A stretch of DNA of 64,000 nucleotides from a virus (Duplodnaviria > Caudoviricetes): positions 25,816-89,815 of the IMG/VR virus record IMGVR_UViG_3300037067_016086; one strand, given 5' to 3'. Positions within the stretch are counted from its first letter, which is position 1, and every line of letters starts with the position of its first letter. A program made the translations under genes and the position numbers. This document shows positions 1 through 64,000 of this stretch, piece after piece. A model generated the notes under the pieces. It was not told the DNA's origin. It made no database searches and saw only the letters and a list, made by a program, of their open reading frames with translations.

Positions 1-314
1 TCCTTCTTCCAGGCCGTGGTCGCCACCTTCGCGCCCGGGAACGTCCGCTTGGCCTCGTGCGCCAGCTTCACCGCCCGCGGGTCCACCCCGATCAGCGCCG
101 CCAGCTCCCGCGCCCGATACGCGATCGGGTCGCCCGGCGCGGGCCGGTAGTTGTCGCACACGAACAGCACCTGCTCCCCGACCACCTCGGAGTCGACGAC
201 GAGCACGAGGTTCGATCGCGCGAAGTCCCGCAGCGGCATGCCCACCACCTCGTCCGCGGAGGCATTGATCAGCAACACCGTCTCCATGGGAACCACCTCG
301 CGAGCAGACGGCAT
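1..314 (-). CDS. hypothetical protein, 3' end runs off the window
   Basis: ATG at 314 with GGAGG 8 nt upstream; open high-GC3 frame (METVLLINASADEVVG...) to base 1. Confidence 0.6.
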   Translation of the reverse strand, partial: MPSAREVVPMETVLLINASADEVVGMPLRDFARSNLVLVVDSEVVGEQVLFVCDNYRPAPGDPIAYRARELAALIGVDPRAVKLAHEAKRTFPGAKVATTAWKK

Positions 315-349
315 CTCGCCGCCCTCCATTGCCCAGTCAGCCAGCGCCT

Positions 350-378
350 ACCTTACCAGCCTGCGGCGTGTTTGTCAA
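350..378 (-). promoter_or_regulatory. sigma70-type promoter
   Basis: TTGACA-N17-TAAGGT. Confidence 0.7.
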
Positions 379-847
379 CACACTCCACGCCTTCGATGTT
401 CGCCCCGGTCCTCGGGTCGCGGTTCCACCGGACCATGAGCGTCGCCAGCGGGATGAACTTGATGCAGACGCGCACCTCTCCATCCTCCCGCACCGGCTCC
501 AGTCGGTGGTAGGCGGCCAGGATCACGAGGCCGTCGTCCTTCACCTCGGGCGACCCGATCACGGTGATGCCCCAGAGGACCGTCACCTGCTTCGCGCGCT
601 CCTCGCTCGCCAGCACGTGCGTCACGCCGTCCAGGGCGTAGCGATCGAGCGACCACCCACGGATGCGCTCTACCTGGGAACGGATGAACTCCCGCGTCTC
701 GTAGGACACCACGTCCTCCGTGAAGGGAGCCAGGGCCGCACGGAACTTGGCGATCATGGTCAGCTCGGCCCGCTTCCCCTGCGCCACCTTCCTCCGCAAC
801 TCCGGATCGATCAGGTCATCCTCGCGGAACCGCGTCTTGCGCTTCAT
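353..847 (-). CDS. hypothetical protein
   Basis: high-GC3 ORF, start MKRKTRF. Confidence 0.65.
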   Translation of the reverse strand: MKRKTRFREDDLIDPELRRKVAQGKRAELTMIAKFRAALAPFTEDVVSYETREFIRSQVERIRGWSLDRYALDGVTHVLASEERAKQVTVLWGITVIGSPEVKDDGLVILAAYHRLEPVREDGEVRVCIKFIPLATLMVRWNRDPRTGANIEGVECVDKHAAGW

Positions 848-1457
848 GGGTGTCCCCCTTCGCGGACGCACTCAGCGCCGCGGCAGCGATCTCCTCGGTC
901 AGCTGCTCCATGTCCAGCTCGCAGCACCCCCAGGCGCCGCAGCGCGGGCAGATCGTCGTGCAGTAGTCCTCGCCGTCGTCGCTCTCGTCCGAAATCAGAT
1001 CCCCGTGCGGGAAGCGCTCCCCGCACTCGTCGCACTCCACCTCCACCGCCACGTGGTCGTAGCTATAGGGCGGGATCGGAAAGTGGCGATACGTGTGCAC
1101 TGGCCGATTGACGATAGCATTCAATTCGTCTACGCGACCACCGGCCGCCACGATGATGGCGCTCAAGCTGTTCGAGATCCGAGCCCAGTCGATGTCCTGG
1201 CCCGACAACATGACCGCGGAGATCTTGTACTCGCACGCCTTCCCCTCTTGGTAGAAATCAGACTTTACCACCTCGCCGTCGAAGAAGGCGATGAGCGTCA
1301 CGAGCCCCTCGTAGATGTCCCGAGCGATGCTCTTGTCGGGATGGAAGAACGCGACCATCAGCGTCACGGAAGGCATACCTGGAACGATCTCTTCGGTTTC
1401 GCCAGCTCTCGGGTTGCGCCGAATCGTCGCCCTGTCGATCGGAATGAAGTACAGCAT
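816..1457 (-). CDS. hypothetical protein with C-terminal CxxC...CxxC zinc ribbon
   Basis: MLYFIP start coupled to upstream stop; CDECG and CPRCG motifs. Confidence 0.6.
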   Translation of the reverse strand: MLYFIPIDRATIRRNPRAGETEEIVPGMPSVTLMVAFFHPDKSIARDIYEGLVTLIAFFDGEVVKSDFYQEGKACEYKISAVMLSGQDIDWARISNSLSAIIVAAGGRVDELNAIVNRPVHTYRHFPIPPYSYDHVAVEVECDECGERFPHGDLISDESDDGEDYCTTICPRCGAWGCCELDMEQLTEEIAAAALSASAKGDTHEAQDAVPRG

Positions 1458-1711
1458 CAGTCCAGTGCCTCCTCGATGCGCGCGATGTTGCGCCGCAGCG
1501 TCTGCATGTCCGCCGGTGTGGGCGCCTCCACCACCTCGCCGTTCTCGTAGCGGTAGGCGCGCAGAAGATCGGCCCGCAGGTTCTCCAGGCGCTTCTCCAG
1601 CTCCGCACCAGAAGCGGGCATGTAGTGGTTGTCGCCGTGTCCCGCCAGGCATCCGCCACCGAAGGACTTACAGAGTGCGCACGGTCCGTTGCATGCGCTG
1701 AACATCTCCAT
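1457..1711 (-). CDS. small Cys-rich hypothetical protein
   Basis: ORF, TGATG coupling to next gene. Confidence 0.6.
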   Translation of the reverse strand: MEMFSACNGPCALCKSFGGGCLAGHGDNHYMPASGAELEKRLENLRADLLRAYRYENGEVVEAPTPADMQTLRRNIARIEEALD

Positions 1712-1721
1712 CGACAGCCTC

Positions 1722-2486
1722 CTACTTGTTCGACGTCTCCCTCAGGAGAGCCGACGTGAGATCCTCGATCGACGCCTTCACGCGGGCGTGCTCCAGGTAG
1801 AAGTTCAGGTCCTTGTTGCAGACATCCTTGCCAGCGCGGACCAACTTCTCCAGGTTGTCCAAAACCTCCAGCGCGCCGTTCAGATCCCACAACGACTTCT
1901 TGGTCTGCCCGGGAACCTTGGAATCTGCGCGCTCGACGGGCTTCCAGGGCAGCACGGGCAGCTCCTGCTGCTTCGCGCAAGGATCGGCCGGAGTCGGCGC
2001 ACCCACCTTCCGAGGGTCCTTCCCGACCAGCTTCGTCACCGCATCCGCAACGTCATCCGACCAGGGCTCCGCACCCCAAAACTGGCGCTTCACCTGGCTG
2101 CACGAAATCTTCAGCTGCTGAGCGATGAGGCTGTATGCCTCCTCCATGCCCATCCCGGAGCTGCGGATCGCCGCCTTCATCTGATCCGCCTGGTCCACCT
2201 GCGCCTGCGCCTCCGGCGTCGAAGTCCGCAATGCCAGCAGGTGCCTCGAACGCCAGGTGGCCGGAGGAGCATCCCACATCTTCAACGCCTCGTGCTTGGC
2301 AGCCCAGTCCTTGAACTTCGGCCAGAAGTTCCGGTCCTTGATCGCCAGGCCGGTCATGCGCTGGAACTCCCGCACCGCGGCAAGCAGTTCCGGACCGTGA
2401 GTCTCGTTGTGAAATCGCACCGCCCGACATGCCTTCTTCTTCGCTGCGTTCATCGACTTCTCCTTCCCGGGCAACGCGCCCGGCAT
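1722..2486 (-). CDS. hypothetical, possible XRE-like HTH protein
   Basis: high-GC3 frame; helical segment AYSLIAQQLKISCSQVKRQFWG. Confidence 0.55.
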   Translation of the reverse strand: MPGALPGKEKSMNAAKKKACRAVRFHNETHGPELLAAVREFQRMTGLAIKDRNFWPKFKDWAAKHEALKMWDAPPATWRSRHLLALRTSTPEAQAQVDQADQMKAAIRSSGMGMEEAYSLIAQQLKISCSQVKRQFWGAEPWSDDVADAVTKLVGKDPRKVGAPTPADPCAKQQELPVLPWKPVERADSKVPGQTKKSLWDLNGALEVLDNLEKLVRAGKDVCNKDLNFYLEHARVKASIEDLTSALLRETSNK

Positions 2487-2488
2487 CG

Positions 2489-2815
2489 TTACGGCAACAT
2501 CACCCGCACTTCCATCCGAACTCCCAACGGCAGAAAGGACTCCGTCCTGTCTGCGACGAGATCCGCGATCCGCGCGTGCGTCTCCGGTCCGAACCACGTC
2601 CAGAGGCGTCGCATTCGCACCGTCACCAGCCCCGGTTGATTGGGCCATGTCTGCGGCGGCCCCACTAGCAAACGCAGCCACCCGAGGCGCTTCCACAGGT
2701 TGTTCAAAGTAGGCGGCTCGCCGCGGCTTCGCAGCGCCATTTGCGTTCGGACTCCCATCCCCGCCAGCACCAGCCGCACCGCCCGGCGGCGGCGCCACCA
2801 GCTGATGATTCCCAT
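2489..2815 (-). CDS. Arg/Trp-rich hypothetical protein
   Basis: GGAGGAGG RBS, high GC3 in this frame. Confidence 0.55.
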   Translation of the reverse strand: MGIISWWRRRRAVRLVLAGMGVRTQMALRSRGEPPTLNNLWKRLGWLRLLVGPPQTWPNQPGLVTVRMRRLWTWFGPETHARIADLVADRTESFLPLGVRMEVRVMLP

Positions 2816-3056
2816 TGTGCCCTCCTCCGGTGAAGAACTTGCTCGTGCAGTGGTTGAACTTGATCGGTGGCATGCGGTCGAACGCGCGACCGCTGAACGT
2901 CGTCATGCCACCCTTGTGGATGATGGCGCGGCAGCAGCGCTCCCCGATCTTCTCGCAGGCCAGGATGGTCGACACGCTGTAGGTCTTCCCGTTGTCGGCG
3001 ACCAGGTACTTCTCCCGGTCCCGGCTGCGTGGTCCACCCTTGTGACACTTGCCCAT
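2816..3056 (-). CDS. hypothetical protein (MGKCHK...) whose frame has no stop until 1722
   Basis: TGATG-coupled ATG at 3056, high GC3 over the first ~80 codons. Confidence 0.5.
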
Positions 3057-3322
3057 CAGTTCCCCCCCGCGCAAATGGCCATGTGCCCGGCCAGGGTCGA
3101 CCACTGGATGTCCACCTCGGTGCCCACGCGGATCGCCCGCTCCGTTCCGTTCACGCTCATGTCGGCCACACGCCCAGATGCAGTCACCGCGATGCTGACA
3201 GCAGCCTCCGGATAACGCTCCCCCAATGCCTTCGCGTCAGCGAGCACGTTCTGGATGGCGCGCCCCGTCTCCTGAAGGATCTCCTGGTAGGCCGCCTGCG
3301 CCTGTGTGGTCTTGAACTGCAT
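3056..3322 (-). CDS. hypothetical protein
   Basis: ORF coupled on both sides. Confidence 0.65.
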   Translation of the reverse strand: MQFKTTQAQAAYQEILQETGRAIQNVLADAKALGERYPEAAVSIAVTASGRVADMSVNGTERAIRVGTEVDIQWSTLAGHMAICAGGN

Positions 3323-4086
3323 CAGTGGCTCCCCCTCATCCGCAGCGTTTTACCGCGAGCCCCGCGCCAGTCCCTCGTCGTGAGGCACCGCTGGCAGATG
3401 TCCAGGTAGCGATCCCCATGGCTCAGCCGATCGTACACCGCCCGGATCTCTGGAGACTCCAGAACCTTGCGGAAACGGAAGATGTTCAGGTCGCCGAACG
3501 TGTGGCGCCGCTCCCAGTCGCGGCAGCACAGCCCCACGTGCCCGGTCCGGGTCACAATGAGATCCGTGAGCGGCGCGTAGCACGGCGTGGTCAGATGCAC
3601 CGGCGCCGCATCGTAGATGCCGAACACCTCCACCCAGTTGGAGTCGTAGATCGTCATAAAGTCGGGACGCGTGTCGAGAGAACGCAGCCGCTCCAACTCC
3701 TCCGCGCCGTACGCTGTCACAGCCAGGTGGTTCAGACCCACGCTGCGCAGGTCACGGATCAGATGCTCGTCCAGGGTCGTGCCGTTCGTCCAGATCAGCG
3801 TCTTGGCCCGAGGGACCGTTCGGTTCACGCGTTCCAGGAACCAGAGCAGCCGCGGGTCCATGAGCGGCTCCCCGTACTGGTGGAAGCTGATGCACCCAGC
3901 GAACCCTGCATCCCGGAGATCGTCGAGCACCTGGAACACCACGGCCGATGACAGGTTCTCGGGCGGACGCGCCGCCTCCAGATGCGCCGGGCAGCGCGGG
4001 TGCAAGTGCGACAGGTTGCAGCGGTTCGATAGCTCGAAGTTCACCCGGTCGAGTTTCTCGAAAGGATCTGCGCACCCGATGCTCAT
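3322..4086 (-). CDS. radical SAM/SPASM-domain protein with atypical Fe-S motif
   Basis: FELSNRCNLSHLHPRCP, YGEPL, TNGT, SPASM-like C...GHVGLCCRD...CQRC; ATGA start at 4086. Confidence 0.75.
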   Translation of the reverse strand: MSIGCADPFEKLDRVNFELSNRCNLSHLHPRCPAHLEAARPPENLSSAVVFQVLDDLRDAGFAGCISFHQYGEPLMDPRLLWFLERVNRTVPRAKTLIWTNGTTLDEHLIRDLRSVGLNHLAVTAYGAEELERLRSLDTRPDFMTIYDSNWVEVFGIYDAAPVHLTTPCYAPLTDLIVTRTGHVGLCCRDWERRHTFGDLNIFRFRKVLESPEIRAVYDRLSHGDRYLDICQRCLTTRDWRGARGKTLRMRGSH

Positions 4087-4136
4087 TCCGTCTCTCCGAT
4101 CAGCTTCTTCCAAACCCGGAGAGGGACCGCAACCCA
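4083..4136 (-). pseudogene. displaced original C-terminus of the resolvase
   Basis: WVAVPLRVWKKLIGETE* vs active WVCVPLRCWKKLMGESE* (13/17 identical). Confidence 0.9.
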
Positions 4137-4140
4137 GTAA

Positions 4141-4884
4141 TCAATCATGATTTTCTGGTTCATGCCCGTATCTCCGACGTTGTGCATCGCTCATCCTCTT
4201 GATCGTTTCCTTGGAAAATTTCCTTCCTTTGAAAATCTCACTCAACTTCTTCTTCTGGTCTTCCGATACGGGACGCCCACGTCGAGACTCTGACATCTTT
4301 CTCCTGGACTCATCGCTGTGATGCTTCCCAAGATTTGCAACCCTCAATTTCTCTCGGGTAGATTCGGCGATCTCCTTGCCCCTACATCTCTTCCCAAGTT
4401 CTCGAATTTGCTCACGCATCGCATCTGTCGCTATACCCTTGTGAGCAGCACTGTGATTCGCTCGCATCTCATCCGTCCAAACCCGCTTCCGATTAGCTTC
4501 CCCTACCGCCATCCGAACGTGATCTGGCTGCACCCATCCCGTCGTCCTGCCAGCCGTCGGGGACAGGTTGTATCCGCGTTCCACGGCCCCGGTATCGTCT
4601 ATGTGCCGTTGCTCCGCTTCCAGCAAAACATCCTCGGAAACGAGTTCTACGACCTCCACTGCGAACGAATCCTCCCCATATTTTGCCCACGCTGCCTGGA
4701 GGTAGTTATTGTGATGCTTTCCGCGCCGAAGCGCAGCACGGTGTTGATTCAGACGAAAACGAAGTCTCCCGGCACTCCCGATGTAGAACTTGCCGTTGAC
4801 CGTATTCTCGATCCGGTAGATCCCCGGCACGTTTGGGATGTGGTCGACGTTCACTCGGACTCTCCCATTAATTTTTTCCAGCAT
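4141..4884 (-). CDS. GIY-YIG homing endonuclease with NUMOD3-like repeats
   Basis: GIYRIEN...FYIGSA, R..QH, basic repeats KHHSDESRRKMS; AT-rich; start ATG 4884 or GTG 4854. Confidence 0.9.
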   Translation of the reverse strand: MLEKINGRVRVNVDHIPNVPGIYRIENTVNGKFYIGSAGRLRFRLNQHRAALRRGKHHNNYLQAAWAKYGEDSFAVEVVELVSEDVLLEAEQRHIDDTGAVERGYNLSPTAGRTTGWVQPDHVRMAVGEANRKRVWTDEMRANHSAAHKGIATDAMREQIRELGKRCRGKEIAESTREKLRVANLGKHHSDESRRKMSESRRGRPVSEDQKKKLSEIFKGRKFSKETIKRMSDAQRRRYGHEPENHD

Positions 4885-5207
4885 CGCAAGGGTACGCACA
4901 CCCAGTCCCTCTCTCCGTGTGCGCTGTTCGCCCCCCCCGCGATCTCGATGGCCAGCGCGGGCTCCTTGCCAGCCGCGGCAGCCTCCGCCGCGATTTTGTC
5001 CAGCCACGACTTCTTGATGCTCAGGCTCGCGTGCACGGTCCTCTTGCACTCGATGAGGAAGTGGTCGGCCAGCACGTCACCCTTCGCGAACTTGGACGCG
5101 CCACTCCCCGCCTGCCGGTGTCCTCGCACCTCGCGCGCCACGAGCCGCTCCTGCGCCTCCGGAGACTTCGCGTCGGGGAACAGGACGTGCGGACGATGAC
5201 GCGTCAC
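4851..5207 (-). CDS. Holliday junction resolvase, PD-(D/E)XK (Hjc-like)
   Basis: GSGA..KGDV...FLIECKRT motif. Confidence 0.8.
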   Translation of the reverse strand: MTRHRPHVLFPDAKSPEAQERLVAREVRGHRQAGSGASKFAKGDVLADHFLIECKRTVHASLSIKKSWLDKIAAEAAAAGKEPALAIEIAGGANSAHGERDWVCVPLRCWKKLMGESE

Positions 5208-5395
5208 AGGCCCTCCGTGGAGTGCAAGGATCGCAGCTCCACCGTCACCGGTGCGGAGTCCATGTCCGTTTTTACGAGCGGATCGACGATCGCCAGCCGA
5301 CGCGACGGAAACTTCACGATGCGGAAGTCACCAAGCCGCCCATCGACGGTCACCAGTTGCCCGACGGCCAGCTGCCCTACGTTCTTTCTCGCCAA
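5204..5395 (-). CDS. hypothetical protein
   Basis: ORF with GTGA coupling. Confidence 0.6.
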   Translation of the reverse strand: MARKNVGQLAVGQLVTVDGRLGDFRIVKFPSRRLAIVDPLVKTDMDSAPVTVELRSLHSTEGL

Positions 5396-5440
5396 CGCTT
5401 TCCTCCTCTGCCTTCCAGCGATCTTGCTGGCATCTCCAGG

Positions 5441-5469
5441 AGCTTAACTCAACCGAGTGCGTTTGTCAA
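5441..5469 (-). promoter_or_regulatory. sigma70-type promoter
   Basis: TTGACA-N17-TAAGCT. Confidence 0.75.
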
Positions 5470-5471
5470 CA

Positions 5472-5822
5472 TCAGAGCAGCCGGGCCTTCGCCAGCGAGG
5501 TCAGGTAGCCGCGGACGTGGACGTGCAACTCCCCGTTCGGCAGGGCGGCTCCCATCTCGAAGAGGCCGCGCGCCACCGTCTGCACGCGACTCAAAGGGAG
5601 CGTCGCCATGCGCGCCCATGCTCGGAAGTCCGCCCCCCCCTGCGCATCTCGCGGCACGCGCGGCCAGACAGACAGCATCCGAATCTGGTCCGGCGTCAAC
5701 GCGAGGATGGCGTACGGAGGCATATCCTGAAGAGGAACGGGTGGGGGAGCGACCGGGGCGACGGGAGCCGCTTCCGGTTCTGGAGATGGAGCAATCGCCA
5801 CCTGCTTCTTCGCCTTACTCAT
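5472..5822 (-). CDS. hypothetical protein
   Basis: ORF with GGAGG RBS. Confidence 0.65.
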   Translation of the reverse strand: MSKAKKQVAIAPSPEPEAAPVAPVAPPPVPLQDMPPYAILALTPDQIRMLSVWPRVPRDAQGGADFRAWARMATLPLSRVQTVARGLFEMGAALPNGELHVHVRGYLTSLAKARLL

Positions 5823-7107
5823 TGCCCTCCTCCAGCCGCACCGGCTTCACGCCCAGCGCCTCTTCGCAGCGCTCCAGGATCACCGCCACGTACCCGGGAG
5901 ACAGCTCGCACCCGTACCCAATCCGAGCCGATGCGTGCGCCGCCAGGATCGCGGTGCCGCTGCCGAGGAACGGATCGAGGACGAGATCTCCTCCGACCGA
6001 GCTGTTGCGGATCGCGCGCTCGAAGAGCGGGACCGGCTTCGTGGTCGGGTGGAATTCCGAGTGCGACGGCTTGTCGTACTGCCAGACGTCTCCCTGGTCG
6101 CGGGCTCCGCACCAGTACCGATCCTCGGCGCCCTCGCGCCACCCGTACAGGATGGGCTCGTACTGCCGCTGGTAGTCGGAGCGCCCCATCGTGAAGGTGT
6201 TCTTGGCCCAGATGATGAACGTGGACCAGTGGCCTCCCGCCTCGCGGAACGCGCTTTCCAGTGTGTCCAACTCCGACGAGGACATGCAGCAGTACACCGC
6301 GCCCTCGCACACGGGAAGCATGGCCTTGAACGCCGCCAGCAGGAACGGCCTGAAGTCCTCTCCGAGATCGTCGTTGGCGATCGTCCGGTTGGCGCCGCGC
6401 AGCTTGTCCTTCATGGTCGCGCCGTACGCCACGTTGTAGGGCGGGTCCGTGATGATCATGCGCGCTCGTTTCCCACCCATCAGGCGCTGCAAAACGGTGG
6501 GGTCCGTGGAGTCCCCGCAGATGACACGGTGCGGTCCGATCGCCCACAGATCCCCGGGCTTCGTTCCCCACTTGATCTGGAGCTGCACGCTCAGATCCTC
6601 GCGCGGAGGAGGTTCGTCTCCGCTCGATCCGGACCCTTCTCCCGCCAGCAGCCGAGTCAGCTCGTCGTCCTCGAAACCGAGAGACGCGATCAGGTCCTCG
6701 CGCTCGTCGTGCAGGTCGCGCAGCAGCGCCGTGAGGGCCGTCTCGTCCCAGGTCGCCACGATCTCGCCGTACCGGTTGTCCGCGATCATGAAGGCGCGCG
6801 CCGTGGCTCGGTCATCGTCGGCCCAGATCACAGGGATGTGCTGCGCCCCCAATCGCTTCAGGGCGTCCATGCGCTGATGCCCAGCCTCGATGATGCCCGT
6901 GCGCTCGTTCACCACGATCGGCCAGCGCATGCCGAACGTCTTGATGCCCTCCATGAGCCCTTCGATGTTCACCTGCGTTCGCGGGTTCGTAACGTCGGGA
7001 CGCAGCGCCGCGATCGGGACCAGCATTCGGTCCAGGCCCTTCAGCACCGAGATGCTGGTTCCGGGCAAGTAGGACACCCCGTCTCGCACCACGGGAGCCA
7101 CCGGCAT
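5815..7107 (-). CDS. ParB-like domain fused to N6A/N4C DNA methyltransferase
   Basis: NPRTQ...IIEAGHQR (ParB), ITDPPY and DPFLGSGT (MTase); start uncertain (7107-7266). Confidence 0.9.
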   Translation of the reverse strand: MPVAPVVRDGVSYLPGTSISVLKGLDRMLVPIAALRPDVTNPRTQVNIEGLMEGIKTFGMRWPIVVNERTGIIEAGHQRMDALKRLGAQHIPVIWADDDRATARAFMIADNRYGEIVATWDETALTALLRDLHDEREDLIASLGFEDDELTRLLAGEGSGSSGDEPPPREDLSVQLQIKWGTKPGDLWAIGPHRVICGDSTDPTVLQRLMGGKRARMIITDPPYNVAYGATMKDKLRGANRTIANDDLGEDFRPFLLAAFKAMLPVCEGAVYCCMSSSELDTLESAFREAGGHWSTFIIWAKNTFTMGRSDYQRQYEPILYGWREGAEDRYWCGARDQGDVWQYDKPSHSEFHPTTKPVPLFERAIRNSSVGGDLVLDPFLGSGTAILAAHASARIGYGCELSPGYVAVILERCEEALGVKPVRLEEGNE

Positions 7108-7133
7108 CGGAGGACCGGTGAAGTCGGGGATAG

Positions 7134-7149
7134 GCGAACTCGTGTTCGC
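7134..7149. promoter_or_regulatory. 16-bp palindrome copy (1 mismatch)
   Basis: GCGAACTCGTGTTCGC directly after recA stop. Confidence 0.7.
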
Positions 7150-8453
7150 TACGCCGCCAGCATCAGCTTCACCAGCTGCTCCCGCAGGGCTCTCCGCACC
7201 GCTGGCTCCATCATCCGCGCGACCATCTCCGTCTTGCTTCTGTACGTCTCGTTTCCGAGTAGCCACTTCGCGCCGTCCTTTCGCATCAGGCCGAACTTCT
7301 CGGCCTGCGCCAACGTGTAGTCGAGATCCAGAACCTGCCCACCGTCCTCACCGGACACGCCCATGAGGTACCCGCCGAATCCCTGGGATGGGGCGGTCTT
7401 GTTCTTGAGGATCTTGAAGTTCATACGGACACGGCTTCCCATTTTCATCTGGAATTCCTTCTTCATGTCCATATCGATCTCGTCCTTCTCCCACTTGCTC
7501 GCCCACATCTGCGCGATGACCGACGCGGTGAAGATCTGCCCCTTGCCACCGGGCATCACCGACTTGTCGCCGAACTTGATGGAGATGCTCTCGCGCTCCT
7601 GGTTGATCCAGATCTCCGTCACCGGACGACCGTAGTCAGACCTCACCGAATGGCGCGCCGCCGTGACCTTCCGCGCCATCTTGTTGAGCAGCCGCGCCTG
7701 GAGTCCTTGCTGCCAGTTCTCGGCGCTCTCCTCGATCTCCGTCGAAGGCGTCATGGCTGCAAGGCTGTCGATGATGACGAGATCCACGGCGCCCGATCGT
7801 ATCAATTCGTCGTGGATGTCGATCGCCCCCTCCGCGGAGTCGGGCTTCACGATCAGTAGGCGATCCGGGTCGCACCCCAGCCGCCGCGCCCACACGTTGT
7901 CGAACGTGCCCTCCACATCCTCGAAGGCGACGCGGAACTCCTCGTACGAGTTCTCCATCCAGCGCTCGACGCGCGCCTTGAACTCGTCCTTGCCCTCGTC
8001 GAAGTGCGGCTTCGGAACGTGGAGACCAGCCTTCACGCAGTCGCATTTGGCGTGTCCCATGAGAGCGACCTCTCCGGTCTTCTGGTCCACAGACTCCTTC
8101 ACCTCGATGCCACCCGGCGGGCGCCGGTAGCAGTTGGCGCACAGCTCCTGAGCCAGACCGGCGAGGCGCGTGGCAGCCGTTGTCTTCCCGCTGCTCTCGG
8201 CGCCGCGGAAGATGGTGACGTGACCTGCCGGGACGCCGCCCCCAAGGGCGTAGTCGAACGACAGGGAGCCAGTGGTCAGGCGCGCCACGGGAAGCGGCTG
8301 CATGCGCCCCGCCATCTCCATGGTGCCCACGCCGTACGACTTGTTGGCAGCTGCGCGCAGGGCGGCCAGGCGATCGGATCGGCTTCCAGTCAGCCGGACC
8401 TTCTCCTTCTTTTTCTTTTCGCCGCCCTCTTCCTCGTCCTTGTCCTTCGCCAT
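7149..8453 (-). CDS. recA: RecA recombinase (phage type, with Cys-containing insertion)
   Basis: TTGSLSFDYALGGG, GAESSGKTT, VIIDSLAAM, QLQARLLNKMARK-like, INQ, PGG. Confidence 0.95.
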   Translation of the reverse strand: MAKDKDEEEGGEKKKKEKVRLTGSRSDRLAALRAAANKSYGVGTMEMAGRMQPLPVARLTTGSLSFDYALGGGVPAGHVTIFRGAESSGKTTAATRLAGLAQELCANCYRRPPGGIEVKESVDQKTGEVALMGHAKCDCVKAGLHVPKPHFDEGKDEFKARVERWMENSYEEFRVAFEDVEGTFDNVWARRLGCDPDRLLIVKPDSAEGAIDIHDELIRSGAVDLVIIDSLAAMTPSTEIEESAENWQQGLQARLLNKMARKVTAARHSVRSDYGRPVTEIWINQERESISIKFGDKSVMPGGKGQIFTASVIAQMWASKWEKDEIDMDMKKEFQMKMGSRVRMNFKILKNKTAPSQGFGGYLMGVSGEDGGQVLDLDYTLAQAEKFGLMRKDGAKWLLGNETYRSKTEMVARMMEPAVRRALREQLVKLMLAA

Positions 8454-9001
8454 CAGGCAGCCCCCCGCAGCCGGTCGCGCTCCGCGGAGATGCGCTGCGC
8501 CAGGTAGGTCTCCAGAGCATCCACCGCCGCGGCCGCGTCCTCGTCATCGCCGATGGGGCGCGACAGGCCGATGTCGATCTTGTGGCTCTCCATCTTGACC
8601 GCCGCGTTGATCGTGAGGCCGTACTCGACCCAGACCACCCGGTTCGTGCCTTCGAGCGCGGGCAGCTCCTCGGGCTTGCGCTGGGACTTGCGGACCATGG
8701 CCTCCTCGCGCGCCAGGATCTCGGACACGAACGCCTTCAGCTTGTCGTACCCGGCGTCGTACTCCGCGTTCGGAACCGGCACGAAGCCGCTCCGCGCTCC
8801 GATCTGGATGCGCACGAACTCGTAGTTGCCCAGCGAGATCGTCCGTCCCGCCGAAAAGGTCAGATCCATGGTATCGCCTCCCTCTTGCACCGCACCCGGA
8901 CCGTACTCCCGAGCCGCATCCATGACGGGCTTCTCCGTCCCCTCGCGGCTGTTTTTGTACGTCTCCGTGTAGCGCTCGTTCCCCTGCGTCTTCGTCGGCA
9001 T
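8453..9001 (-). CDS. phage hypothetical with internally duplicated domain
   Basis: GRTISLGNYEFVRIQIG and GLTINAAVKMESHKIDIG. Confidence 0.7.
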   Translation of the reverse strand: MPTKTQGNERYTETYKNSREGTEKPVMDAAREYGPGAVQEGGDTMDLTFSAGRTISLGNYEFVRIQIGARSGFVPVPNAEYDAGYDKLKAFVSEILAREEAMVRKSQRKPEELPALEGTNRVVWVEYGLTINAAVKMESHKIDIGLSRPIGDDEDAAAAVDALETYLAQRISAERDRLRGAA

Positions 9002-9047
9002 TCAACACCTCGGTGCGGCATCGCGCCGCAGTTCAAAAAGCGTCCGA

Positions 9048-9076
9048 ACATTACGGTATCCGCGCGTGTTTGTCAA
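9048..9076 (-). promoter_or_regulatory. sigma70-type promoter for the recA block
   Basis: TTGACA-N17-TAATGT. Confidence 0.75.
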
Positions 9077-9618
9077 CGCGGGACAGTGACCCCGATGCCC
9101 TCCCAGCCACTCCGGATCTCGTGCGTGAACTCGCGATCGTCGGAGGCAACGCGGCTGCGCTTCCCGATGGCGACCTGCATCACCAGCACCATGCCCTCGG
9201 TGTACAGACGGTCCCCCCGCGGCGAGCGGAACGGCGTCTGTGGCAGCAGTCCGATCCGGGTCCAGTAGTTGATGACGTCCTTGGAGCGCCGGATCTCGAT
9301 GGCCACGCGACCAACGGTGTACGCGATCGTGCTGACCCCTCCGACCGTGACGCGCAGAGGGGCACGCGGTCCGCCGGGGTGTGCCGGTGCGATCTTGCCT
9401 TCCTTCCGCAGACGCTCCCGCTCCCTGCGCTTTTTGATCCGGTACGCCCTCACCTGCGCGAGCATGGTGTCGCGGTACTCCGGGTCCTCGCGGTAGCGCC
9501 GCTTGCGCTCCTCCGACAGCTTGTCCCGGTTCTTCTCGTAGTACGCCTTCTGGTACCCGCTGCGATCCCGGTCGGGCTTGTCCAATGGCGACGGTGTATG
9601 CTTCAAAATGCTAGGCAT
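9073..9618 (-). CDS. MerR-like HTH DNA-binding protein
   Basis: YTVGRVAIEIRRSKDVINYWTRIGLLP...RGDRLYT. Confidence 0.75.
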   Translation of the reverse strand: MPSILKHTPSPLDKPDRDRSGYQKAYYEKNRDKLSEERKRRYREDPEYRDTMLAQVRAYRIKKRRERERLRKEGKIAPAHPGGPRAPLRVTVGGVSTIAYTVGRVAIEIRRSKDVINYWTRIGLLPQTPFRSPRGDRLYTEGMVLVMQVAIGKRSRVASDDREFTHEIRSGWEGIGVTVPR

Positions 9619-9641
9619 GACAAACACCTCCTGCGTGCACA

Positions 9642-11177
9642 TTACATTGTGCAGCAGGTTTTGTAAAACCTTTCCCGCCGAGCAGCCATTCCGCGGAGGC
9701 GCGGGATGCGCTCATCGACGACATCCGTCACGATCGGTTCTGGCTTGCTGGTGCACCTCCCCGCCCTCCATGGGCAGTAGTGCACGCACTCCGACGACGG
9801 TACGCACTCGCGCTGCACGCGGCCCGTTCCCTGTTGGACATCGCTGATCGGCGTGGTGAACATGATCACGTCCAGCGCCGGGATGTCGAGCCCCTCCAGG
9901 ACCATCTGCTGTGTGGCGAAGATCGCGTTGGCGCTCTCCGCCCGGTCGAGGTCCTCCTCGGTCCGGTCCGCGAGCTTGGGATCGCCCTTCCGGTGCGACT
10001 TGGTCGTCGTGCTCCACACCTCGCCCGTGAACCACTGCCCGGTGTACGCGTCCAGGACGGGAACGAACGGCAGATCGAGGCTGCGCAGGATGCGACCAGT
10101 CTGGTCCATCATGTCCCGCAGGTGGTCCAGCCGCGAACTCACGACGATGATCTTGCGCTCATTTCGGACGGCCTCGACGATGTCGTCGACCAGTGACCGA
10201 GTCCGCGTCGCGTCCGCGCAGAGCTGGTTGATGATCTGCGCGCTGTTGAGGTTGTCCACCTTGACCTTGTACTCGCCGCGCGAGATAGCCCGGAGCATCG
10301 TGTCGGTGTAGAGGCGTCGCAGCCGCGGCCGCACCGACTCCGTCGTCGCCTCGTAGGTCACCTGAGAGATGTGGTAGAAGAACACGTTCTCCGCGCCATC
10401 CCGGCGCCGCGGCGTGGCCGTCAGGCCCAGACGGTAGGCCGACGAGAACTTGGGCATGAGGCCGCCCCACGTGGCCGCTCCAAGCCGGTGCGTCTCGTCG
10501 GAGATCACCAGGCCGAAGGTGTTTTGGTACATCTCCGCCGGATAGCGATCCCCATCGTCCCGCGTCAGCGACTGGAGCAGGGCGATCACGAAGTCGGGCT
10601 CCTCTCCGTCCTTCGTCAACTCGTACTCGCACTTGTCCTGCCGGATGATGCCGATCCGCGCGTCGGGCAGGAAGCGCCGGATGCGCTTGGTCCACTGCCG
10701 CACGAAGAAGTCCTGGTGCACGAGGATGAGGGTGCGCCGCCCCAGCCGCCGCGCCACCTCCAAGGCGACCACCGTCTTGCCGAACGCGGGCTGTGCCTGG
10801 AGCAACGCACCGCCCCAGTTGCCGTCTCCACCGTCGCCCAGCAGGTCGCGCAGGAGAGCGTCGATCGCCGTCGCTTGCTCGGCGAAGCGCCCAGTGAACG
10901 TCGCCGTGGACGTCAAAGGACGCATGGGGGCGCCGTATGAGACCAGCACTTCCTCGGTGTTGTTCCCGTTCGCCATGCTCTTGTAGAAGCCGCGTGGCAC
11001 GCCGATCTTGTTGCGCGCTTCGTCGAGGCGATAGAGCTGAATCGGCTGCGGCGTCTCGTCCGCCACATCGCTGGTCTGCTTCGGCTGGATTGTCAGCCGG
11101 TCCACGATGTTGGATACCTGGCGAGGGGTCAGCGCCGCGCGATCGAGCCACGCGTATCCGGAGATCTCAACCTGCAT
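9642..11177 (-). CDS. SF2 (DEAD/ResIII-like) helicase
   Basis: AQPAFGKT, VISDETH, GLTATPRR, EGLDIP, QGTGRVQR. Confidence 0.9.
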   Translation of the reverse strand: MQVEISGYAWLDRAALTPRQVSNIVDRLTIQPKQTSDVADETPQPIQLYRLDEARNKIGVPRGFYKSMANGNNTEEVLVSYGAPMRPLTSTATFTGRFAEQATAIDALLRDLLGDGGDGNWGGALLQAQPAFGKTVVALEVARRLGRRTLILVHQDFFVRQWTKRIRRFLPDARIGIIRQDKCEYELTKDGEEPDFVIALLQSLTRDDGDRYPAEMYQNTFGLVISDETHRLGAATWGGLMPKFSSAYRLGLTATPRRRDGAENVFFYHISQVTYEATTESVRPRLRRLYTDTMLRAISRGEYKVKVDNLNSAQIINQLCADATRTRSLVDDIVEAVRNERKIIVVSSRLDHLRDMMDQTGRILRSLDLPFVPVLDAYTGQWFTGEVWSTTTKSHRKGDPKLADRTEEDLDRAESANAIFATQQMVLEGLDIPALDVIMFTTPISDVQQGTGRVQRECVPSSECVHYCPWRAGRCTSKPEPIVTDVVDERIPRLRGMAARRERFYKTCCTM

Positions 11178-11180
11178 TCG

Positions 11181-12254
11181 CTACCAGTCTTTGGCAGAGC
11201 GGCCGCCACCACCACCGCCGCCGCCGCGGAAGTCCTCATCGCCACGGAACTGCCCCTCGTCTCCCGGAGACGGACGGTTGCCGCCTCGCGACCCACCCAT
11301 CGGGAGCTGGCCCTGACCCTGCGGCCTGCCCTGGGGCTGCCCCTGGCCGCCGTACCCGGCCCCCTCGGTGCGCGTGTTGCGCCCCTGGTTGCCACCGTTC
11401 GAACCGCCGCCCGAGTCCCGGTCGTCCCCGGAGCCCGCGATCCAGCGAGCCATCTCCGCGTTCTCGAACAGGAGGCCCTCCTCCATGTCGCGGATCGTGT
11501 AGCGCTGGAACAGGTTCTCCTTGTCCACCTGCTCCTGGGTCGCACCGTAGTGCATCAGGTACTCTTTCATGTCCTCGACCGTGGCAGGGACCACCTTGCC
11601 CACGCGCTCCACGAACTCCCAGTTCTCTCCGTTGGTCGGCGACTTCTTCCCCAGGCGCTGCGTGTCGTACACGCACCCGGTGAGATCCCCGCGCCGAGCG
11701 TGCTGGTCCTCGAAGATGGCCATCGTGCCCGGCTTGTCCTTGCCGCCCTTCTTGGCCACCATGAGGCGCCGCTGGAACTGCGACTCGCGCGCCTTGCCCT
11801 CCTTGTCGGTCCACGGTTCCGGGTAGAGGATCGGAGCCCCGCCGTCCTCGTACTCCACGTACCCCATGTCGATGACCGTGAAGTAGGCACCGTAGCTCGG
11901 GTACCACTTGACATCGCCTTTGCCTTCGCAGGGCGCGCAGCGATCCGCAATCCGGTTCTGCTTGAGGCAGATCGCGTTGAAGACGCCGCGCGGCACGTTG
12001 GGCATCTTGAACGTGCTGTGCTCCCACAGGTAGAACGGCACGCTGATGATCATCACGCGCTTGCGCGCGGGCTTGTTCTTCCGGAAGGGGTTCTTCTCCG
12101 GCTCCGGCAGCTTGAAGCGGTACGGGCCCCGGTTCCCACCGCCACCGCCGCCACCGCCGCCACCACCGCTGTCCCCCTTGAACTGGCCGTAGTCCTCCGG
12201 CGCATCCCACCCGTCGTGTCCGAAACCGCTCTGCACGTGATCCCCGATACCCAT
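11181..12254 (-). CDS. probable single-stranded DNA-binding protein (gp32-like) with Gly-rich acidic tail
   Basis: zinc-type C..C, YFTVID, Gly/Gln/Asp-rich C-terminus, position between dnaB and helicase. Confidence 0.6.
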   Translation of the reverse strand: MGIGDHVQSGFGHDGWDAPEDYGQFKGDSGGGGGGGGGGGNRGPYRFKLPEPEKNPFRKNKPARKRVMIISVPFYLWEHSTFKMPNVPRGVFNAICLKQNRIADRCAPCEGKGDVKWYPSYGAYFTVIDMGYVEYEDGGAPILYPEPWTDKEGKARESQFQRRLMVAKKGGKDKPGTMAIFEDQHARRGDLTGCVYDTQRLGKKSPTNGENWEFVERVGKVVPATVEDMKEYLMHYGATQEQVDKENLFQRYTIRDMEEGLLFENAEMARWIAGSGDDRDSGGGSNGGNQGRNTRTEGAGYGGQGQPQGRPQGQGQLPMGGSRGGNRPSPGDEGQFRGDEDFRGGGGGGGGRSAKDW

Positions 12255-12328
12255 GGCTGGCCTCCTATGTGCTACTCAGAGCACCAATGCGGATCGCGGC
12301 GGTTGCCGCGCATATCCATTCTGCTTAT

Positions 12329-12357
12329 CTTTTACCAGACGGAAGGAGTTTTGTCAA
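12329..12357 (-). promoter_or_regulatory. sigma70-type promoter
   Basis: TTGACA-N17-TAAAAG. Confidence 0.6.
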
Positions 12358-12369
12358 CACCCCATTCAA

Positions 12370-12385
12370 GCGAACACGTGTTCGC
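12370..12385. promoter_or_regulatory. 16-bp palindrome copy (perfect)
   Basis: GCGAACACGTGTTCGC, 12 nt upstream of the -35 box. Confidence 0.85.
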
Positions 12386-12386
12386 C

Positions 12387-13244
12387 TCAGAACGGTACTG
12401 GATCGTCGTGGAACTCCTCTCCATCCTCGGGCGGTTTCTCCGCGAACTCCATCTCGTCGACCCGATGCGATCGAAACCGATCCTGCTCCGGGCGCAACCA
12501 GATCCCGCTAAAACGTTGACCAGTGCCTGGAATCTCTTCGGCAGGGATCGTGTACGCACAGATGGGCATGTCCGAATCGTCGAGCAGAATGCAGCACAGC
12601 AGGTCGAAGCGTTCCTTCCTCTTGTAGCTGAACCTCCAGCGCCGGAATCGGTCGGTGCGGGCCATGCGCGACGCCTTCACCTCCACCCGTTGCCCGTTCC
12701 ACTCCCCATCGTGCTCGCTGTACCAGAACGGCGACGGTTCGAAGCCAGGAAGCAGGCGCGCCGCCATCGCAAGACCGATCTTTCCTCGTACAACACGCGG
12801 GTCCGAATCATTTCCACCGGTCGTGTCGTGCCGACGGGTAAGACTCATGTGGGCTCCGCGTGGAAGGCACTCCAGGTTCTCCAGTCGGTTGTCCTGTCGA
12901 TTTCCGTTCCGATGATGAACATCACACCCAAATGGAACTGCACCGTGCGCCGCCTCATACATGAGGAGATGCTCTTTGACGAAACCATTGTGCGCGCGAC
13001 GGTGGCCGGGACTTTTGACGCGAACATAGCCATTGGTGTCCACGTAACGGAAGCACGTGTTCCGCCTTCCGGTGGGACGCCTTGGGACATTGTGTCGGAT
13101 CAATAGATTTCTTACCGTGGCAGGATCACACCCAAAACGATCACCGAGACTGGTCAATGTTTCCCCTGCGTCGTACAGGGCTAAGCATTGCGCCGAGGAT
13201 GCTTCGCTAAAATGGGACATCGTCCTTGAAACCTTCCTCGTCAT
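12387..13244 (-). CDS. HNH homing endonuclease (HTH + HNH), fused in frame to the displaced DnaB C-terminus
   Basis: EHLLM...DVHHRNGNRQDNRLENLE; ends DEMEFAEKPPEDGEEFHDDPVPF. Confidence 0.85.
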   Translation of the reverse strand: MTRKVSRTMSHFSEASSAQCLALYDAGETLTSLGDRFGCDPATVRNLLIRHNVPRRPTGRRNTCFRYVDTNGYVRVKSPGHRRAHNGFVKEHLLMYEAAHGAVPFGCDVHHRNGNRQDNRLENLECLPRGAHMSLTRRHDTTGGNDSDPRVVRGKIGLAMAARLLPGFEPSPFWYSEHDGEWNGQRVEVKASRMARTDRFRRWRFSYKRKERFDLLCCILLDDSDMPICAYTIPAEEIPGTGQRFSGIWLRPEQDRFRSHRVDEMEFAEKPPEDGEEFHDDPVPF

Positions 13245-15804
13245 GGTCCTCCCGCTGCCCGAACTCCATTAGATCGAAGTCCCACCACACGTTCACGCTC
13301 TCCGTGGCGGACACGCCGCGGCGCAGCTTGAGCGGCTTGATCTTCAGCCAGTGGTCGGCCCGCATGTCCTTGTCCTGCTCCAGGGCGAACACGGCGTGCG
13401 AGTCCTGCCCGATCTCGTCGGCGAGGGCGATCGTGCCGAGCCGAACGCCGCCGCCCTTCTTCTCCGACACCTCGGCCGCGCGGTTGAGCTGCACGAAACC
13501 GCAGCCCGCGAGGTCGAAGCGCTTCACGGCGCTCTTGAACCAGTCCAGGGCGACCAGCAGCTTGTCCCGGCGCTCCCCCTTGATGCGGAGGTCGTACAGC
13601 GAGTCGATCGCCACCAGGCCCGGGCGGCACGCGCGGATCGCGGCCTCGATGCCCTTGGGCGTGATGTCGTCCTCGGCGTCCATGATCCACAGCCCCTCCG
13701 CCGCCTGGCAGATAGAGCTGGCCTCCTGGAGCCGCGGCATCTCGTACTCGCCCACGGTGCCCTTGATCATGTGCAGGTAGCTGACGGTGGAGTGGATGGA
13801 GAAGAAGCGCTCTGCGATCTCGATCTTGCTCATCTCGGGAGACACGATCAGCGTGCGCACGCCCTCCTGCCACGCGTGCCTTGCCGCAATCACAGCGACG
13901 AACGTGTTGTGCACCACGATGTCGTTCGCCACGAAGCTGTGCGTCCCATTGACCGTCAGGTCGTACACATCTTGCTCGCCGTCATCGGCCCAGTCCACAA
14001 CCTCGTCCCAGTGGTTCTCCAGCAGGTGCCGGAACTCCACACAATCGAATGCATCCAGGAAGGCGGCAAACGTGCGACGACCGACGGTGTCCCTCCGGTA
14101 CAAGTGACTCACTGAGAAGGCCGTCCGCATCCCCAACGCAGCCTCCATCGCACGGAAGCGGCGCGCCCGATCTGCTGGCGCGCATGCGGAGACGATCTCC
14201 CGCAGGCGCGCGGCGATGGAGGACGACATGGGCACGTTATCCACGTTCGGGTTCGACATCTTCGTCTCGTCCAGCGCCCGCTGCTTACGATGCACGATCG
14301 GATCAATACTGCTTCGGAACGCTTCCAGAGTTGACGAGTACACGCGCAGACGCCACGAGTCGAATACCTTCCCCTTGAGCTTGACCGGATTGTAGGCGAC
14401 GTTGGACAGCACCCCGAAGCGCAGCAGAAGCTGCTGGATCTGCCGAACCATCTTCTCGGAAGCAAGCGTTATGCCCGTGTCGTGGCGGTCCACATACCCA
14501 TCGCATCCCCAGAAGACGCCCAAGAACAGCGCCAGCTTCTCGTTGGACAACGAGAACACGCGATCGGGGATCATCTTCTCCTTGGCCAGCCTGTGCCCGC
14601 ACCCGTATTTGTCGAGCAACACGCGCGCCGGGTTTGGTCCAAGATCACGTCCCCTGCCAAGCGAACGCTTCCATCGCACTGTCCACTCGCAACGACGCAT
14701 TCCTTTCGTCTTTCGGAGTTCGATCCCGTACTTATCACAAGCGCCAGATACCAACGAAACCATCTCCGGATCTTGGTTCGAGAAGGAAACACTATCGGAC
14801 GTGTATCCTCCTTCGGCAAGCAGCCCGGCCAGCAGGATGACCTCTTCGTCAGGGGGAGTCTCTGGGAAAATTGGCTCCGGAACACGCCGCACCGTTTCCA
14901 CATGATGACCAATGGCAATCTCGTCCAGGCGACGCCACCCATCTACCGTCATCACCGGATGCTCTGGAGTTCCCGAGATGGTCCGACCGCTAGCCAGCCG
15001 GATCTGGATGCACCGCTTGCGTCCGGTGTACAAGAAGGCATCCGGCAAGACGGAGACGATGCGTCCATCGTTGCCACGCGACAGGACCATACGGCCATCG
15101 CGGACCACCTCCCGGATTGGGCGATAGATCCCATCGGTCGGGTCGAGGATGGGCGTGTCTGCGCGCACGCACTTGCCCACGCCCGGCCGCGCCACAAACA
15201 TCGTCATGGTCTTGGGCCACATACCGGACGTCATCGCGTTGATCGTGGGCCAGGGCAGCGGCACGCCCGTGTATCCGTGCGCCACCCGGTCGTACATCTC
15301 CAGCACCTGGGGACCCATGGCCAACAAGCTCGCGGGCATGCGCGTCCGCGAGAGCGCCATCACCGCTTCTTCCAAAGGCGCAAACGCCGCGGTCAGCCGC
15401 TCGTCGTCGTGATCTCCGTACCCCTCCGCGACCAGGGCCTGCGAGCAGTAGATGACGCGGCGCACCGCGCACTTTTTCTTCACGATGTTCGCGTAGTGCT
15501 CCACGTTGGCCGTGGTAGCGCACGCCTCGGTCAGACCATCTAGCGCGACCGGACCACCGATCTTTTCCATGTCGCCGCGGGTGATCAGCTCGTTGCCCAG
15601 CGTCACGTGGTCGATCGCGACGCCGCGCGAGTCCAGAACCTGCATGGCCGAGAAGATCCGACGGTGCGATTCGATATAGAAGTCGCTGGGCTCGATGATC
15701 GATGCGACGATGGGGAACGCCTTACCGCTCAGCAGGATCGCGCCGAGGACCGCCTCCTCTGCGCTTTTGTCATAAGGGGGCACGCGTCCCTCGGACTGAT
15801 ACAT
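13207..15804 (-). CDS. dnaB: replicative DnaB helicase containing an intein
   Basis: PPYDKSAEEAVLG N-domain, ARPGVGK|T Walker A, SPEM, AIDSLY, VQLNR. Confidence 0.95.
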   Translation of the reverse strand: MYQSEGRVPPYDKSAEEAVLGAILLSGKAFPIVASIIEPSDFYIESHRRIFSAMQVLDSRGVAIDHVTLGNELITRGDMEKIGGPVALDGLTEACATTANVEHYANIVKKKCAVRRVIYCSQALVAEGYGDHDDERLTAAFAPLEEAVMALSRTRMPASLLAMGPQVLEMYDRVAHGYTGVPLPWPTINAMTSGMWPKTMTMFVARPGVGKCVRADTPILDPTDGIYRPIREVVRDGRMVLSRGNDGRIVSVLPDAFLYTGRKRCIQIRLASGRTISGTPEHPVMTVDGWRRLDEIAIGHHVETVRRVPEPIFPETPPDEEVILLAGLLAEGGYTSDSVSFSNQDPEMVSLVSGACDKYGIELRKTKGMRRCEWTVRWKRSLGRGRDLGPNPARVLLDKYGCGHRLAKEKMIPDRVFSLSNEKLALFLGVFWGCDGYVDRHDTGITLASEKMVRQIQQLLLRFGVLSNVAYNPVKLKGKVFDSWRLRVYSSTLEAFRSSIDPIVHRKQRALDETKMSNPNVDNVPMSSSIAARLREIVSACAPADRARRFRAMEAALGMRTAFSVSHLYRRDTVGRRTFAAFLDAFDCVEFRHLLENHWDEVVDWADDGEQDVYDLTVNGTHSFVANDIVVHNTFVAVIAARHAWQEGVRTLIVSPEMSKIEIAERFFSIHSTVSYLHMIKGTVGEYEMPRLQEASSICQAAEGLWIMDAEDDITPKGIEAAIRACRPGLVAIDSLYDLRIKGERRDKLLVALDWFKSAVKRFDLAGCGFVQLNRAAEVSEKKGGGVRLGTIALADEIGQDSHAVFALEQDKDMRADHWLKIKPLKLRRGVSATESVNVWWDFDLMEFGQREDHDEEGFKDDVPF
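13906..15171 (-). mobile_element. intein (422 aa) with LAGLIDADG-type endonuclease in the DnaB P-loop
   Basis: GK|CVRADT...TPEHP, LAGLLAEGG, FLGVFWGCDG, VYDLTV...VVHN|T. Confidence 0.95.
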
Positions 15805-15819
15805 CCAGACCCCTCCTAC

Positions 15820-16467
15820 CTACTGAGCGGAAAACGCCGCCGCCATCTCACTCGCGACCGCATCCCTGCGATCGATCCCGCAAACGTGCACCGGCATCGC
15901 ATGTTCCTTGAGCGAAGCCATCGACGACAGCTTCAGTTCCTCACCGAGCTGCTCCATGTTCATGTTGGTCGTCAAGATCGTCACCAGCATATTCGCATTC
16001 CGGTGCCGGATCAACTCGTCCAGCAACCGAGCGCCCAGGCCGGTCGAGTCCTGGGTCCCCTTGCCCACGTCATCCAGCAGCAGCACGTCCACGTTGAGAG
16101 CCCGATCCCAGAACGTCTGCTCCTCGTCGAACATCTCGCGCTCGATGACCAGGCGCTTCAGGTCGGCCGCCTCCACGAACAGCACAGGGTGCCCGCGGCG
16201 CCGGTACTCCTTGCCGATGCAGATCGCCATGCAGCTCTTTCCCGTGCCGTTGGTCCCGTACAGGATGAGGCCCTGGCCGGTGCGTCGCTTCTCGACGATC
16301 TGGTCCATGTAGTTCTTCGTCGCCGTCCGCGCGCTGATGCCGCCGACCTTCCCCGGCTGATCCGAGATCTGATCTGGCTGAGCAGTCCAGTACCGCTTCG
16401 GAATCCGCATCCGAATCAGGTCCTCCTCGGTCAGCTTGCGCCGGTATGCTGTCGTCCCTTCCATCAT
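15820..16467 (-). CDS. DnaC/IstB-like AAA+ helicase loader
   Basis: GLILYGTNGTGKS, DVLLLDDVG, TILTTN. Confidence 0.85.
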   Translation of the reverse strand: MMEGTTAYRRKLTEEDLIRMRIPKRYWTAQPDQISDQPGKVGGISARTATKNYMDQIVEKRRTGQGLILYGTNGTGKSCMAICIGKEYRRRGHPVLFVEAADLKRLVIEREMFDEEQTFWDRALNVDVLLLDDVGKGTQDSTGLGARLLDELIRHRNANMLVTILTTNMNMEQLGEELKLSSMASLKEHAMPVHVCGIDRRDAVASEMAAAFSAQ

Positions 16468-17048
16468 CCCCACCCGACGTCCATCGGCTTCTTGGGCGGC
16501 CGATACTCGTCCGAGTTCTTGTCCTTCCGCTTCCGACCTTCCTTCGGTTTGACGGGCACCGAGGCCACTCCCTGCACCTCCGCGAACACCCGTTCCCGAA
16601 TCTTCCACAGAAGGCCCACGCCCGGAATCCCTCCCAGGCGTCCCTCCGCCGCCTCCACCCGTTGGTCCCAGGTTGAGCAGAAGTGAGCCACCGCCTTCTC
16701 GACCAGGGCTGGGTCGAACTGCTTCAGCAGCTTCTTCGCCAGGGCCATTTCGTGGACTGTCCACCACTCGTCCTCCGGCGGCATCGCGAACTTATCCCCA
16801 TACAATCTTCGCAGTCCCTCTCGGAACCACCGCCTTACATCCTTGCATGTTATCGGACGTTTCTTGGGTTGTCCATCGTTTGTCAACGCCAAGGAAAACG
16901 ACGGGACCTCGGGCTTGGGAACGGCCGCCTCCTGAACCTTGCGAATCAGGCGGCGCTCCGTGACCTCTTGCTTGGCCCCCTTCGTACGCGCCTTGGCTCG
17001 CTCCACGCGCGCTCGCAAGGCCAGCAGTCCTTCTCTACCCGATGCCAT
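16464..17048 (-). CDS. hypothetical, possible replication initiator partner of the loader
   Basis: ORF coupled (ATGA) to the DnaC-like gene. Confidence 0.55.
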   Translation of the reverse strand: MASGREGLLALRARVERAKARTKGAKQEVTERRLIRKVQEAAVPKPEVPSFSLALTNDGQPKKRPITCKDVRRWFREGLRRLYGDKFAMPPEDEWWTVHEMALAKKLLKQFDPALVEKAVAHFCSTWDQRVEAAEGRLGGIPGVGLLWKIRERVFAEVQGVASVPVKPKEGRKRKDKNSDEYRPPKKPMDVGWG

Positions 17049-17292
17049 CACGCCCCTCAATCACCGTAATCTGCGCCAGCGAATACCGCCGCGTCCGTTG
17101 TCCCACACGCACCGTCACGCGACCCCACTCCGTCTTGTACTCGGGGCCGCACTCCATGCGGCACTGCTCCGTGAACTCCTTGGCCTCCGCATCGATCATC
17201 TCCAAGATGCGATCACGCCAGGAGGTGAACTCCTCAACGTACCCCACCCCATCAGGTGTCTGAACCTTGTCGCCGACGTACAATGCGCTCAT
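17035..17292 (-). CDS. hypothetical protein
   Basis: ORF, high GC3. Confidence 0.65.
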   Translation of the reverse strand: MSALYVGDKVQTPDGVGYVEEFTSWRDRILEMIDAEAKEFTEQCRMECGPEYKTEWGRVTVRVGQRTRRYSLAQITVIEGRDGIG

Positions 17293-17686
17293 GCAGCTGC
17301 ACCACTTCCCCGCCAGCCCCGGTCACCTGGCGCCAGAGATCGTCGGCGTACACCTTCGCCCGAGCGCCTCCCAGCACCCAGTTGAGCAGCATCGTGAAGT
17401 ACTCCGGATCATCTCCGATTTCGTTCTCGAATCCCCAGTGATCCGTCACGTAGTCGACTTCCCAATGTCCGGTGCTTCCCGGGTTCACCGCATGCGACCG
17501 GAAGAGCCGATCGCACCCATTCCCGATCGACACCAGAACGGTTCCGCCAAGCAATGCTGCTATCTGGTCCGGTAGGAACGTCGACTGCATCACGTACCGG
17601 GTCGAGTTCCCGGGCTCCCAAACGATGAGACCCACCAGGCCGGAAATGTATGTGGTTGTCTTACCGCAGGGGGGTTTGGACAGCAT
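17252..17686 (-). CDS. hypothetical protein
   Basis: ORF; GAGGT RBS. Confidence 0.55.
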   Translation of the reverse strand: MLSKPPCGKTTTYISGLVGLIVWEPGNSTRYVMQSTFLPDQIAALLGGTVLVSIGNGCDRLFRSHAVNPGSTGHWEVDYVTDHWGFENEIGDDPEYFTMLLNWVLGGARAKVYADDLWRQVTGAGGEVVQLHERIVRRRQGSDT

Positions 17687-17758
17687 CGGCACCTCGCACC
17701 CGGATCGCTCGGGAGATCGTTCAACCGACGGAGATCATCGCTCTACTGCGGTCGGGAG

Positions 17759-18094
17759 TCAAGGAACAGCGACAGCGGGAGGTGAAACCCGCTCGCGCGC
17801 ATCCGCCGCGGCCCTGGCGTTCTCCTCCTCGGTCACGTAGTCGAAGTCGATCTTGATCCGGTTCTTGCCCGCCAGGGCCGCCAGGAACGATCGCAGCGAG
17901 CACGAGAGGTGCCCGCTGCGGCCCACCACCTGGCCCACGTCGCTGGGATCCGTGAACAGCTCCACCGCCAGCCGGTACGTGCCGGGCCGGGTGCGCACCT
18001 CCACCTTGTCGGGGTGATCCACGAAGTGGCGCACGATGCCCACGATCTCCTTCGCCGCCGCGATCACCTCCGGCGTCACCTTGGAATTTCCCAT
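17759..18094 (-). CDS. KH-domain RNA-binding protein (KhpA-like)
   Basis: VDHPDKVEV...DPSDVGQVVGRSG (GxxG loop). Confidence 0.8.
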   Translation of the reverse strand: MGNSKVTPEVIAAAKEIVGIVRHFVDHPDKVEVRTRPGTYRLAVELFTDPSDVGQVVGRSGHLSCSLRSFLAALAGKNRIKIDFDYVTEEENARAAADARERVSPPAVAVP

Positions 18095-18113
18095 GGGCAG
18101 TTTCCTTTCCCCG

Positions 18114-18308
18114 CTACGTCCGCTGCATCGCTTCCCGCGTACACTGCACCAGCTCGTCGAGCGCCGCATCCCCATGCAGGTCCACAAGATCGACGATCAC
18201 ATCCGTGTCCACCTGAACGTGCTTCGGCAACTCTGTCACACCGAGGCGCCGCAGAAACTCGGCACGCATCTCGCTCCGCCGCTTCTCGTACACGTTCTGC
18301 TGGTCCAT
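18114..18308 (-). CDS. hypothetical protein
   Basis: ORF with GAGG RBS. Confidence 0.6.
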   Translation of the reverse strand: MDQQNVYEKRRSEMRAEFLRRLGVTELPKHVQVDTDVIVDLVDLHGDAALDELVQCTREAMQRT

Positions 18309-18318
18309 GCGATCCTCC

Positions 18319-18624
18319 TTAAAACCCCAGATCGTTGCTCCGTGCCTGCTCCGCCGCCTGCCGGGCCTGCGCCCGCCGCTGCGCCTGCTCGCGCGTGAGG
18401 CCCAACCCCCGCAGCGCGTTGGTCTTCATCGCCCGCTCCCGAGCCTCGTGGAGCGCCTCCAGCTGATCGTGGTAGCGGCGGCACACGTCGTGCAACCAGC
18501 GCTCGTCCGCCGTCGGTACTGACCCGTGGGACTGGAACTGGACGCGGATCCGATCCACCCGCGCCCGCTCGGCGGGACGGACCTTCACGCTCCGAAGATC
18601 GCGCAGCATTTCATCAGCGGTCAA
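18319..18624 (-). CDS. hypothetical protein
   Basis: ORF downstream of promoter. Confidence 0.6.
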   Translation of the reverse strand: MTADEMLRDLRSVKVRPAERARVDRIRVQFQSHGSVPTADERWLHDVCRRYHDQLEALHEARERAMKTNALRGLGLTREQAQRRAQARQAAEQARSNDLGF

Positions 18625-18655
18625 CGTGCACCTCGATCGGCAACCGGTCCTCCCC

Positions 18656-18685
18656 CTTATAGCGGGAGGCCTCGTCGGTTGTCAA
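18656..18685 (-). promoter_or_regulatory. sigma70-type promoter
   Basis: TTGACA-N18-TATAAG. Confidence 0.65.
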
Positions 18686-18705
18686 ACGGCTTGCGCGGGG
18701 AAGGG

Positions 18706-18721
18706 GCGAACACGTGTTCGC
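18706..18721. promoter_or_regulatory. 16-bp palindrome copy (perfect)
   Basis: GCGAACACGTGTTCGC, intergenic, upstream of -35. Confidence 0.85.
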
Positions 18722-18732
18722 GAGGAGGAAGA

Positions 18733-19866
18733 CTAGGCGGCGGCCTGCGCCTCGACGTTGTCGAGCAGCGTGCCCGCGAGCTGCTGCAACTCCAGGGCGC
18801 GGTCCGCCGTCACGCTGGCGTCCTGCGCGAAGAGGCTGAGGGCGTTGGCGGCGCGCCAGATGTTGTTGCCCGGGGGCAGCATGACGACGTCCGGGGTGTT
18901 GTAGGTGTCGACCAGCGACTTCTCCTCGCCCTTGGTCAGCTTGCCGAGCTTGCGGAGGGCCTCGAAGGCCTTCTTGACGTCGATCTCGGTCTCGCTGGCG
19001 CGGCGCACCCGCCCCAGCTCGTCCTCGATGCGCGCCGGGTCGAACACGTTCTTGATGACGTCGGTCATCGCGCTGATCGTGGCCGCCGTGTCCAGCCGGT
19101 AGGTCTCCTCCGAAAACTCGAAGTCATCCGTGAGGCGCTTGCCGAGGTGCACCTGGCGGTAGAGGTCGTCGCGCATCATGCCGTTGAGGCAGACCAGGCG
19201 CAGCACCCCGAACCGCATCTCGACCTTGCCGTCGCCGTAGTCGCTGTTCTTGAGGGTGGCGGTGACGATGCAGAGGCCGCGGGGGTCGGTCGGGACCGGG
19301 TCGTAGACCGTGGGCAGCGCGACCGTGACCGCGTACTTCGTGTCGTAGGCGTGCCCCGAGGTCGGCACCGCGCCGAAGCCCTGGACCGTCTGCCGGATGA
19401 AGTTCTCGAAGATCGGGCCGGAGTCGAGGCGGCGGTACTTGTCGGTCAGGATGCCGCGGACCTCGCCGTGGACCGCGCGGACCAGCATGCGCTCGCGGTC
19501 CATGTGCTGGTAGATCGTGTTCAGGTTGAGGGCCATCAGGTCGGCCGCCCACTGCTCCTCCTGCTCCATCAGCTTGCGGTGGGTGGTCGCGCCGACGATG
19601 TTGGTCCGCTCGACGCCCTGCCCGAGCGCGTGCGGGTGCAGCGCCATCGTCTTCATGTCGCCGTTCTTGCCGATGTCGATCACGATCTTGTGGGGGTCGA
19701 CCGCGCGGAAGTGGAAGCTATCGATCGGGACGATGTAGTCCTGCGGCCGCTCGGCCTCGATCCGCGTCAGCGTCTCCACCGCCTGCGCGCGCCCGTTGTT
19801 CAGGATCGCCTCGTACTTGGCCCGAATGGCCGCCACCTTGTCCTGCGCCGCAACGAAATCTGTCAT
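18733..19866 (-). CDS. DUF932-family phage/plasmid protein
   Basis: VRGILTDKYRRLD, NSDYGDG, GVLRLVCLNGM, HLG motifs. Confidence 0.8.
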   Translation of the reverse strand: MTDFVAAQDKVAAIRAKYEAILNNGRAQAVETLTRIEAERPQDYIVPIDSFHFRAVDPHKIVIDIGKNGDMKTMALHPHALGQGVERTNIVGATTHRKLMEQEEQWAADLMALNLNTIYQHMDRERMLVRAVHGEVRGILTDKYRRLDSGPIFENFIRQTVQGFGAVPTSGHAYDTKYAVTVALPTVYDPVPTDPRGLCIVTATLKNSDYGDGKVEMRFGVLRLVCLNGMMRDDLYRQVHLGKRLTDDFEFSEETYRLDTAATISAMTDVIKNVFDPARIEDELGRVRRASETEIDVKKAFEALRKLGKLTKGEEKSLVDTYNTPDVVMLPPGNNIWRAANALSLFAQDASVTADRALELQQLAGTLLDNVEAQAAA

Positions 19867-19936
19867 GGGGAACCTCCTGGTTGGGGCCAGCAAACCGCTC
19901 GGGGTAATTCCCGATCCAGCGCCAGCCTGCAATCCC

Positions 19937-19964
19937 ATAATAAGCCCTGGCGTGCGTTTGTCAA
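19937..19964 (-). promoter_or_regulatory. sigma70-type promoter
   Basis: TTGACA-N16-TATTAT. Confidence 0.7.
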
Positions 19965-20015
19965 CCAGGGAAGTGACGGGGGCCGGTCGATTTTTGTGGG
20001 GCCGAGATTCGGGAC

Positions 20016-20621
20016 TCAGGCGATCGAGCTGAGGTCCGGGACCGCGGCGATGAGGAAGGCGCGGACGGCTTCCGGAGTGTCCAGGGAGATCGGGTACTCG
20101 CGCTCCCCGACGGTGAGGTAGAGGACGGGGCGATCGTTCATGGCCAGAACCCCGTGGCTTCCGACAAGGCCCACGAGCGGCTCCACCTCGCGATCGATGC
20201 GGTACTCCGCACCCTCTGCTATCCATTGAAGGGACGCCATGTCCTGGAACCACTCGACGATCTCCTCCGGATCGTCGCGTTCCTCTGAGTGGTACCCGCC
20301 GACCATGAGGCCAACCAGGTGGCGCATCACGCCAAAGGCGCAGGCATCGAAGGCGCGCACGGTCGTCCAGGACACGAACGCGTCGTTGAGGGGAACCTCC
20401 CCGGCGCTCTCCCAGACCGGACCCCATTGTGCCTTCGACGCAGGTACGTCATCCACTACGCTACCGTTCGCGTCCAGGGTCCTGATCCTCCCCGCATCCT
20501 GCCGGGTCCGGGACTGCCACTCCAGTCGGATCGCCTCCTCCGTCCGGACCGCCCGCACCCACATTCCGTTTGGGCTTCGAACGTAGTGCTCCAAGGGCAG
20601 CGCGCTCTTTCTCGCGGACAT
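20016..20621 (-). CDS. hypothetical protein
   Basis: ORF from MSARKSAL. Confidence 0.55.
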   Translation of the reverse strand: MSARKSALPLEHYVRSPNGMWVRAVRTEEAIRLEWQSRTRQDAGRIRTLDANGSVVDDVPASKAQWGPVWESAGEVPLNDAFVSWTTVRAFDACAFGVMRHLVGLMVGGYHSEERDDPEEIVEWFQDMASLQWIAEGAEYRIDREVEPLVGLVGSHGVLAMNDRPVLYLTVGEREYPISLDTPEAVRAFLIAAVPDLSSIA

Positions 20622-20913
20622 CGTCGTACTCCTTCTGCGACAGCAAGTGCGATCGGAGCACCTGCCGCCGCTTCCCCTCCAGGTCCACGAACGCCCAGAA
20701 GTCGCCGGGCTTGCATTGGTGCGCCTCGCTCCGCTCGACCCGATCCAGGTCGTCGCGCATGGCCTGCGTGTAGGCGGGCTTGCGGCACTTCGTGAAGCGG
20801 GGGAAGACGACGAACTGCCCCTTCCCAACGTGGAACGTCATCGGCTGCGACGTCCAGAGATCGAGGGCAGTCCGATCCGTCTCAGTTAGGTTTCCCTGGT
20901 TCCGTGGGGCCAT
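20461..20913 (-). CDS. hypothetical protein
   Basis: ORF; 3' end overlaps next gene by 161 nt. Confidence 0.5.
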   Translation of the reverse strand: MAPRNQGNLTETDRTALDLWTSQPMTFHVGKGQFVVFPRFTKCRKPAYTQAMRDDLDRVERSEAHQCKPGDFWAFVDLEGKRRQVLRSHLLSQKEYDDVREKERAALGALRSKPKRNVGAGGPDGGGDPTGVAVPDPAGCGEDQDPGRER

Positions 20914-21940
20914 CGATCTTGCCCGTCTGGACGAACCGCGCGCGCATCGCCGCCAGGTCGTCCTGTGCCTGCTTGTCCCCCGCAGCCTCCGCAGCCTTGA
21001 CCTCTTCCGAGATCACGACGTCGCGCTCCGTCGCGCGGCGCTGCATGCCCTGCTGCATCAGCTCGCCCAGGTTCGCAGCCTCCTCGGGCTCCAGAGGGCC
21101 GTCGCACAGGGGCTTCTCCCACGCTTCCCCGGCGTCCATCTCTTCCTCGATCCCAGCGTTTCCGTACGGCAGGCGGGCCTGGTCCTCGGCCTCCGACTGC
21201 TGCTGCGCCATGTGGGCACCGGCATCGGCGATGCGCTGGCTCAGGTCCTCGCGCCGGGACACGGCCGCGGGGCTCCACGCGGCGCCCTCCTCCTCCTCCG
21301 GGATCTGCCCGAACATCCGGATCGTGCCACCCTCGGGGAAGGCCACGTCGGTAGACTCGTAGCTCGCCTTGGCGTCCTCCTCGTCGGCGAAGACCTCGAT
21401 GATCGGAGGCTCCCCGTGCGGCTGCGGCGTCTCCATGACGTAGAACTGGAGGTCGGACCTCCGGATGTGCCCGGGAACGATCTCGTCGTCTGGCGACGTC
21501 GGCGCTGCGGACGGCGCGAGTCCCACCGGCATTTTGTACCCCGGAGGCATGCACCAGAGCATCGTCTGGGAGAGGTTAAGCTCCCTGTCGATCGACGGGT
21601 ACAGCTCCACGGCGTCCGCCTGCGGGTGCACCAGCTCGTTCTTGATGCGCTGGAGGTCCCGCCAGGGCGGCTGCTTCTTGTCGTGCCTGGAGATGATCAG
21701 GTGGACGATCGGAACCCCCTGCGGGCTCCCGTCGGGGCCCTGCATGAAGAACCCGTTGCTCACCGTCCTGGACACGCCGACCACGTAGAGGTTGTTGCGG
21801 AACGCCGCGAGGATGCCCCGCTTCTTGTCCTCGTCCGCGATCTCGATGGGCATGAGCGGCTGCCAGGGGCCCTTGCGCATGGCCGCCGCACGGTTTCGAT
21901 CGACGACCGGGTGGTGTTTGTTGTTGTGATCCTTCGCCAT
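20882..21940 (-). CDS. conserved phage protein (W..LQ.IKNE...AVE.YP family) with acidic tail
   Basis: PPWRDLQRIKNELVHPQADAVELYP. Confidence 0.7.
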   Translation of the reverse strand: MAKDHNNKHHPVVDRNRAAAMRKGPWQPLMPIEIADEDKKRGILAAFRNNLYVVGVSRTVSNGFFMQGPDGSPQGVPIVHLIISRHDKKQPPWRDLQRIKNELVHPQADAVELYPSIDRELNLSQTMLWCMPPGYKMPVGLAPSAAPTSPDDEIVPGHIRRSDLQFYVMETPQPHGEPPIIEVFADEEDAKASYESTDVAFPEGGTIRMFGQIPEEEEGAAWSPAAVSRREDLSQRIADAGAHMAQQQSEAEDQARLPYGNAGIEEEMDAGEAWEKPLCDGPLEPEEAANLGELMQQGMQRRATERDVVISEEVKAAEAAGDKQAQDDLAAMRARFVQTGKIDGPTEPGKPN

Positions 21941-21944
21941 CGCG

Positions 21945-22268
21945 TCACCCGATCCGAGCGCTCACGCGCATGTCGAACTTCACCGGGCGGCCGTTGCGCA
22001 GCACCGCCAGCACGTCGATGGAGCGGTAGTTCTTCTCCATCCACGTCCCCAGCGCCTCCTTGTCGGCGAACCCGAACACGGACGCCAGAACCAACGGCGT
22101 GGTCGGCACTCCCGCCTCTCTGTAGATCACGGACCACGGCTGCGTCATCGCGTCGCGGATCTCCGACTGCGGGCCCGACAGATCGAGCACGCTTCCGAGC
22201 AGGTCCGCCGGGATCTGCAACACCAGCTTCGAACGGTCATCGACCACAACTTCCACGCTCCGGCTCAT
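21945..22268 (-). CDS. hypothetical protein
   Basis: ORF, high GC3. Confidence 0.65.
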   Translation of the reverse strand: MSRSVEVVVDDRSKLVLQIPADLLGSVLDLSGPQSEIRDAMTQPWSVIYREAGVPTTPLVLASVFGFADKEALGTWMEKNYRSIDVLAVLRNGRPVKFDMRVSARIG

Positions 22269-22269
22269 C

Positions 22270-22455
22270 TCATGCCTCCTTCTGGCGCTCGGCTTCGAGC
22301 GCGTCCATCCTGTCCATCAACGCAGCGTTCAGCCGCGCCATCTCTACCGCATCCATCTGCCAGCGCCGCTCCTCGGCGATAGCCCAGAACCTACCGATCA
22401 GCCACCCCACCAGGAGCGTCCCCATCAGGACCAGCGTCCATCCCCACCACGGCAT
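22270..22455 (-). CDS. small membrane protein
   Basis: N-terminal hydrophobic helix WWGWTLVLMGTLLVGWLIG. Confidence 0.6.
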   Translation of the reverse strand: MPWWGWTLVLMGTLLVGWLIGRFWAIAEERRWQMDAVEMARLNAALMDRMDALEAERQKEA

Positions 22456-22969
22456 TTCTCGCCTCCAACATCCGCCGCCACGCCACGATGCGGGTGCGGA
22501 TCAGCTTGGCCGCCGCGTCCAGCGGCGACAGGGCCAGGCCAACCTCGGCCTCCATTTCCTCGCCTACGCGCATCGCCGGGTACCGGCACACGCCCGCGGG
22601 CTCGAACCTGGTAGCGCTCCAGGCCGCGATGAGATCCTCGTCCGCCCAGATCTCGCTCCCGAGCAGCGTGTTGACCTCTCGGAACAGCAACTCGATCATG
22701 GCCCGCGCGTTGTCGGTCTTGGTGACCTCCATCTGCGCGATCTTCTCCGTCGTCAGGATCTCGTCAGGACCCTGCTGGGCCGACAGCGTGATGTCGATGT
22801 GGACCAGCTTCCACACCGGAACGTCCTGCCGCAGCGCGTCCTTCTCGATCACCCTCAGGAACGCCACCTTGAGGTACACGTCCTGGCCACCGATGACCAG
22901 CTTGCAGGTGAACCCACGCAGGCCGTCCGTCGAGAACGCCGCCGCATCGATCTCGCGTCGTCGATCCAT
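22391..22969 (-). CDS. stand-alone TSCPD-like domain (class II RNR C-terminal domain-like)
   Basis: KLVIGGQDVYLKV...F.PAG...SPLDAAAKLI pattern; GGAGG RBS. Confidence 0.5.
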   Translation of the reverse strand: MDRRREIDAAAFSTDGLRGFTCKLVIGGQDVYLKVAFLRVIEKDALRQDVPVWKLVHIDITLSAQQGPDEILTTEKIAQMEVTKTDNARAMIELLFREVNTLLGSEIWADEDLIAAWSATRFEPAGVCRYPAMRVGEEMEAEVGLALSPLDAAAKLIRTRIVAWRRMLEARNAVVGMDAGPDGDAPGGVADR

Positions 22970-22980
22970 GGTCCTCCAGA

Positions 22981-23047
22981 AAAAAGCGGGGCCCCAAGGG
23001 AGACTGGATGTGGGGGGCATCTGGTGCCTCCCCGGGGCCCCATAAAA
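22981..23047 (-). terminator. long GC stem-loop followed by a T tract (intrinsic terminator or small structured RNA)
   Basis: GGGGCCCCGGGGAG...CTCCCTTGGGGCCCC-GC-TTTTT with inner GATG/CATC hairpin. Confidence 0.6.
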
Positions 23048-23048
23048 C

Positions 23049-23936
23049 CTACCAGACCGTCTGCTCGCGGATGTCGCCGCCCATCTCCTGTACGATCCGC
23101 GCGATCTTCATCTCGTAGCTCAGGCTGCGCACGTTGCCCGGCCAGAACGCCCAGGGCTCCAGGCTCCGGTACATGAAACGCCTGTAGACCATGCCCGTGA
23201 TCACAGCCTTCGCACCGTCCCGGTCGCTCAGGATCTCGTCCAGCGTCGGGACGCGGCAGTAGAACCCGATGCCACACTTCTTGTTCCCCATGGGATCGAT
23301 GATGCGCGCGTAGCGCTCCCAGACCTGCTGACCCAGCCCCAGGTCGGCGCCGATGTGAGCACGCGCCTTCTTCCACTTGGGGTCCTCCATCACGGCCTTC
23401 ACGTCGTCCGCCGTCCACCGGTTGAAGATCCGATCCGCCGGGACCAGACCCAGCCCGCGCGCTGCCTTGCGGCTGTTCGGTCCTATGGCGCAGGAATCGC
23501 CACGGCTCTCAGACCAGATGGTCCCCATCACCGCCCAGGCCGGAATCCAGTTGATGTTGTACTCCCGCATCCCAGCCAACACGTGCCGAGCTAGGAGGTC
23601 GGCCCGAGCGGGCTGCTCGTCCTCGGGCGTCGAGACGCCGCACTTCCACCACTGCTTGCTCTCCTTGCGGGTCTTCCGCAGGAACCCCTCAGCCATCCGG
23701 ACAACCAGCTTCTCGCCCGCGGCGCTGAACGTGGGCAGATCCTCCTGAACCGTAACCGTCGCAGATCCCATCCTCTCGGCCAACTCGACGTCCGCCGCCA
23801 GCTCCGCCGCCATCGCCTTGTCCTCGGCCGCTTCGACCTCCCACGCCGCGGCATCCGAAGGCCCCGCCTTCACCGCGACCGCACCCAGGAACATCACCAG
23901 GATGGCACCAGCCATCAAAAGCATCGCTACTCGCAT
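23049..23936 (-). CDS. signal-peptide-bearing lysozyme/lytic transglycosylase-like protein
   Basis: N-terminal hydrophobic signal; TIWSESRGD (catalytic Glu-Ser) and DLGLGQ motifs. Confidence 0.6.
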   Translation of the reverse strand: MRVAMLLMAGAILVMFLGAVAVKAGPSDAAAWEVEAAEDKAMAAELAADVELAERMGSATVTVQEDLPTFSAAGEKLVVRMAEGFLRKTRKESKQWWKCGVSTPEDEQPARADLLARHVLAGMREYNINWIPAWAVMGTIWSESRGDSCAIGPNSRKAARGLGLVPADRIFNRWTADDVKAVMEDPKWKKARAHIGADLGLGQQVWERYARIIDPMGNKKCGIGFYCRVPTLDEILSDRDGAKAVITGMVYRRFMYRSLEPWAFWPGNVRSLSYEMKIARIVQEMGGDIREQTVW

Positions 23937-23991
23937 GATTCACCTCCGCCCGCCACTATACCACAACCTGGGAACACGCCAGAAGGGGTCA

Positions 23992-24378
23992 TCAGGATCG
24001 CCCGTCCCGAGCCGGTGCCGGGACCCTCACGCCCTTGGCCCGCAGGGCCCCCTCGCTGTCGTCCTCCGCGGTGGTTGCCGTCCCTACCACCTCGATCGTG
24101 GCGCTGCCACAGCGAGGGCACACACCGCCCTCACGTTGCTCCCTGGTCTGCACCTCGGCATCCGGCGCCCCGGCCGTCCACCCGCACTTCTCCTCGTGGA
24201 GCTGCGTGTGGTGGCAGGTCCCTCGGAACCGATACCCCGGGCACGAGCAGGTGAGCGTGCCATGGAGCAGGGAAACCTCAATCGTATAGGACACATCCTC
24301 CGACTTGGAAGATGGCATCTCGAACTTGGCCAGGCGGCGCACGGCAGGGCACGCCTGGATCATCCGCAGCTGGCCCAT
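23992..24378 (-). CDS. SWIM zinc-finger protein
   Basis: YTI...TCSCPGYRFRGTCHH plus CPRCG. Confidence 0.75.
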   Translation of the reverse strand: MGQLRMIQACPAVRRLAKFEMPSSKSEDVSYTIEVSLLHGTLTCSCPGYRFRGTCHHTQLHEEKCGWTAGAPDAEVQTREQREGGVCPRCGSATIEVVGTATTAEDDSEGALRAKGVRVPAPARDGRS

Positions 24379-24381
24379 GGC

Positions 24382-24777
24382 CTACCTCCGAGGGTTCCCC
24401 ATGGCACGGTCGAAAACCTCGGACGCGTACGCCTCGTCGCCGAGGACCGCGTTGACGAAGGCCACGATCATGAGCAGCGTCTTCCGGTCCTTGGCAACGT
24501 GCGGCGGCAGCTTCTCCGCCACGTAGTGCTCCTCGAAGAAGGCCCCAGGTGTGAGCGGGAGCGTACACCAGCAGCCCATGGCGAACACGGAAACCATGAG
24601 GTCCCCCTCCGAGGACCCCAGGATGTCGGCCTCCAACGCTGTGATGGGTCGCGCGAACAGCAGCCAGCGGCGCCCGTCTCCGGGCTGCCACTCGACCGTG
24701 CCACCGCCGTCCAACCCGCTCGCCAGGCTGAGCTTGTCCTTTGTCCCCTTGTACTTTCCGATCGCCGGTATCCGCAT
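24382..24777 (-). CDS. hypothetical protein
   Basis: ORF with GGAG RBS. Confidence 0.65.
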   Translation of the reverse strand: MRIPAIGKYKGTKDKLSLASGLDGGGTVEWQPGDGRRWLLFARPITALEADILGSSEGDLMVSVFAMGCWCTLPLTPGAFFEEHYVAEKLPPHVAKDRKTLLMIVAFVNAVLGDEAYASEVFDRAMGNPRR

Positions 24778-24831
24778 CCTGTTCTCCTCCTGCCGCCGCA
24801 TCTTGCGGTCGATCCACTGGGGAGCTTGCTC

Positions 24832-25170
24832 TCAATCGTTTTGTTTGTCAACAGCCAAAGAGGATGGAGTCGGCTGGATCTCGTGATGAAGACCGCGCGC
24901 CAGGCGGCCGCGCTCTCGAACCACCTCGTTGGAGGGTTGGCTCCCGTCCGGCATCGGCGCCAGCGCCTGCGCGGTCACCACGATGTGGTCCCACTGGCGG
25001 CTCTCCAGGCGCGCCGTCTCCTCGCGCGCGCAGCCCGGGCAGTACCGCTGCCGGATCACTACCTTGTTGTTCTCCGCGCTGTACACGTTCGTGTTGATGC
25101 TCAGCATCTCGTCACGCGGCACCCACTCCTTGCACCCTGAACAGAACCCGAACAGCGTGTGCTCACCCAT
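24832..25170 (-). CDS. zinc-ribbon hypothetical protein
   Basis: CSGC and CPGC; GGAGG RBS. Confidence 0.6.
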   Translation of the reverse strand: MGEHTLFGFCSGCKEWVPRDEMLSINTNVYSAENNKVVIRQRYCPGCAREETARLESRQWDHIVVTAQALAPMPDGSQPSNEVVRERGRLARGLHHEIQPTPSSLAVDKQND

Positions 25171-25612
25171 TTTGACCCTCCTCCACATCCTCCCGCTTGC
25201 ACTCCGCGCACTCCCCCTTCTTCGAACCGAAGGGCAGGTAGTTCCCGCACGTGTCGCACGCCCAGTTGATCAGGCCGCCGTCGCGCGCCAACTTGAACTC
25301 CAGCTCATCGCAGCAGATGGTATCGTCCGGCTCGATGCACCGCGTCTGCACGGTCACCTCGACGTACCGCTGAAGCGTCTTCCAGACCAGGCGCTTGAGG
25401 TCGACCGCCATCTGCTCCGGAGACCAGCCCGAACCGATGCTGCCGTCTCCGTGCCCCCGCACCTCCAAGATGCCCCGCTTCCCGGGCTGCGCGAACCCTT
25501 CTTCGTGCTTGAGGTCGAAGGGCCAGAACTCCTCCAGCGCCTCCTCGACGGCCCACGCCTCGTCGAGTGTAGCGACCTGCACGTCCACCCAGACCCGGTA
25601 CTCCTTGCTCAT
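25163..25612 (-). CDS. hypothetical protein with C-terminal zinc ribbon
   Basis: CDTC...CAEC; GGAGG RBS. Confidence 0.65.
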   Translation of the reverse strand: MSKEYRVWVDVQVATLDEAWAVEEALEEFWPFDLKHEEGFAQPGKRGILEVRGHGDGSIGSGWSPEQMAVDLKRLVWKTLQRYVEVTVQTRCIEPDDTICCDELEFKLARDGGLINWACDTCGNYLPFGSKKGECAECKREDVEEGQNG

Positions 25613-25649
25613 CCCGCCTCCATCCCCGCATCCCACAGGGGATCTACAC

Positions 25650-25679
25650 GTAGTATCCACAATGCGTTGTGTTTGTCAA
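25650..25679 (-). promoter_or_regulatory. probable sigma70-type promoter
   Basis: GTTGACAAAC box, weaker -10 (TACTAC at N18). Confidence 0.5.
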
Positions 25680-25816
25680 CAGCCTGCACACCTGGCCACC
25701 GTGGCGCCCACGAGGAATGCGATCAGGAAGATCGCGGACCAGCGGTACGCCAGCTCGCGGCCGCGCTCCTCCTCGGCCTCGTACGGCAACTGAAGTGGCT
25801 CACGATCACGCAGCAT
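25676..25816 (-). CDS. small membrane protein
   Basis: 46 aa, helix WSAIFLIAFLVGATVA; stop lies in the TTGACA box. Confidence 0.55.
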   Translation of the reverse strand: MLRDREPLQLPYEAEEERGRELAYRWSAIFLIAFLVGATVARCAGC

Positions 25817-26102
25817 CCGACTCCTCCTTCTCCGCCTCCCGCACGCACGCCTCGCAGGCGCGCGCGGGCTCCGCGGCGTTGAACCGAGTATGCCGCACCT
25901 GCACGTCGGGGAAGATGCGAAGCTGTCCCAGGGGCAACACGGCGCCGCACACGAGGCAATCCGCCGCCCGCCGTCCAGTCGACCAGCGTCGCACGCGGAG
26001 CGCCAGCAGCTCTTGCCTTGCCTGGCAGCACGCCTTGTACTTCCGTCCGGAACGGCACGGGCAGGGATCGTTGCGGCCGATCTTACTGGATGCGGTTGCC
26101 AT
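25806..26102 (-). CDS. SEC-C motif zinc-binding protein
   Basis: KIGRNDPCPCRSGRKYKACC. Confidence 0.85.
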   Translation of the reverse strand: MATASSKIGRNDPCPCRSGRKYKACCQARQELLALRVRRWSTGRRAADCLVCGAVLPLGQLRIFPDVQVRHTRFNAAEPARACEACVREAEKEESDAA

Positions 26103-26388
26103 TGATGATCGGCAGCAGGTCCTCGGGCTCCATCCCCCGGGCCTTCTGCTCCTCTTCCTGGGCGTCCAGAACGTCCTGCCGGTTGCGCTGCGCCTCCAGG
26201 ATCTGGTGGCCCAGGTCGCAGTCCGCCTCACCGAAGTCGAGGAGCAGATCGGTGAGCGCCTTCACCTCGCCGCTCAGCACGGCGATGGCCGTCTGCGTGT
26301 CGCTCCCCATCGACCCCTCCAGCTTGGCGTTGAGGGCCGCGGTGCGCTCCAGCAGCCGATCCCGTGTGATTTTCCGATAGTCGATCAT
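26083..26388 (-). CDS. coiled-coil hypothetical protein
   Basis: ORF downstream of promoter. Confidence 0.65.
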   Translation of the reverse strand: MIDYRKITRDRLLERTAALNAKLEGSMGSDTQTAIAVLSGEVKALTDLLLDFGEADCDLGHQILEAQRNRQDVLDAQEEEQKARGMEPEDLLPIINGNRIQ

Positions 26389-26431
26389 GCCACAATCCTC
26401 CCTCCGGACATCGCGACCGGCATCTGTGGGG

Positions 26432-26460
26432 ATATTAACTCAGCGGTGTGCGTTTGTCAA
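26432..26460 (-). promoter_or_regulatory. sigma70-type promoter
   Basis: TTGACA-N17-TAATAT. Confidence 0.8.
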
Positions 26461-26464
26461 CAGG

Positions 26465-26746
26465 CTATCGCTCGATGCCGTAGACGTCGTCGATGTTGAC
26501 GACCACGGCGGGCTCCCCGTTGACCTGGACGTCGGACCCCGCGTACTTACCCACGAGGATGCGGTCGCCGATCTTGACCGGCTCCGTGCCGGGTCCGATG
26601 CCGATCACGTTGCCCCACGTCGGGCTCACGGAAGCCGAGGTGGGCTTGATGATCCCGCCCGGCGTCCTCTGCTCCACGGGCTTGTCGCGCTGCATCAGGA
26701 TGAACTTGCCCAGCATCTGCACGTTTTTCTTCGACTCGTCAGCCAT
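26465..26746 (-). CDS. groES: GroES-like co-chaperonin
   Basis: TPGGIIKP mobile loop, VIGIGPG, VKIGDRILVGKYAG. Confidence 0.85.
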   Translation of the reverse strand: MADESKKNVQMLGKFILMQRDKPVEQRTPGGIIKPTSASVSPTWGNVIGIGPGTEPVKIGDRILVGKYAGSDVQVNGEPAVVVNIDDVYGIER

Positions 26747-26955
26747 CAGCGTCCCTCCTTGTAGGCCAGGCACTTGCGGCCCAGCTCGATTACCTGTCGG
26801 ATCTCCTCATCGGTCAGCTTGCTCGCCATCAGCTTGCAGCCCTTGCGCTTGCGCGCGTCGGCCATGAACAGGACCTCGTCGACCGTCAGCGCCGCGGCGC
26901 CGACCTCCTCCGCCAGCCCGAACGCCTCCAGGGTGGAGTTGACCGTGTGCGCCAT
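26746..26955 (-). CDS. hypothetical protein
   Basis: ORF, coupled. Confidence 0.6.
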   Translation of the reverse strand: MAHTVNSTLEAFGLAEEVGAAALTVDEVLFMADARKRKGCKLMASKLTDEEIRQVIELGRKCLAYKEGR

Positions 26956-26960
26956 GGCCG

Positions 26961-27167
26961 CTACTCCTCGAACGCCCAGCTCTCCAGGTTGGCGCCCGCT
27001 TCCTGGTCCACCGTCACCGGCCCCGTCACGGTCCCGTGGTACTTGTCCGCGATCTGCTGCGCCCTCGTGGCGTCCGAGTAGGCGCCCCAGGTCCGCACGT
27101 GGAACCCGATGGCCTGCCCCGTGGATAGCTCTTCTCGTGCCTGCGTCGTCACGATCCAGATCTGCAT
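26961..27167 (-). CDS. hypothetical protein
   Basis: GGAGG RBS, MQIWIVTT. Confidence 0.65.
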   Translation of the reverse strand: MQIWIVTTQAREELSTGQAIGFHVRTWGAYSDATRAQQIADKYHGTVTGPVTVDQEAGANLESWAFEE

Positions 27168-27180
27168 GTGGACCTCCTTG

Positions 27181-27253
27181 TAGCGGGGGCGTGATTCGAA
27201 CACGCGACCTTCAGGTTATGAGCCTGACAAGCTACCATCTGCTCTACCCCGCC
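27181..27253 (-). tRNA. tRNA-Met(CAT), initiator-like, no encoded CCA
   Basis: cloverleaf GGCGGGG..TCAGG-CTCATAA-CCTGA..TTCGAAT..CCCCGCT-A, followed by CAA. Confidence 0.95.
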
Positions 27254-27259
27254 TTGTTT

Positions 27260-27333
27260 TCGGAACGGTTGGATTTGAACCAACGGCCCCAGCGCCCCAA
27301 ACGCCGTGCTCTACCAGACTGAGCCACGTCCCG
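27260..27333 (-). tRNA. tRNA-Pro(TGG), no encoded CCA
   Basis: cloverleaf CGGGACG..CGGCG-TTTGGGG-CGCTG..TTCAAAT..CGTTCCG-A, followed by AAA. Confidence 0.95.
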
Positions 27334-27343
27334 ATTCGCAAAA

Positions 27344-27359
27344 GCGAACACGAGTTCGC
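27344..27359. promoter_or_regulatory. 16-bp palindrome copy (1 mismatch) at the tRNA promoter start site
   Basis: GCGAACACGAGTTCGC between -10 box and tRNA-Pro. Confidence 0.75.
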
Positions 27360-27387
27360 ATACTACCCGTTTCGGATCGTTTGTCAA
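27360..27387 (-). promoter_or_regulatory. sigma70-type promoter of the tRNA pair
   Basis: TTGACA-N16-TAGTAT. Confidence 0.75.
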
Positions 27388-27761
27388 CTTGCCCGTCGCT
27401 TTTTCCCGCGCAGCAGGTTCAGGGCGCGCAGCCGCCGGTACTTGGCCGACATCACGCGGAGCACGGCCTCTGGGCGCCACGCGTGCCCCGTCCACTTGGC
27501 GTAGCCGTAGTGCCCCTTCATCTTGTCGTTGAGGTAGCGCCCGGCGCTGGGGGCCTTCTGAAAGCGCGTCCAGACCATGCGCGGCACCTTGACGTAGCGG
27601 TACAGCGCTCCCGGCTTCGGGCGGCGCCCTCCGTCACCCGCGCGGAAGCGAACGAACAGCATGCGCGCCTGGTCGTCGTAGCCGATCTCGTAGATCGTGC
27701 TGCTCTCGACCTTCGTCATCGCGGGCATGCCCTCGGGATCATCTGGGAAGCGCTGTGGCAT
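27384..27761 (-). CDS. KTSC-domain protein
   Basis: VESSTIYEIGYD...LFVRF...YRYVKVP...F.KAPSAGRYLN. Confidence 0.85.
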   Translation of the reverse strand: MPQRFPDDPEGMPAMTKVESSTIYEIGYDDQARMLFVRFRAGDGGRRPKPGALYRYVKVPRMVWTRFQKAPSAGRYLNDKMKGHYGYAKWTGHAWRPEAVLRVMSAKYRRLRALNLLRGKKRRAS

Positions 27762-27835
27762 GGTTCCATCCTACTACGGGGCGAGCCCCGATCTCAATCT
27801 CCGAAGTGGGCAAAAGCGACATGAGAATTGACGGG

Positions 27836-28771
27836 TCAGGAAACATTAACCAGCTCCTCGATTATTCGCTCAACCTTGTGGATGTCTCGGTAGGCTATTC
27901 GCGTCAGAGTAAACCCGTTTGTCAATGCGAAGTGATCCTTGATCTTGTCGTTCTCAACGGTTGCCCGGTAGGCTGCGACACCACCCCATGAGGCAACGGG
28001 CGTTACGTGCTGCTCTCCATCAAACTCTACTAAGTGATGAATGCTCCCGACTGAAAATGCAAAATCAAACGGCAGCATGTTGCCTTTCTTTGAGCGACAT
28101 TTTGTGATCCTAAACTGTCGCTGGTATGGAAGTCCCAATCGCTCCAGTGTTCGGCAAATACGCTCCTCTCCTTTTGATAGCGCACACCGAAGGCATCCTC
28201 CGTTCTGGAGATGCGCACGGGCGACCTGAGTGAACGCCCCGTGCTTTTTGCAAATTATCACAACTGGATCAAGTCCTCCCGTGTACTTAACCAGCGAGTA
28301 GTCGAACCTGCTTCCCCACAGCCTACTGGCTTTAGCGACCCACGCGGATTGCGACATTGTATTTGCTTTGGAAAGAACTGCCGCCATGCACCTGGGGCAC
28401 CCTCTTCCTGCTATGTGATGGTACGCCTTTTGCCTGAATGCTCCATGATCTGGGCATGTGATGGTCACGAGCCCGGACATTTTTACGTAGTCTGAATACG
28501 TGTACTTCCCGTGGTGTGCAATAGACGCCCTCCGCGTGAACTCACGCTCGGGTGTTGACTTCGCCTTGGAGAAGGAACACGCGGAGCACGCCTTGCATCC
28601 TCCGCGTTTTTGTAGGTGAACCCGAGCCTCAACCGTAAATGGCCCGTGTATCCTACACCGGACGGTTACGGGACTAGATGCTCCAGCATATTCCGTGCTG
28701 TCGTAGTCGAACCTATCGCCGTGCTTGAGTTTGGCCCGTGCGACCCAATCAGCCGTGGTTAGTTTTGCCAT
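27836..28771 (-). CDS. homing endonuclease with repeated CPxHG zinc-binding units and C-terminal PD-(D/E)XK/Vsr-like nuclease
   Basis: repeats HGDRFDY..V.C..HG.F; LPFDF...VEFDGEQH; AT-rich. Confidence 0.85.
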   Translation of the reverse strand: MAKLTTADWVARAKLKHGDRFDYDSTEYAGASSPVTVRCRIHGPFTVEARVHLQKRGGCKACSACSFSKAKSTPEREFTRRASIAHHGKYTYSDYVKMSGLVTITCPDHGAFRQKAYHHIAGRGCPRCMAAVLSKANTMSQSAWVAKASRLWGSRFDYSLVKYTGGLDPVVIICKKHGAFTQVARAHLQNGGCLRCALSKGEERICRTLERLGLPYQRQFRITKCRSKKGNMLPFDFAFSVGSIHHLVEFDGEQHVTPVASWGGVAAYRATVENDKIKDHFALTNGFTLTRIAYRDIHKVERIIEELVNVS

Positions 28772-28802
28772 ACCACTACACTGCCACATATCCACCGCAA
28801 TG

Positions 28803-28958
28803 TCAAACTGGGAGCGGCTTCGGGATGTTGGGGTGCGTGAGGATCTTCGGGTCCGCCACGAACGCAGGAGCTGGCACCGGCGCCGGAGGAGGAACCGGAC
28901 GGGGCTCCGGTCGGACGGCCTCGGGCTTCGAGTCGTTCTGGATGAACTTTCCGATCAT
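28803..28958 (-). CDS. Pro-rich 51-aa ORF, possibly truncated by the endonuclease cassette
   Basis: high GC3; TGA stop lies inside the cassette TTGACA. Confidence 0.45.
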   Translation of the reverse strand: MIGKFIQNDSKPEAVRPEPRPVPPPAPVPAPAFVADPKILTHPNIPKPLPV

Positions 28959-29408
28959 CTACGGCAACCTCTCCAGGTTCCACTTCTCCACGCCAGCCTC
29001 CTCGGCGCTCGCGTACTGCATGGACCACTGGTTGCCGAAGCGCCGGAACATCTCCTGCCGAGCCGAGTCGCACGTCCCGGAGATCACGGCGTAGTGGCCA
29101 GCGTGCGCCTGCCCGCAGCCGAACGTGAAGTACCAGTCCTGATTCTCCGTCTTCTCGACGAATTCCACGAACTGCTCCTTCGACACCTGGATCTTGCTGC
29201 CGTCCGTGGCCGGGATCAGATGCAGCATCGGCTTGTCGTCAACACCGTGATGCTTCAGCATGCACGTCTCGCAGCGCAGCGGACCTCCGTCCTTGCCGTA
29301 GAAGTCGAACTGCGGAGTGCAGACCCGCGTGATGCCGCAGTCGCAGCACTTGCAGACCTTGTGCGCCCTGTTCGGACCGTCGTGCGTGATCGTTTCCTCT
29401 TCGTTCAT
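28959..29408 (-). CDS. two-domain hypothetical protein with zinc ribbon
   Basis: CCDC, CETC; WYFTFGCG. Confidence 0.65.
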   Translation of the reverse strand: MNEEETITHDGPNRAHKVCKCCDCGITRVCTPQFDFYGKDGGPLRCETCMLKHHGVDDKPMLHLIPATDGSKIQVSKEQFVEFVEKTENQDWYFTFGCGQAHAGHYAVISGTCDSARQEMFRRFGNQWSMQYASAEEAGVEKWNLERLP

Positions 29409-29917
29409 CTCTCCGACTCCTGTCCCTGCGCCAGGTCCTCTTCCCCGCGCAGAATGGTCAGCGCGTCCTGGTAGCGCCGCGCGATCGTCTGCTCCTCGGG
29501 CGGCAGCTCGTGGAGCCGTCCCAGGTTGTCGAATATGTCCTGGACCTTCACGGCGAATGCGATCGTGTTCCCGCTGTCCTTGATGCGCCGGATGAACTCC
29601 TTGTAGGTCGGCCGGTTCGGCGCCCCCTGCGACGGCCGCGAGAGCAGCTGCACCGCCTCGACCACGGACGCGGAGAACCCCTCGCGCAGCAGCTCGTCCG
29701 CCGTCCAGGGCGTGTCCTCGATCACGTCATGGAGCACCGCGGCCGCCATGGTCTCGTCGCCGTGAACCGACACGCCGACCATGACCCGAAGGGGATGCAG
29801 GACGTACGCCCGACCGATCTTGTCGACCTGTCCCGCGTGCGCCATCACCGCGAACTGGATCGCGTGCTCCAGCGATCCGCGCTCCGCCTTCAGCCACATC
29901 ATCCTCTCCGGTTCCAT
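29405..29917 (-). CDS. HD-domain RelA/SpoT-type hydrolase (small alarmone hydrolase/MESH1-like)
   Basis: AH.GQ...G..Y..HP..V, LHDVIEDT, VK..D..DN. Confidence 0.85.
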   Translation of the reverse strand: MEPERMMWLKAERGSLEHAIQFAVMAHAGQVDKIGRAYVLHPLRVMVGVSVHGDETMAAAVLHDVIEDTPWTADELLREGFSASVVEAVQLLSRPSQGAPNRPTYKEFIRRIKDSGNTIAFAVKVQDIFDNLGRLHELPPEEQTIARRYQDALTILRGEEDLAQGQESER

Positions 29918-29974
29918 CGTTGCTTCCCTCCGTTGGCAGGCCAGCATCGCGCTGGAAATCCATCTCACCCGAAC

Positions 29975-30003
29975 ACTTTACCGCGATCCCGTGCGTTTGT
30001 CAA
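29975..30003 (-). promoter_or_regulatory. sigma70-type promoter
   Basis: TTGACA-N17-TAAAGT. Confidence 0.8.
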
Positions 30004-30004
30004 C

Positions 30005-30020
30005 GCGAACACGTGTTCGC
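30005..30020. promoter_or_regulatory. 16-bp palindrome copy (perfect) abutting the -35 box
   Basis: GCGAACACGTGTTCGC-G-TTGACA. Confidence 0.85.
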
Positions 30021-30021
30021 C

Positions 30022-30492
30022 CTACGCTGCGTCCCATCTCTCCCAGCATGCGCGGCACAGCTGGTTCCGCTCACCGCCGACCATGTGCAGGATATGCGCC
30101 ACCAGCCGTGATTTTCCCGGAGGAGTGAGGCTGGTCACAACGCGCGCGCTGAGCACGCACTCCACCTGCTCCCCACAGCTCGGGCACTTCCAACCGATCG
30201 CGACCCCGCCGTTCGGGAGGCTGCTGGTCTCGTGCTCGACGGGGCCACGCGGCTTCGTCCACCCGAACGGCCACTTCTCCGGGATCGCCTTGTCGTTCTT
30301 GGGCCTCGCGCGCAGCACGCGCAGTCGATCCCCACAGATCTGCGCCCGCGGCTGATCTGCTGGCCGCTTCGGAACGGGATTCGGCCGCGTCATCTCCCGG
30401 ATACGCAACCGTGCGCTCTCCCGCTCGTGCTCCGGCGTGGCCGGGTGATCAGCGAGTGCCCGGAGCTTCTGGAGTAGGTCCTTGCGCTCCAT
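30022..30492 (-). CDS. DUF2786-like N-terminal domain protein
   Basis: KLRALADHPATPEHERESA. Confidence 0.6.
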   Translation of the reverse strand: MERKDLLQKLRALADHPATPEHERESARLRIREMTRPNPVPKRPADQPRAQICGDRLRVLRARPKNDKAIPEKWPFGWTKPRGPVEHETSSLPNGGVAIGWKCPSCGEQVECVLSARVVTSLTPPGKSRLVAHILHMVGGERNQLCRACWERWDAA

Positions 30493-30769
30493 CGGCCGCC
30501 TCCAACTGGCGATCCACCTCGCGGCGGGCGCCGCGCAGGCTGTTCAACTCTGCCCGCAACGTGTTCAGCTCGGCATCGCGCGCCGCCTTCACCTCGGAAA
30601 GAGAGCGCTCCATGTACGCCATCGCCAGGCAGACGCGCTCCAGGACTTCGTCCCGCGCGATCTCCCCCGCCGTCGGTCCGTACGGATCTGGTGTCTTCGC
30701 CAGCTCCCTCTCGCGCTCCGCAACCATGGCGCGAACCTCGTCCATCGTGTACACCCGCGCGTCCAACAT
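30449..30769 (-). CDS. coiled-coil hypothetical protein
   Basis: ORF. Confidence 0.55.
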   Translation of the reverse strand: MLDARVYTMDEVRAMVAERERELAKTPDPYGPTAGEIARDEVLERVCLAMAYMERSLSEVKAARDAELNTLRAELNSLRGARREVDRQLEAADGAQGPTPEAPGTR

Positions 30770-30784
30770 CTACATCCTCCTGTT

Positions 30785-31504
30785 CTACTCCGCCAAGAGC
30801 GGGATCTTCAGGATCTCCGTCCTCTCGTACTTCAGCGCGTCCGCGGCCCAGAACTCCGTCTGCGCCTCCGATTCCGGCAGCCCGCTCGGGAACCACGTGT
30901 GCCGGTACTTGTGCTCGTGCCCCATCAACACGATGTCGGCGCGGCCCAGGACCACGTCGAAGAACTGCTTCGCGTCGTTGAGGCGGCAGAACCAGTCCGT
31001 GTAGAACGGGTTGTGGTGGAGGGCCACCACGCTGATCGCCCGCGCCTTCTTCATCGCGTCCAGCTTGCGCTTCAGCTTCCAGAGGTTCCAGCGTCCGATC
31101 TGCCCCTGCGCGAAGTCCACGATGCTGCCCGTCCGCATGCAGGAGTCCAGCACGATGATCTCGCCGACCGCGATGCCGTCTATCCTGAACATCCACGGCG
31201 TGTCCGCACAGAGCGCATGCCGCAGCTTCGCGAACCGCCGCTGGCACTCCCGGTCGTAGAAGTTCCCGAGCAGCCCAAAGGAATGATTACCGGGAACGAC
31301 AACGATCCGTCCTTTGAAGGGGGAAAGAAGGCGCAACGCATGCGCGTACTGGTTCTCCTTCCCATCATCGACGATGTCCCCGGTAACAACCAGGACATCA
31401 CCGTCGCCCATCATCTCTTGAACCTGACGCAGCTTCCCCTCCACCACGCGGTTGTGCTTCATGTCCCCGCGCAGGTGCAGATCCGAAATGTGCAGAATCC
31501 TCAT
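30785..31504 (-). CDS. calcineurin-like metallophosphoesterase
   Basis: HISDLH, TGDIVD, PGNH, LHH, GHEH. Confidence 0.9.
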   Translation of the reverse strand: MRILHISDLHLRGDMKHNRVVEGKLRQVQEMMGDGDVLVVTGDIVDDGKENQYAHALRLLSPFKGRIVVVPGNHSFGLLGNFYDRECQRRFAKLRHALCADTPWMFRIDGIAVGEIIVLDSCMRTGSIVDFAQGQIGRWNLWKLKRKLDAMKKARAISVVALHHNPFYTDWFCRLNDAKQFFDVVLGRADIVLMGHEHKYRHTWFPSGLPESEAQTEFWAADALKYERTEILKIPLLAE

Positions 31505-32010
31505 GGCATCCACCTCTTTCCCGTGACGACTCGGCTAATCTGTGCCCTTGAAATTCTGAACTCCTCCGCAAGATCCTTCTGCAACTCGCCACGTCCAACG
31601 CGCAGACGAATCTCCTCCACCATGGTTTCCGTCAGCTTCACCGATGCCGGGTTAGAACGGATTCTGTTCTCGCGAGCCGTCCTTCCAATGGGCATCCGCC
31701 CACGATCCCGGCAATCACGCGCGTTCTGCTTTGCATCCCCAGCGTACAGGTGGTCTGGGTTCACGCACCAGGGCCGGTCGCACCGATGCAAAACCATCGG
31801 CGCGCCAATGGCAGGCTCCGTGGGCCACGGCAAAGACTCCACCCCGCCCCACAGCAGCAGACTTGCCACGTGCGCACGGTAATTGTGTCCGTGCTCGCGA
31901 AATATTCCATATCCATCACTGCCCAGAGCACCGGTCCATTCCCAGCAATCATCAATCTGGCGCACCTGAACCTGGCGCATGAACCGAGTCCGCATGCCAG
32001 ACTTCCGCAT
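31501..32010 (-). CDS. HNH endonuclease with C-terminal HTH
   Basis: CWEWTG..GYG..AH...VLHRCDRPWCVNPDHL...N; HTH QKDLAEEFRISRAQIS. Confidence 0.9.
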   Translation of the reverse strand: MRKSGMRTRFMRQVQVRQIDDCWEWTGALGSDGYGIFREHGHNYRAHVASLLLWGGVESLPWPTEPAIGAPMVLHRCDRPWCVNPDHLYAGDAKQNARDCRDRGRMPIGRTARENRIRSNPASVKLTETMVEEIRLRVGRGELQKDLAEEFRISRAQISRVVTGKRWMP

Positions 32011-32012
32011 GG

Positions 32013-32261
32013 CTACCTCCCCACCCACTGGTCACGCGGGACCTCCGCGCCACCCTTGTCCACAGCCACACGGTTTTCCGCGCTGCTGCTCACCCGATGC
32101 CCGTTCTCGCACTGGCGCCCGTGCCCCTTGCGCAGATCCTCCAGATTGTGCGGCCCCGGACACCGGCAGGAACCAACGAACTTCCCGCCGCACACGGGGC
32201 ACGGCTCACCGTACGGCCACTCCTTCTTCGCCCCCTCCAACTCCTCGAACAACTTCCGCAT
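32013..32261 (-). CDS. small Cys-rich hypothetical protein
   Basis: GGAGG RBS; CPVCG, CRC. Confidence 0.65.
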   Translation of the reverse strand: MRKLFEELEGAKKEWPYGEPCPVCGGKFVGSCRCPGPHNLEDLRKGHGRQCENGHRVSSSAENRVAVDKGGAEVPRDQWVGR

Positions 32262-32270
32262 GGTATCCTC

Positions 32271-32353
32271 CTACAGAACCAGCTCCTGCTGGCCCATCTC
32301 GCGCAGGACTTCCCGGATGTCCCGTCCATCGATCCCGTCTCCAACGGTCACCC
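32271..32353 (-). pseudogene. displaced original C-terminus of the MT-A70 methyltransferase
   Basis: VTVGDGIDGRDIREVLREMGQQELVL* vs active TTIGLGVTGNDIRVDIENLTDQKSLHV*. Confidence 0.8.
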
Positions 32354-32953
32354 CTACCAGACGGTCCGCATCCAATCCACGACACGCTGCAATTCGTCAG
32401 GATTCGAATCTCTTTTCAAATTGTTACAACGCCAACAGACAAGGGCGATGTTTCCCACTACATATCCTTTTTCCAAATGTATCCTATCCAAGCTCGGAGA
32501 ATCATTTCGCTTCCTGCCGTCATGTTTATATGCAACATCAAATTCACGACCACAACACGCGCAATTCCTCTGTGACATCAGCCAGTCTGTCAAATATGCA
32601 ATCGTGAACACGTCTGCATCGAACTGAATTCCGTGCTCCGAACTCCGGATTTGCATGCCACCCCTCATCACAGTGGCGCGAGCATGGAAAGGATCTCTAT
32701 CCTGCTTGATGCGTGCTTGTTCTCGTCTCTTGGGAAGTTCCAATTCTCGACGCTCTGCCCACAAGGCCCTACGTCTTTCCTTGTATGGTTCCCCCTTCTT
32801 CGCCTTCCACTCCCGATGATATTTTCGCCTGCAAACGCGACAAACCCCACTTATTCCATTTCTACAGTCGGGGCTAGGAGTAAAAAAATCCAACGTCTCC
32901 GGTTTCGCTTCCCCGCACTTGCTACACCTTCGCATTCCCTGTTCGCCCGGCAT
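32354..32953 (-). CDS. HNH-like homing endonuclease
   Basis: CSKC..C zinc finger; CACC, SPSLDRI...GYVVGNIALVCWRCNNLK; AT-rich. Confidence 0.85.
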   Translation of the reverse strand: MPGEQGMRRCSKCGEAKPETLDFFTPSPDCRNGISGVCRVCRRKYHREWKAKKGEPYKERRRALWAERRELELPKRREQARIKQDRDPFHARATVMRGGMQIRSSEHGIQFDADVFTIAYLTDWLMSQRNCACCGREFDVAYKHDGRKRNDSPSLDRIHLEKGYVVGNIALVCWRCNNLKRDSNPDELQRVVDWMRTVW

Positions 32954-32989
32954 GCCTAACATCATGGTCCTGTAAATCCGATCGGTCAA

Positions 32990-33532
32990 CTAGACATGCA
33001 GGGATTTCTGATCGGTCAAATTCTCAATATCCACACGAATATCATTCCCGGTAACGCCCAATCCTATGGTCGTCCATCCCGGACGCGTGGCGCGCGCGAA
33101 CAGCTCCAGGCGCCGCGTGCCAGCCATCAGATCCTCGATCTCGCGGTACACCTCGTCCGGCTTCTGCGAGTGCTCGCGCACTTTGGCCTGCACGATCTGG
33201 TGCACACCCGCGCTCGCTCGCTTCGGGCTGCCGCGCACTCCCAGCAGGACCAGCTCCGCGTTGGCCCGCGTGTAGCTGCCCATGCCCCAGTGCAGCTTGC
33301 CGTTGGTCGTGCGCTTTTCCCAAACGAACGCGACCGTTTTGTACTTGAACCCGTACGCCGCCATGACGCGCAGCGCCACGTCGATCTGCGGACACGTGGC
33401 CCACAGGAAGAGCGCGCAGTCCGGAGCGGCCAGCTTGCCCACCGGCAATGCCGCGATGTCGTCCGCGGTCATGGTCTTGTAGTGGAACCCTGCTCCGCGC
33501 TCTCCAGCCTGCTGCTTGTCCGAATAGGCCAT
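32990..33532 (-). CDS. MT-A70-family adenine methyltransferase core lacking the DPPW motif in frame
   Basis: HYKTM..DIAALPV, LFLWAT, W.K, G.YTR.N.E..L.G..G, HSQKP, LELFAR. Confidence 0.9.
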   Translation of the reverse strand: MAYSDKQQAGERGAGFHYKTMTADDIAALPVGKLAAPDCALFLWATCPQIDVALRVMAAYGFKYKTVAFVWEKRTTNGKLHWGMGSYTRANAELVLLGVRGSPKRASAGVHQIVQAKVREHSQKPDEVYREIEDLMAGTRRLELFARATRPGWTTIGLGVTGNDIRVDIENLTDQKSLHV

Positions 33533-33576
33533 CAGGACCACGGTGGGTCGGCGCAAATCACGTCGTATCTACCCAC
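33532..33576 (-). CDS. 14-codon replacement MTase N-terminus carrying DPPW
   Basis: GAGGA RBS, GTG GGT AGA TAC GAC GTG ATT TGC GCC GAC CCA CCG TGG TCC TGA; TGATG overlap with the core ORF. Confidence 0.75.
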   Translation of the reverse strand: MGRYDVICADPPWS

Positions 33577-34243
33577 CGTGGTACCATCCTCGCTTTGTCG
33601 CATATCCCTGAACCAACCTTTCGAAATCCTCTTCACCCAGGGAACTTTTCGCCCAGTTGTACCAATTGCAAACCACATGAACATTCGAACGGACGTATCC
33701 GCGCGTAGAGTCGATCCGATCAAGGCTTGCAGTAAAAGGCTCCCGATACGGTTGCCCCGTATGAAGCCGACGAAGCGCAATGCCCGTCGAGTCACAACAA
33801 AAATCATTCTTTTCCATGAGGGAAAAAACAAACACTTTGTCGATGTCGAATTCCATTCCAGACTTCCTAGCACGATACCGAGATCTACGAACCATATCGG
33901 CTGCGATGCCACGCCAAGAATTCCGGTAAACATCAACACCACTCTGTTCGCATGGACGACAAACACTCCCCAGATAATTCTCGGATTTGTTTTCGATGAG
34001 CTTGTGCCGCATTCGAAATTGGGATCGATCCTTGATCGCCCCACACACTAAGCACTTTTTCAGTCTATCAACTCCGAGTTTCTCCCGCATGGCACGCAGC
34101 CCACCCATGGACTGCTGCATCACGCCCAGCATCCCTATCAGGTTCCTCTTTCGGAAGATGCTCACCGGCGGAATCAGCCCAAACTCATCGATAAGTTTGC
34201 GCAATTCCAATTCCACCGACTCCGATGTCCACTTCTTTTTCAT
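33569..34243 (-). CDS. HNH-like homing endonuclease
   Basis: CLVC..CRPC; SLDRIDSTRGYVRSNVHVVCNWYNWAK; AT-rich. Confidence 0.85.
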   Translation of the reverse strand: MKKKWTSESVELELRKLIDEFGLIPPVSIFRKRNLIGMLGVMQQSMGGLRAMREKLGVDRLKKCLVCGAIKDRSQFRMRHKLIENKSENYLGSVCRPCEQSGVDVYRNSWRGIAADMVRRSRYRARKSGMEFDIDKVFVFSLMEKNDFCCDSTGIALRRLHTGQPYREPFTASLDRIDSTRGYVRSNVHVVCNWYNWAKSSLGEEDFERLVQGYATKRGWYHGG

Positions 34244-34250
34244 GATCCCA

Positions 34251-34319
34251 TCATACCAGAATTCCATTTGTCGTCAAGGTCCACGGAGGGTCCATCGCGA
34301 TGACGTCGAATCCGCTCAT
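34251..34319 (-). pseudogene. displaced original N-terminus of the MT-A70 methyltransferase
   Basis: ATGA-coupled MSGFDVIAMDPPW then TLTTNGILV* read through the cassette promoter. Confidence 0.9.
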
Positions 34320-34561
34320 CGATCCACCCCCTGGACCACCAGGGTCACCTGGAGCCGGTAGTCGTTGTCGGGATGCTTCTCGTAGAAGTCCATCTCGCGG
34401 ATGCTGTTGGAGCTGGCACCGTGCGGGCCCGCCTCGTCCTGCGAAACCATGATGTCGGAGAGCCGAACCAGACGCTGATCATAGAGCGCCTTGGAGGCGT
34501 CCAGAATCTGCTTGACCAGAGCGTCCCGCGTAGCACGCTGCGCCACCGACATCTTCGCCAT
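34316..34561 (-). CDS. hypothetical protein
   Basis: ORF MAKMSVAQ. Confidence 0.6.
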   Translation of the reverse strand: MAKMSVAQRATRDALVKQILDASKALYDQRLVRLSDIMVSQDEAGPHGASSNSIREMDFYEKHPDNDYRLQVTLVVQGVDR

Positions 34562-34588
34562 CTGATAGCCGCCTCTGCCTGCCATGCC

Positions 34589-36439
34589 TCACTCCTCGTC
34601 TAGCCCGTCTTGAACAACACCAGCTACCAAGTCCAGGTTCGCTTTATCGCTCCACGCTGGAGCATTCTCCGGCAGCAGAGCGCCACCGGAAAGGCGCTCG
34701 ATGAGCGTCAGGATGCGGCGCGCCACCGCCTCTGCCTGATCCTTCCGCTCCTCCGCCGTTTCTGGTTCATCCCCTACAATCCCATGAAACTGCGCCGACT
34801 TCAACCCGAGCACGTCCATCATGACCTGATCGTACCCCGTGTTCGACACGCAGTAGTAGCTCTGCACCTCGGTCATATCATCGGGAGCGCCCACGCGCGC
34901 GATGCGCGTTTCGCACTGTCCATGCACGGCCGGGGCCCAGTCCAGCTCCGCCATCACCGAGCAGGTTGCCCGTGTCTGAAGTCCGTCGAGTCCAGCCGCG
35001 GTGCGCAGAGAGAGATCGGCGACCAGGGCATCTCCGTCGATGAACCGATCCAGCGCGGCGTCCTTCTGCTTCTCCGTCTCGCGACCCGTGAGAACCGAGA
35101 TCTTGAAGTCCGCGAGCTTGTCGATGAGGATGTCGTGCACGTCGTGATGCCAGGCGAACACCAGCGGTCTCTCCCCGGCCGCGATCAGTGACGCCACGAA
35201 AGCAGCCACAGCGGGCGCCTTGCACACCCCCGCAGCATGACGCGATCTCCGGTCGATGTCCCGCGCCACCCTCCCGCGGTTGAACCACTCCAAACCCTTG
35301 TACCCGCGAGCCTGCTCTACCGCCGCCTCCATCATCTTGGCGTGGAGCCCCTCGTCGTGCTCCAAGTCCTGCACGTGTCGGACCACGCGCGGCATCTGCG
35401 GCCGCACCTCGGTCCAACGCCGCCGCAGCAGCAGGCCCTCCCGCCGCAGGTAGTCGCCGAGCACGTCCGGTTGCGCTACCACCTTGTTCCCGTACCCCGT
35501 ACACCACTCCCGAGAGAAGGCCTCCGCGGAGCCCAAGCAGTTGAAGTCGAGGGCGTTCGTCACCGACCAGATCTCCGTGCCGTACCCGTAGATCGGCGTC
35601 CCGGACAGACCCCACACGCTCGTCGAATCGGAGGACAGCAAGGATGCTGCCGAGTACTTGCCCGTTCCTGTGTGCCGTAGCTCCTGCACCTCGTCGAAGA
35701 TCGTCACCGGGAACCCGTGCTTCAGCAGCGCGTTCTTCCACGGCGCCAGCAGCCCGTAGTGGATGATCGCGAAGGGAGTCTTGGGGATCTCGTACGGCGT
35801 GGTCGTCCGCAGGATCGGCGCGAGGACCGCCCCGCGGCGCTTCGCGAACTTCCAGTCGGACTCCCCCTCGCGCTGCGGCTCCGTACCTGGCATGTCGAAC
35901 AGCGCGCCGATCATGCGCTGCCACTGCCGCTGCACCTGCGTCTGCACGACCACCAGCACCGGGTACTTGCCCAGCGCCGCCGCGGCAGCCAGCGCCGTCC
36001 AGGTCTTGCCCAGCCCCATGCCATCCGCAAGGATCGTGCGCTCGTTGGCGAGCAGGAAACCGACGCCCTCCTCCTGGTAGGGGAACAGCTTGCCCACGAA
36101 CTCTGAGGGAGGCCGCACCGCCGAGATGTCGGCGTTCGTCGATCGCCGCACCGCGTGCTCGATCGCGACCGCCCGGGCTGTTGCCAGAGCGTCGTCGCAC
36201 TGCACGTCCAGCGGGTAGCGCAGCAGAAACCAGTTCAGGTCCTCGGCCACGCGCCGCGTGTTGTGGAACGCCAGGTACTTGCGGTTGACGTTGGCCCCCG
36301 GGAACAGGCGCCGGGCCGCCTCCATCATCGCGGGCTCCCCGGCGATGCAGAACCGGCGGTTGTCCTCGTCGTAGACCAGGGTGCCGTACCGGTGTCCGGC
36401 CAGCGAAGGTACTACCAGGTGGTCCGGGGTATAGCTCAC
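34589..36439 (-). CDS. SNF2-family helicase
   Basis: ILADGMGLGKT, IFDEVQ, LSGTP, LVFAWH, GLDGLQ, Q...R..R. Confidence 0.92.
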   Translation of the reverse strand: MSYTPDHLVVPSLAGHRYGTLVYDEDNRRFCIAGEPAMMEAARRLFPGANVNRKYLAFHNTRRVAEDLNWFLLRYPLDVQCDDALATARAVAIEHAVRRSTNADISAVRPPSEFVGKLFPYQEEGVGFLLANERTILADGMGLGKTWTALAAAAALGKYPVLVVVQTQVQRQWQRMIGALFDMPGTEPQREGESDWKFAKRRGAVLAPILRTTTPYEIPKTPFAIIHYGLLAPWKNALLKHGFPVTIFDEVQELRHTGTGKYSAASLLSSDSTSVWGLSGTPIYGYGTEIWSVTNALDFNCLGSAEAFSREWCTGYGNKVVAQPDVLGDYLRREGLLLRRRWTEVRPQMPRVVRHVQDLEHDEGLHAKMMEAAVEQARGYKGLEWFNRGRVARDIDRRSRHAAGVCKAPAVAAFVASLIAAGERPLVFAWHHDVHDILIDKLADFKISVLTGRETEKQKDAALDRFIDGDALVADLSLRTAAGLDGLQTRATCSVMAELDWAPAVHGQCETRIARVGAPDDMTEVQSYYCVSNTGYDQVMMDVLGLKSAQFHGIVGDEPETAEERKDQAEAVARRILTLIERLSGGALLPENAPAWSDKANLDLVAGVVQDGLDEE

Positions 36440-36451
36440 GTCACGATCCCC
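36440..36451 (-). repeat. 12-bp direct repeat, right of TnpB cassette
   Basis: GGGGATCGTGAC, identical to 37884-37895. Confidence 0.85.
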
Positions 36452-36600
36452 GTTCTCCAAAACTTACCCACCTATCCACGACTGGCATCGATGGAGTTTG
36501 GTTCCTGCCCAATCGGGAGTTTCGTCCGCCTCTTTCGAGACGAGCCAGCGCTCCCAAGGCGACAGGCTGTCGCGGCCGAACTGGCCGCCCAATTCTCTAG
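36450..36600 (-). ncRNA. probable omegaRNA (reRNA) scaffold overlapping the tnpB 3' end
   Basis: position typical for TnpB guides; hairpins GGCCAGTTCGGCC and GACAGCCTGTC; boundaries approximate. Confidence 0.55.
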
Positions 36601-37659
36601 AACCTTCGCTGCGTTCTCGTCCCGGTCATGGACCACCCCGCAAGAAGGGCAGTCCCACTCTCTGACGGACAGCGGCAGATCCTCCATCACGTACCCGCAA
36701 TCGCTACATTCCTTCGAGGATGGTTTGAACCGCGGGTAGACCACGACATCGGAACCACACATCAGCGCCTTGTACGTGAGCTGCCTCCGAAACTCAAAGA
36801 ATCCCATGTCTGCAATTGCCCGAGATAGACGCTGGTTCTTCGCCATCCCGCGCACATTCAGATCCTCGATGACGATCACATCGAACCGCTGCACTAGATT
36901 CGTCGTCAACTTGTGCAAGGCGTCCGTGCGAATGTCCGCAATCTTCTCGTGCACTCGCGCCAACCTCACCTTCGCCTTGGCCCGGTTCTTCGATCCATTC
37001 CGCTTCCTGCTCACCGCCTTGTTCAGCATGCGCAACCGCTCCAACGCCGCTCGCAACGGCCTCGGTCCATCGATGTGCTCACCTGTAGACAGAGTAGCCA
37101 GATGTGTAATGCCGAGATCCACCCCGACCGTGCCGTGGTTCTTGTGCACGATCGGAACGTCCTCGACCTCCACCAACACACTCACGTACCACCGTTGAGC
37201 ACGTCGCGATACCGTCGCCGAAAGAAGACGACCCTCAAACCGTAACTCCTCCCGCATCCGGACCCACCCGATGCGGGGAAGGCGAATCCTCCTGCCCTCT
37301 ATTCGGAACAATCCAGGAGTATTGTCAGACGCCAAAAACGAGTCATGGATACCTTTTTTCTTGAATCGTGGGTATCGAGTCCGCTTCTTGAAAAATGCTC
37401 CGAACGCATCCCCCAAATTCTGGATTGCACACTGCGGAACCGTCTTGCTAACCTCACACAGCCACGGGAACTGTTCCCGCTTGATAGCATTCAATTTCCG
37501 ACGCAACATGCTTTCATTCGGTTTCTCGCCCGCCACATACAACTGCTTCCAATTTTCCAATGCCCAGTTATAGGCGAACCGAGCACATCCCGCTGCCTTT
37601 GAGAATTCCATCTTCTGCCGATTCGTAGGGTCCAGCGCGATTTTATGAGCGCGAATCAC
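36472..37659 (-). CDS. tnpB: TnpB RNA-guided endonuclease
   Basis: AHKIALDP..GCARFAYN, VGVDLG, IEDLNV, PSSK.CS.CG..CP.CG, DRDENAA (RuvC D-E-D intact). Confidence 0.95.
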   Translation of the reverse strand: MIRAHKIALDPTNRQKMEFSKAAGCARFAYNWALENWKQLYVAGEKPNESMLRRKLNAIKREQFPWLCEVSKTVPQCAIQNLGDAFGAFFKKRTRYPRFKKKGIHDSFLASDNTPGLFRIEGRRIRLPRIGWVRMREELRFEGRLLSATVSRRAQRWYVSVLVEVEDVPIVHKNHGTVGVDLGITHLATLSTGEHIDGPRPLRAALERLRMLNKAVSRKRNGSKNRAKAKVRLARVHEKIADIRTDALHKLTTNLVQRFDVIVIEDLNVRGMAKNQRLSRAIADMGFFEFRRQLTYKALMCGSDVVVYPRFKPSSKECSDCGYVMEDLPLSVREWDCPSCGVVHDRDENAAKVLENWAASSAATACRLGSAGSSRKRRTKLPIGQEPNSIDASRG

Positions 37660-37820
37660 GAAACGCCCGCCTCCCGCATGACCAGATCCACCGCATCCCG
37701 CAGCACCTGCGACATGGACGCGCCTCGTCGTTCGGACTCCCCCCGCAACCACGCCATCTGCCGCTCCGTCAGGATGAACCGCGTCGGGACCTTGGGTTGC
37801 TTTTTCTTATTGTCCTTCAT
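37656..37820 (-). CDS. ribbon-helix-helix (CopG-like) regulator
   Basis: TRFILT...L...SERRGASMSQVLRDAVD; GTGA-coupled to tnpB. Confidence 0.7.
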   Translation of the reverse strand: MKDNKKKQPKVPTRFILTERQMAWLRGESERRGASMSQVLRDAVDLVMREAGVS

Positions 37821-37827
37821 CGTGCCT

Positions 37828-37856
37828 ACTGTATGCCAATTCTTGGCAAATTTCAA
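37828..37856 (-). promoter_or_regulatory. cassette promoter with internal inverted repeat (leaderless geometry)
   Basis: TTGAAA-N17-TACAGT-N7-ATG; TGCCAA-GAA-TTGGCA in the spacer. Confidence 0.7.
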
Positions 37857-37879
37857 CACCAAAATACTCAATCGAAAAA

Positions 37880-38254
37880 TTAAGTCACGATCCCCCAGTT
37901 GGTCGCCAGCGATACCACCCGCACCGGCTTTCCGTGGGCCCCGGCGGGCGTGTGGATGAGGTTGCGCTCCAGGACCAGTACCACGGCGGACACCTTGGGC
38001 GAGGCGGCGTAGCGGGCCACCTGGGCCTCCACGCGACCGGTGTGCTGCTTCCCGCGCTTCACCTCGATCGCCACACCGCCGTCGCACAGGAAGTCCACCC
38101 GGCACCGCGGACGGAGCTTGACCTCGTGCTCGTGCTTGATGCCCGCGCGATCGAGAGCCTCTCCGATGTCCCGGTGGATGTGTTGCTCGGACACCGTGGC
38201 GTGCAGCCGCAGGTTGCCGAGAGCGGCCACGATCCTGTCCAGAAGTTCCTGCAC
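37880..38254 (-). CDS. PD-(D/E)XK nuclease-fold protein
   Basis: SE..I...I..AL..., RVDFL...AIEVK, Q..RY. Confidence 0.7.
   Translation of the reverse strand: MQELLDRIVAALGNLRLHATVSEQHIHRDIGEALDRAGIKHEHEVKLRPRCRVDFLCDGGVAIEVKRGKQHTGRVEAQVARYAASPKVSAVVLVLERNLIHTPAGAHGKPVRVVSLATNWGIVT
37884..37895 (-). repeat. 12-bp direct repeat, left of TnpB cassette
   Basis: GGGGATCGTGAC. Confidence 0.85.
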
Positions 38255-38256
38255 CG

Positions 38257-39216
38257 CTACCTCAGAGACCGATCCTGCCAGGCGCGGACGCGCGACATCA
38301 CGAGCGCCTCGATCTCCTCGATGCGGGGGTGCGCCGGGAGCGTCGTCTGCTCGAACGCCCGACGCGCTTCCTCCACCAGCCGGTCCGCCCACTCCTGGAT
38401 CTGCTCCAGCTCGTACCTGCCCTGCTTGATGTCCACGATCTCCTGCGCGTACGGCAGCGGGAACACCAGGCGCCCGTACCGCATGAGGTCGATGCCCTCC
38501 TTGAGCAGGTGGATCACGTTGCTCGCGAACTTCGTGTCGTAGCCGTACTTCGTGAACAGCGCCGACCGGTGCGTGGCCTTGCTGAGCCGCTCCTCGATCA
38601 TCTTGCACGCCTTCTTGGCGTACACGCCCGGCTCGAAGTAGAGGTCGCCCACCCGCAGGTGCTTGCCCTTCTCGGGCTCCCCGACGAACAGCCGGTTGTC
38701 CCGGAACTCTCCCAGCACCGCGTGCGGGTCCTGAACCTTCAAGAACTCCAGCGCCCCCTGGAGCGCCGCGTAGTTCTCTGGCTTGATCCGCATCTTGTGG
38801 CGCTGCCCGTCCGCGTACTTCACGAAGCGGTGATGGCCGCCCTTGTGCGGGAACAGGTGCGCGTGGTTCAGCAGGTCGCGCCCGAAGTTCTTGGGCTCGT
38901 CGAGCAGCACGTTTTCGTCGTTGGCGAACAGCAGGTGCATGATGTTCGGGTTGTTCTCCATCGCGAGCTTGATGAAGAAGCGGTACTCGTAGTACGTGCA
39001 GTCCACCGCATCAGCCGTGTTGCGCCCGCTCTCGTCCTTGGCGGCCACGTCCTCTTTCAGCGTCTCGCACTTGGCAAACCCGTAGACCATCTGCGGCGCG
39101 GGCATGAAGATACCCGTGAGGTCCAGGTCGCTCTCCGGCGTGTTCGTGCCGAACAGGTGCGACCCGCACCGGATCTTCAGGACCAGGTTGTCCTTCACGA
39201 TCTTCTCGTAGTTCAT
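38257..39216 (-). CDS. DNA polymerase beta-superfamily nucleotidyltransferase (RlaP-like)
   Basis: GSHLFGTNTPESDLD.TGI, NPNI...LF, YDTK. Confidence 0.8.
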   Translation of the reverse strand: MNYEKIVKDNLVLKIRCGSHLFGTNTPESDLDLTGIFMPAPQMVYGFAKCETLKEDVAAKDESGRNTADAVDCTYYEYRFFIKLAMENNPNIMHLLFANDENVLLDEPKNFGRDLLNHAHLFPHKGGHHRFVKYADGQRHKMRIKPENYAALQGALEFLKVQDPHAVLGEFRDNRLFVGEPEKGKHLRVGDLYFEPGVYAKKACKMIEERLSKATHRSALFTKYGYDTKFASNVIHLLKEGIDLMRYGRLVFPLPYAQEIVDIKQGRYELEQIQEWADRLVEEARRAFEQTTLPAHPRIEEIEALVMSRVRAWQDRSLR

Positions 39217-40046
39217 GCGTCCCTCCCCGTGATCGGCGGGAATTCCCGCGGCCACACATGCTGCGACATCACCTTGATCACGCTGTCCTTGACGAACAGC
39301 GGCACGCCATGGTCCGCACACCACTCCCTGATGCGATGGGCCGTGTGGATGGGATAGAGCGGACGCGTGCCAGCCCCCGTCTGGAAGCCCATCACCACCC
39401 AGTCCAATCCCGCCAGGCAGGCCGGGTCGAACGCCGGGTCCAGCAGCGGCTCCACGCTCGCCCAGAGCTTCCCAGGCCGGGTCCCCCACCGCAGCATCGC
39501 GTCATCGCGCACGCGGGCCAGCAGCGCCCCAGCGCGCCAGCTCGACGCGTTGTCCGTCAAGCTCACGCCGAGGTGCATGCTCTGCGGCCACATGATCCCG
39601 GCCGCCAGCAGGTCCGGACGCTTCGTCAGCGCCAGCACCGTGTGCCCCCGATCCGCGATCTCGGCCGCGAAGTGCGCCGTCTGCGCCTGCACCTGATCGG
39701 ACAAGATCCGGGCTCCGCCGGACCAGTCGAGGGCCAACGCCTCTCCCTCGAAGCACATGTCGCCCATGCTTCCCACGAAGATCCGCTTCGGCTTCCGCGA
39801 CCACGTGAAGCGCATCATCTCGCGCTCGTACACGCTGGCGTGGAAGGCAGGCGCAAAGGGATCGCCCCCGCTGGTTGGGATGTGCGGGTTGCCGCCCGTC
39901 AGCGCCGCCACCACGTTGTACGCCGTTCCATCCACGTGGCCGAGCCGCCACGCCATGCGCCGGGCATAGCAAAACTCGCACCCCTGACGGCATCCCGTGA
40001 AGAAGTTGATCGTCTCATCACACCAGTCGATGCGGGTCCGCGCCAT
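39213..40046 (-). CDS. DUF5131 (Gp37/Gp68-like) radical-SAM-related protein
   Basis: T.IDWCD.T.N..TGC..GC..CYA, IFVGSMGD, LTKRP, SVEPL, LFVK. Confidence 0.85.
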   Translation of the reverse strand: MARTRIDWCDETINFFTGCRQGCEFCYARRMAWRLGHVDGTAYNVVAALTGGNPHIPTSGGDPFAPAFHASVYEREMMRFTWSRKPKRIFVGSMGDMCFEGEALALDWSGGARILSDQVQAQTAHFAAEIADRGHTVLALTKRPDLLAAGIMWPQSMHLGVSLTDNASSWRAGALLARVRDDAMLRWGTRPGKLWASVEPLLDPAFDPACLAGLDWVVMGFQTGAGTRPLYPIHTAHRIREWCADHGVPLFVKDSVIKVMSQHVWPREFPPITGRDA

Positions 40047-40050
40047 CCTG

Positions 40051-40266
40051 TCACCCGTTCAGCGGCGCATCCGTCTTCAGGATGCACTTCCCGTTCTTCG
40101 GATCGCGGCCGCGGATCTCGCACTCCAGCAGCCACAGCATCTTCGTGTACTTCGCCGTCTCGCCCGTGTTGCTCCAGCAGCACATCAGCGCGATGAACGG
40201 CATGATCGCGATCAGCACGCCCACCAGGAAAACGATGATCCCGAATCCCAAACCGATGCCTTCCAT
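40051..40266 (-). CDS. small membrane protein
   Basis: long hydrophobic helix. Confidence 0.6.
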   Translation of the reverse strand: MEGIGLGFGIIVFLVGVLIAIMPFIALMCCWSNTGETAKYTKMLWLLECEIRGRDPKNGKCILKTDAPLNG

Positions 40267-40296
40267 AACCCACTCCCTCTCGCGCTATGCGCGTGT

Positions 40297-40863
40297 TTAC
40301 AGCCGAGCTGCCAGCCACTTGATCGCGACCTGCGACTCCGGCGTGACGATGCCGCCCTTGCGCACGATCGCGGCAGCCTTCGTCAGCCACTCTCCCGCGA
40401 ATGCCAGGTCGTCTTCGGTCAGGTTGTACGATCCCAGCTTCTTGACGATCGACGACGGCGTCGGGCACTTCCCGGTGAACCAGTACACCATCTCCATGGA
40501 CGCCCGGTAGCACTCGCACTCCGACAGCGTGCGCTTCGAGCTGTCCAGGCAGTAGTCCCACGCGAAGTCCGCGCTGTGGAACTGCCGCACGTGGGCGTGC
40601 TCGTGCACACACACGATCGCCTGCGAGGCCAGCGGCACCCAGGACGGATCGCCCACCGAGAAGTTCGGGTAGATGCCGTGCCCCAGCGTGATCGTGAAGT
40701 CGCGCAGGAACTTCTTCCGGTCCATGATGCCCATGGCCGCCAGAACGACGCCGATGATCTGCATCTCGGGCGCCGTCTTGTCCTTCACGGTGGTCCCGTA
40801 CTTCCGGCACATGTACCGCCAGAATGCGTTCGTCTGATCGCCAGTGATCGTGTGCGTCGTCAT
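40297..40863 (-). CDS. putative zinc metallopeptidase
   Basis: VHEHAHV.Q (HExxH) and downstream E.E.Y. Confidence 0.6.
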   Translation of the reverse strand: MTTHTITGDQTNAFWRYMCRKYGTTVKDKTAPEMQIIGVVLAAMGIMDRKKFLRDFTITLGHGIYPNFSVGDPSWVPLASQAIVCVHEHAHVRQFHSADFAWDYCLDSSKRTLSECECYRASMEMVYWFTGKCPTPSSIVKKLGSYNLTEDDLAFAGEWLTKAAAIVRKGGIVTPESQVAIKWLAARL

Positions 40864-41255
40864 CTCGTTCCTCCCTGGTACTCCGCCCCCTTGGGGTAGC
40901 TCTTTCGGCAGGCCAGGCGTCCCCGCTGCACCTCGTCCTGCGCCCGGCTGACCGAAGCCTCCGCCTTCGCCTCGAACGGCTCGCCCTCCACCACGTCGAG
41001 CCACTCGAACGCCCAGAACCCGCCGCAGGCCTCCGCCAGCTTCGCGTCGCAGGCTCCCATGCTCTGCACCTGAAGATCCAGAGCGGATTGAAGCAACTGC
41101 GCCTCGACCCGCGCCTCATCCCGATCGACCTCCGCGTTCAGCCACATCACCGTCGTCGCGATGAACCCGACGAGCATGACGATCACGGACACCGCCGTCA
41201 TGATCCGCTGCGTCCAGGTTAACCGGCGCTGCTCTTTGGCGTGATCGTACATCAT
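40860..41255 (-). CDS. membrane-anchored coiled-coil protein
   Basis: TM helix then coiled coil; ATGA-coupled to the ligase remnant. Confidence 0.6.
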   Translation of the reverse strand: MMYDHAKEQRRLTWTQRIMTAVSVIVMLVGFIATTVMWLNAEVDRDEARVEAQLLQSALDLQVQSMGACDAKLAEACGGFWAFEWLDVVEGEPFEAKAEASVSRAQDEVQRGRLACRKSYPKGAEYQGGTR

Positions 41256-41398
41256 ACGCTCTCCGTGTTCTTGGCGCAGTTGGCCTGCTTTCCCTTCTTC
41301 TTGCGCTCCAGGTAGTCCACGCTGACCAGCTTGAGGATCACCCGCCCGCACTCCGGATCGCGCCGCGGCGTCAGCGGCTTCACGACGCAGCCCTCGCG
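41252..41398 (-). pseudogene. displaced original C-terminus of the RNA ligase
   Basis: REGCVVKPLTPRRDPECGRVILKLVSVDYL... 28/30 identical to the active end at 43922-44023. Confidence 0.95.
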
Positions 41399-41400
41399 TT

Positions 41401-41964
41401 TCAAGATTTCCTCTTGTGGTCTGCAACCAGCGTACACCATTCCACAAACTCCTCTTCCGTGTAGTCCTGCTTCATGTTGTTCACGATCTTGTGGACCCAC
41501 TGCACATTCGACAGGACATAGGGCAAATTGCTATCCTTGCGATCCAGGGATGCCGTCTGCATTGCTTTTCTATCCCGATACGCACGCACGAATCTCAACG
41601 GAATCCCAGTCAGCGCACACTTCCTGTCTTGTTGCAAAAACAGGTTCCACGCCTCTTCCATCGTGAGATCGAAAACGAGATCCCGCACCACAGCATTGTA
41701 CCGAAGTCCGTACCAATAAGAACCACTGATCTCGCCGAATCCAGAAAATTGCTTATTGGGTAGACGCTTACGACATCCACACGACTGCGTCTGCCCAAAT
41801 CGCAAACTTGCCCCTCTCACCTCTGTAAGGTTCCCACACTCGCACAGACATTTCCAGACGCACTGTTTGCCCTTCCGATCCGGACACAACTCCAAAACGG
41901 TCAGGGACCCGAACACCTGCCCCTTCAGGTCTATGCGATTGTGTGCTGGATGTCGGCACTTCAT
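41401..41964 (-). CDS. HNH-like homing endonuclease
   Basis: FG.LTV..W.C.CECG..SCGC; CALTG; SLDRKDSN.PY...NVQWVHK.VN.MK; AT-rich. Confidence 0.85.
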   Translation of the reverse strand: MKCRHPAHNRIDLKGQVFGSLTVLELCPDRKGKQCVWKCLCECGNLTEVRGASLRFGQTQSCGCRKRLPNKQFSGFGEISGSYWYGLRYNAVVRDLVFDLTMEEAWNLFLQQDRKCALTGIPLRFVRAYRDRKAMQTASLDRKDSNLPYVLSNVQWVHKIVNNMKQDYTEEEFVEWCTLVADHKRKS

Positions 41965-41978
41965 GGGAACGACACTTC

Positions 41979-42353
41979 CTACTTGGACAACTTGATCTTC
42001 GGCGATTTCCTATTCTTGATGAACGTCTTGACTATGGGACGCTCCCGCTGCTGCGCATCCAACTGCGCCTCCCCGACATCCGCGATCTGCTGCGCCAGGA
42101 CCAGCGCCCCGCAGGTCGACAACTCCAACCGGTGCATCACTTCGTTCGCGTCCTCGTACGACAGATGGACCGTGTTGACCCCCGCCGCCTCGACGAACAT
42201 CTTTCCTTCGACCGGCTCGCATATCAGGATGCCCACGGCCCGGCGCTCGGAGATCGCCTCCCCCAGCTTCTTCATCACCTCGTCCAACTCCGCCTTCGCC
42301 TCCGGATGCACCCGGACCGCCTTCTTCCCCGTAGCCATCATCAACCTCCTCAT
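41979..42353 (-). CDS. hypothetical cargo protein
   Basis: ORF inside the ligase cassette. Confidence 0.6.
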   Translation of the reverse strand: MRRLMMATGKKAVRVHPEAKAELDEVMKKLGEAISERRAVGILICEPVEGKMFVEAAGVNTVHLSYEDANEVMHRLELSTCGALVLAQQIADVGEAQLDAQQRERPIVKTFIKNRKSPKIKLSK

Positions 42354-43708
42354 GTTCTCAGAAGCGCCACGGCATCCTCCGATGACGCCTCGTACCCTGC
42401 CTTGTACCCCGCCGCGTACCCCGCATCGGCCGCGGCATCCTCCTTGGCGTCACCGCTGGCCGTGTCGAGGGTCCACAGCCTCGCCCGATTCCGCGTCTCC
42501 AGCGCGAACTCCTGCGACTGAATCCGCTGGCGCAGGTGCGCCTTCACCGCCTCGTCGCGCTTGACTTGGACCTTCGCATCGTCGAGCTGCATCGCGTATT
42601 CTCCGGCCCGACGTTCCAAACCATCGGAGCGCCCACGTTCATCAAACAAAAGTCTCTCATGTATCCCTACAAGCTCCCGCGCCACTGCGAGTTCAACTTC
42701 GAGTCGCTTGTTCTCTGCTACAAGTCTTGACCGATCAGCATTTGCCTTCGTCGTCGCTTCTGCGGCTTCGGCTACGCTAATCGAGAACAGCGGCTGTCCG
42801 ACATTAGCTATCTCGTCGCGTATCGCTGCTCGCCATGACTCCTTCGAGACGTCATCGAGAACGTCCCAGTGCATCCTCGGATCGGACGCGGCCACGAACA
42901 GCGCGGATGCCGCCTGTTCCACTCGTTTCGCGTAGTCGGCAAGCTGTTCCTGAATCACCGCGTCCGTGTGCTCCCCCAACCGTTCCGCCGCTGCGGCCAT
43001 GGCCTCTGGTTTGTCGAGTCCGTAGAACGCCAGGGCAGTAGCCTGGTCGGCATCGTCGTTCGGCTCGTTGCACTCGCATACGGCATGGTTATGACCGTTC
43101 TCATGTCCTACCGGAAGAGTACATCTGTCGCCATGTGGGCAGGTGGATTTGCAACGTCCACTGAATGGGTCTTCCCAACCACGTCGAATAGCATAATTGG
43201 AAGGGTCAAATGATATATCTTGCGTGTCGCTCACGGGGAAAGAAAAACCGTGCCTCGCGACGGTTTCACATATCTCCCTTCTCGCTTCCGAAAGTCGCAT
43301 CGAGTATCCGTGGGATTTTCGCTCCATGACATCGAACCGTTCCTGCTCGTCCAGAATCCTCTTCTCGTAGATCTTTTCACGCTTCCGTGCCGCCGCGAGC
43401 CTGCTCGCTATGGCTGCCCGCTCTTTGCGCGCGCAAGGAAGGCACATCCTCTCGTCGTTGCCCGCATCGTAGGTCCTGGATTCCAGCCCGCAACGGCAGC
43501 AAGTTCCGATGGGCAGGAGCAGATCGAACACGCGCAGGCTGCTCTGGTCGGAATCGCACGCCGGGAATCGCCTCCGGTACTCCTCGACGGTCATGTCCAA
43601 CTTCGCCGCTCTGTTCTTCTCCGTGTTGCAATCGGGGCACAGGCCGGGGAATGCCTCCGGATCGTCGGCATCGAAATGATGGCTGCAAATTGTGCATTCG
43701 TCGCTCAT
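42350..43708 (-). CDS. 452-aa Cys-rich/coiled-coil cargo protein
   Basis: several CxxC pairs, C-x5-C-x-LP-x-GH motif, coiled coil; mosaic GC. Confidence 0.6.
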   Translation of the reverse strand: MSDECTICSHHFDADDPEAFPGLCPDCNTEKNRAAKLDMTVEEYRRRFPACDSDQSSLRVFDLLLPIGTCCRCGLESRTYDAGNDERMCLPCARKERAAIASRLAAARKREKIYEKRILDEQERFDVMERKSHGYSMRLSEARREICETVARHGFSFPVSDTQDISFDPSNYAIRRGWEDPFSGRCKSTCPHGDRCTLPVGHENGHNHAVCECNEPNDDADQATALAFYGLDKPEAMAAAAERLGEHTDAVIQEQLADYAKRVEQAASALFVAASDPRMHWDVLDDVSKESWRAAIRDEIANVGQPLFSISVAEAAEATTKANADRSRLVAENKRLEVELAVARELVGIHERLLFDERGRSDGLERRAGEYAMQLDDAKVQVKRDEAVKAHLRQRIQSQEFALETRNRARLWTLDTASGDAKEDAAADAGYAAGYKAGYEASSEDAVALLRT

Positions 43709-43878
43709 TGCGCACTCTCATCCTTCGACCTTGTCGCGATCTCGCTTTTCTTCTTCTTCCGGCGGTCCTTATCCCAGTACGGGGACTTGCAATGTGGGCA
43801 GATCCGCACCTCCTCCTGCTTCGGTATCCAGACATGCCCGCACCGCTTGCACTCCAACCTCGTGATCTCTACCTTCAT
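43705..43878 (-). CDS. small zinc-ribbon protein
   Basis: CKRCGHVW...CPHCKS.YW. Confidence 0.7.
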   Translation of the reverse strand: MKVEITRLECKRCGHVWIPKQEEVRICPHCKSPYWDKDRRKKKKSEIATRSKDESAQ

Positions 43879-43885
43879 ACCTGTA

Positions 43886-43914
43886 GGTATACCCTTGACG
43901 GTGTTACTCGTCAA
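43886..43914 (-). promoter_or_regulatory. cassette promoter (leaderless geometry) with inverted repeat
   Basis: TTGACG-N17-TATACC-N7-ATG; TTGACG-N8-CGTCAA. Confidence 0.7.
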
Positions 43915-43921
43915 GCGGAAA

Positions 43922-44893
43922 TTACCGCCTCTTCAGGTAGTCCACCGAAACCAATTTCAACTTGACTCGCCCACATTCCGGGTCCCTTCGAGGGGTGAGC
44001 GGGGAGACGACGCAGCCCTCACGGATGTTGTCCGCCCCCGGGATCGTGGAGTTGCCATCCGCCAGCATGGCCAGCTCGGGCGACCAGGCTCCGACGAACA
44101 GGAGCGGCGCCGTCGGCAGACCCAGGTCCGCGAAGATCGCGCGGGCCGTCACGGGAGGCAGCCACTCGCCGCCGTGCCGGATGTCGTAGAAGGCCAGCCG
44201 CAGCCCGAACTTGCTCCGGTCGATGCCGTAGTGGTAGCCCTTCACGGAGCCGTACAGCTCGCCGTAGAACACGTGGTCCGGGTAGCGCGCCAGCTTCTCC
44301 TCCAGTCCGAGATCGTCCGCGGCCCGCCACCAGGCCACTCGTGGGTCCCGGATCTTCCACCGCGTGTGCGACCCCGCGTGCAGCGCGCCGTCCACGAACA
44401 CGAACCGGGAGTTCTCCCCGTTGATCTTCTCGGAGATCTCCACCGGCTCGCCCGGCTTGATGATCTCGCTGAAGCGCCGCATCGACTCCACGTCGTAGTG
44501 CACCGCGTCGACCTTGGGCGCCGGAGCATCCAGGCCGTCGCCGCTCGGCGGCGGCTCCCAGTGCGTGCATCCCAGCTCCACCATCACGTCGTCGCCCTCT
44601 TTCCAGCCGGGACGCGCCTTGATGAGCAGTCCGAACGACTGCACGCCGCGCAGCCGCTTCGCCGAGATCCGCTTCATGCCGTCCTTGGCCTGGTCCGCCA
44701 GGAACGCGAACTCGGGCTGCGCCACCGGGACCATCGTATCGGGCTCGACGAACGCCGCGAGATCGCCGACGTGGAAGTCGCCGATGCGCGCGCACGAGGT
44801 GTAACCCCACACGTGAACCACTTCCAAAGAATCCGCGTCGGGATGTTTGTCGATCTGACCGATTCGAACCACCTTCACCGCGTGCTGGCTCAT
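43922..44893 (-). CDS. ATP-dependent RNA ligase (Rnl2/DRB0094-like, with N-terminal OB-like domain)
   Basis: HPDADSLE, EKINGEN (KxxG), YGE, FYD, REGCVV, K.K. Confidence 0.9.
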   Translation of the reverse strand: MSQHAVKVVRIGQIDKHPDADSLEVVHVWGYTSCARIGDFHVGDLAAFVEPDTMVPVAQPEFAFLADQAKDGMKRISAKRLRGVQSFGLLIKARPGWKEGDDVMVELGCTHWEPPPSGDGLDAPAPKVDAVHYDVESMRRFSEIIKPGEPVEISEKINGENSRFVFVDGALHAGSHTRWKIRDPRVAWWRAADDLGLEEKLARYPDHVFYGELYGSVKGYHYGIDRSKFGLRLAFYDIRHGGEWLPPVTARAIFADLGLPTAPLLFVGAWSPELAMLADGNSTIPGADNIREGCVVSPLTPRRDPECGRVKLKLVSVDYLKRR

Positions 44894-45153
44894 GGCTCCT
44901 CCTCCATATCGTTGTCCTCCGACTCGGGATCGCCCTCGGCCTCGGTGAGCAGCTTGGTGTCTCCGCCGGGAACGCGGGCCCGCCACACGTCCAGGACATG
45001 CTGCGCCGCGCGGTCCGCCAGCTTCCTGGCCGCCGCGAGCTGCCCACCGCCGGACACCACCGCACGGGCGTACGTCGCCACCCACGTGTCCGCCGCGAAC
45101 TCCTCGGGCGTCTGCAACGACGCCAGACGCTTCATGGCCGTATCCGACTTCAT
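44890..45153 (-). CDS. hypothetical protein
   Basis: GGAGG RBS. Confidence 0.6.
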   Translation of the reverse strand: MKSDTAMKRLASLQTPEEFAADTWVATYARAVVSGGGQLAAARKLADRAAQHVLDVWRARVPGGDTKLLTEAEGDPESEDNDMEEEP

Positions 45154-45401
45154 GGCGCACCTCCTTCCGTCCCGGAATCGGGCGGCGCGCACTCCGTGGT
45201 CAGCATGCAGTTGTAGCCGCCTGCCGGGTCCGCGCAGCACGCGAACGCCGCGCCCTCGATCTCGGAGCAGTCCGCGATCAGCTCCCACTCGCCGCCCGAG
45301 CTGCACATCTCGGCGCGATCCCCGCTGCACCGCGTCTCGTTCTGCGCGCACTCCTCGCAGGCGCCCAGCAGGAACGCCAACACCACCAGTACCTTGATCA
45401 T
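45150..45401 (-). CDS. Cys-rich lipoprotein
   Basis: lipobox LLGAC; C...ETRCSG....C...G.W....C. Confidence 0.7.
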   Translation of the reverse strand: MIKVLVVLAFLLGACEECAQNETRCSGDRAEMCSSGGEWELIADCSEIEGAAFACCADPAGGYNCMLTTECAPPDSGTEGGAP

Positions 45402-45958
45402 GGGTTCTCCTCTCCGTCCGGCCCCACGAGCAGCCTCAGCTCCTCGCGGCGCTCCGACTCGGTCATCTGATGCGGCGGCCCATCCGCCTCCTCGGCGAGA
45501 TTGTCCGCGGCGTCGCCGTCCAGGTACGACTGCTCGCACTCATCTAGCGACCCGGCGGGCAACTCCGGCCCCGGCTGCAACTGGCACGCGTCCCGCGCGC
45601 ACACCCCGAGCCGATCGGAGAGCTGGTTCATCACCTCGTGGTACGCCTGCGCATCGCTCGCCCACTCGCTGCACCGCGTCCCCCTGTACCAGGCCACACC
45701 GAATGCGTGCGCCTGCTCGGTGGGAGACAGCCACCCACCCTCGATCCGCGACCCCTTGTGGCACACCAGAGCCCGCGCGTACTCCTGGCACTTCGACACC
45801 TCGCGCTCTGACAGCGTCGAGTTGTCCATGCAGTCCTTCCAGATGCGGTGATACGCATCCTCGCGCTCCAGGCATTCGGGCGGCAGCTGGTTCTCGGACT
45901 CGTCGTCACCGCAGCCCACGAGCATCAGCGCCACCAGGATCATCATCCCAACCCTCAT
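45398..45958 (-). CDS. lipoprotein
   Basis: lipobox LVGC followed by GDD; GGAGG RBS. Confidence 0.75.
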   Translation of the reverse strand: MRVGMMILVALMLVGCGDDESENQLPPECLEREDAYHRIWKDCMDNSTLSEREVSKCQEYARALVCHKGSRIEGGWLSPTEQAHAFGVAWYRGTRCSEWASDAQAYHEVMNQLSDRLGVCARDACQLQPGPELPAGSLDECEQSYLDGDAADNLAEEADGPPHQMTESERREELRLLVGPDGEENP

Positions 45959-45980
45959 CGCTATCCTCCTCGTCTCGAAG

Positions 45981-45996
45981 GCGAACACGTGTTCGC
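45981..45996. promoter_or_regulatory. 16-bp palindrome copy (perfect)
   Basis: GCGAACACGTGTTCGC, 9 nt downstream of tRNA-Val. Confidence 0.85.
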
Positions 45997-46005
45997 TCTC
46001 CCCTG

Positions 46006-46079
46006 TGTGCCCGACTGGACTCGAACCAATGACCTCAACCTTGTCACGGTTGCGCTCTAACCAACTGAGCTACGGGCAC
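46006..46079 (-). tRNA. tRNA-Val(GAC), no encoded CCA
   Basis: cloverleaf GTGCCCG..CAACC-GTGACAA-GGTTG..TTCGAGT..CGGGCAC-A, followed by CAG. Confidence 0.95.
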
Positions 46080-46086
46080 AACACCT

Positions 46087-46284
46087 TCATTCCATCTCCC
46101 TGACCATCCCGCAGCGTCTGCACCGCGGTTCGCCGTCGATCTCAACCCACACGTGATGCCCCTCGACCGCCGCCGACGCGCCGCCGATCACGACCACCTC
46201 GCGTCGGCAGGACCGGTCCAACCGGCTCAGAGCCGCGTGCAGCGTGCACGCGTACCACAACCTGAACTCGTCGAGAGCACTCAT
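46087..46284 (-). CDS. hypothetical protein
   Basis: ORF between promoter and tRNA; CRRCG. Confidence 0.5.
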   Translation of the reverse strand: MSALDEFRLWYACTLHAALSRLDRSCRREVVVIGGASAAVEGHHVWVEIDGEPRCRRCGMVREME

Positions 46285-46333
46285 CGCGAAACCCTTTTCA
46301 TCTCCGGTATCGCACCGGGAACCAAGCTCTCGG

Positions 46334-46362
46334 ACCCTACCTCATTGCGTCGCGTTTGTCAA
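46334..46362 (-). promoter_or_regulatory. sigma70-type promoter
   Basis: TTGACA-N17-TAGGGT; the -35 contains the remnant stop codon. Confidence 0.7.
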
Positions 46363-46418
46363 CACCCGTCTCGAATCTGCGCGCAGGCTTCGATCGCACG
46401 CTCGCACGTCTCCTCGTC
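46359..46418 (-). pseudogene. displaced original C-terminus of the DUF3268 protein
   Basis: DEETCERAIEACAQIRDGC* vs active SEERCDEVVKICKEII... Confidence 0.7.
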
Positions 46419-46459
46419 GACAATTTTGCATTTCCGCCGATATGTCATATGATGTGTCA

Positions 46460-46918
46460 ATGATTAAACCTACTGAAAAAACATGCACAAAATGTGGTTC
46501 CAAGGGACCGTTCTACTTCAACAAGTCGATGGGCTGCTACCGTAGCCGGTGCATCAAATGCCACAATGAAAGTAGCCGCGATTGGGCGAAAAAGAATCCG
46601 GAACGGAGGCGCCAAATTGGAAAGAAACACGACAACAAAAGACATAAGTTCAAGAGAATTTTCGAAAAGTACAAACTCACAGAATCCGAATTTGACAAGA
46701 TGATGGAACGACAAGGATTCAAGTGCTGCATTTGCAAACGCACACTCGATCGCAAAAGCCGACACACTGTCGTGGATCACTGCCACAAAACGAACCGTGT
46801 TCGCGGCATCCTTTGTCGAAACTGCAACACTGGGATCGGGCAATTTCAAGACAATCCAGTTCTGCTACTTCGAGCCATAGAGTACCTCACGGAATCAGCT
46901 TCCGATCCTTTGAAATAA
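46460..46918 (+). CDS. recombination endonuclease VII-like homing endonuclease
   Basis: Q...CCIC....VVDHCHKTNRVRGILCRNCNTGIG; AT-rich; opposite strand. Confidence 0.9.
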   Translation: MIKPTEKTCTKCGSKGPFYFNKSMGCYRSRCIKCHNESSRDWAKKNPERRRQIGKKHDNKRHKFKRIFEKYKLTESEFDKMMERQGFKCCICKRTLDRKSRHTVVDHCHKTNRVRGILCRNCNTGIGQFQDNPVLLLRAIEYLTESASDPLK

Positions 46919-47918
46919 TTTCCTTGCATATCTTAACAACCTCATCGCACCGCTCTTCCGAGAACTGCCCGATGTGGCACTGGGTCTTTGGGATTCCCAG
47001 TATCTGCGCCAGCTCCATGTACGCCTGCGTGCGCGTCATACGACCCTCTCGCCAGATCGAGTCGAAGGCGTCGTGCGCCCGGATGCGTGCGCGCCGCATG
47101 CCCTCGGTCGCCAGCACGCCCAGCGGGGTCTGTGTGCCCGCGTGGCACCCCACGTACGCGCATCCCTGGGGGCACCGCCAGAACATCTTCGCGTGCAGGT
47201 CCGGCCGGTACGGGTAGACGGCCGCACCGGTCACCAGCTCGGGCTTCTGCCCGCACACGGGACACGCGGTCGGGGGTGGAAGGCACGCGTCGTTGTCCCG
47301 CAACCGTTGGACGTTCTTGTTGCGCGCAGCCTCCGCTCCCCGGCGCCGCGGGCACACGGCCTTGTGCGCGACCATGGCAGCTCGGTTCGGCAGGACAGCC
47401 TTGCAGCGCGGGCACGTCACGCGTTGCGACGCCCTCCACATCTCGGTCTCAATCCGCGTCAGCATCGGTGTCGGGTCGAGCAGTTGCGGCGGCCGCGGTC
47501 CGTCGAGAGGCCACACCGAGCCGACCGCCCGGTAGCCCATCTCGTACAGCTCCAGGTGCAGCATGCTGAGGGGCTTGCCCTTGTCGTTCCGTAGAACGCG
47601 CATCACACGGCCGATCACGCTGCCCTCCTCGATGAACTCCCACTGCTCGCACTTCGTCTCGATCTCACCGTAGATGATCACGCCGCTGTCGCCCTCGACC
47701 ATGACGCATTCCGTGGGCAGCCACCAGGGACAGCCCGCCAGCGGACCCGTGAATGGCTCCACCCCCACCACGATGCCGTCCTCGATCGCCAGGACCGGCG
47801 TGCCCACCGATGCCACCAGGTCGACGCCCGTGTGCACGTCGAACTTGCGCCGGTTCCCGAAGGCCCCGTAGGCAGGCGGGCTGGGCACGAGCACAGGGTC
47901 GTACAGAGGGAAGCGCAT
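46887..47918 (-). CDS. M23 peptidase fused to zinc finger and DUF3268-like domain
   Basis: HTGVD...HLE (M23); CPRC..H..C; CPVCG..YVGCH..PLG.LA..R..AH..FD..W..CHIG.F. Confidence 0.75.
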   Translation of the reverse strand: MRFPLYDPVLVPSPPAYGAFGNRRKFDVHTGVDLVASVGTPVLAIEDGIVVGVEPFTGPLAGCPWWLPTECVMVEGDSGVIIYGEIETKCEQWEFIEEGSVIGRVMRVLRNDKGKPLSMLHLELYEMGYRAVGSVWPLDGPRPPQLLDPTPMLTRIETEMWRASQRVTCPRCKAVLPNRAAMVAHKAVCPRRRGAEAARNKNVQRLRDNDACLPPPTACPVCGQKPELVTGAAVYPYRPDLHAKMFWRCPQGCAYVGCHAGTQTPLGVLATEGMRRARIRAHDAFDSIWREGRMTRTQAYMELAQILGIPKTQCHIGQFSEERCDEVVKICKEIISKDRKLIP

Positions 47919-48187
47919 CACCCATCCTGCGGCTTCGTGGGCATGTGGAATGCGCGGAACTCTATCATCTGGATCTCGCGATCCATGAGGAGGTCGTACA
48001 CCTCCATGACCTTCTGCATGTCCCGGCCGTCGTGCGCCTGGAACTGCACCCACGCCTCCCAGGCCGTCTTGGCGTACACCGGGTAGTCGTTGTGATCGTA
48101 GGTGTCGGTGCACACGATCATGAAGATCGCGCCCTTCTCCACGCCTTCATCGAACCACTTTCGGAGATCTTCCTTCTTAGTGCTCAT
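47918..48187 (-). CDS. conserved phage hypothetical protein
   Basis: IVCTDTYDHNDYPVY...QKVMEVYDL. Confidence 0.65.
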   Translation of the reverse strand: MSTKKEDLRKWFDEGVEKGAIFMIVCTDTYDHNDYPVYAKTAWEAWVQFQAHDGRDMQKVMEVYDLLMDREIQMIEFRAFHMPTKPQDG

Positions 48188-48348
48188 CGCTTCATCCTTG
48201 TCTCTGAACGCACCCTCCGCGCCTGGCAGTGGGGGCAATCGAACGTGACCACGTCCTCTCCCTCTGGGCCCTCCGAGATGTTGTACGGGCTCGCTTCGCG
48301 TGCGTTGAACTCGCGGCCGCACTTCGGGCATCGGATCAGCAGGATCAC
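48184..48348 (-). CDS. small zinc-ribbon protein
   Basis: CPKCG...CPHC; coupled both sides. Confidence 0.6.
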   Translation of the reverse strand: MILLIRCPKCGREFNAREASPYNISEGPEGEDVVTFDCPHCQARRVRSETRMKR

Positions 48349-48719
48349 ACGGGCACCGATTCGCTCTCGTGCTTCTCGGCAAGCGCGACCTCCGTGGCCG
48401 CCTCCATCGATGCGATCTCCTCCACCGTCTGGTCCCAGCGCTCGACCTCCTGGAACGTCAGCCCCCGGCAGGAAGCGTACGCGATCTCGCTGTCCATCGC
48501 GTAGTCCGCCGACGCCTCCTCGGGATTGCAGCCCACGGTGCTCTCGCATCCCGCGCACGCTCGCCCGCCACACGGGTCCCCCTCTATCACGTCCTCCAGG
48601 GCGGACCGCGCGCCGTCCAGGGCCGTCGACAGCGACCGCAGCGCTTCCACGACGTCCTTGCTCGGCTTGCCAACGATCCTCGCCTGCCAGGTCCCGTTCT
48701 TCTTTTCGATCCTCAGCAT
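48345..48719 (-). CDS. hypothetical protein
   Basis: GGAGG RBS downstream of promoter. Confidence 0.6.
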   Translation of the reverse strand: MLRIEKKNGTWQARIVGKPSKDVVEALRSLSTALDGARSALEDVIEGDPCGGRACAGCESTVGCNPEEASADYAMDSEIAYASCRGLTFQEVERWDQTVEEIASMEAATEVALAEKHESESVPV

Positions 48720-48760
48720 CTCGCACCTCCCGTCACGCATCGCGCGTGGCATCTGACCAG

Positions 48761-48789
48761 AGCTTAACCGATCCGATGGCGTTTGTCAA
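48761..48789 (-). promoter_or_regulatory. sigma70-type promoter
   Basis: TTGACA-N17-TAAGCT. Confidence 0.75.
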
Positions 48790-49121
48790 CACCCTCGGCA
48801 GTCGCAGCCATCCGCGTGTCCGCGCTCGGGAGCGTCCGCGTGGAAGCTCTGCCCGCAGCCGCCGCAGCGCCGGACCTCGGTCAGCCCCTTGAGGAACTCG
48901 CGCCGCATCTCCGCGATCCGCTTCTCGCGCGGCATGAACTCGGGCAGGCGCGGGTTGAACATCACGTCCGCCGCGTGCCGCTCCTCCTGCTCCTGGGCCC
49001 ACGTCTCGAAGTTCGGGCGCATCTCGTTTGCGAGGAAGTGGCAGGCCAGGCGGAACGTCGGCGCGTCCACATCGAACGGACCGCAGTCGCCGAAGTTCGG
49101 GTTGTTGTTGTAGATCATCAT
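48786..49121 (-). CDS. hypothetical protein
   Basis: ATGA-coupled to cca; C-terminal CGGC...CDC..C. Confidence 0.6.
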   Translation of the reverse strand: MMIYNNNPNFGDCGPFDVDAPTFRLACHFLANEMRPNFETWAQEQEERHAADVMFNPRLPEFMPREKRIAEMRREFLKGLTEVRRCGGCGQSFHADAPERGHADGCDCRGC

Positions 49122-50566
49122 GCCTCGTCCCTCCTTTGAAGTTTCACGGTGGCCCACCCGATCGCGTCGTCCAGGTCGTCGAACTCGCCGTCCATCTGCG
49201 CCTCCAGAGCTTCCCGGAGGAGCGCCCCCATGTCCCTGCCGGGCTTCATGCCCAGAGCTACCAGGTGGCGTCCCAGGAGGAGACCCGGCTGCGGCTTGTC
49301 CTGCACCGCCAGGTCCCGCGCCAGCGCGACGTGCAGAGCCATCGGGTCCCCGCCGCCCACCGGCGGCCGTGCCCAGGCGTCCGCGCGCGCGAGCTGTCCC
49401 AGCGTCACGATGCTCGCCGGGGCCAGCCGGGCCGCCAGGCGCCGCACGAACCGCTTGGACGGCGTGGGGCAGCTCAGGTGCGCCATGTGCTCGCGCACGA
49501 GCGGCACGATCCGATCCCGGAACTCCGCGGGCATCCCGATCGCGTCGCAGAAACCCGGGCACAGATCCGCGCTGGCGTCCTCGTGGCCCTTGGCCGTGAT
49601 GCGCCCCTCGGCGTCGGCCACCGTCGTGCTCGCCTTGCCGACGTCGTGGAGGAGCGCCGCGAAGACCAGCGAGATCCGCTCGCCGTCGTCCAGGTGGTCC
49701 GCCGTCGCGATCCGCGCGGCCGCGTCCACCGCCAGGATCGTGTGCCGCCAAACCGAGCCCTCGGGGTGATGCTTCGGATCTTGCGGCAACCCCACGATGC
49801 CCCAGAGCGAATCGAAGAGGATGTGCCACCCGATGTCAGCCAGGGCTTCCAGGCCCATGCCCGGGTGAGCCGAGAGCGCCCACTTCCGCCACTCGCCCCA
49901 GAGCCGCGAGGAGGGCAGAGTCGCCGCCGCGCTCCGCATGCCCTTGCACACGTCCGCCGTCTCCGGCGCCACCCGCATCTCGAACCGCGCCGCGAACTGC
50001 ATGGCCCGCAGGGGGCGCAGCGGGTCCTCGGCGAAGCGATCCGACACGTGCCGGATCACCTTCTTCTCCAGGTCCGCGATGCCGCCGAAGTGGTCGATCA
50101 CCTCGCCGGTCGCGCAGTCCAGCATCAGCGCGTTCCAGGTGAAGTCGCGCCGCTTGCACGCCTCGCTGGGGTCCAGCGTGGGGTCCACCGTCACGGCGAA
50201 GTCCCGGTGCCCGCGCCCCGTCGCGACCTCGCTCCGCGGCAGCGCGAAGTCCACCTCGTGGCCGTCCGGCGTCCAGAGCTTCGTGATCCCGAAGCTCGCG
50301 CCAACCGTCTCCACCCGCCCGCACGTGCTGAGCACAGACTCCAGGTCCGCGGCGCCGATCCCGTACACCTCGAAGTCGAAGTCCTTCACCGGCGTGCCCA
50401 GCAGCAGGTCGCGCACCGCGCCGCCAACCAGGTAGGGGAGCGCTCCGAAACCGCGAAGGCGCAGAACCGCCTCTTCCACCGCGCGCGGCAACTGGAATCC
50501 CTCTATCCGCCTCCACCGCATGTCGTCCTCCGGGCTCCCGCGGCGCATCGCGCCCCGCATCTCCAC
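49118..50566 (-). CDS. cca: class II tRNA nucleotidyltransferase (CCA-adding) with HD domain
   Basis: LVGGAVRDLL, DFDFE, RRDFT.NA, EDPLR.LR..F..RF, HHPEG..H, LLHDVGK; start 50521-50566. Confidence 0.92.
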   Translation of the reverse strand: MEMRGAMRRGSPEDDMRWRRIEGFQLPRAVEEAVLRLRGFGALPYLVGGAVRDLLLGTPVKDFDFEVYGIGAADLESVLSTCGRVETVGASFGITKLWTPDGHEVDFALPRSEVATGRGHRDFAVTVDPTLDPSEACKRRDFTWNALMLDCATGEVIDHFGGIADLEKKVIRHVSDRFAEDPLRPLRAMQFAARFEMRVAPETADVCKGMRSAAATLPSSRLWGEWRKWALSAHPGMGLEALADIGWHILFDSLWGIVGLPQDPKHHPEGSVWRHTILAVDAAARIATADHLDDGERISLVFAALLHDVGKASTTVADAEGRITAKGHEDASADLCPGFCDAIGMPAEFRDRIVPLVREHMAHLSCPTPSKRFVRRLAARLAPASIVTLGQLARADAWARPPVGGGDPMALHVALARDLAVQDKPQPGLLLGRHLVALGMKPGRDMGALLREALEAQMDGEFDDLDDAIGWATVKLQRRDEA

Positions 50567-50569
50567 CTC

Positions 50570-50597
50570 ATAATGCGCCCTTGTTGCCGTTTGTCAA
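50570..50597 (-). promoter_or_regulatory. sigma70-type promoter
   Basis: TTGACA-N16-CATTAT. Confidence 0.65.
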
Positions 50598-50599
50598 CA

Positions 50600-50815
50600 C
50601 CCCGGAGGTCGATTTCCGGGCAAGATCGTGTGCGTCCACCCGGAACAAGATTAGATCTCTGCTTACCGGTGATCCCCCCGGCGCTCGGAGCGCTGCCCCC
50701 CTCTGGGGGGATTCGTCTGTGCCGGGGATCTTCGAGGGACATCGGAAGCCAGGAGGGAACCGATCAGGGGCAGCGGTCTGGGGCCTTGGCCCCCCGCCGT
50801 AGAACGGCTCCCCCC
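50600..50815 (-). ncRNA. candidate structured non-coding RNA
   Basis: ORF-poor interval with nested stems (see findings); TTGACA at 50839-50844. Confidence 0.4.
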
Positions 50816-50910
50816 ATGTGCCGGATCGTGAGATCGCGTGTCAAGCGGTATCTTTTAGAGCCCCGTATCGATGCCGAACCTTGTGGGTATTCGGAGAGGG
50901 GGAAGTCGCA

Positions 50911-50932
50911 TGTTTCAATCGATCTTGAAACA
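50911..50932. repeat. 8-bp inverted repeat, possible operator
   Basis: TGTTTCAA-TCGATC-TTGAAACA. Confidence 0.5.
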
Positions 50933-50960
50933 AGTGTCGGTTCGGACGGGTTCTGTTGCT

Positions 50961-50976
50961 GCGCACACGTGTTCGT
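50961..50976. promoter_or_regulatory. 16-bp palindrome copy (2 mismatches)
   Basis: GCGCACACGTGTTCGT, intergenic. Confidence 0.55.
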
Positions 50977-50993
50977 CCTCGGAGATCGCGGGA

Positions 50994-51614
50994 CTAGATC
51001 ACGCGCTCGAAGGAGATCACGAACACCTCAGGATCGTCGGCCCATCGCGCCCCACCCTTGCGCTTCCCGTTCAGGTCGTCCCAGAGGGCCGCGAACCAGC
51101 GCACGTAGCTCTGCACGCCGTAGGTGTAGAAGATCGGCTGCCCGCTCATCTCGGGCGCGCCCTCCCGTAGCGCATCGTCCGGCGTGATCTCCCGGAGACG
51201 CTCCCGGCGGATCGCCGTGATCCGGACGCGGTCCCGGATGAAGGGGTCGGGCAGGAAGCGGCCGGACCGGCGCCGCGGTGGTTTCTGCGACGCCATGCCC
51301 TCTCCCTGCCGCATCAACCCCACCGTCACCTTGGAGAGATAGTCTACCTCCTCATCCTTTGACAGCGGACGCTCGTGGATCACGCCGTCTTGGTACTGGC
51401 AGCGGAGCATCGCGATCCCGGCGTACTCCAGCTCACCGTGACCCTTCCCCAGCGAATGGAAGTACGGGCGTTTCTCCACCCACAACCGGTGCGGCTCCCC
51501 GATCCCGAGCACATCCCCGACCTTGTACGGGCACTTCCCCAACCTGCGCGTCATGGTCTTCCGGTCGGCCCGGATCGCCTCCCGCATCTCCTCCACAAAC
51601 GAGATCCGCTTCAT
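50994..51614 (-). CDS. ASCH-domain protein
   Basis: I.F...M..AI...RKT.TRR, CPYKVGD, ITAIRRERL..IT..DA..EG, W...W..P.V.VI.F. Confidence 0.8.
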   Translation of the reverse strand: MKRISFVEEMREAIRADRKTMTRRLGKCPYKVGDVLGIGEPHRLWVEKRPYFHSLGKGHGELEYAGIAMLRCQYQDGVIHERPLSKDEEVDYLSKVTVGLMRQGEGMASQKPPRRRSGRFLPDPFIRDRVRITAIRRERLREITPDDALREGAPEMSGQPIFYTYGVQSYVRWFAALWDDLNGKRKGGARWADDPEVFVISFERVI

Positions 51615-51868
51615 GAAACACGCTCCCTGCTCCAGGTGCGAGCCATCCCCAGACCGGACTTCTTGAGCGCTCGCCCGTTGGGGCACACGCACGGACCCTC
51701 GTACCCGATCCGATGCGTGCGCGCCGGGTTGAGCGACTCCGTGTGGATGATTCCGTTGTTTCCGCACAGCGCGCACAGGCCCGTCTCGATGTCGATGAAC
51801 TCGTACCAGTCCACCTTCTTCGTGCGCGCGGATCGTGCCGCGTAGACCATCTCCTCCAGCTTGCTCAT
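51611..51868 (-). CDS. zinc-binding hypothetical protein
   Basis: CALCGN...CVCPNG. Confidence 0.6.
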   Translation of the reverse strand: MSKLEEMVYAARSARTKKVDWYEFIDIETGLCALCGNNGIIHTESLNPARTHRIGYEGPCVCPNGRALKKSGLGMARTWSRERVS

Positions 51869-52062
51869 GTCGTCTCCTCCGTGCAGCCACAGACGGACGC
51901 GTACCCGCACCCCGTGGCATCGCAGGCCCGACAGATCCAGTCCTCGTAGCCGTCGCTCACGCGCCCGCTGCCGTGGCACAGCGAGCAGTCGTAGTGCTCG
52001 TTGCACGGGAACCGGGACCTGTCCCCATCGCACCGATCCCGCTCATCATCGCGCAGAGCCAT
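51865..52062 (-). CDS. small DnaJ-type zinc-finger-like protein
   Basis: CSLCHGSG...CRACDATG. Confidence 0.6.
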   Translation of the reverse strand: MALRDDERDRCDGDRSRFPCNEHYDCSLCHGSGRVSDGYEDWICRACDATGCGYASVCGCTEETT

Positions 52063-52335
52063 CTACCCCGCCTTCAACTGCTGGTTCAGCACATAGGCAG
52101 CCTGGAGTCCCTCGTGCTTCAGCGGCTCCGCCACCCACTCCAGCGTCCAGTTCCCGGCCCCGAAGTGCGCGTCGTAGCGGTCGTGCTTCCAGTCCGATCC
52201 GATACCCAGATCGTGCGGCACGAAGCCGATGTCGGAGCAGCAATGCTGCGCCAACAAGTGCCCGTCGTCGCCGATGGCCATGGCGCTCAGCCACCCGGGC
52301 GAGCCACCGTTGCAGAAGCAGTAGATCGTGTGCAT
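52063..52335 (-). CDS. hypothetical protein
   Basis: AGGAGG RBS right after the rtcB remnant stop. Confidence 0.7.
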   Translation of the reverse strand: MHTIYCFCNGGSPGWLSAMAIGDDGHLLAQHCCSDIGFVPHDLGIGSDWKHDRYDAHFGAGNWTLEWVAEPLKHEGLQAAYVLNQQLKAG

Positions 52336-52346
52336 CTCGTCCTCCT

Positions 52347-52457
52347 TTACTCCGCCTTCAAATTGAGGATCGGCCGGATCTCCTCGACCACCTCGACCGT
52401 CGGCCCGATGGCCGTCCGGATCGCGTTCGCGTCCTTGTAGGCCGCGGGTCCGGACTC
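52347..52457 (-). pseudogene. displaced original C-terminus of RtcB
   Basis: ESGPAAYKDANAIRTAIGPTVEVVEEIRPILNLKAE* vs active EAPSAYKNADDIRAAIKPTVEVIEEIKPILNCKAI*. Confidence 0.95.
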
Positions 52458-52461
52458 GTTG

Positions 52462-52490
52462 TTGACATGATCCTTGTAAGCATCTACAGT
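52462..52490 (+). promoter_or_regulatory. cassette promoter for the double-HNH gene
   Basis: TTGACA-N17-TACAGT. Confidence 0.75.
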
Positions 52491-52520
52491 GTTCATGCCA
52501 AATGCAAAAAGGACATCATC

Positions 52521-53210
52521 ATGATCTGTGGTAAGTGCAAAATGGACAAGAACACAAATGATTTCCACCAGGGCCAACTTCACGGCGGGTATTGCAAAGA
52601 CTGCATGCGCATCTACGGTCAGCAATACTACCGCAACAACAAGAACCACCACTTGCAGATCACGAACCAAATTCGCCGAGAACGAAGCGCCCGGCGGCGT
52701 GAATTTGTCCAGAAGATGAAGACCATCCCATGCGCCGACTGCGGACACGTTTTCCACTCCTTCGTCATGGATCTTGACCATCGCAACCCTGCGTCCAAAT
52801 TGGCGAGCATTCAATATCTGCTGTATTCCGCATCGGAAAAGATATTCCACGAAGAGCTGCTGAAATGCGATGTTGTTTGCGTCAACTGCCACAGAGATCG
52901 GGAACAGAAACGGTACTTGATCAAGCATCCAATCCCGACCCACTTGTCCCCTCGGCAAACATGGAACAAGGCAATAAAAGATCTCGCCAAGTCCAATCCA
53001 TGCACCGATTGTGGAGGTACATTCCACTCGTGGCAGATGGATCTGGATCATGTTCGGGGTGACAAAGTTGGCCGCGTTGGAAGCCTCTCCCACAAAGTGT
53101 CCACCGATGTTTTGGAGCGAGAGATCGAAAAATGCGAACCTGTCTGCGCAAACTGTCACAGAGTTCGCACCTTTACACGCAATCCTCCCCGGAAACATCT
53201 TACCTCCTAG
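52521..53210 (+). CDS. endonuclease with two tandem HNH domains
   Basis: C.DCG..FH...MDLDH...KC..VC.NCHR twice; AAGGA RBS. Confidence 0.85.
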   Translation: MICGKCKMDKNTNDFHQGQLHGGYCKDCMRIYGQQYYRNNKNHHLQITNQIRRERSARRREFVQKMKTIPCADCGHVFHSFVMDLDHRNPASKLASIQYLLYSASEKIFHEELLKCDVVCVNCHRDREQKRYLIKHPIPTHLSPRQTWNKAIKDLAKSNPCTDCGGTFHSWQMDLDHVRGDKVGRVGSLSHKVSTDVLEREIEKCEPVCANCHRVRTFTRNPPRKHLTS

Positions 53211-54517
53211 ATCGCCTTGCAATTGAGAATCGGCTTAATTTCTTCGATAACTTCCACCGTTGGTTTGATGGCAGCCCTAATATCGTCTGCATTTTTGTAA
53301 GCGGAAGGCGCCTCGTCCAGCGGGATGCAGCTCGTGTAGATCCCTTCCATGCTGGCCCGCGCCGCCACCGGGTCCAGCTCCCTCTTGGCCTGAGACCGGC
53401 TCATGAGGCGGCCCGCCCCGTGCGGCGCCGACTCGTTCCAGTCCTTGTTCCCAAGGCCGCGGCAGATCCAGCTGCCGTCCCGCATGTTGAACGGGATGAT
53501 CAGCCGGTCTCCGAGCGCCGCGCGCACCGCCCCCTTGCGGATGACCAGGTCCCTCGGGTCGATGTAGTTGTGGACCGTCTCGATCAGATCCTGGCTGCCG
53601 ACGTCCAGAACCCCGAGCACCTCGGCCAGGATGGATCGGCGGTTCTGAGCCGCGTAGATCTGCGCGAAGACCATGTCCTCCACGTAGGCGAACAGGTCCT
53701 CGCCGCGCAGCGACTCCAGACCGCTGGGCACCGCCACCAGGGCCCGCTGCGTCTCCTTGTACCGCTTGATGCGCTTGTCGATCTCGTGGTTCGGCGACGA
53801 CCTCCGGATCACCTCGATCTCGGACTGGTACTCGCCGGTCTTGAAATCCAGCAGCTGCTTGGCGGCCAGTCCCTGGTGGTACTTGCAGATCTTCTCGCCC
53901 AGCTGCCGCGACCCGCTGTGGATCAGCACCCAGGCCGTCCCGGGTTCGGCGCCGAGGGCCACCTCGATGAAGTGGTTGCCGCCCCCCAACGATCCGATCG
54001 ATCGCTGCGCGCGCCCGTACTTCATCCCCACCCGCTTGCAGAGGTCCTTGAAGACACCCTGCGAGGCGCCCCAGTCCAGCGCGCGGAACCCTCCGCCCGC
54101 GAACCGGTCGTTCAGCTTGCGGCGTACCACGGTCATCAGCGCGTGCGTCCCGTCGTAGAAGGGATCGTCGTCCAGCAGCTCGTGGCAGTCGTCGGTCCGC
54201 ACCTCGTGCGCGAACGGAACCCGGTCTCGGATCTCGCGATCGAGACGCTCCAGGCTGATGCCAGCGCGCCAGGGAACCCGCGCCGCCAGCACGCCGCAGC
54301 CAATGTCGACGCCCACTATTCCAGGAACTACGGCATCCCCGAGTGGCATTGTAAACCCTATCGGAGCGCCAGCCCCGGCATGGACGTCCGGCATCATCAC
54401 GATGCGCCCAGTGAAAGCCGGGGAATTCACGATCTGCGTCAGCTGCGCCATCGTGGCACTGTCGACCGTTTCAGCAGTCACGGTCACTGTCGTGTATTTC
54501 CCTTGAATATCGAACAT
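53207..54517 (-). CDS. rtcB: RtcB RNA 3'-phosphate/5'-OH ligase with both termini replaced
   Basis: MPDVH, VGVDIGCG, GSLGGGNHFIE, IHSGSR, HNY, HGAGR.MSR, DEAP.AYK. Confidence 0.95.
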   Translation of the reverse strand: MFDIQGKYTTVTVTAETVDSATMAQLTQIVNSPAFTGRIVMMPDVHAGAGAPIGFTMPLGDAVVPGIVGVDIGCGVLAARVPWRAGISLERLDREIRDRVPFAHEVRTDDCHELLDDDPFYDGTHALMTVVRRKLNDRFAGGGFRALDWGASQGVFKDLCKRVGMKYGRAQRSIGSLGGGNHFIEVALGAEPGTAWVLIHSGSRQLGEKICKYHQGLAAKQLLDFKTGEYQSEIEVIRRSSPNHEIDKRIKRYKETQRALVAVPSGLESLRGEDLFAYVEDMVFAQIYAAQNRRSILAEVLGVLDVGSQDLIETVHNYIDPRDLVIRKGAVRAALGDRLIIPFNMRDGSWICRGLGNKDWNESAPHGAGRLMSRSQAKRELDPVAARASMEGIYTSCIPLDEAPSAYKNADDIRAAIKPTVEVIEEIKPILNCKAI

Positions 54518-54529
54518 CGCCACCCCTCC

Positions 54530-55006
54530 TTACCATCCTCCAAAATGCTCAACGCGGTGACAACAAGAGCAGACCAGATCGCACTTCTCTGCCTCCACCA
54601 CGATGGCCTTCCACGCACGGTTCACGAGCTGTGGAATGTTCAGCGCGAAAACCTTCACGGCAGGATCTCGATGATGGAAGTCGAACGCTGCACCGTTCTT
54701 CCCATCGTATTTCATGCCACACAGCACGCAGAAACCTCCCAGGAGAAGGATCAATTTGACCTTCCGACTTCGGCCATACTCCAACTTGTAGCCAATCCGA
54801 ACCTCCCGATTTCGATGGTTCCACTCGCGCTTGTACTGCGTTGGGTTCTCGTACTTTCTGTTGTTGTGCCCAGAAACGTACCGCTTCTGCCTCCCGTACG
54901 GGTCCATCGACTTGATGAGTTCCCCGCATCCACAGGCACATGCGATCGTGGGAGCCGCTTCGAAAAGTCGCTCATTGCGTCGGTCCTTGCACTCTTTCCT
55001 CGTCAT
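54530..55006 (-). CDS. HNH homing endonuclease
   Basis: CACGCG; C..CG...FDFHHRDP..K...EAEKCDLVCSCCHR.EH; own TTGAGA-N16-TATACT promoter and GGAGG RBS. Confidence 0.85.
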   Translation of the reverse strand: MTRKECKDRRNERLFEAAPTIACACGCGELIKSMDPYGRQKRYVSGHNNRKYENPTQYKREWNHRNREVRIGYKLEYGRSRKVKLILLLGGFCVLCGMKYDGKNGAAFDFHHRDPAVKVFALNIPQLVNRAWKAIVVEAEKCDLVCSCCHRVEHFGGW

Positions 55007-55076
55007 GGGTACCTCCAGATCGGAGTATACCACATCCGTTGTCTATCTCAAAAAAAATGGACGATATTGGTTGTTC

Positions 55077-55277
55077 GATGTTCGGGATGATCGCCTCGCC
55101 CAGCGGCATCGTGAACCCGATCACCGATCCCGCGCCCGCGTGCGTGTCCGGCATGATGGCCACCGGCCCCGTGAAGGCCGGGTGGTTGACCATGCCCGTG
55201 ATCTGCGCGATGCAGCTGGCCTCAACCTGGTCCGCGTAGACCGTCGCCGTCGTGTACTTGCCCTCGATCGTAAACAT
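55077..55277 (-). pseudogene. displaced original N-terminus of RtcB (67 codons; frame runs on to 54972)
   Basis: MFTIEGKYTT...MPDTHAGAGSVIGFTMPLGEAIIPNI, 41/67 identical to the active start. Confidence 0.95.
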
Positions 55278-55597
55278 CAGGCACCTCCGAAATCGTTCCA
55301 GTCGCCGCGCTCCAGCGCGAAGTGATCCACCGCGATGTGCACGTAGTTTTTCCCCGGCGGGCTGTTCTCCTCGCTCGCCCGGAACTCGAAGCGATCCGTC
55401 CCGTCCAGGATGACCTCGTAGGCGTGCCGGTCGACGCGCTCCACCCCTAACTCGCGCGCCAGACGTTCGAACTCGTCCGCTATGAAGCTCGCGTGCTCCC
55501 ACGAGGCCCCGTAGATCAGGATCGGCAACTGCTCCGCGTTGTCCCGCATGGACAGCACATGCTCCAGCATCGCTCGCGTCTTTCCGGTCCCGCGCAT
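55277..55597 (-). CDS. small P-loop-like protein
   Basis: RGTGKT at the N-terminus; GGAGG RBS. Confidence 0.55.
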   Translation of the reverse strand: MRGTGKTRAMLEHVLSMRDNAEQLPILIYGASWEHASFIADEFERLARELGVERVDRHAYEVILDGTDRFEFRASEENSPPGKNYVHIAVDHFALERGDWNDFGGA

Positions 55598-55639
55598 CTA
55601 CACCTCCTCGGCCGCGCATCGCACACGGTATCCTCGGGA

Positions 55640-55668
55640 AGTTTAACCGGTGCTGTTGCGTTTGTCAA
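55640..55668 (-). promoter_or_regulatory. sigma70-type promoter for the rtcB block
   Basis: TTGACA-N17-TAAACT. Confidence 0.8.
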
Positions 55669-57363
55669 CTACCGTGTGGAGAGGCGGAACACGTTGCCGC
55701 CGCGCCAGGCCACCACCTCGTCGCCGCGCGCCGCCAGCCGCAGGTCCGACACGGCCGGGTCGCTGATCCGCTTCCCCTGCTGCGTGCCGCGCGCCGGGAA
55801 CAGCGCGAGGTCGCCAGCTTCGTCGATCATGGCCACCACGCCCTTGGGCAGCGCCACGAAGTTGAGATCGCCGTGCCCCACGTTGCGATCCACCCAGCGC
55901 AGCTTGGCCGCGCTGCCGCCCACCTCGTACACGTAGCGATCCACGGTGCCCGCGCGTTCCGCCGCCACGATCAGCGCCGGTCCCTCGCAGCGCGCGCCGA
56001 CCACACGAGCCCCGTCGAGGTCCGCCAGCCGCACCTGGTCGCTGCGCCCCGACGCCGGGAACAGGTTGGCGTACCAGGCCCCCAGGACGCTCTGCATCGC
56101 CACGCCCGGGTACAGCTGCGTCGCCAGCGGGGCCACGTTGGCCACCACCCGCGGAGCGCCTAGCAGTTTGCCGCCCGCCTCGAAGAACTCGATCTCGACC
56201 ACGCTCTCCCCGCTGTGCACGTACACGCGCCCGTCAGTGATCGCCAGAGCCCGGCCTCGCAGCGTCAGCGCCACCTCCGCGCCCCCCTGCCGCAGGTCTC
56301 GCACGTGCACGTCCCCGCGATCCAGCCAGGCGTACAGGGGCACCCCGGCCGCCGTATGGGCCAGGTGTCCGCCCGCCTCCACCGGCACCTCGCGGTTGCG
56401 TCCCCCGTCCAGAACCCAGACCACGCGCCCGGTCGACCGGGAGATGATCGCGGCCTCCTCGCCGCCCCAGGCCACGTACTCCAGGATGTCGCCGGTGTGG
56501 GCCACGCGGAGCAGCGTCAGCGTCACCGCCGTCGCGCTGGCCACCGGCCGCGCCGTGCCCAGGGCCGTGCTGATCTGCGCATCCGCCGGGGGCACGCCTC
56601 TGAATCCGTCCTCGAACATGGCCTTGTACCAGGCCCGGTACGCGCCCGGGATCACGTCGAACGGCGGGACCATCTGCGGCACCGACACCGCGCGGTTGAA
56701 CACCGACAGGTTGCCCCGCATGCGCTCCGGCAGGCCCCGCACGATCGGGTGCTTCCCCTTGTAGGGGTGGATGCCCACGAAGAGCTGGAAGGTCACGATG
56801 CCCCACGAGTACCAGTCCGATCCCACCGTCCAGTGCCCGCCCGCGCTCCAGTCCCGGACGCCCTCCATGAGCGCCGTGGCCGGGAAGTGCGGCGTCTGGT
56901 AGGAGTCCACGTCGATGAAGAACACCTCGCCGAAGTCGGGCGCCACCAGGAAGTTCATCTCGTTGGCGTCGACCACCAGGACGCCCGCCGCGTGCACCGC
57001 GCCCATGCTGCGCTGCATGCCCTGCACGATCCGCAGCACCGTGGCGCCATCCACGCCCTCGCGATCCCGGAACGCCCGCGTGAAGAGCTGGCAGAGCGGG
57101 TGCGCGTCCGCCACGCGCCGCATGCTGTAGCCCACCGCGTTCCCCTTGCCGTCGAGCAGGACCCGCCGGGGTCGCACGACGCTCTCGTCCGCGATGCCCG
57201 CCAGCTCCGCGATCTTGGCCTCCGGGATCATGCGCTCCGGCTTGAGGTACACCTTGAACGCCTCGTCTCCGTGCCCGAAAACTTGCCCTTCACCCCCCGC
57301 CGCGATGAAGTTGGCCTGCGTGAGGTTGACCTGGCCGCCGCCCCGGATCGCGTACTTCGTCAT
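55669..57363 (-). CDS. Hanks-type Ser/Thr protein kinase-like protein with C-terminal beta-rich domain
   Basis: GGEGQV, AFKVY, DANEMNFLV, IDVDS, DWYSWG..F. Confidence 0.8.
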   Translation of the reverse strand: MTKYAIRGGGQVNLTQANFIAAGGEGQVFGHGDEAFKVYLKPERMIPEAKIAELAGIADESVVRPRRVLLDGKGNAVGYSMRRVADAHPLCQLFTRAFRDREGVDGATVLRIVQGMQRSMGAVHAAGVLVVDANEMNFLVAPDFGEVFFIDVDSYQTPHFPATALMEGVRDWSAGGHWTVGSDWYSWGIVTFQLFVGIHPYKGKHPIVRGLPERMRGNLSVFNRAVSVPQMVPPFDVIPGAYRAWYKAMFEDGFRGVPPADAQISTALGTARPVASATAVTLTLLRVAHTGDILEYVAWGGEEAAIISRSTGRVVWVLDGGRNREVPVEAGGHLAHTAAGVPLYAWLDRGDVHVRDLRQGGAEVALTLRGRALAITDGRVYVHSGESVVEIEFFEAGGKLLGAPRVVANVAPLATQLYPGVAMQSVLGAWYANLFPASGRSDQVRLADLDGARVVGARCEGPALIVAAERAGTVDRYVYEVGGSAAKLRWVDRNVGHGDLNFVALPKGVVAMIDEAGDLALFPARGTQQGKRISDPAVSDLRLAARGDEVVAWRGGNVFRLSTR

Positions 57364-57365
57364 GT

Positions 57366-57758
57366 TCAATCCTCTCCGGGTTCCGGATCGGTCCAGCGTT
57401 CGCCTGTCCGAAATCTCTCCGCCTGTCTCTCGTTGAACGTGCGGATCAATCCAGGTCCCGGTTTACATTTCGGGCAGACGTCATCCTCTTGCGCGGGCCA
57501 CTCCCCGCCGCACCCATTGCAGTGATCGATGATTTCGTCCTCCCCCTCCGACGCACACGTGTTCGCTTTCCGATCCACGAGTTGCCGCTGCAACCGCTCC
57601 TTCGCCGAACGCGTGGATGCCTCCGCCTTACGCCAGGCAATCGCCCACGCCAACCGGCTATCCCGCGCTCGAAGCGGACACGCATCCACGGACACTCCGG
57701 CGTAGAATGCCCTGCGTCCGGATTGGATCGCGTTCTCCCGTCTCTCTCGTTCGCTCAT
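57366..57758 (-). CDS. hypothetical protein with RMF-like N-terminus and zinc ribbon
   Basis: G..AF..G.....CP...R.AW...W; CNGC...CPKC. Confidence 0.6.
   Translation of the reverse strand: MSERERRENAIQSGRRAFYAGVSVDACPLRARDSRLAWAIAWRKAEASTRSAKERLQRQLVDRKANTCASEGEDEIIDHCNGCGGEWPAQEDDVCPKCKPGPGLIRTFNERQAERFRTGERWTDPEPGED
57551..57566. promoter_or_regulatory. 16-bp palindrome copy (2 mismatches, intragenic)
   Basis: ACGCACACGTGTTCGC. Confidence 0.4.
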
Positions 57759-58285
57759 GACTTCTTCTCTGCCAACACGAGCATCCGGATGTCCACCAGC
57801 CGCCCCTTGACCGCCTCGTACAGGGCCGCGTCGAACTTTGGGACGTAGCAGCCCTCCGGCACGATCGGGTGCTTCTCCCCGCACGCCTTGTACCGGCAGG
57901 TGGACGCGCCCCGCTTCTTGAACGGATCGTAGCCTGGCCGCGGCACGTGGAACTCCTCGCCGTCGTAGGCGTCCACGAAGCCGTGCGCCCACAGGCACCC
58001 CTCCTCGACGCGCTCGAACTCGACCCCCACGAGGGGCAGCTTGAACGCGAACGGGCTGTCGTGCTCGGGGTCCGTGGCGCCCCGCCCCAGCCGCGCCGCC
58101 AGGACCCAGAGGCCCGGCCTGTGGTGGTTGTTCACGTCATACAGGCTGCCGCGCCCGACTCCGAACACCTCCAGGATCTCGAACCGCTTCGGGTCCGGGT
58201 TCCCGTACGGAGACGCGGGGGCCGAGACGGGCACCGGCGCCGATCGGACGCAGCCGCAGGACGAGTGGAAGAAGTTGAGGCCCAT
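57755..58285 (-). CDS. hypothetical protein
   Basis: ORF, coupled. Confidence 0.65.
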   Translation of the reverse strand: MGLNFFHSSCGCVRSAPVPVSAPASPYGNPDPKRFEILEVFGVGRGSLYDVNNHHRPGLWVLAARLGRGATDPEHDSPFAFKLPLVGVEFERVEEGCLWAHGFVDAYDGEEFHVPRPGYDPFKKRGASTCRYKACGEKHPIVPEGCYVPKFDAALYEAVKGRLVDIRMLVLAEKKS

Positions 58286-58479
58286 CAGTCGACCCGCATG
58301 GCGGATTCCAGCTCGCGCCGCTCCCGCGCCTCGTCGTCGCGCTCGTAGTCCCGCTCCTCCGGCTCATCGAAGAAGTGGCGCATCTCGCCGCCGCACGACG
58401 GGCAGCACCCGGGAGAGCGCGTCTTGTTGTTGAAGTCCTCGTACCCGCAACTCCGGCACGTGTGTGTCATGCACGCCAT
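58285..58479 (-). CDS. zinc-ribbon (FmdB-like) protein
   Basis: CRSCG...CPSCGG. Confidence 0.6.
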   Translation of the reverse strand: MACMTHTCRSCGYEDFNNKTRSPGCCPSCGGEMRHFFDEPEERDYERDDEARERRELESAMRVD

Positions 58480-58790
58480 CAGATCCTCCTATCCGTTTGC
58501 TCCAGAGGCGGAGCTTCCCATGTGTCCTTCCAGGTCAAGGACCGAAGGTTCACATCGCAGTGGGAGCACCCGCCATCCAGGTGCTCCAGCATGACCGCGT
58601 CGTGCGGGCTCACGCCCGGGTTCTCCTTGTCGCAGCGCCCGCAAAGGAGGGAGCCGTTGTTCTCGCGCACGATCCGGGAGTGCCCGACCAGTCCGCAGAT
58701 GATGCGGCGTCGCGTGGCGTCGTCGCTGATGAACAGAGCGGCCACCTTGATCTTCGCTTCCGCCTCGTTCAAGTCCTTTTTCGACATCAC
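58479..58790 (-). CDS. zinc-binding hypothetical protein
   Basis: CGLVGH, CGRC, CSHC. Confidence 0.6.
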   Translation of the reverse strand: MMSKKDLNEAEAKIKVAALFISDDATRRRIICGLVGHSRIVRENNGSLLCGRCDKENPGVSPHDAVMLEHLDGGCSHCDVNLRSLTWKDTWEAPPLEQTDRRI

Positions 58791-58796
58791 AATTCC

Positions 58797-59414
58797 CTAC
58801 TGCGCGTGCAGCCGCGCCGCGCTCAGCACCCGCGTCAGCTCCACCACCAGCTCGCGATCGTTCCGCGGCGCTCCCTTGTCCCTGCGATCCTTTGCCCAGA
58901 TCAGCTCCAGGGCCGCGTTGAGCGCCTCCACCCGGGCCTGCTCTCCTGCCCGCACCCGGTCCAGCTCGGCCAGCGCGGGGGCAACCTCGGCGCGCACCGC
59001 CGCGATCCTGGTCTCGGTCTCCAGGTCCCGCGACTTCAGCTGCGCCGCGAAGCGCTCGTCCGCCCTGGAGTCCACGGCCGCCAGGTTCTTCTTCATGGCC
59101 AGGACCTTTGCGCGCAGGGCCTCGACGTCCACCCGCTGCGCCCGCAGGGCCTCGTCCTTGACCCGCATGTCCCGCTCGACGATGGCCACGAGCAGGTCCG
59201 CGTTCGCCTTGTCCACCAGCTCCAGCGCCTGATCGCGGGCTGCCAGGTACTTCAGGCTGACGCCCTCCGCGTCGTGCCGCAGCTGCACCTCGCGCAGCAG
59301 CGCCCTCTCGTGCGCCGCCAGGCAGTCCGTGCACCCCGTTCCCGGGGAGTCCGCATCCGCCAGCGCCTTCGCGGTCGGCTCCGCCGCCGCGCTCGCCTGC
59401 TTCTGCTCGTCCAT
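58797..59414 (-). CDS. coiled-coil hypothetical protein
   Basis: GGAG RBS; heptad-rich. Confidence 0.65.
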   Translation of the reverse strand: MDEQKQASAAAEPTAKALADADSPGTGCTDCLAAHERALLREVQLRHDAEGVSLKYLAARDQALELVDKANADLLVAIVERDMRVKDEALRAQRVDVEALRAKVLAMKKNLAAVDSRADERFAAQLKSRDLETETRIAAVRAEVAPALAELDRVRAGEQARVEALNAALELIWAKDRRDKGAPRNDRELVVELTRVLSAARLHAQ

Positions 59415-59665
59415 CAGAACTCCACCTCCTCGGGCATCCAGGCCCGTTCCGGCGCTGGCGACCAGGTGGCCGACTCCAGCGCGAACACCACGTCGTCGCG
59501 GCAGCTCATCATCTCCACCGCCAGCTTGTCCCATGCCCAGAGCAGCTCGTAGGCGCGCTCCACAGCTCCTTCGAGATTGGACCGCACCGCGGCCACCCCG
59601 CCCTCCGCACACACCGCCCGCGCCACCGCCGCGATCTGCCCATGGACCTGTCTCCACGTCCGCAT
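59414..59665 (-). CDS. hypothetical protein
   Basis: ORF, coupled. Confidence 0.6.
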   Translation of the reverse strand: MRTWRQVHGQIAAVARAVCAEGGVAAVRSNLEGAVERAYELLWAWDKLAVEMMSCRDDVVFALESATWSPAPERAWMPEEVEF

Positions 59666-59666
59666 G

Positions 59667-60428
59667 TCAGACCCCTCCGCGCAGATCTTTGGCCACCGCC
59701 CCCGCCATGTCCGCGACCTTCCCGAGCATGTCGCCCTTGATGAGCGCCATCTCGTTGTTCATGGCGCTGGAGCTGCACCGCCGGAAGCTGCCCGCCACCA
59801 GGAAGGCCACGCAGCGGTCGCGCAGCCGCGTGAGGATCGCCTCAACCGCCAGGTCGTCGGACCGAGTCGCAGCTTCTGCCAGCGCATCCGCGATCCCCCG
59901 CGCCTCGACCAGGACGACCCCGGCCCGCGCCAGCTGCTCGAACTTGTCGCCCTCGTCGAAGGTCAAAGCGCGCAGCCCGTCAGGACCCGCGTAGCTCGCC
60001 AGATCCTTCGCAGCTCGATCGAAGCGCTGCTGGTACCCGTCCACCCAGCGCCCCCAGGCGCCCACCGCATCCGCTGCCGCTTCGCCCCTGCGCCACCGGA
60101 GACCGTCCTCGTCCACCGCGACCTCGTAGCCAACGGCGGCCCCTATCTGCGCTGCCACATGGTCCGCGGCAGGCACGTAGACCTCGCACGGCCACGTGTA
60201 GCCCTCGTTGGTCGGACCCAGCGAGATCCGCAAGTTCGCCCGAATCACGCTGCCTCGGATCGCCCCGCGCAGGACAACCAGAGCCGCCGTCAAGGCCAGC
60301 AGCACCGGCTCCGGAGGAGCGCCCTCGTAGCCGATCGCGTTGATCAGGTCCTTGCGCGCCGCCAGCAGTTCATCCTGCCGCGCCGCCCGACGCTCCTCGT
60401 ACAACTCCTTCTTGGTCTTCCGCGCCAT
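59667..60428 (-). CDS. hypothetical protein
   Basis: GGAGGG RBS downstream of promoter. Confidence 0.7.
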   Translation of the reverse strand: MARKTKKELYEERRAARQDELLAARKDLINAIGYEGAPPEPVLLALTAALVVLRGAIRGSVIRANLRISLGPTNEGYTWPCEVYVPAADHVAAQIGAAVGYEVAVDEDGLRWRRGEAAADAVGAWGRWVDGYQQRFDRAAKDLASYAGPDGLRALTFDEGDKFEQLARAGVVLVEARGIADALAEAATRSDDLAVEAILTRLRDRCVAFLVAGSFRRCSSSAMNNEMALIKGDMLGKVADMAGAVAKDLRGGV

Positions 60429-60468
60429 GCTTCCCTCCTCCCGACATCACATCGGGGATCTGCTCAGG

Positions 60469-60496
60469 AGCTTAACCCTTTCGGTTCGTTTGTCAA
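60469..60496 (-). promoter_or_regulatory. sigma70-type promoter
   Basis: TTGACA-N16-TAAGCT. Confidence 0.7.
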
Positions 60497-60508
60497 CCGC
60501 CGAATCGC

Positions 60509-60928
60509 CTAGCTGGCGCGCTTCACCTTCTTCGGGTCCTTCTTCTCCCTCCGGTGCTCCTTGGCCGTGAGGCGCGTCCACATGTACTCCGCGGCCTTCG
60601 TGTACTCGTCGCAGTGGAAGCAGTGCGCGTGCTTGTAGGCCTCGTCGGTCAGGGTCTCGTGCAGCCCCTGGACTTCGTAGACCATGATCCCGTCGTGGTT
60701 GCGCCCCTCCGAGAAGAGCATGGTCACCTGGCCGGTGACGTCGGCGTCGAAGCCCTCCCAGCCGTCGATCGCCTCGTTGTACTCCTCCCAGTGGAAGATC
60801 GTGAGCGCGAAGCCCTGCTCGCGGCCGTTGCTGTAGCAGCCCACGTGCGCCTCGCACTGCTCGCTGTACTTGTCCTCGAACGCCGCCAGGACCGCCGCCG
60901 CCTTCCGGAACGCCTTGCTGATAGCCAT
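60509..60928 (-). CDS. hypothetical protein
   Basis: GGAGG RBS, MAISKAF. Confidence 0.7.
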   Translation of the reverse strand: MAISKAFRKAAAVLAAFEDKYSEQCEAHVGCYSNGREQGFALTIFHWEEYNEAIDGWEGFDADVTGQVTMLFSEGRNHDGIMVYEVQGLHETLTDEAYKHAHCFHCDEYTKAAEYMWTRLTAKEHRREKKDPKKVKRAS

Positions 60929-60971
60929 CGCACGCCTCCTCCCAGCATCCTGCCGGGCATCTTGTACCCCA

Positions 60972-60999
60972 ATCATAAGCCCTGCTGTGCGTGTGTCAA
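60972..60999 (-). promoter_or_regulatory. sigma70-type promoter
   Basis: TTGACA-N16-TATGAT. Confidence 0.75.
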
Positions 61000-61025
61000 C
61001 CAGAAATCGACCAGCCCCGGACGGG

Positions 61026-61041
61026 GCGAACACGTGTGCGC
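61026..61041. promoter_or_regulatory. 16-bp palindrome copy (1 mismatch)
   Basis: GCGAACACGTGTGCGC upstream of -35. Confidence 0.7.
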
Positions 61042-61487
61042 TACCAGCCCATCTCGGCCACGGTGTTGGCGAGGATCTGGGCCAGCTGCGGGTCGATCCC
61101 GTAGCGCTTGACGTTGATCTCCAGGCTCTTGGCCATGGTCCCCGTGTCGTGGCGCTCACCCGCGGCGCGCCAGTCGGCGATCATCTCGACCAGGTCCAGG
61201 AGCGTCATGCCCGCGATCCCGTTCGGCCAATGCTCCGCGTGATGCCTGTTGTTCGCGTAGTGGTGGGCCAGCGCGGGCCCCAGATCCTTCAGCGCGTCCC
61301 GGTACGCCTGCGACCCGTACTCCAGGCCGTGCAGCTGGTCCGTGACGGCGTTGAACGCCTCGACCTCGGGGGACTGCGTCTTGGAGAGATCGTGCTCCGC
61401 GGCCCGCGCGTCGAGCAGCCAGGTCAGCTCGCCCATCAGGGCCTGCACGCGCGCGCGATGCCGAACCGTGTCGGGATGCGGGTCCAT
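61041..61487 (-). CDS. HD-like phage protein (DUF5662-like)
   Basis: H...V, HDLSK...E, HHY..NRHH.E, D..E...DW.A. Confidence 0.75.
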   Translation of the reverse strand: MDPHPDTVRHRARVQALMGELTWLLDARAAEHDLSKTQSPEVEAFNAVTDQLHGLEYGSQAYRDALKDLGPALAHHYANNRHHAEHWPNGIAGMTLLDLVEMIADWRAAGERHDTGTMAKSLEINVKRYGIDPQLAQILANTVAEMGW

Positions 61488-61489
61488 GA

Positions 61490-61795
61490 TCAGATGAGCG
61501 AGGCCAGGATGCCCCGCCAAGCGGCGTCGAGGGCCTCGTACTCGTTGCCCCCGAACTCCTTGGGCGGCATCACCCCGCGGTCCCCGTACATGCCCATCAG
61601 CTCCGCCTTCACAGCCGCCTTCAGCTGCTTGAGCAGGGGGTCCAGCTGCGCCGCGTGGCGCTCCCCGAAGTCCTCACCGACGCCGCCGAGTTTCGACAAC
61701 TCCTGCGCGGTCAGGTTGCTCTTCACCCCCTCCACCACCACCGCAGACGTCCCCGGCGCCATCACGTCTCCGATCCGCTCGATCAGGTGTCGCAT
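61490..61795 (-). CDS. hypothetical protein
   Basis: GGAG RBS; MRHLIERI. Confidence 0.65.
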   Translation of the reverse strand: MRHLIERIGDVMAPGTSAVVVEGVKSNLTAQELSKLGGVGEDFGERHAAQLDPLLKQLKAAVKAELMGMYGDRGVMPPKEFGGNEYEALDAAWRGILASLI

Positions 61796-62133
61796 CACTT
61801 CCCCTCCCGTATCTTCAGCACTTCCCGGATGTTCTTGGACCACCGAGTGTGGTCGGTCGCGATCTGGACCATGAGCGGGCCGATGCCCGCGTCGTTGATC
61901 TTGCCTTGCGTCTCCGCGAAGGTCTCCGCACCCGTCTTCTGCGAGGCCTTCAGCACGACCTTGGCCATGGCCTCCACCGCGTGCAGAACGGTCCGCGCAG
62001 CGGCTGCCACGTCGTCGTGCAGGTCGGCGTTCACGCCCTGCTGCGCGTCGAAGGACTGCGGCATGTAGGGCTTCTTGGCCTCCGCCGTCACGCTCCCCAT
62101 CGCCCGATCCAGCCGCTCGTTCAGGTGTCCCAT
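61795..62133 (-). CDS. hypothetical protein
   Basis: GAGGAG RBS; MGHLNERL. Confidence 0.65.
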   Translation of the reverse strand: MGHLNERLDRAMGSVTAEAKKPYMPQSFDAQQGVNADLHDDVAAAARTVLHAVEAMAKVVLKASQKTGAETFAETQGKINDAGIGPLMVQIATDHTRWSKNIREVLKIREGK

Positions 62134-62143
62134 GATCTTCTCC

Positions 62144-62431
62144 TCACTTCGCCGTCAGGCCGTGCCCCAACATGGGCGGCAGGGCCTTTGCGAAGGCGCG
62201 CCGAAACGCGATGTACGCCCGATCCATCTCCCGCTCGAACGCAATGCCGGTGATGTCGGAGTGCGCCTGCTCCATCACCGCATCCTCGAACTCTTCCTGG
62301 ATGGCTTCCCACGCCGCATCGGTCGCCTGCGCCAGACGCGCCGCGAACGGTTCTGCGATCTTCATCATCTCGCGCGCCGCACCGCCGCTGATCGGGACGC
62401 CCTCCTCCAGCCGCTCCAAGGTCTCCCGCAT
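62144..62431 (-). CDS. hypothetical protein
   Basis: MRETLERLEEGVP. Confidence 0.65.
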   Translation of the reverse strand: MRETLERLEEGVPISGGAAREMMKIAEPFAARLAQATDAAWEAIQEEFEDAVMEQAHSDITGIAFEREMDRAYIAFRRAFAKALPPMLGHGLTAK

Positions 62432-62448
62432 GACGATCCTCCCGCGCC

Positions 62449-63228
62449 TCAGCGCAGCATCTCCGCCTTCTCGCGGATGGCCTCGAAGTCCCGCCGCAGG
62501 TCGTCGGCCGCCTGCAACATGTGGGACCCGCCGCCGTCCCCGGCGTCGTCCTCCTCGGCCCAGCGATCTTCGATGTAGGCGTGCACCCCCGACATGAGGT
62601 CCCGCATCGCCGCCAGCTCGTCCTCGGTGCGGCGCTCGTCGGTGTGCAACGTCCGGTTGAGGATCGACGCCACCCTGCGGCGCAGCGTGGTGAAGGCGCC
62701 CTCGTCGGGCGACCGGCGCGGGATCGCCTCTTCAAGACTCCGCAACGTCTCGCGCATACCCACGCTCTCCTTGCGCAGCATCGGGGAGATGTCGCCCTGC
62801 GCCTTGCGCACCTGGTCCTTCTGCTCGGCCGCGTTCTTCGGTAGCTCGAAGAACCCCACGCTGTCGACCATGTGCCCGGCCCCGTTCGGCAGCACGATGA
62901 TGTCGCCCACGCTCATGGAGCTGTGATGCAGACCGTTGGCCCGCACCAGCGCGTTGCCTGCTCCGTCGGGAGACCAGGACTCGCCCTGCATGATCCCGAA
63001 GATGCCGCCGAGGTTGGTCGCCTGGATCTTGCCCAGCAGGCGGTGCGTGCGGCTCTGCTCCACGACATGACCGATCGGCAGCGGGTGCCCCGTCTTGAGG
63101 GCGAGCGCCGGGCCGCGGGAGAAGATCTCCCAGCCCTTGTCGTTCATGTACCAGATCTCGGTCTTGCCCGGACGCAGGCCGTTGATGCCCGTGACCTCCG
63201 CCGCGTCGTTCAGGCTCTCGTAGCTCAT
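62449..63228 (-). CDS. YodL-like domain protein with C-terminal helical domain
   Basis: HSSMSVGDII......VDSVGF..L; internal MRETLRSLEEAIP. Confidence 0.65.
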   Translation of the reverse strand: MSYESLNDAAEVTGINGLRPGKTEIWYMNDKGWEIFSRGPALALKTGHPLPIGHVVEQSRTHRLLGKIQATNLGGIFGIMQGESWSPDGAGNALVRANGLHHSSMSVGDIIVLPNGAGHMVDSVGFFELPKNAAEQKDQVRKAQGDISPMLRKESVGMRETLRSLEEAIPRRSPDEGAFTTLRRRVASILNRTLHTDERRTEDELAAMRDLMSGVHAYIEDRWAEEDDAGDGGGSHMLQAADDLRRDFEAIREKAEMLR

Positions 63229-63590
63229 GACGCCACCAGCCACACCGGCACCGCCACCGCAGGCGCTGTGCTCCCCGCCGTGCCCGGGCTGGTCACGCAC
63301 GCGAACGAGAGGTTCGTGAACGCCCACCCCAGCGGCAGCGCGAACGTCTGGCGCTGGCTCGGCTTGGCCTGGATGATCAGGTCCGGGGCCGTGGTCCCGA
63401 CGGCGGGCGCCGCGGCGTTGTAGATCTTCAGGTACGCCGACGTGCCCGCGTTCCCCGTGTTGTCCACCTCGCCGGTGTACAGCGTTCCGGCCGCCCCGGT
63501 GACGTCCGTGTCCGGCGTCGCGCCCGCGGCGGTCTCCTTGATCAGCTTGGTCCCGACGGGGGACACCTGGGTCGATACGCTCAGACTCAT
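63225..63590 (-). CDS. Ala/Thr/Gly-rich beta-strand protein, possibly a virion structural protein
   Basis: YLKIYN...G.T.PD pattern; GAGGAG RBS. Confidence 0.6.
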   Translation of the reverse strand: MSLSVSTQVSPVGTKLIKETAAGATPDTDVTGAAGTLYTGEVDNTGNAGTSAYLKIYNAAAPAVGTTAPDLIIQAKPSQRQTFALPLGWAFTNLSFACVTSPGTAGSTAPAVAVPVWLVAS

Positions 63591-63616
63591 GACGCTCTCC
63601 TCTGTCTCCAGGCATC

Positions 63617-63644
63617 ATGTTAATGCCTGCGTTACGTTTGTCAA
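63617..63644 (-). promoter_or_regulatory. sigma70-type promoter
   Basis: TTGACA-N16-TAACAT. Confidence 0.7.
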
Positions 63645-63645
63645 C

Positions 63646-64000
63646 CTACCGCCGCCGCATGGTCGCGATGACGTCCAGCGTCACCGGCACCCAGATCTCC
63701 CAGTGCTTGGCCAGCCAGTTCTCGCCGCGGTTCTCCTCCACCCACGCGTCCCCGAACGCGATCCGGTCGATGTCCACGTTCTCCACGATCCAGGCCCCGC
63801 GCTGCGTCCACCCCACGAGGCGCCAGACCAGCTCGTCGGGCACCAGGAGCCCCGCGAACGCCTGCTGGATGGCGCTGGTCCGCTCGTCGCACTCGGCACG
63901 CAGGGCCGCCGCCAGGGCGATCTTGCCCGTGTCGTCGTCGCACGGAATCTTCTCTGACATCGCCATGAAGAACTCGGTGATGGCGCCGTCGATGCTCAGA
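63646..64000 (-). CDS. hypothetical protein, 5' end beyond the window
   Basis: frame is open to base 64000 (LSIDGAITEFFMAMSEK...). Confidence 0.6.
   Translation of the reverse strand, partial: LSIDGAITEFFMAMSEKIPCDDDTGKIALAAALRAECDERTSAIQQAFAGLLVPDELVWRLVGWTQRGAWIVENVDIDRIAFGDAWVEENRGENWLAKHWEIWVPVTLDVIATMRRR

Follow-up and report, generated by a model that had tools for sequence, protein, structure and literature searches.

Nuclease genes sit within working genes of this phage without splicing, and each brings along a diverged copy of the end that it displaces. Because each nuclease supplies that copy, no splicing is needed. The window, that is, the whole stretch of DNA analysed, covers the final 64 kb of an IMG/VR phage contig of 89.8 kb with about 65% GC, and nearly all of its genes are on the minus strand. 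All eight gene-end duplications of the original prediction are present, at the C-ends of an Hjc-type resolvase, DnaB, an MT-A70 methyltransferase, an RNA ligase, a DUF3268 protein and RtcB, and at the N-ends of MT-A70 and RtcB; thus, both 5′ and 3′ gene ends are affected, as had been claimed. At every site, a nuclease gene lies between the copy that is in use and the copy that is stranded. A six-frame self-BLASTP of the window recovered four of the pairs (RtcB N, RNA ligase C, RtcB C and Hjc C), and the other four (DnaB C, MT-A70 N, MT-A70 C and DUF3268 C) were found by inspection. All eight pairs outscore all control windows of the same size (450–1400 controls per pair), although the DUF3268 pair does so narrowly, with a score of 38 and a null maximum of 37. 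The events had been described as genome-wide, which is too strong, since they are confined to 51 kb of replication and RNA-repair genes, and a search of the remaining 25.8 kb of the contig found none.

Pfam and PHROG profile matches place the cassette nucleases in homing endonuclease families. The set comprises a GIY-YIG enzyme with NUMOD3, an HNH_3 enzyme, three EndoVII/HNH-like paralogues, a Pfam Endonuclease_7, a tandem-HNH enzyme and one more HNH enzyme. Their description as unrelated families was overstated because every one except the GIY-YIG enzyme belongs to a single beta-beta-alpha-Me superfamily. The nucleases do occur on either strand, as predicted: the Endonuclease_7 gene at DUF3268 and the tandem-HNH gene at the RtcB C-end are on the plus strand, and the rest are on the minus strand.

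RtcB has been invaded at both ends.

53207–53305, minus strand: in-use replacement RtcB C-end, after ...PLDEAP
52521–53210, plus strand: tandem-HNH endonuclease gene (phrog_2255, E = 6e-42; phrog_3106, E = 2e-39)
52347–52445, minus strand: stranded original RtcB C-end (self-BLASTP, 35 aa, E = 2e-9)
54320–54517, minus strand: in-use replacement RtcB N-end, 66 codons, with its own AAGGAGG ribosome-binding site
54530–55033, minus strand: HNH endonuclease gene (phrog_2255, E = 1e-17)
55080–55277, minus strand: stranded original RtcB N-end, 66 codons, GC3 0.95 (self-BLASTP, 85 aa, E = 1e-25)

The tandem-HNH gene is convergent with RtcB, and their stops overlap. At the N-end, the AAGGAGG site upstream of the new start is strong, and the stranded copy retains the original start context. 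The relatives of the HNH endonuclease at this end are in phages of 30–40% GC.

Alleles of RtcB without the cassettes exist in relatives, with the joins that had been predicted: in L002, in P0002–P0013 and in the syntenic contig L043/L044. The stranded N-end matches the uninterrupted L002 allele at 58 of 66 residues and 171 of 198 nt, and P0002 at 64 of 66 residues; the stranded C-end matches L002 at 30 of 33 residues and 86 of 99 nt. Over both ends, L002 matches the stranded copies at 257 of 297 nt and the in-use copies at only 181 of 297 (p = 1e-12). The 12 closest RtcB homologues, P0002–P0013, all have stranded-like ends, matching 57–64 of 66 residues (N) and 26–32 of 33 (C), whereas their scores against the in-use ends are only 36–42 (N) and 22–25 (C). 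Among the 40 nearest RtcB homologues that were examined, no ends like the in-use ones were seen, and no donor of the replacements was found.

Both RtcB cassettes are also polymorphic, present or absent, within one natural population, with base-exact joins. Run X3, a landfill metagenome from a different study, contains cassette-bearing contigs at a depth of about 106–117 alongside cassette-free contigs. The X3 contig without the N cassette (depth 65) lacks 54318–55077 to within a 2-nt shift, precisely the 760 nt that had been predicted. An X3 contig without the C cassette (depth 53) and one such contig in run X2 have the stranded C-end joined to the core, in X3 with the native AAYKDAA codons between.

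The RNA ligase cassette is as follows.

43922–44023, minus strand: in-use replacement RNA ligase C-end (PF09414, PF21189)
41402–43921, minus strand: 2.5-kb insert with four ORFs, including an HNH-like endonuclease gene at 41401–41964 (phrog_374, E = 2e-20)
41255–41398, minus strand: stranded original RNA ligase C-end with a lysine-rich extension, GC3 0.97 (self-BLASTP, 33 aa, 88% identical, E = 2e-15)

The two ends are identical at 29 of 33 residues, 18 of these 29 being in different codons, and the replacement is about 14 residues short of the native end. The stranded end matches the C-ends of the uninterrupted homologues P0122 and P0123. As predicted for empty sites, the uninterrupted ligases P0121–P0125 read ...ADNI|REGCVVKP...ERKKKGKQANC..., which is the window core joined to the stranded end. 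Taken with the RtcB comparisons, this shows that the stranded ends of RtcB N, RtcB C and RNA ligase are native and the in-use ends foreign. The other ORFs of the insert encode a Zn-ribbon protein (43705–43878), a 452-aa protein (42350–43708), 92% identical to the product of a gene at a different locus in a relative, and a 124-aa protein (41979–42353). The nuclease gene extends one base beyond the insert bounds given above. With its three extra genes, this 2.5-kb insert resembles a single translocation event more than a neat homing cassette.

The resolvase and DnaB cassettes are as follows.

4851–4904, minus strand: in-use replacement C-end of the Hjc-type resolvase (Pfam Hjc; gene 4851–5207)
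4141–4884, minus strand: GIY-YIG and NUMOD3 homing endonuclease gene (PF01541, E = 4.5e-9; PF07460, E = 3.8e-6; ATG at 4884)
4083–4136, minus strand: stranded original Hjc C-end (self-BLASTP, 17 aa, E = 1e-6; score 77, null maximum 35)
13207–13275, minus strand: in-use DnaB C-terminal tail (score 51, null maximum 34; gene 13207–15804)
12459–13244, minus strand: HNH_3 endonuclease gene (PF13392, E = 2e-14; PHROG HNH families; ORF translation)
12387–12458, minus strand: stranded original acidic tail of DnaB (...EEFHDDPVPF), an in-frame fusion with the HNH ORF

The Hjc copies share 13 of 17 residues, nine of the 13 in different codons. The start of the GIY-YIG gene overlaps the replacement end, and the start of a radical-SAM/SPASM gene abuts the stop of the stranded end. 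The HNH_3 gene has no stop of its own and continues into the stranded DnaB tail. The DnaB gene also contains an intein with a LAGLIDADG domain.

The remaining three events are in MT-A70, at both ends, and in a gene with M23 and DUF3268 domains.

34278–34319, minus strand: stranded original MT-A70 start, MSGFDVIAMDPPWT (score 48, null maximum 38)
33569–34267, minus strand: EndoVII/HNH-like endonuclease gene, N-end (phrog_3322, E = 4e-25; phrog_1035, E = 3e-17)
33532–33576, minus strand: replacement MT-A70 start (GTG, GRYDVICADPPWS, TGA), in a different frame from the core
32990–33532, minus strand: MT-A70 core and in-use replacement C-end (PF05063, E = 4.5e-25, from profile position 19)
32354–32989, minus strand: EndoVII/HNH-like endonuclease gene, C-end (phrog_1035, E = 2e-29)
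32271–32348, minus strand: stranded original MT-A70 C-end, ...DGIDGRDIREVLREM... (score 42, null maximum 35)
46887–46958, minus strand: in-use replacement C-end of the M23 and DUF3268 gene (PF11672, E = 3.6e-34; gene 46887–48113)
46442–46918, plus strand: Endonuclease VII-type gene (PF02945, E = 2.6e-24; phrog_2633, E = 2e-33)
46359–46415, minus strand: probable stranded DUF3268 C-end, GC3 0.79 (score 38, null maximum 37)

The N-end MT-A70 nuclease is paralogous to those at 32354–32989 and 41401–41964. The stranded MT-A70 start ends immediately past the DPPW motif, which in homologues runs directly into the core. The GTG of the replacement start overlaps the stop of the nuclease gene; the replacement then reads through DPPWS to a TGA, which the ATG of the core overlaps. 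A working replacement had been claimed here too, but this one does not share the reading frame of the core. At least one event thus leaves its gene unrepaired, as assembled. At the other end, the in-use C-end occupies about 32990–33070 (GC3 0.45 in the GC3 profile), and the stranded one, directly followed by the start of the next gene, is similar to the C-end of the homologue L008. DUF3268 is the weakest of the eight cases. The PF11672 match extends to profile position 120 of 121, GC3 drops to 0.4–0.5 in the in-use end, and the nuclease gene is convergent with the DUF3268 gene and overlaps its end. However, the two ends are identical at only five of 14 residues, and the C-end of a relative does not discriminate between them. 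A search for close relatives of Hjc, DnaB, MT-A70 and DUF3268 found none.

The switch from high-GC3 to low-GC3 codons is strong at RtcB N, RtcB C, RNA ligase, MT-A70 C and DUF3268, but weak at Hjc (0.65 in use vs 0.71 stranded), DnaB (0.64 vs 0.77) and MT-A70 N (0.82 vs 0.91). Pooled over 226 aligned codons, GC3 is 0.63 for the in-use ends and 0.88 for the stranded ends, with 76 vs 20 discordant codons (p = 7e-9). The paired ends are 45–69% identical in nucleotides, and about two thirds of their identical residues are in different codons, showing heavy synonymous divergence while residues are conserved. The low GC3 of the in-use ends may be an adaptation, or it may simply mirror a foreign source of lower GC.

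The interpretation of these structures as end-replacing nuclease cassettes is supported, and we think it probable, with good confidence, that each is a free-standing homing endonuclease gene travelling with a diverged copy of the end of its target gene. The main alternative is that they are scars of one-off illegitimate insertion, or of ordinary mosaic recombination between diverged phages, in which case the nucleases would only mark exchange boundaries, with no repeated homing and no role for the duplicated ends. Nuclease genes do occur at boundaries of genetic exchange between phages (PMC10448857). Furthermore, cargo of the RNA-ligase insert is found at a different place in a relative, the MT-A70 N-end event left its gene out of frame, and comparisons of nuclease and RtcB homologues found no other genome in which the same cassette occupies the same site. 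However, one architecture recurs in eight independent events with at least five nuclease families, the insertion points are conserved catalytic motifs, and both RtcB cassettes are polymorphic as described above. The cassettes are also compact, with overlapping starts or stops at Hjc, MT-A70 N, RtcB C and DUF3268, and such overlaps of the nuclease and the replacement end suggest a long association. We therefore regard this alternative as unlikely.

It is highly improbable that self-splicing introns or inteins contain the nuclease genes, with the displaced and in-use ends being exons or exteins joined after transcription or translation. Group I introns frequently house phage homing endonucleases, DnaB here has a true intein, and the DPPW motif of MT-A70 is separate from its core. 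However, an Rfam search of 52.5 kb gave no match to any intron family, even at E up to 1, and the non-coding flanks of the nuclease ORF in MT-A70 are only about 25–40 nt, below what a ribozyme core needs. Furthermore, the duplicated ends have sequence in common and are not complementary pieces, two nucleases lie on the opposite strand, and seven of the eight invaded genes can be read as complete ORFs without any splicing, the exception being the MT-A70 N-end. The claim of splicing-free invasion is thus upheld.

Less credible still are assembler chimeras between co-occurring strains: two strains of the phage do co-occur in at least one sample, but the copies are too diverged to have assembly k-mers in common, and the junctions are crossed with zero differences at the RtcB N cassette by X1 record 8, X2 record 16, X3 record 24 and X4 record 32, and at the RtcB C cassette by X1 record 8 and X2 record 15, so that three or four separate assemblies (X3 and X4 being other studies, with contigs assembled separately) reproduce them and exclude strain-chimeric joins as the source.

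For the end-replacing cassettes, we propose the following mechanism. In a mixed infection, the nuclease would cut the empty site of an allele lacking the cassette, at or close to a conserved motif of the coding sequence; the putative cut motifs are IPNI|VGVDIGCG and DEAP|AYK in RtcB, ADNI|REG.VVK in the ligase and DPPW in the methyltransferase. Repair of the break would be templated by the cassette-bearing genome, with the gene core as one homology arm and, as the other, the native end together with the neighbouring gene downstream (or upstream). C-end events would copy in the replacement end and the nuclease gene, and N-end events the nuclease gene, a ribosome-binding site and the replacement start. 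The resident gene would remain a complete ORF, so that neither RNA nor protein splicing would be needed and the hybrid gene could be expressed, while the native end would stay behind untranslated or, in DnaB, fused to the nuclease. The invaded allele would presumably be uncuttable and shielded from re-cleavage, its target being split and the replacement half changed; this half differs from the native one at 7–13 of the 30 nt beside the junction.

The closest parallels come from fungal mitochondria, in which mobile endonuclease ORFs (mORFs) bring a foreign gene C-terminus, as in atp6 of Allomyces macrogynus and atp6, atp9, cox2 and nad3 of Glomus (PMC3630166, citing Paquin et al. 1994). There too, an endonuclease ORF has entered a resident gene close to its 3′ end, and the diverged C-terminus inserted with it continues the reading frame of the core. 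The native C-terminus is retained downstream as a duplicate and is the copy that relatives resemble most. In some cases the nuclease forms an in-frame fusion (compare DnaB/HNH), and multiple nuclease families are involved (PMC3630166). By contrast, the host here is a high-GC double-stranded DNA phage, and the nucleases are GIY-YIG and HNH/EndoVII rather than mainly LAGLIDADG and can be on the opposite strand. Two events replace the 5′ end, bringing a new ribosome-binding site and start codon, eight events fall within 51 kb, and one insert has 2 kb of cargo genes.

Intronless homing by SegF, SegG, SegB and MobE of T4-like phages (PMC2988022) likewise involves free-standing GIY-YIG or HNH genes without an intron, presence/absence polymorphism among related phages and movement of neighbouring gene sequence with the nuclease gene. 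However, the T4 elements are intergenic and flanking markers are co-converted without duplication; those that land in a gene are described as giving split genes (Aeh1 nrdA, T4 gene 39/60), with no replacement end and stranded original (PMC2988022). Fractured genes, or genes in pieces, are similar in that an endonuclease gene interrupts coding sequence at a motif critical for function and no intron is involved; examples are nrdA of Aeh1, with mobE, and inteins split into halves that flank an endonuclease (PMC2988022, PMC2677866). Their two polypeptides reassemble or trans-splice, whereas here a second copy of the end keeps one continuous ORF; among the eight events, only the MT-A70 N-end has the appearance of a split gene, as assembled. 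As with endonucleases borne by group I introns and inteins, conserved catalytic motifs are targeted and the insertion disrupts the target site while the host gene stays functional, but here function is kept by duplication of coding sequence and not by RNA or protein splicing. The principle is already known from fungal mitochondria; the present case shows it in a phage, with densely spaced events that affect either end of a gene.

The window forms the final 64 kb of a viral contig in IMG/VR (89.8 kb), which is about half complete by CheckV. Its GC content is about 65%, nearly all genes lie on the minus strand with a GC3 of 0.8-0.9, and about 12 islands of 48-55% GC break up this high-GC background. 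A megablast search of the GenBank phage collection gave no matches to 20 kb of the window. At eight gene ends, a nuclease gene lies between two copies of the same terminus, one in use in the gene and the other stranded beyond the nuclease gene. The host genes, identified with Pfam, are as follows.

4851-5207, Hjc-type resolvase
13207-15804, DnaB with a LAGLIDADG intein
32990-33556, MT-A70 methyltransferase
43922-45160, RNA ligase
46887-48113, M23 + DUF3268 protein
53207-54523, RtcB

The nuclease genes of the eight events are the following.

4141-4884, GIY-YIG + NUMOD3 (Pfam), at the Hjc C-end
12387-13244, HNH_3 (Pfam), at the DnaB C-end
32354-32989, EndoVII/HNH-like, paralogous with the next two
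33569-34267, EndoVII/HNH-like, paralogous with the preceding and the next
41401-41964, EndoVII/HNH-like, paralogous with the preceding two
46442-46918, plus strand, Endonuclease_7 (Pfam), at the DUF3268 C-end
52521-53210, plus strand, tandem-HNH, at the RtcB C-end
54530-55033, HNH, at the RtcB N-end

A six-frame self-comparison of the window, corrected for composition, returned four of the duplicated ends as its top local matches: the RtcB N-end (85 aa, E 1e-25), the RNA ligase C-end (33 aa, 88%, E 2e-15), the RtcB C-end (E 2e-9), and the Hjc C-end (E 1e-6). The remaining four duplicates (DnaB C, MT-A70 C, MT-A70 N, and DUF3268 C) were found by reading the junctions. The DnaB acidic tail recurs at the terminus of the downstream HNH ORF, a second MT-A70 C-end is present past the downstream nuclease gene, the MT-A70 start with its DPPW motif precedes the upstream nuclease gene, and a short DUF3268 C-end is present past the plus-strand nuclease gene. 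In all eight pairs, the score between the in-use end and its stranded partner exceeds the score of the in-use end with every control window (450-1400 controls, 64 kb), although barely so for DUF3268. The eight duplicated gene ends of the original prediction are therefore present at all eight sites, with DUF3268 a marginal case. Compared codon by codon, the in-use and stranded copies have nucleotide identities of 45-69% and residue identities of 36-88%, and different codons are used at about two thirds of the residues conserved between them. The GC3 of the stranded copies is 0.88, versus 0.63 for the in-use copies (226 codons, p 7e-9). A switch in GC3 had been described for each event; five events show a large contrast, but Hjc, DnaB, and the MT-A70 N-end show a small one. 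At seven of the eight events, the replacement terminus reads in frame with the resident core, that is, the remainder of the invaded gene, and completes the protein; the MT-A70 N-end is the exception. Among the stranded fragments, Pfam recognised the RtcB N-end but none of the short pieces.

All eight nucleases belong to homing-endonuclease families by Pfam and PHROG; the five beyond GIY-YIG, HNH_3, and Endonuclease_7 were assigned to PHROG HNH/EndoVII families with E values of 1e-17 to 6e-42. Several families are represented, but all nucleases except GIY-YIG share one structural superfamily, so that calling the families unrelated overstates their diversity. The genes are tightly packed against the replacement ends: the GIY-YIG start overlaps the Hjc replacement end, a nuclease stop is overlapped by the GTG of the MT-A70 replacement start, the RtcB and DUF3268 stops are overlapped by their convergent nuclease genes, and an AAGGAGG site directly past the HNH stop serves the new RtcB start. 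The HNH_3 ORF at 12387-13244 lacks its own stop, and its last codons are those of the stranded DnaB acidic tail (...DDPVPF). In the middle of the ORF (about codons 170-230), GC3 resembles that of resident genes (0.9-1.0) and an E-V-K motif occurs; thus, this ORF may be composite. Relatives of the RtcB N-end HNH occur in phages of 30-40% GC. Two loci with short repeats were seen when these relatives were inspected for flanking duplication, but the repeats were tRNA-related or unclear and were not counted.

An intein can be dismissed, since Intein_splicing and LAGLIDADG_3 are matched only by a separate intein in DnaB; none of the eight cassettes, each a replacement end plus a nuclease gene, is an in-frame insertion inside a host ORF. 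A group I or group II intron with an endonuclease ORF was rejected because no ribozyme core was found and the flanks are too short. Rfam searches of the region, both at the gathering threshold and with E values of up to 1, gave no intron families and only three tRNAs, and the nuclease ORFs are flanked by tens of nucleotides of non-coding sequence. Furthermore, seven of the eight host genes already form complete ORFs, and the nuclease ORFs possess their own starts and stops or occupy the opposite strand, two of them being antisense to the host gene. These results support the splicing-free arrangement originally proposed.

If the stranded ends are native, cassette-free alleles should join them directly to the core. 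This was borne out wherever close relatives exist, which establishes native versus foreign status at three events out of eight, RtcB N, RtcB C, and RNA ligase C. In L002, a 205-kb phage contig, RtcB is uninterrupted and has 257/297 nucleotide matches to the stranded ends versus 181/297 to the in-use ends (p 1e-12). Ends of the stranded type are found in all 12 of the closest RtcB proteins from a large protein collection. An in-use-like end occurs in none of the 40 nearest homologues examined, which suggests that the donor of the replacement ends is distant. RtcB is also uninterrupted, with the same neighbours, in a syntenic 49-kb relative (L043/L044), and both RtcB cassettes are missing in L002 and L043. 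The RNA ligase is uninterrupted in five homologous proteins (P0121-P0125). In the closest uninterrupted ligases, the window core (…ADNI) runs directly into REGCVVKP…ERKKKGKQANC, which is the window's stranded copy, lysine-rich extension included; the in-use end has unique substitutions and terminates 14 residues early. These homologues came from the protein database, and the same query against viral contigs gave no relatives. L002 and a further viral contig, L003, do not have the RNA ligase, DUF3268, or MT-A70 genes and are thus usable only for RtcB. The DUF3268 C-end of the syntenic relative is equidistant from both window copies, the MT-A70 homologues are only 37-58% identical and so too distant to tell the native end, and no close relatives for this comparison were found for Hjc, DnaB, or MT-A70. 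One RtcB homologue, P0011, terminates exactly at ...PLDEAP on a 1.4-kb contig, and this terminus may be an assembly break at the RtcB C insertion site. Another, P0035, carries an intein with HNH_3; nucleases seem to target RtcB recurrently.

The window DNA is present in public metagenome assemblies from landfill and groundwater, and contigs of four runs (X1-X4) were compared with the window over 35601-55600. Independent assemblies cross the cassette junctions with zero differences, at RtcB N including X3 record 24 and X4 record 32 from two other studies. Since separately assembled runs reproduce the junctions identically, an assembly chimera is excluded, and the duplicated ends are not strain-chimeric joins. 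A second strain is also present in X3, at roughly half the depth, and its contigs lack 54318-55077 (2-nt ambiguity), a stretch that corresponds exactly to the predicted 760-nt unit (54320-55079). X3 contigs also skip 52424-53306, where the 23 letters in between encode the native AAYKDAA, and an X2 contig likewise skips the RtcB C cassette. Because these joins are exact, the two RtcB cassettes represent insertions that are polymorphic within a natural population and whose empty sites are clean. Population-level presence/absence polymorphism is thus shown for two of the eight events. Further X3 joints, such as those from 46364 to 48880 and from 40914 to 41263, have short anchors or unknown intervening sequence.

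These results are best read as intronless homing, with a substitute gene end as part of the mobile unit. Insertion points fall at conserved motifs, namely the metal-site VGVDIGCG and DEAP.AYK of RtcB, EG.V.K of the ligase, and DPPW of the methyltransferase; conserved motifs are the typical targets of homing endonucleases. When the unit is copied into an empty allele, the core and the stranded native end of an invaded allele would serve as the two homology arms. The replaced half of the target differs at 7-13 of the 30 nt adjoining the junction. With the target split and this half diverged, re-cleavage would plausibly be prevented. Cleavage, the repair route, and immunity are what we infer from this pattern. 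Foreign ancestry of lower GC explains the low GC3 of the replacement ends as well as selection for recoding does.

The MT-A70 replacement start (GTG, GRYDVICADPPWS) terminates in a TGA that overlaps the core ATG in a different frame, so that the catalytic motif, as assembled, is separated from the enzyme. In MT-A70 homologues, DPPW continues directly into the core. The frame change may be genuine and inactivating, or it may result from a one-base assembly error. Two homologues seemed to be without DPPW, but one has an in-frame stop and the other is a DPAW variant. In the homologue at L012:2965-3000, on another viral contig, an in-frame stop lies just past DPPW at a position that is Gln in the near-identical twin L011; possible explanations are a nonsense mutation and stop-codon reassignment.

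The RNA-ligase insert is less tidy, being 2.5 kb long and holding three extra genes. Its 452-aa Cys-rich ORF (42350-43708) is 92% identical to L043:2916-4274, at a different locus, where the gene comes after a 305-aa HNH-like gene. This second location next to an HNH-like gene suggests nuclease-associated translocation, and the cargo seems to have moved along with a nuclease. The syntenic relative is without the entire RNA-ligase block (41255-45174) and the MT-A70 block (31510-34319), and the flanking genes adjoin; the absent blocks include their nucleases, an 82-aa gene, and a His-Me nuclease. The invaded RNA ligase and MT-A70 genes are accessory themselves. The His-Me finger nuclease gene (31501-32028) adjoins a metallophosphoesterase gene (locus 30785-32028). 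Residues 1-60 of the metallophosphoesterase have a lower GC3 and an identity to the relative of 50-63%, versus 93% mid-gene, and this start may be an end replacement with no stranded copy.

Other mobile elements are found nearby. A true intein with a LAGLIDADG_3 domain lies at 13906-15036, inside DnaB (13207-15804); given the HNH cassette at its C-end, DnaB hosts two different mobile elements. A TnpB-only IS605-family element (36440-37883; OrfB_IS605, Cas12f-like TNB, HTH) is flanked by a 126-aa gene and an SNF2 gene. These two genes adjoin in the syntenic relative, and an X3 contig of the second strain precisely skips the element, with a 12-nt ambiguity. A free-standing DUF723/HNH-type nuclease gene (27836-28795; phrog_559, E 2e-49) occupies an AT-rich island beside two tRNA genes, and no duplicated gene end was detected there. 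Upstream of the window, the contig has a dense internal repeat array (G000:C1:10400-11700).

In fungal mitochondria, mobile endonuclease ORFs (mORFs) supply a foreign, in-frame C-terminus to atp6, atp9, cox2, or nad3, and the native C-terminus stays downstream and groups with relatives (PMC3630166); a 1994 Allomyces case is cited there. The phage cassettes share this architecture but differ in adding 5' ends with their own translation start, in having antisense nucleases, and in using several nuclease families. A review of T4 covers free-standing nucleases between genes, nucleases carried by introns, and insertions by which a gene is split into two polypeptides (PMC2988022). In a lexical search of the open-access literature, replacement gene ends carried by nucleases were not reported for any phage. 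The mitochondrial end-replacement strategy operates here in a phage. Eight events occur in 51 kb, versus none in 29.5 kb of the syntenic relative. The description of the invasion as genome-wide goes too far, since the other 25.8 kb of this half-complete contig has no such duplicates.

One phage lineage can therefore accumulate many events while a syntenic relative has none across the shared region. End replacement, supported by natural empty-site alleles, is a further route for selfish nucleases inside phage coding genes, in addition to introns, inteins, and split genes. The stranded ends will appear as small orphan ORFs or nuclease fusions in the output of gene callers and pangenome tools, and phylogenies can be misled by termini of invaded genes whose history is unlike that of their cores. 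The native and replacement junction pairs are candidate target and immune sites for the eight nucleases. It is possible, although we lean slightly against it, that terminal-replacement homing is a general, overlooked way of life for phage homing endonucleases. If so, compact, co-evolved units of replacement gene end and nuclease would act at either gene end, the 5' version bringing its own ribosome-binding site and start. Nucleases would settle in the catalytic motifs of essential genes with no need of an intron or intein, protein termini would be swapped between distant phages, and cargo genes would be dragged to new loci. In that case, short stranded gene ends beside nuclease genes would be widespread in phage genomes, and mis-annotated.

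Follow-up and report, generated by a model that had tools for sequence, protein, structure and literature searches.

The locus analysed here raises the question of how a phage DNA adenine methyltransferase could be made when its catalytic DPPW motif is encoded apart from the rest of the enzyme. In the window, by which we mean the whole 64,000-nt stretch of viral DNA that was analysed, the methyltransferase fold lies on a 180-aa ORF and the motif on separate short ORFs. The original prediction offered three explanations: a two-chain enzyme, a -1 recoding event, or an 8-nt lesion that inactivated the gene. The two-chain enzyme is the best-fitting of these options, if unproven. The following features were delineated.

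34278..34319, - strand: native MT-A70 5' end (MSGFDVIAMDPPWT), from alignment to the start of the intact relative L004/P0002
33527..34277, - strand: cassette 1, a 751-nt insertion relative to the endonuclease-free relative L004 (blastn gap)
34250..34277, - strand: promoter-like box TTGACG-16-TATGAT, TG-extended, at the very start of cassette 1 (consensus scan)
33569..34267, - strand: HEG1, an EndoVII/HNH-like endonuclease gene (phrog_3322, phrog_1035 and phrog_3118 matches)
33535..33603, - strand: replacement N-terminal peptide ORF of 23 aa, MRQSEDGTTVGRYDVICADPPWS, with homologous ORFs in L002 and L011
33537..33582, - strand: RNA hairpin of 12 bp, plus 2 bp beyond a bulge
33530..33537, - strand: 8-nt coding gap TCCTGATG, a Ser codon, TGA and two bases (alignment against intact alleles)
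32990..33532, - strand: MT-A70 core ORF, 180 aa from ATG 33532, without DPPW (PF05063 match)
32354..33070, - strand: cassette 2, a replacement C-terminus followed by a second EndoVII/HNH-like endonuclease gene (blastn gap against L004)
32271..32345, - strand: stranded native methyltransferase 3' end, ending in VTVGDGIDGRDIREVLREMGQQELVL and a stop (matches the P0002 C-terminus)

A homing-endonuclease cassette is inserted one codon past DPPW in the MT-A70 DNA adenine methyltransferase gene of this phage. The insertion could be placed to the base because the window aligns to the endonuclease-free relative L004: by blastn, window 36451-34279 corresponds to L004 1869-4041 and window 33526-33071 to L004 4043-4498. 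The native methyltransferase starts at ATG 34319 (- strand), its DPPW occupies 34292..34281, and the next codon is ACC (T). The start of L004/P0002 reads MIQFDVIAMDPPWT-YSDK, and its match to the native 5' end stops at window 34279, which is L004 4041; at the other side, the right end of cassette 1 falls exactly before the Tyr codon at which the native gene resumes. The HNH cassette, the replacement start, the TGATG overlap and the 8-nt excess had been correctly read from the - strand sequence, but the cut had been placed directly after DPPW, and the Thr codon must be added. The insert has a GC content of ∼50%, against ∼65% in the flanks, and carries, besides the promoter-like box and the endonuclease gene, a replacement N-terminal module that includes the gap.

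The native start stranded upstream runs past ACC into eight out-of-context codons (LTTNGILV) and stops at 34251, giving a 22-aa ORF (34319..34251) made of the native start and this tail. Two alternative mini-peptides carrying DPPW had been proposed, and both ORFs are present. Since neither L002 nor L011, which represent two other phage lineages with a split gene, has a counterpart of the 22-aa peptide, this stranded remnant is probably needless for function.

HEG1 encodes 232 aa from ATG 34267 or 224 aa from ATG 34243, the start chosen by gene callers on other assemblies. The promoter-like box has 10/12 consensus matches, and ATG 34243 sits 6 nt past its -10 box, a leaderless geometry. The protein matches phrog_3322 (endonuclease, 4.3e-25), phrog_1035 (endonuclease VII, 2.6e-17) and phrog_3118 (HNH, 4.3e-11), and a Pfam search returned no family at E <=0.01. 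A homologue search of 5.8 billion proteins found two distant relatives only, neither beside a split MT-A70 gene. HEG1 is 39% identical to the endonuclease of a related cassette inserted at the same site in L019, where the replacement N-terminus is in frame, and 27% identical to the endonuclease of cassette 2 (gene at 32989..32354; phrog_1035, 2e-29). Cassette 2 itself contributes a replacement C-terminus (33070..32990) that is in frame and of low GC, and beyond it the stranded native 3' end matches L004 at 97% from position 4514 onwards. Presence/absence polymorphism at one site, with a flanking recoded target, is seen for the window against L004 and for L019 against P0004. Literature searches returned no report of a homing endonuclease within an MT-A70 gene, and no close relative turned up among phage GenBank records by blastn.

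The core is a clear member of its family. It matches Pfam MT-A70 (PF05063) with E=4.7e-25 and 88.9 bits (gathering cut-off 23.9), and phrog_359 (DNA methyltransferase) at 5.4e-66. The PF05063 match covers profile positions 20-170 of 172; because it begins only at position 20, the DPPW strand is missing from the core, which bears out the original prediction of a 180-aa core without the catalytic motif. A DPPW-type motif lies near the N-terminus in 112 of 120 relatives, whereas here it is not on the same polypeptide as the MT-A70 fold and is found on the 23-aa (or 14-aa) ORF and on the 22-aa remnant. The native part of the core is limited to 33526..33071, a stretch with 91% nt identity to L004, and cassette 2 supplies the final 26 codons. 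All 27 invariant columns of a 40-sequence family alignment are kept in the three split cores (window, L002 and L011). The nearest solved structures, matched using the intact relative P0002, are MTA1 (7F4R) and METTL3 (5IL0).

The replacement peptide consists of a short unique extension and a recoded version of the DPPW stretch that was displaced, with ∼67% nt identity between the recoded and native copies. This second DPPW copy, GRYDVICADPPWS, is followed by TCC (33537..33535) and TGA (33534..33532), and the TGA overlaps the core start codon ATG (33532..33530) as TGATG. The module ends in DPPWS-TGA and a further 5 nt, which places the 180-aa core in the -1 frame. Deleting the 8 nt TCCTGATG restores an in-frame DPPW-A-YSDK with the spacing of intact relatives (DPPW-x-Y-x-DK). 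The replacement start had been assigned to GTG 33576, which overlaps the endonuclease stop and would give 14 aa. This GTG is a possible start, but ATG 33603, giving 23 aa, is the likely one, since the L002 and L011 modules start at a further-upstream ATG and L011 has no GTG there; their homologous ORFs (26 aa in L002, 25 aa in L011) have their own Shine-Dalgarno (SD) sequence and ATG. The final HEG1 codons overlap the N-terminal module out of frame. Reading TGA as a sense codon was rejected, as the frame past it is not methyltransferase-like and TGA ends an upstream 89-aa gene; a suppressor or special tRNA was likewise set aside, the window holding only tRNA-Met, Pro(UGG) and Val(GAC).

The module forms an independent unit that can exist apart from the endonuclease. 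Endonuclease-free split modules occur in two other phage lineages, with cores 74-78% and 63-64% identical, and share with the window the N-terminal extension, DPPWS-TGA, the 8-nt gap and the 12-bp hairpin. The L002 module has 54 nt identical to the window, and that of L011/L003 is diverged in sequence. The junction consensus CCG TGG TCC TGA NNN CYT AT is common to the window, L002 and L011. The window lineage has an intact allele in P0002 (89% by BLASTP), as does the L002 lineage in P0121 (98% identity between the cores; natural junction DPPWSYDDK), and the Tyr codon is the swap boundary in both. In the L011 lineage, all three cluster members are split and a close intact allele was not found. 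Junction pattern scans of viral, metagenome and genome contigs gave L011 as the sole true extra case; L006-L010 were rejected as chance matches in unrelated high-GC genes.

In each split module, the end of the peptide ORF can fold into a strong RNA hairpin. In the window, the 5' arm (33582..33571) codes for TTVG of the extension and the 3' arm (33548..33537) for DPPW and the first base of the Ser codon, at which the hairpin ends; an alternative core start, GTG 33541..33539, lies within the 3' arm. The window hairpin has a dG of -28.6 kcal/mol (z -3.95), and 0 of 200 shuffles fold equally well; across the window, L002 and L011 the values are -29 to -36 kcal/mol and z -3.9 to -5.1, again with 0/200 shuffles. 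The in-frame N-modules of L019 and L015 lack the hairpin. One compensatory pair was seen; the covariation is non-significant, and cannot be otherwise with three sequences. A terminator scan found no terminator-like site, so an intrinsic terminator was discarded. A group I/II intron or an intein was also rejected: an Rfam search of 30000-38000 gave no match at E <=1, and neither exon copy is in frame with the endonuclease ORF.

The module appears to evolve under constraint. Between the window and L011, the N-peptide shows dS 1.40 and dN 0.27, a dN/dS of ∼0.19, and the cores give the same result; the known modules comprise only two distinct sequences. Within the unique extension, Q, E and D are conserved, each with a third-position change. 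The L002 (split) and L015 (intact) cores have a dN/dS of 0.04. The intact cores of the window and L002 say little here, because the module may be a recent acquisition in both. The conservation of the recoded DPPW could also reflect in part re-copying from intact alleles, a process described for MobA elements, and not selection in the split state.

The architecture of cassette 1 closely mirrors that of the T4 MobA/gene 60 element, in which an HNH endonuclease is associated with a 50-nt translational bypass (Bonocora et al. 2011, via Manning & Atkins, bioRxiv 10.1101/2022.08.31.505936). According to that preprint, the element outlasts loss of the endonuclease, and its insert blocks MobA nicking. 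Both elements have an endonuclease gene followed by an overlapping, out-of-frame N-terminal extension with a unique part and a recoded stretch, whose nt identity to the displaced target is 67% here and 67-81% in MobA/gene 60. In both, a stop codon opens the coding gap, which shifts the frame, the insert extends up to, or just short of, the codon at which the native ORF resumes, the stranded upstream piece gains a short in-frame tail, and the element survives endonuclease loss, with independent insertions at the same site in related phages. The differences are also substantial. The target is an MT-A70 methyltransferase instead of a topoisomerase, the gap is 8 nt instead of 50, and the EndoVII-like endonuclease shows no sequence relationship to MobA. 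Gene 60 has matched take-off and landing codons, whereas here UCC faces GCC, GCU or ACC; and in place of a take-off stem-loop 3' of the codon and a mini-SD, there is a strong hairpin 5' of the stop. Here, a mere 14 codons make up the native 5' piece, which is probably useless. The mobility of the module without the endonuclease, the conserved hairpin, and MobA/gene 60 as the closest precedent had all been missed by the original prediction.

We tentatively favour a product of two translationally coupled chains, a DPPW peptide of 23-26 aa and the core, a reading that falls short of an even chance. The 8-nt gap sits at what is putatively the endonuclease recognition site of intact genes and would make its carriers immune to cutting, as the 50-nt insert does for T4 MobA. 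Ribosomes translating the DPPW peptide would melt the hairpin, which may otherwise mask the core start. Termination at UGA could then be followed by reinitiation at the overlapping AUG (window) or at a GUG 7 nt upstream (all three lineages); inspection of the sequence in the window, L002 and L011 revealed no SD sequence ahead of the core start. The peptide would give the core its first beta-strand and catalytic loop non-covalently, in the manner of RNase S. Against two chains, a separately encoded piece of 23-26 aa that supplies a central beta-strand would be unusual in a natural enzyme, and no AUG coincides with the stop in L002 and L011, where a restart would need an SD-less GUG.

Precedents for an enzyme in pieces are available. 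In phage Aeh1, nrdA is split by mobE and the pieces reassemble into a composite active site (Friedrich et al. 2007; summary in PMC2988022). This case had been invoked for the locus, and its composite-site logic would be shared, with the T4 MobA/gene 60 cassette being the closer parallel. Aeh1 also has a free-standing HNH endonuclease at a functionally critical conserved site, but in that phage it is the endonuclease ORF that comes between two large polypeptides, whereas here the separation is an 8-nt, endonuclease-independent stop/restart and one piece has only 23-26 aa. The methyltransferase locus further differs, through its cassette and its DPPW mini-peptide, from two-polypeptide enzymes that have neither a cassette nor a catalytic-motif mini-peptide. 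Such enzymes are M.AquI and M.EcoHK31I, C5-cytosine DNA methyltransferases whose motifs are distributed over two overlapping ORFs and split between large domains. In RNase S and split reporters, a peptide of ∼20 aa with catalytic residues binds the remainder non-covalently and restores activity. Those splits are proteolytic or engineered, and the present one is natural and genetically encoded.

Among the alternatives, a dead gene is unlikely. The gap-bearing module would be selfish endonuclease baggage that destroys a methyltransferase whose loss the phages tolerate, and the cores would look intact only through its recent arrival. Such a reading agrees with the stop codon and the change of frame that lie between DPPW and the core, with the close intact alleles of the window and L002, which suggest that acquisition may be recent, and with the possibility that MobA-type elements are mildly deleterious. 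It is at odds with the persistence of the module, free of the endonuclease, in two lineages, and with module variants at dS ∼1.4 that still keep the ORF, DPPW, the stop, the gap length and the hairpin. An inactivating 8-nt lesion, as originally suggested, is improbable for the same reason, since two diverged lineages without the endonuclease have retained the gap. The split cores contain no stop or frameshift and retain every invariant residue, the L011 lineage is uniformly split with no close intact allele found, and the other cassettes (cassette 2 and rtcB here, and the L019 cassette) keep the reading frame.

Slightly more doubtful is a short ribosomal hop, or other recoding, that yields a single-chain enzyme. 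With peptidyl-tRNA-Ser on UCC and UGA in the A site, the mRNA would slide forward by 8 nt, with the hairpin assisting the movement as it re-formed behind the ribosome; the tRNA would re-pair on an NCY codon and decoding would restart at UAU to give DPPW-S-Y, in effect a shortened gene 60 bypass. The resulting protein would show exactly the canonical spacing and equal the natural intact junction of the L002 lineage. A stop directly follows the conserved UCC, the strong hairpin ends at this take-off codon, the conserved extension could serve as a nascent-peptide signal, and the architecture parallels the sole known endonuclease-linked bypass element, down to an insert ending at the landing codon. 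Positions 2-3 of the codon before UAU (GCC, GCU or ACC) fit the Ser codon; however, its first position is G, G or A and never U, though U would be costless, and known bypass elements always match. The gap also contains no SD-like element, and programmed bypass is extremely rare. A -1 frameshift is a weaker variant, and the -1 recoding originally proposed at TGG TCC TGA finds no slippery X XXY YYZ heptamer in CCG TGG TCC TGA. That the module represents a second endonuclease-linked bypass element of independent origin, its gap blinding the endonuclease to its own allele, is doubtful to a like degree.

Removal of the gap at the RNA level, by endonucleolytic cuts at the hairpin base and ligation, is highly improbable: the genome does encode RtcB (rtcB being in the window) and an RNA ligase, and a conserved hairpin adjoins the gap, but no intron or bulge-helix-bulge motif is recognisable, Rfam gave no match, and 8-nt mRNA splicing is without precedent in phages. 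An assembly or sequencing artefact, with a true in-frame DPPW-x-YSDK join, has nothing in its favour beyond the general possibility of indel errors and can practically be dismissed, as three further independent assemblies from different samples and assemblers are 100% identical over 4.1-5.5 kb including the junction, and the 8-nt excess recurs in diverged sequences of other samples.

To our knowledge, T4 gene 60 has long stood alone as the textbook example of a homing endonuclease with a translation-saving trick at a conserved coding insert. Its parts list recurs here with an unrelated gene, an unrelated endonuclease and a far smaller gap. If the gene is expressed as two chains, it would specify a natural enzyme completed by a peptide of ∼25 aa carrying its catalytic motif; if the ribosome hops, the locus would provide a minimal, tractable bypass signal. 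For endonucleases targeting catalytic-motif codons, such a gap may be a route to self-immunity where synonymous recoding is insufficient. The locus offers natural endonuclease-plus, endonuclease-minus and intact alleles for comparison, and contigs with and without the endonuclease are both present in one sample, ERZ27247363.

The MT-A70 methyltransferase gene of the window, which derives from an 89.8-kb IMG/VR viral contig with an estimated completeness of ∼49%, is interrupted one codon after its DPPW motif. All features listed in the original prediction were located on the minus strand:

Features of the split methyltransferase locus (all minus strand)
Upstream: 89-aa gene ending in ATGA, which opens the native methyltransferase ORF
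34319..34278: native methyltransferase start MSGFDVIAMDPPWT, followed by eight unrelated codons and a stop
34277..33527: cassette 1, a 751-nt insertion between the post-DPPW codon and the Tyr codon
34267..33569: 232-aa endonuclease ORF (PHROG endonuclease, endonuclease VII and HNH families)
33534..33532: TGA stop of the second DPPW copy, GRYDVICADPPWS
33532..33530: ATG of the 180-aa core ORF, overlapping that TGA
33070 to ∼32346: cassette 2, a low-GC C-terminal replacement joined in frame, plus another EndoVII/HNH-like gene

The inserted stretch has a GC content of ∼50%, against ∼65% in its flanks. The endonuclease ORF matched no Pfam profile, and the match of the core to Pfam MT-A70 begins at profile position 20. 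The suspicion that the junction is an assembly error is contradicted by three further assemblies (two ENA megahit and one Logan, SRR6484325), which show 100%, 99.98% and 100% identity to the window across 4.1-5.5 kb, junction included.

The closest uninterrupted relatives have the motif spacing DPPW-x-Y-x-DK, and a DPPW-type motif lies near the N-terminus in 112 of the 120 best homologues. The endonuclease-free relative contig L004 encodes an intact MT-A70 (P0002, 191 aa, 89% identical, beginning MIQFDVIAMDPPWTYSDKQQ) and shares with the window the gene order SNF2 helicase, 89-aa gene, methyltransferase.

Alignment blocks between the window and L004
Window 36451-34279, L004 1869-4041: 88% identity
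Window 33526-33071, L004 4043-4498: 91% identity
Window 32333-31762, L004 4514-5085: 97% identity

The exact breaks in this alignment therefore define cassette 1 as an insertion. Cassette 2 supplies the C-terminus TIGLGVTGNDIRVDIENLTDQKSLHV (then a stop) in frame with the methyltransferase, and its endonuclease shares 27% identity with that of cassette 1. The native C-terminus, ending in GDGIDGRDIREVLREMGQQELVL and a stop, is stranded at ∼32345..32271 (minus), 3' of the second endonuclease stop, and the native part of the present gene is limited to 33526..33071. Both cassettes open with a TTGAC(G/C) ... (T/C)ATGAT promoter-like pair (34250-34277 and 32961-32989, minus); the ATG of cassette 1 sits 6 nt past the -10 box, a spacing suggestive of a leaderless endonuclease mRNA.

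DPPW is missing from two homologous cores that start in the same -1 frame: P0005 in lineage L002 (74-78% identical) and P0007 in lineage L011 (= L003; 63-64% identical). Both lineages keep the ∼90-aa upstream gene, and neither has an endonuclease gene at the methyltransferase locus. The L002 module reads ATG..MDSVTQSEDGTTVGRYDVICADPPWS-TGA, then CGGCT-TAT; that of L011 has a good SD sequence and reads ATG..METQQKEDTATAGRFGVIVVDPPWS-TGA, then AAACC-TAT. The junction consensus, CCG TGG TCC TGA NNN CYT AT, is 8 nt longer than in intact genes (alignment A1). The window and L002 have 54 identical bases in common up to the TGA, although 22-26% of the residues differ between the two cores. The L002 lineage also contains an intact allele, L015/P0121 (MTGKHDIIACDPPWSYDDKQ), whose core is 98% identical to that of L002, and the segment swapped between them again stops precisely at the Tyr codon. 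These comparisons show that the N-terminal module (unique extension, DPPW stretch, TGA and gap) travels from one genome to another, whether accompanied by the endonuclease or not. Pattern scans of three contig collections (viral, metagenome and genome) found no further split modules. L004 (88-97% nucleotide identity) and a cassette-bearing phage (L013) come from the same ENA sample, ERZ27247363, so that the endonuclease circulates alongside intact targets.

A dead gene, one of the readings originally proposed, is considered unlikely. In a family alignment of 40 sequences, the three split cores all retain every invariant column, and the N-peptide and cores gave the following values:

Selection estimates for N-peptides and cores
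N-peptide, window vs L011: dS 1.40, dN 0.27, dN/dS ∼0.19 (23 codons)
Cores, window vs L011: dS 1.46, dN 0.32, dN/dS 0.22 (178 codons)
Cores, L002 (split) vs L015 (intact): dS 0.21, dN 0.009, dN/dS 0.04 (170 codons)

The extension has a unique part that intact genes lack and that the stem described below does not include; Q, E and D are conserved there, and each of their codons differs at the third position. Recombination with intact alleles, described for MobA elements (bioRxiv 10.1101/2022.08.31.505936), could renew the DPPW stretch, and the module may be a recent acquisition in the window and L002. In the L011 lineage, 3/3 cluster members carry the split, and the searches turned up no close intact allele.

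All three split modules contain a 12-bp stem in which extension codons (TTVG in the window, ATAG in L011) pair with the DPPW codons, ending at the Ser codon that precedes UGA. Folding energies were -28.6, -28.9 and -35.7 kcal/mol (z -3.9 to -5.1), with 0/200 shuffles as stable; no such hairpin formed in the L019 and L015 modules, which are in frame. Comparison of the window with L011 shows a single compensatory pair (U-A to C-G), an A-U pair changed to G-U and a terminal pair that is broken, a covariation that is not statistically significant with three sequences. The only core start common to all three lineages is a GUG inside CCG UGG, within the 3' arm, and no SD sequence precedes it.

Expression as two putative chains by termination-reinitiation is tentatively favoured, because it requires nothing unusual of the ribosome, agrees with the UGAUG overlap of the window and with the GUG shared by all three lineages, and has parallels among enzymes split by endonucleases. 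Peptide and core translation would be coupled through the hairpin. The reading does demand that a peptide of only 23-26 aa provide a central strand and the catalytic loop. An 8-nt forward hop from UCC to the NCY codon would yield exactly DPPW-S-Y. None of the lineages has U at position 1 of the landing codon, whereas codons are matched in every known bypass element, and this reading is rated improbable. The -1 recoding first suggested finds no slippery site at the junction. Other or unknown mechanisms take up the remaining probability. The window phage encodes tRNA-Met, tRNA-Pro(UGG) and tRNA-Val(GAC) (27180-27334 and 46005-46079); no tRNA-Ser or suppressor tRNA was found in the window.

In L019, from another phage lineage, a native start MNAFDIIAADPHWA with the motif already decayed to DPHW is followed by a cassette at the same DPPW site (L019 1677-2400). 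It opens with a TTGACT promoter-like box, encodes an endonuclease with 39% identity to that of the window over the nuclease domain, and ends in a replacement N-terminus (GGAGG, TTG start, in-frame recoded MQAFDVICMDPPWQYTDR...). The L019 core matches P0004 exactly from the TVAFVWEK motif through the rest of P0004's length. Relative to this type, the window-type module has 23 extra nt (hairpin 5' arm, AGGATGGTACCACGGTGGGTAGA) plus the 8-nt gap. An rtcB cassette elsewhere in the window genome is also joined in frame:

Features of the rtcB locus (all minus strand)
52347-55619: rtcB bracketing, with the native N-terminal remnant in ORF 55619..54972
55033..54530: HNH gene of the cassette
54523..53207: 438-aa rtcB ORF, opening with an in-frame recoded N-terminus
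53222..52347: ORF containing the rtcB C-terminal remnant

Cassettes in this setting are as a rule repaired in frame; only the methyltransferase gap departs from that pattern.

The arrangement matches, part for part, the T4 MobA/gene 60 element described by Manning and Atkins (bioRxiv 10.1101/2022.08.31.505936): the endonuclease comes first, an overlapping out-of-frame N-terminal extension combines a unique part with a recoded homologous stretch, the coding gap opens with a stop, the insert finishes at the resumption codon, and the element also survives endonuclease loss. Because the T4 insert shields its carrier from MobA nicking, which synonymous differences alone do not (bioRxiv 10.1101/2022.08.31.505936), we infer by analogy that the 8-nt gap would be the immunity determinant. 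The gap immediately follows the DPPW codons, which can hardly be recoded, and occupies the site at which two cassettes of independent origin, as well as one module swap, have their boundary. Literature searches found neither a homing endonuclease described in an MT-A70 gene nor a split MT-A70.

The only closer homologue of the window endonuclease (52% identity; L016 3001-3883, a low-GC phage contig) lies directly 5' of a methyltransferase-like gene of another kind (FYPTP...LDPGCG). Two genes 3' of the methyltransferase, a third nuclease gene (31501-32028, minus, 175 aa; His-Me finger / HNH PHROG matches, weak PF05551) falls about half inside the stretch 97% identical to L004. A TnpB/IS605-OrfB gene (426-aa ORF, 36472..37752) occupies a stretch (36452-37883) missing from L004. 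Window 37994-37884 corresponds to L004 1770-1880, adjoining the block that begins at window 36451, which marks the TnpB stretch as inserted upstream of the SNF2 gene.

Follow-up and report, generated by a model that had tools for sequence, protein, structure and literature searches.

A transposase-less TnpB cassette of IS607 lineage in a phage genome, its empty allele and its probable spread by RNA-guided homing

The window, a stretch of 64,000 nucleotides from a virus of the Caudoviricetes (IMG/VR record IMGVR_UViG_3300037067_016086), carries a TnpB cassette inserted between the ends of two phage genes. All features of the locus lie on the minus strand, at the positions where a first-pass annotation had placed them.

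37880..38254, minus strand: upstream phage gene, 124 aa, phrog_5928, weakly PD-(D/E)xK/Cas4-like, C-terminus ...NWGIVT* (asterisk, stop)
37894..37897, minus strand: TGGG, the presumed TAM, spelled by the TGG GGN codons of a conserved Trp-Gly pair in the upstream gene
37884..37895, minus strand: left copy of the 12-nt repeat GGGGATCGTGAC, GG core plus target nucleotides 1-10; the overlap of the L139 alignments (below)
37880..37885, minus strand: ACT TAA, replacement Thr codon and stop of the upstream gene (native allele, ACG TGA)
36452..37883, minus strand: DNA inserted relative to the empty allele, 1432 nt (with one 12-nt repeat copy, the insert)
37861..37883, minus strand: AT-rich linker, 23 nt, 17% GC, neither target nor recognisable IS607 end
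37828..37856, minus strand: promoter-like site TTGAAA-17-TACAGT, similar in layout to the tnpA promoter that L002, L138 and L141 have within the left end
37834..37848, minus strand: inverted repeat TGCCAA-GAA-TTGGCA, 6+6 nt, in the promoter spacer
37656..37820, minus strand: RHH-like ORF, 54 aa plus stop, the stop overlapping the tnpB start (GTGA)
36472..37659, minus strand: tnpB, 395 aa, GTG start, RuvC D181/E265/D347 and zinc finger intact
36450..36650, minus strand: omegaRNA scaffold, overlapping the tnpB 3' end, conserved terminus ...GTTTTGGAGAACGG
36440..36451, minus strand: right copy of the 12-nt repeat, holding the Shine-Dalgarno-like GGGGA of the SNF2 gene
36430..36449, minus strand: predicted guide, right-flank nucleotides 1-20, covering the native gene end left behind and the start of SNF2
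34589..36439, minus strand: SNF2-family helicase gene, GTG start at 36439

The left junction (37900-37880) reads AAC TGG G/GG ATC GTG ACT TAA and the right junction ...GAGAACGG/GGATCGTGACGTGAGC, the slash marking the boundary; the last nucleotide of the right end is 36450 and the first of the flank 36449. The first 10 nt of the element had been described as equal to the first 10 nt of the right flank, and together with the GG core the identity forms a 12-nt direct repeat with copies at 37895-37884 and 36451-36440. An in-register identity of 10 nt has a chance probability of about 4^-10 (about 1e-6). The insert has a GC content of 0.47-0.63 versus 0.63-0.72 in the flanks, indicating a foreign base composition. 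It is present in a single copy, and no further copies of the element were found in the record. Direct comparison of both ends ruled out terminal inverted repeats and a DDE-type duplication.

The uninterrupted site, ...AAC TGG GGG ATC GTG ACG TGA GC, is carried by one metagenome contig of a related phage, L139, which is 85-88% identical and is the only empty allele found. Its alignments to the window, 34279-36451 and 37884-41398, overlap by 12 nt, reading GCGACCAACTGGGGGATCGTGACGTGAGCTAC. The first-pass annotation had reconstructed TGG GGG ATC GTG ACG TGA, with GTGA coupling to the SNF2 gene, by removing the cassette; L139 has exactly this site, and the observation made at first pass is confirmed. 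In L139 the upstream gene ends in NWGIVT* and overlaps the SNF2 start by GTGA, and the site presents TGGG followed by 18 contiguous matches to guide positions 1-18. The identity profile of the flanks against L139 showed no visible co-conversion gradient. The locus had no blastn match among deposited phages, and the empty-site pattern was absent from the viral contigs; the sole match of a pattern shortened to 18 nt, in an unrelated virus, was rejected as a chance match. Of four contigs from other samples, the three with comparable DNA have the filled allele at 100% identity, and the fourth agrees in the order of its genes. At least four additional cassettes of the same phage are missing from L139, one of them next to a 94-nt stretch that repeats, in recoded form, the end of the gene it displaces, and the phage carries protein-guided cassettes with this replacement-gene-end design. 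The left-end segment of the TnpB cassette has no similarity to the other cassettes of the phage.

Homologues of the upstream gene share the C-terminus NWG[IL][AT][LTI]*. More distant homologues end in NWGIAL* or NWGLAT* with an ATGA overlap, the same gene-coupling design as in the empty allele. In the filled allele the protein end NWGIVT* is kept through ACT TAA.

Pfam searches with the TnpB identified HTH_OrfB, OrfB_IS605 (RuvC) and the zinc-ribbon TNB (3e-31, 3e-19 and 6e-14, respectively), and TnpB entries of the PDB matched at 1e-64 to 1e-70. The motifs GVDLG, IEDLN and HDRDENAA align with the catalytic motifs, and CxxC..CxxC is present. D181, E265 and D347 are invariant across 34 homologues, in agreement with the intact RuvC D-E-D triad read at first pass. 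The omegaRNA has 27 consensus pairs in a 36-sequence alignment, 20/27 with compensatory changes; an Rfam search with the region matched no family. The right end ...AACGG is common to 54 relatives, whose sequences diverge directly after it. Thus, the right boundary and the start of the guide are fixed between 36450 and 36449, as had been proposed. The presumed target in the empty allele is TGGG plus GGATCGTGACGTGAGCTA, which the cassette TnpB is predicted to cleave under RNA guidance.

The closest relatives of the TnpB are bacterial and phage IS607 TnpBs. Because a serine-recombinase gene lies directly upstream of tnpB in 51 of 94 relatives, the sequence comparison supports an IS607 lineage for the cassette, which itself has no tnpA. 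The 89.8-kb record contains no match to a resolvase-type gene, consistent with the earlier claim, and the RHH-like ORF stands upstream instead. The record is ~49% complete, so that a tnpA elsewhere in the genome or in the host could mobilise the element if its left end is functional. TnpA-less derivatives arise often among the relatives (L003, L136). A GG core is present at both junctions, CTGGG/GG.. and ..AACGG/GG.., with xCGG at the right end. The TGGG at the left flank, also pointed out earlier, fits the relatives, in which the left junction has GGG in 26/26 cases with a mappable left end. It also fits the IS607 element of C. botulinum, for which TGGG as target and TAM and xCGG in self-discrimination have been defined experimentally (10.1101/2023.11.20.567912).

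The left end departs from this pattern. IS607 elements duplicate nothing beyond the shared GG, a rule that the 12-nt direct repeat exceeds. No canonical IS607 left end was found at the junction: neither an GTTTGAAC-type end nor the TTGACA promoter-type end of the closest clade abuts the GGG. A left-end-like promoter segment lies instead ~35 nt inside (about 37859), past the 10-nt target copy and the 23-nt linker, which leaves the true left boundary ambiguous.

The RHH-like ORF matches RHH_1 at an E of 0.15 and 12.5 bits, under the cut-off of 20.5. Its AF2 model (pLDDT 84) contains two helices, and the top Foldseek matches are all RHH proteins, at E values of about 1. A relative, P0126 (E 1.4e-4), shows RHH_1/RHH_3 across the aligned part. 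These observations suggest an RHH-like protein, in line with the RHH gene named at first pass. The protein is nearly an orphan with two remote relatives, and the one relative with a readable context has no adjoining TnpB; an RHH gene is not conserved beside the related TnpBs. The promoter-like site differs from the phage's own TTGACAAACGC promoters and is of a foreign type. The operator-like inverted repeat noted at first pass is a real palindrome, but with only 6+6 nt it carries no statistical weight on its own. TGCCAAGAATTGGCA is at most a weak candidate, from its sequence, for an RHH operator, through which the RHH protein might regulate its own expression.

The empty allele with TGGG and 18 guide matches makes RNA-guided homing between co-infecting phages the best reading of the locus. 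The whole reading, a non-autonomous TnpB/omegaRNA cassette of IS607 lineage that homes between phages and has kept a duplication as a scar, is given a probability of roughly 0.6. The cassette sits directly 3' of the TGGG in the Trp-Gly codons, with the RHH gene in the usual place of tnpA. The RHH promoter would drive the RHH gene and the translationally coupled tnpB, and the 3' end of the transcript would fold as the omegaRNA scaffold, with the following 16-20 nt of the right flank as guide. When filled and empty phages infect together, the TnpB-omegaRNA complex would cleave the empty allele of the related phage at TGGG and its target, and repair of the break by recombination, with the filled genome as template, would bring in a copy of the cassette. 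The filled genome should be immune because, with the cassette in between, its TAM no longer adjoins the full target. The native repeat copy would continue to supply the ribosome-binding site and start of the SNF2 gene.

The 12-bp direct repeat would represent a target duplication from a non-canonical insertion, probably kept because the repeat with T TAA restores the upstream protein exactly. As the preferred origin, TnpB may have cut 15-21 nt into the target; repair of the right side by homology and of the left by end joining could then have left TAM-proximal target bases on the left end. The 10 nt retained are fitted only after the fact to a cut 15-21 nt into the target. A GG+flank copy of at least 8 nt was found upstream in 1/51 loci, that of the window, against a null frequency of 0.003-0.005, and a register-specific test detected a left-end copy of the target in 0/50 other loci. 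Likewise, none of six close relatives has a left-end prefix of at least 7 nt copied from the right flank, and a wide repeat scan for such copying returned only chance-level 10-14-mers. Since target copying is unique among the 51 loci, the duplication is best seen as an insertion scar kept for the integrity of the upstream gene and not as a mechanism of the family. The first-pass annotation had spoken of the same repair logic; this describes the outcome at this locus and not a demonstrated mechanism. In another locus, L134, the left edge and the right flank share GG+CAGA; an empty site for it was looked for and not found.

The left-end-like segment also allows a history in two steps, in which a 35-nt insertion and duplication came first and uncoupled both genes through the TAA, the AT-rich spacer and a second copy of the ribosome-binding region, and TTGG/TGTTGAAA (about 37859) later received a canonical IS607 derivative. 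From 37858 on, the sequence is similar in layout to the left end and tnpA promoter of L002, L138 and L141, namely GGG/(N)TGTTGACA, a 17-nt spacer, a -10 box, about 8 nt and ATG. However, the segment is only about 54% similar to L002 across 37 nt, which constraints on promoters could explain. The junction would have only TTGG, in contrast to the GGG in all 26 relatives, and viral and metagenome contigs yielded no intermediate allele carrying the 35 nt. Such a history appears unlikely.

The left junction itself invites a different view of the duplication, already raised by the first-pass annotation, in which the TAM and the 10-nt match constitute a functional TnpB-omegaRNA binding site that is bound and not cut. 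Such a site could block or regulate transcription reading through into the RHH promoter, or could mark the element as self. It combines TGGG and a perfect 10-nt match followed by 7/10 mismatches, and the -35 box follows about 28 nt downstream. Binding without cutting is plausible here solely by analogy with the ISDge10 TnpB, which behaves in this way with 10-nt guides; in those experiments, however, the guides themselves were short, whereas the cassette's full-length guide would meet a partial target of 10 nt. The copy is missing from all 50 other loci, so the design is not conserved, and preservation of the upstream ORF fully explains it. A functional site is therefore considered rather doubtful. 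A single guide with two modes, cutting the empty allele of rivals and sitting uncut on its own left junction, is more doubtful still; if true, the bound complex would control transcription that enters the cassette by read-through, or mark the junction, and such a TnpB would stand, as a natural intermediate, midway from homing TnpB nucleases to RNA-guided repressors of the TldR type.

The small regulator gene raises the question of domestication, with the RHH and TnpB proteins forming a toxin-antitoxin-like pair, or one that kills competitors or defends the phage, and the module being no longer mobile. A toxin-antitoxin role has been proposed for a described RHH/MazE-TnpB association, an unrelated true RHH gene precedes tnpB in L013 too, and the cassette is unchanged among the comparable contigs from other samples, with the fourth keeping its gene order. 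However, the described clade is archaeal with a D-to-H change in RuvC-III, whereas the cassette TnpB keeps D347. The guide equals the element's own flank, a hallmark of selfish homing, and the readable relative of the RHH protein stands apart from any TnpB. Domestication is thus judged improbable. An ordinary TnpA-catalysed IS607 insertion in trans at GG, with the 10-nt identity due to chance or to the target-site duplication of another transposase, would fit the GG at both junctions, the canonical right end and the frequency of TnpA-less derivatives, but is very improbable given the odds of about 1e-6 for the identity, the sharing of no more than GG by IS607, the ends without terminal inverted repeats and the junction without the canonical left-end motif.

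To our knowledge, RNA-guided homing has so far been demonstrated only for bacterial elements in E. coli. The locus provides a natural pair of filled and empty alleles in related phages, with the presumed TAM in invariant Trp-Gly codons; together with the 18-nt match, this makes RNA-guided homing from phage to phage directly testable. It shows that a TnpB cassette can take, in minimal form, the layout by which protein homing endonucleases rescue the interrupted gene, here with 10 nt and a new stop. It also adds a bacterial/phage example of an RHH gene in the transposase's place beside a canonical TnpB.

Among known systems, the cassette shares with CboIStron (10.1101/2023.11.20.567912) and ISXfa1 (PMC10711439) the TnpB, the right-end omegaRNA, the GG core at both junctions, the left (T)GGG as target motif and TAM, the right-end xCGG that discriminates self from non-self, and the right flank as guide, with the logic of homing to the donor joint. 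Unlike these, it has neither tnpA nor a group I intron, carries an RHH gene in the place of tnpA, and combines a non-canonical left end and a 10-nt target copy (12 nt with GG) with a phage host. As in IS1341-type elements (PMC10691335, PMC13565253), a transposase-less TnpB presumably persists by RNA-guided homing or mobilisation in trans; those elements belong to IS200/IS605, with hairpin ends and a TTGAT-type TAM, whereas the cassette is of IS607 descent with an extra regulator gene. The RHH/MazE-TnpB clade (Altae-Tran et al. 2023, PMC10691335) likewise has a small RHH/AbrB-type DNA-binding gene directly upstream. That clade, proposed as a toxin-antitoxin pair, is archaeal with a rearranged RuvC-III (D to H) (PMC10691335), whereas the cassette has a canonical triad, a bacterial/phage IS607 lineage and an RHH protein unrelated in sequence. 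Replacement gene ends are also carried by the free-standing homing endonuclease cassettes of phages and by mitochondrial mobile ORFs (intronless homing; PMC13565253), in which a nuclease similarly lies between the gene with its substituted end and the displaced native end, with the empty allele in a relative. In contrast to the protein-guided cassettes, the nuclease here would be RNA-guided, immunity would come from separation of TAM and target, and the substituted end consists of 10 identical nt and T TAA without a recoded segment. TldR proteins are nuclease-dead TnpB repressors that use guides of about 9-11 nt against host promoters (10.1101/2023.11.30.569447); by analogy, about 10 nt of complementarity beside the TAM would permit binding without cleavage in the cassette as well, although its RuvC triad is intact and the short match is its own junction. 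Set beside these systems, the locus offers a clean example of probable RNA-guided homing, though not one that is new in principle.

The gene order on the minus strand is 124-aa gene, insert and SNF2-family helicase gene. The source record is an 89.8-kb IMG/VR virus record with a completeness estimate of about 49%. The features of the locus, with the junctions (marked by a slash) and the shared stretch read directly from the window, are as follows.

38254-37880, minus strand: 124-aa gene with weak PD-(D/E)xK/Cas4 similarity (phrog_5928)
37820-37656, minus strand: small ORF of 54 aa, with a GTGA overlap with the tnpB start
37659-36472, minus strand: tnpB, 395 aa, with three Pfam TnpB domains
36439, minus strand: GTG start of the SNF2-family helicase gene, downstream of the insert
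37895-37884 and 36451-36440, minus strand: the shared 12-nt stretch GGGGATCGTGAC
Left junction, minus strand: AAC TGG G/GG ATC GTG ACT TAA
Right junction, minus strand: ...GAGAACGG/GGATCGTGACGTGAGC

Whether the empty site exists was decided by scanning for its reconstructed sequence as an exact pattern, with no match in viral contigs and one in metagenome contigs: L139, a related phage 85-88% identical to the window. The junction of L139 reads AAC TGG GGG ATC GTG ACG TGA GC and encodes NWGIVT*; its stop and the GTG start of SNF2 overlap. The uninterrupted site reconstructed in the first-pass annotation thus exists in nature, and both junction sequences given there match the direct reading. More distant homologues have the same architecture (NWGIAL*/NWGLAT* with an ATGA overlap). 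Because L139 aligns in two blocks (window 34279-36451 and 37884-41398) overlapping by 12 nt, the insert measures 1432 nt plus one repeat copy. The insert has a lower GC content (0.47-0.63) than its flanks (0.63-0.72). Three contigs from other samples had DNA that could be compared, and all three match the filled allele at 100% identity; a fourth contig has the same gene order.

The alignment of the window TnpB with solved TnpBs runs end to end. The RuvC D-E-D triad is intact, as had been noted earlier: D181, E265 and D347, together with both CxxC pairs, are invariant across 34 TnpB homologues. The relatives at 50-75% identity are of the IS607 type, with a serine-recombinase gene directly upstream in 51 of the 94. 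The DNA 3' of tnpB in 54 relatives closes with the conserved ...GT(C/T)T......AACGG, and all similarity is lost from the next base on. This common boundary places the right end of the insert at 36450, with the guide starting at 36449, as first proposed. Aligning the last 210 nt of 36 sequences gave a fold with 27 consensus pairs, of which 20 show compensatory changes; the terminal stem is CCAAA/UUUGG in the window and its counterpart is GUCAG/CUGAC in other sequences. Judged from these alignments, the folded 3' segment is the predicted omegaRNA scaffold; an Rfam search returned no family matching it.

GGG is present at the left junction in all 26 relatives with a mappable left end. It is followed by GTTTGAAC-type sequence or directly by a TTGACA promoter, the latter in the closest tnpA-bearing clade (L002/L140, L138 and L141). 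The window junction, CTGGG, agrees with experiments on the C. botulinum IS607 element, in which TGGG is both target and TAM and the right end is xCGG (bioRxiv 10.1101/2023.11.20.567912), and with the GGG TAM of ISXfa1 (PMC10711439). The window TGGG is followed in order by the 10-nt target copy, a 23-nt AT-rich linker and a promoter-like segment from about 37859 (TGTTGAAA, a 17-nt spacer, TACAGT, about 8 nt and ATG), whose layout resembles the tnpA promoter of L002/L138. Since the copy and the linker lie ahead of this segment, the junction is not abutted by any canonical left end. Where the IS607-derived part begins on the left is ambiguous. A phage promoter-like motif, TTGACAAAC(G/A)C, 16-18 nt and TAxxxT, recurs on one strand of the window, with at least 12 occurrences (minus strand, for example at 63644, 60999, 60496, 55668, 48789, 46362, 30003, 27387, 26460, 19964, 9076, 5469 and 378); the RHH promoter of the cassette falls outside this class.

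The 10-nt copy and T TAA reproduce NWGIVT* exactly, and the native right copy still supplies SNF2 with its GGGGA ribosome-binding sequence and its GTG. None of six close relatives repeats the first 7 nt or more of its own right flank upstream, and in a register-specific test of 51 loci a copy of at least 8 nt was present in the window only (null frequency 0.003-0.005). Across the sequences compared, left-end target copying is not a family mechanism. The copy is best read as the scar of one particular insertion, kept by selection. In the preferred scenario, TnpB would have cut 15-21 nt into the target, with the right side repaired by homology and the left side by end joining, leaving the TAM-proximal bases behind and a truncated, non-canonical left edge. 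A two-step history via a 35-nt intermediate allele is an alternative. Plain TnpA insertion would require a chance match, with a probability of about 1e-6.

In L134 (2966-3001 and 4199-4210), the ATG of a 74%-identical TnpB is about 34 nt from the stop of the upstream gene, with neither a left end nor a promoter between them, and GG+CAGA is common to the left edge and the right flank. L134 may represent one more truncated cassette carrying a short copy of its target; its empty site was looked for and not found. In L129 (2253-2264 and 3723-3734), 12 nt of the conserved right-end motif (TTGGGTAGGTCT) recur 248 nt upstream of tnpB, pointing to the remains of a second copy of the element.

Every anatomical part of an RNA-guided nuclease with the right flank as its guide is present, and the natural L139 allele presents TGGG with 18 contiguous guide matches. 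In a mixed infection, TnpB-omegaRNA would cleave the empty allele and recombinational repair would copy the cassette in. Such cleavage and copying have been demonstrated for bacterial IS605/IS607 elements (bioRxiv 10.1101/2023.11.20.567912). Homing by recombinational repair has also been demonstrated for protein homing endonucleases of phages. The filled genome would be immune, since the cassette holds the TAM apart from the full target and the left junction has only 10 guide matches. The ISDge10 TnpB with a 10-nt guide binds without cutting; by analogy, TnpB binding at the left junction of the cassette is conceivable.

The small ORF scores below threshold against Pfam RHH_1. Its AF2 model has an unstructured N-terminus followed by two confident helices, and the top Foldseek matches are all RHH proteins (ParG, CopG, Arc, VapB and ParD), but with E about 1. 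Among 1.8 billion representatives it has remote relatives only, one of which, protein P0126, matches RHH_1/RHH_3 over the aligned part. The ORF is RHH-like, and it is not a conserved neighbour of related TnpBs. In another viral contig, a genuine RHH_3 ORF (L013:2850-3008; 24 bits) immediately precedes a TnpB of 46% identity; this ORF is unrelated in sequence to that of the window, indicating that the RHH-tnpB pairing arose more than once. An archaeal RHH/MazE-TnpB clade is known (PMC10691335). The operator-like inverted repeat of the first-pass annotation is located in the promoter spacer but measures only 6+6 nt. In the closest TnpB relatives, which are TnpA-less (L135:1-138, 75%; L137:about 2501-2600, 69%), a small zinc-ribbon ORF (..KLKCKRCGH..) overlaps or directly precedes the tnpB start, the position of the RHH gene in the window.

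At least four further insertions in the window are absent from L139, and the segment at 45357-46309 is replaced; the differing segments are 32333-33071, 33526-34279, 41398-43930, 45357-46309 and 46420-46962. At the 41398/43930 cassette, a 94-nt segment coding for the ligase C-terminus stands in duplicate at the flanks: one copy matches L139 at 90/94 positions, and the other is recoded (67/94 nt) with 28 of 31 residues kept. Cassettes accompanied by a substitute gene end are thus common in this genome. In L005 (2016-2914), an IS607 relative, an insertion of about 900 nt splits tnpA. Within it lies a 261-aa ORF bearing a LAGLIDADG-like GDGS motif, and the insertion may be an intron or a homing endonuclease lodged in tnpA. 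SNF2 homologues of related viral contigs are interrupted by about 1.0 kb (L046/L047:4521-5536) and about 0.8 kb (L048:3435-4240), each a candidate intein, intron or nuclease cassette.

The most fitting label for the cassette is that of a homing cassette, IS607-derived and TnpA-less, which carries a minimal replacement gene end. It would work in the same way as an IS607 TnpB/omegaRNA element, but differs from one in three features: tnpA is missing, the junction has no canonical left end, and the target is duplicated.
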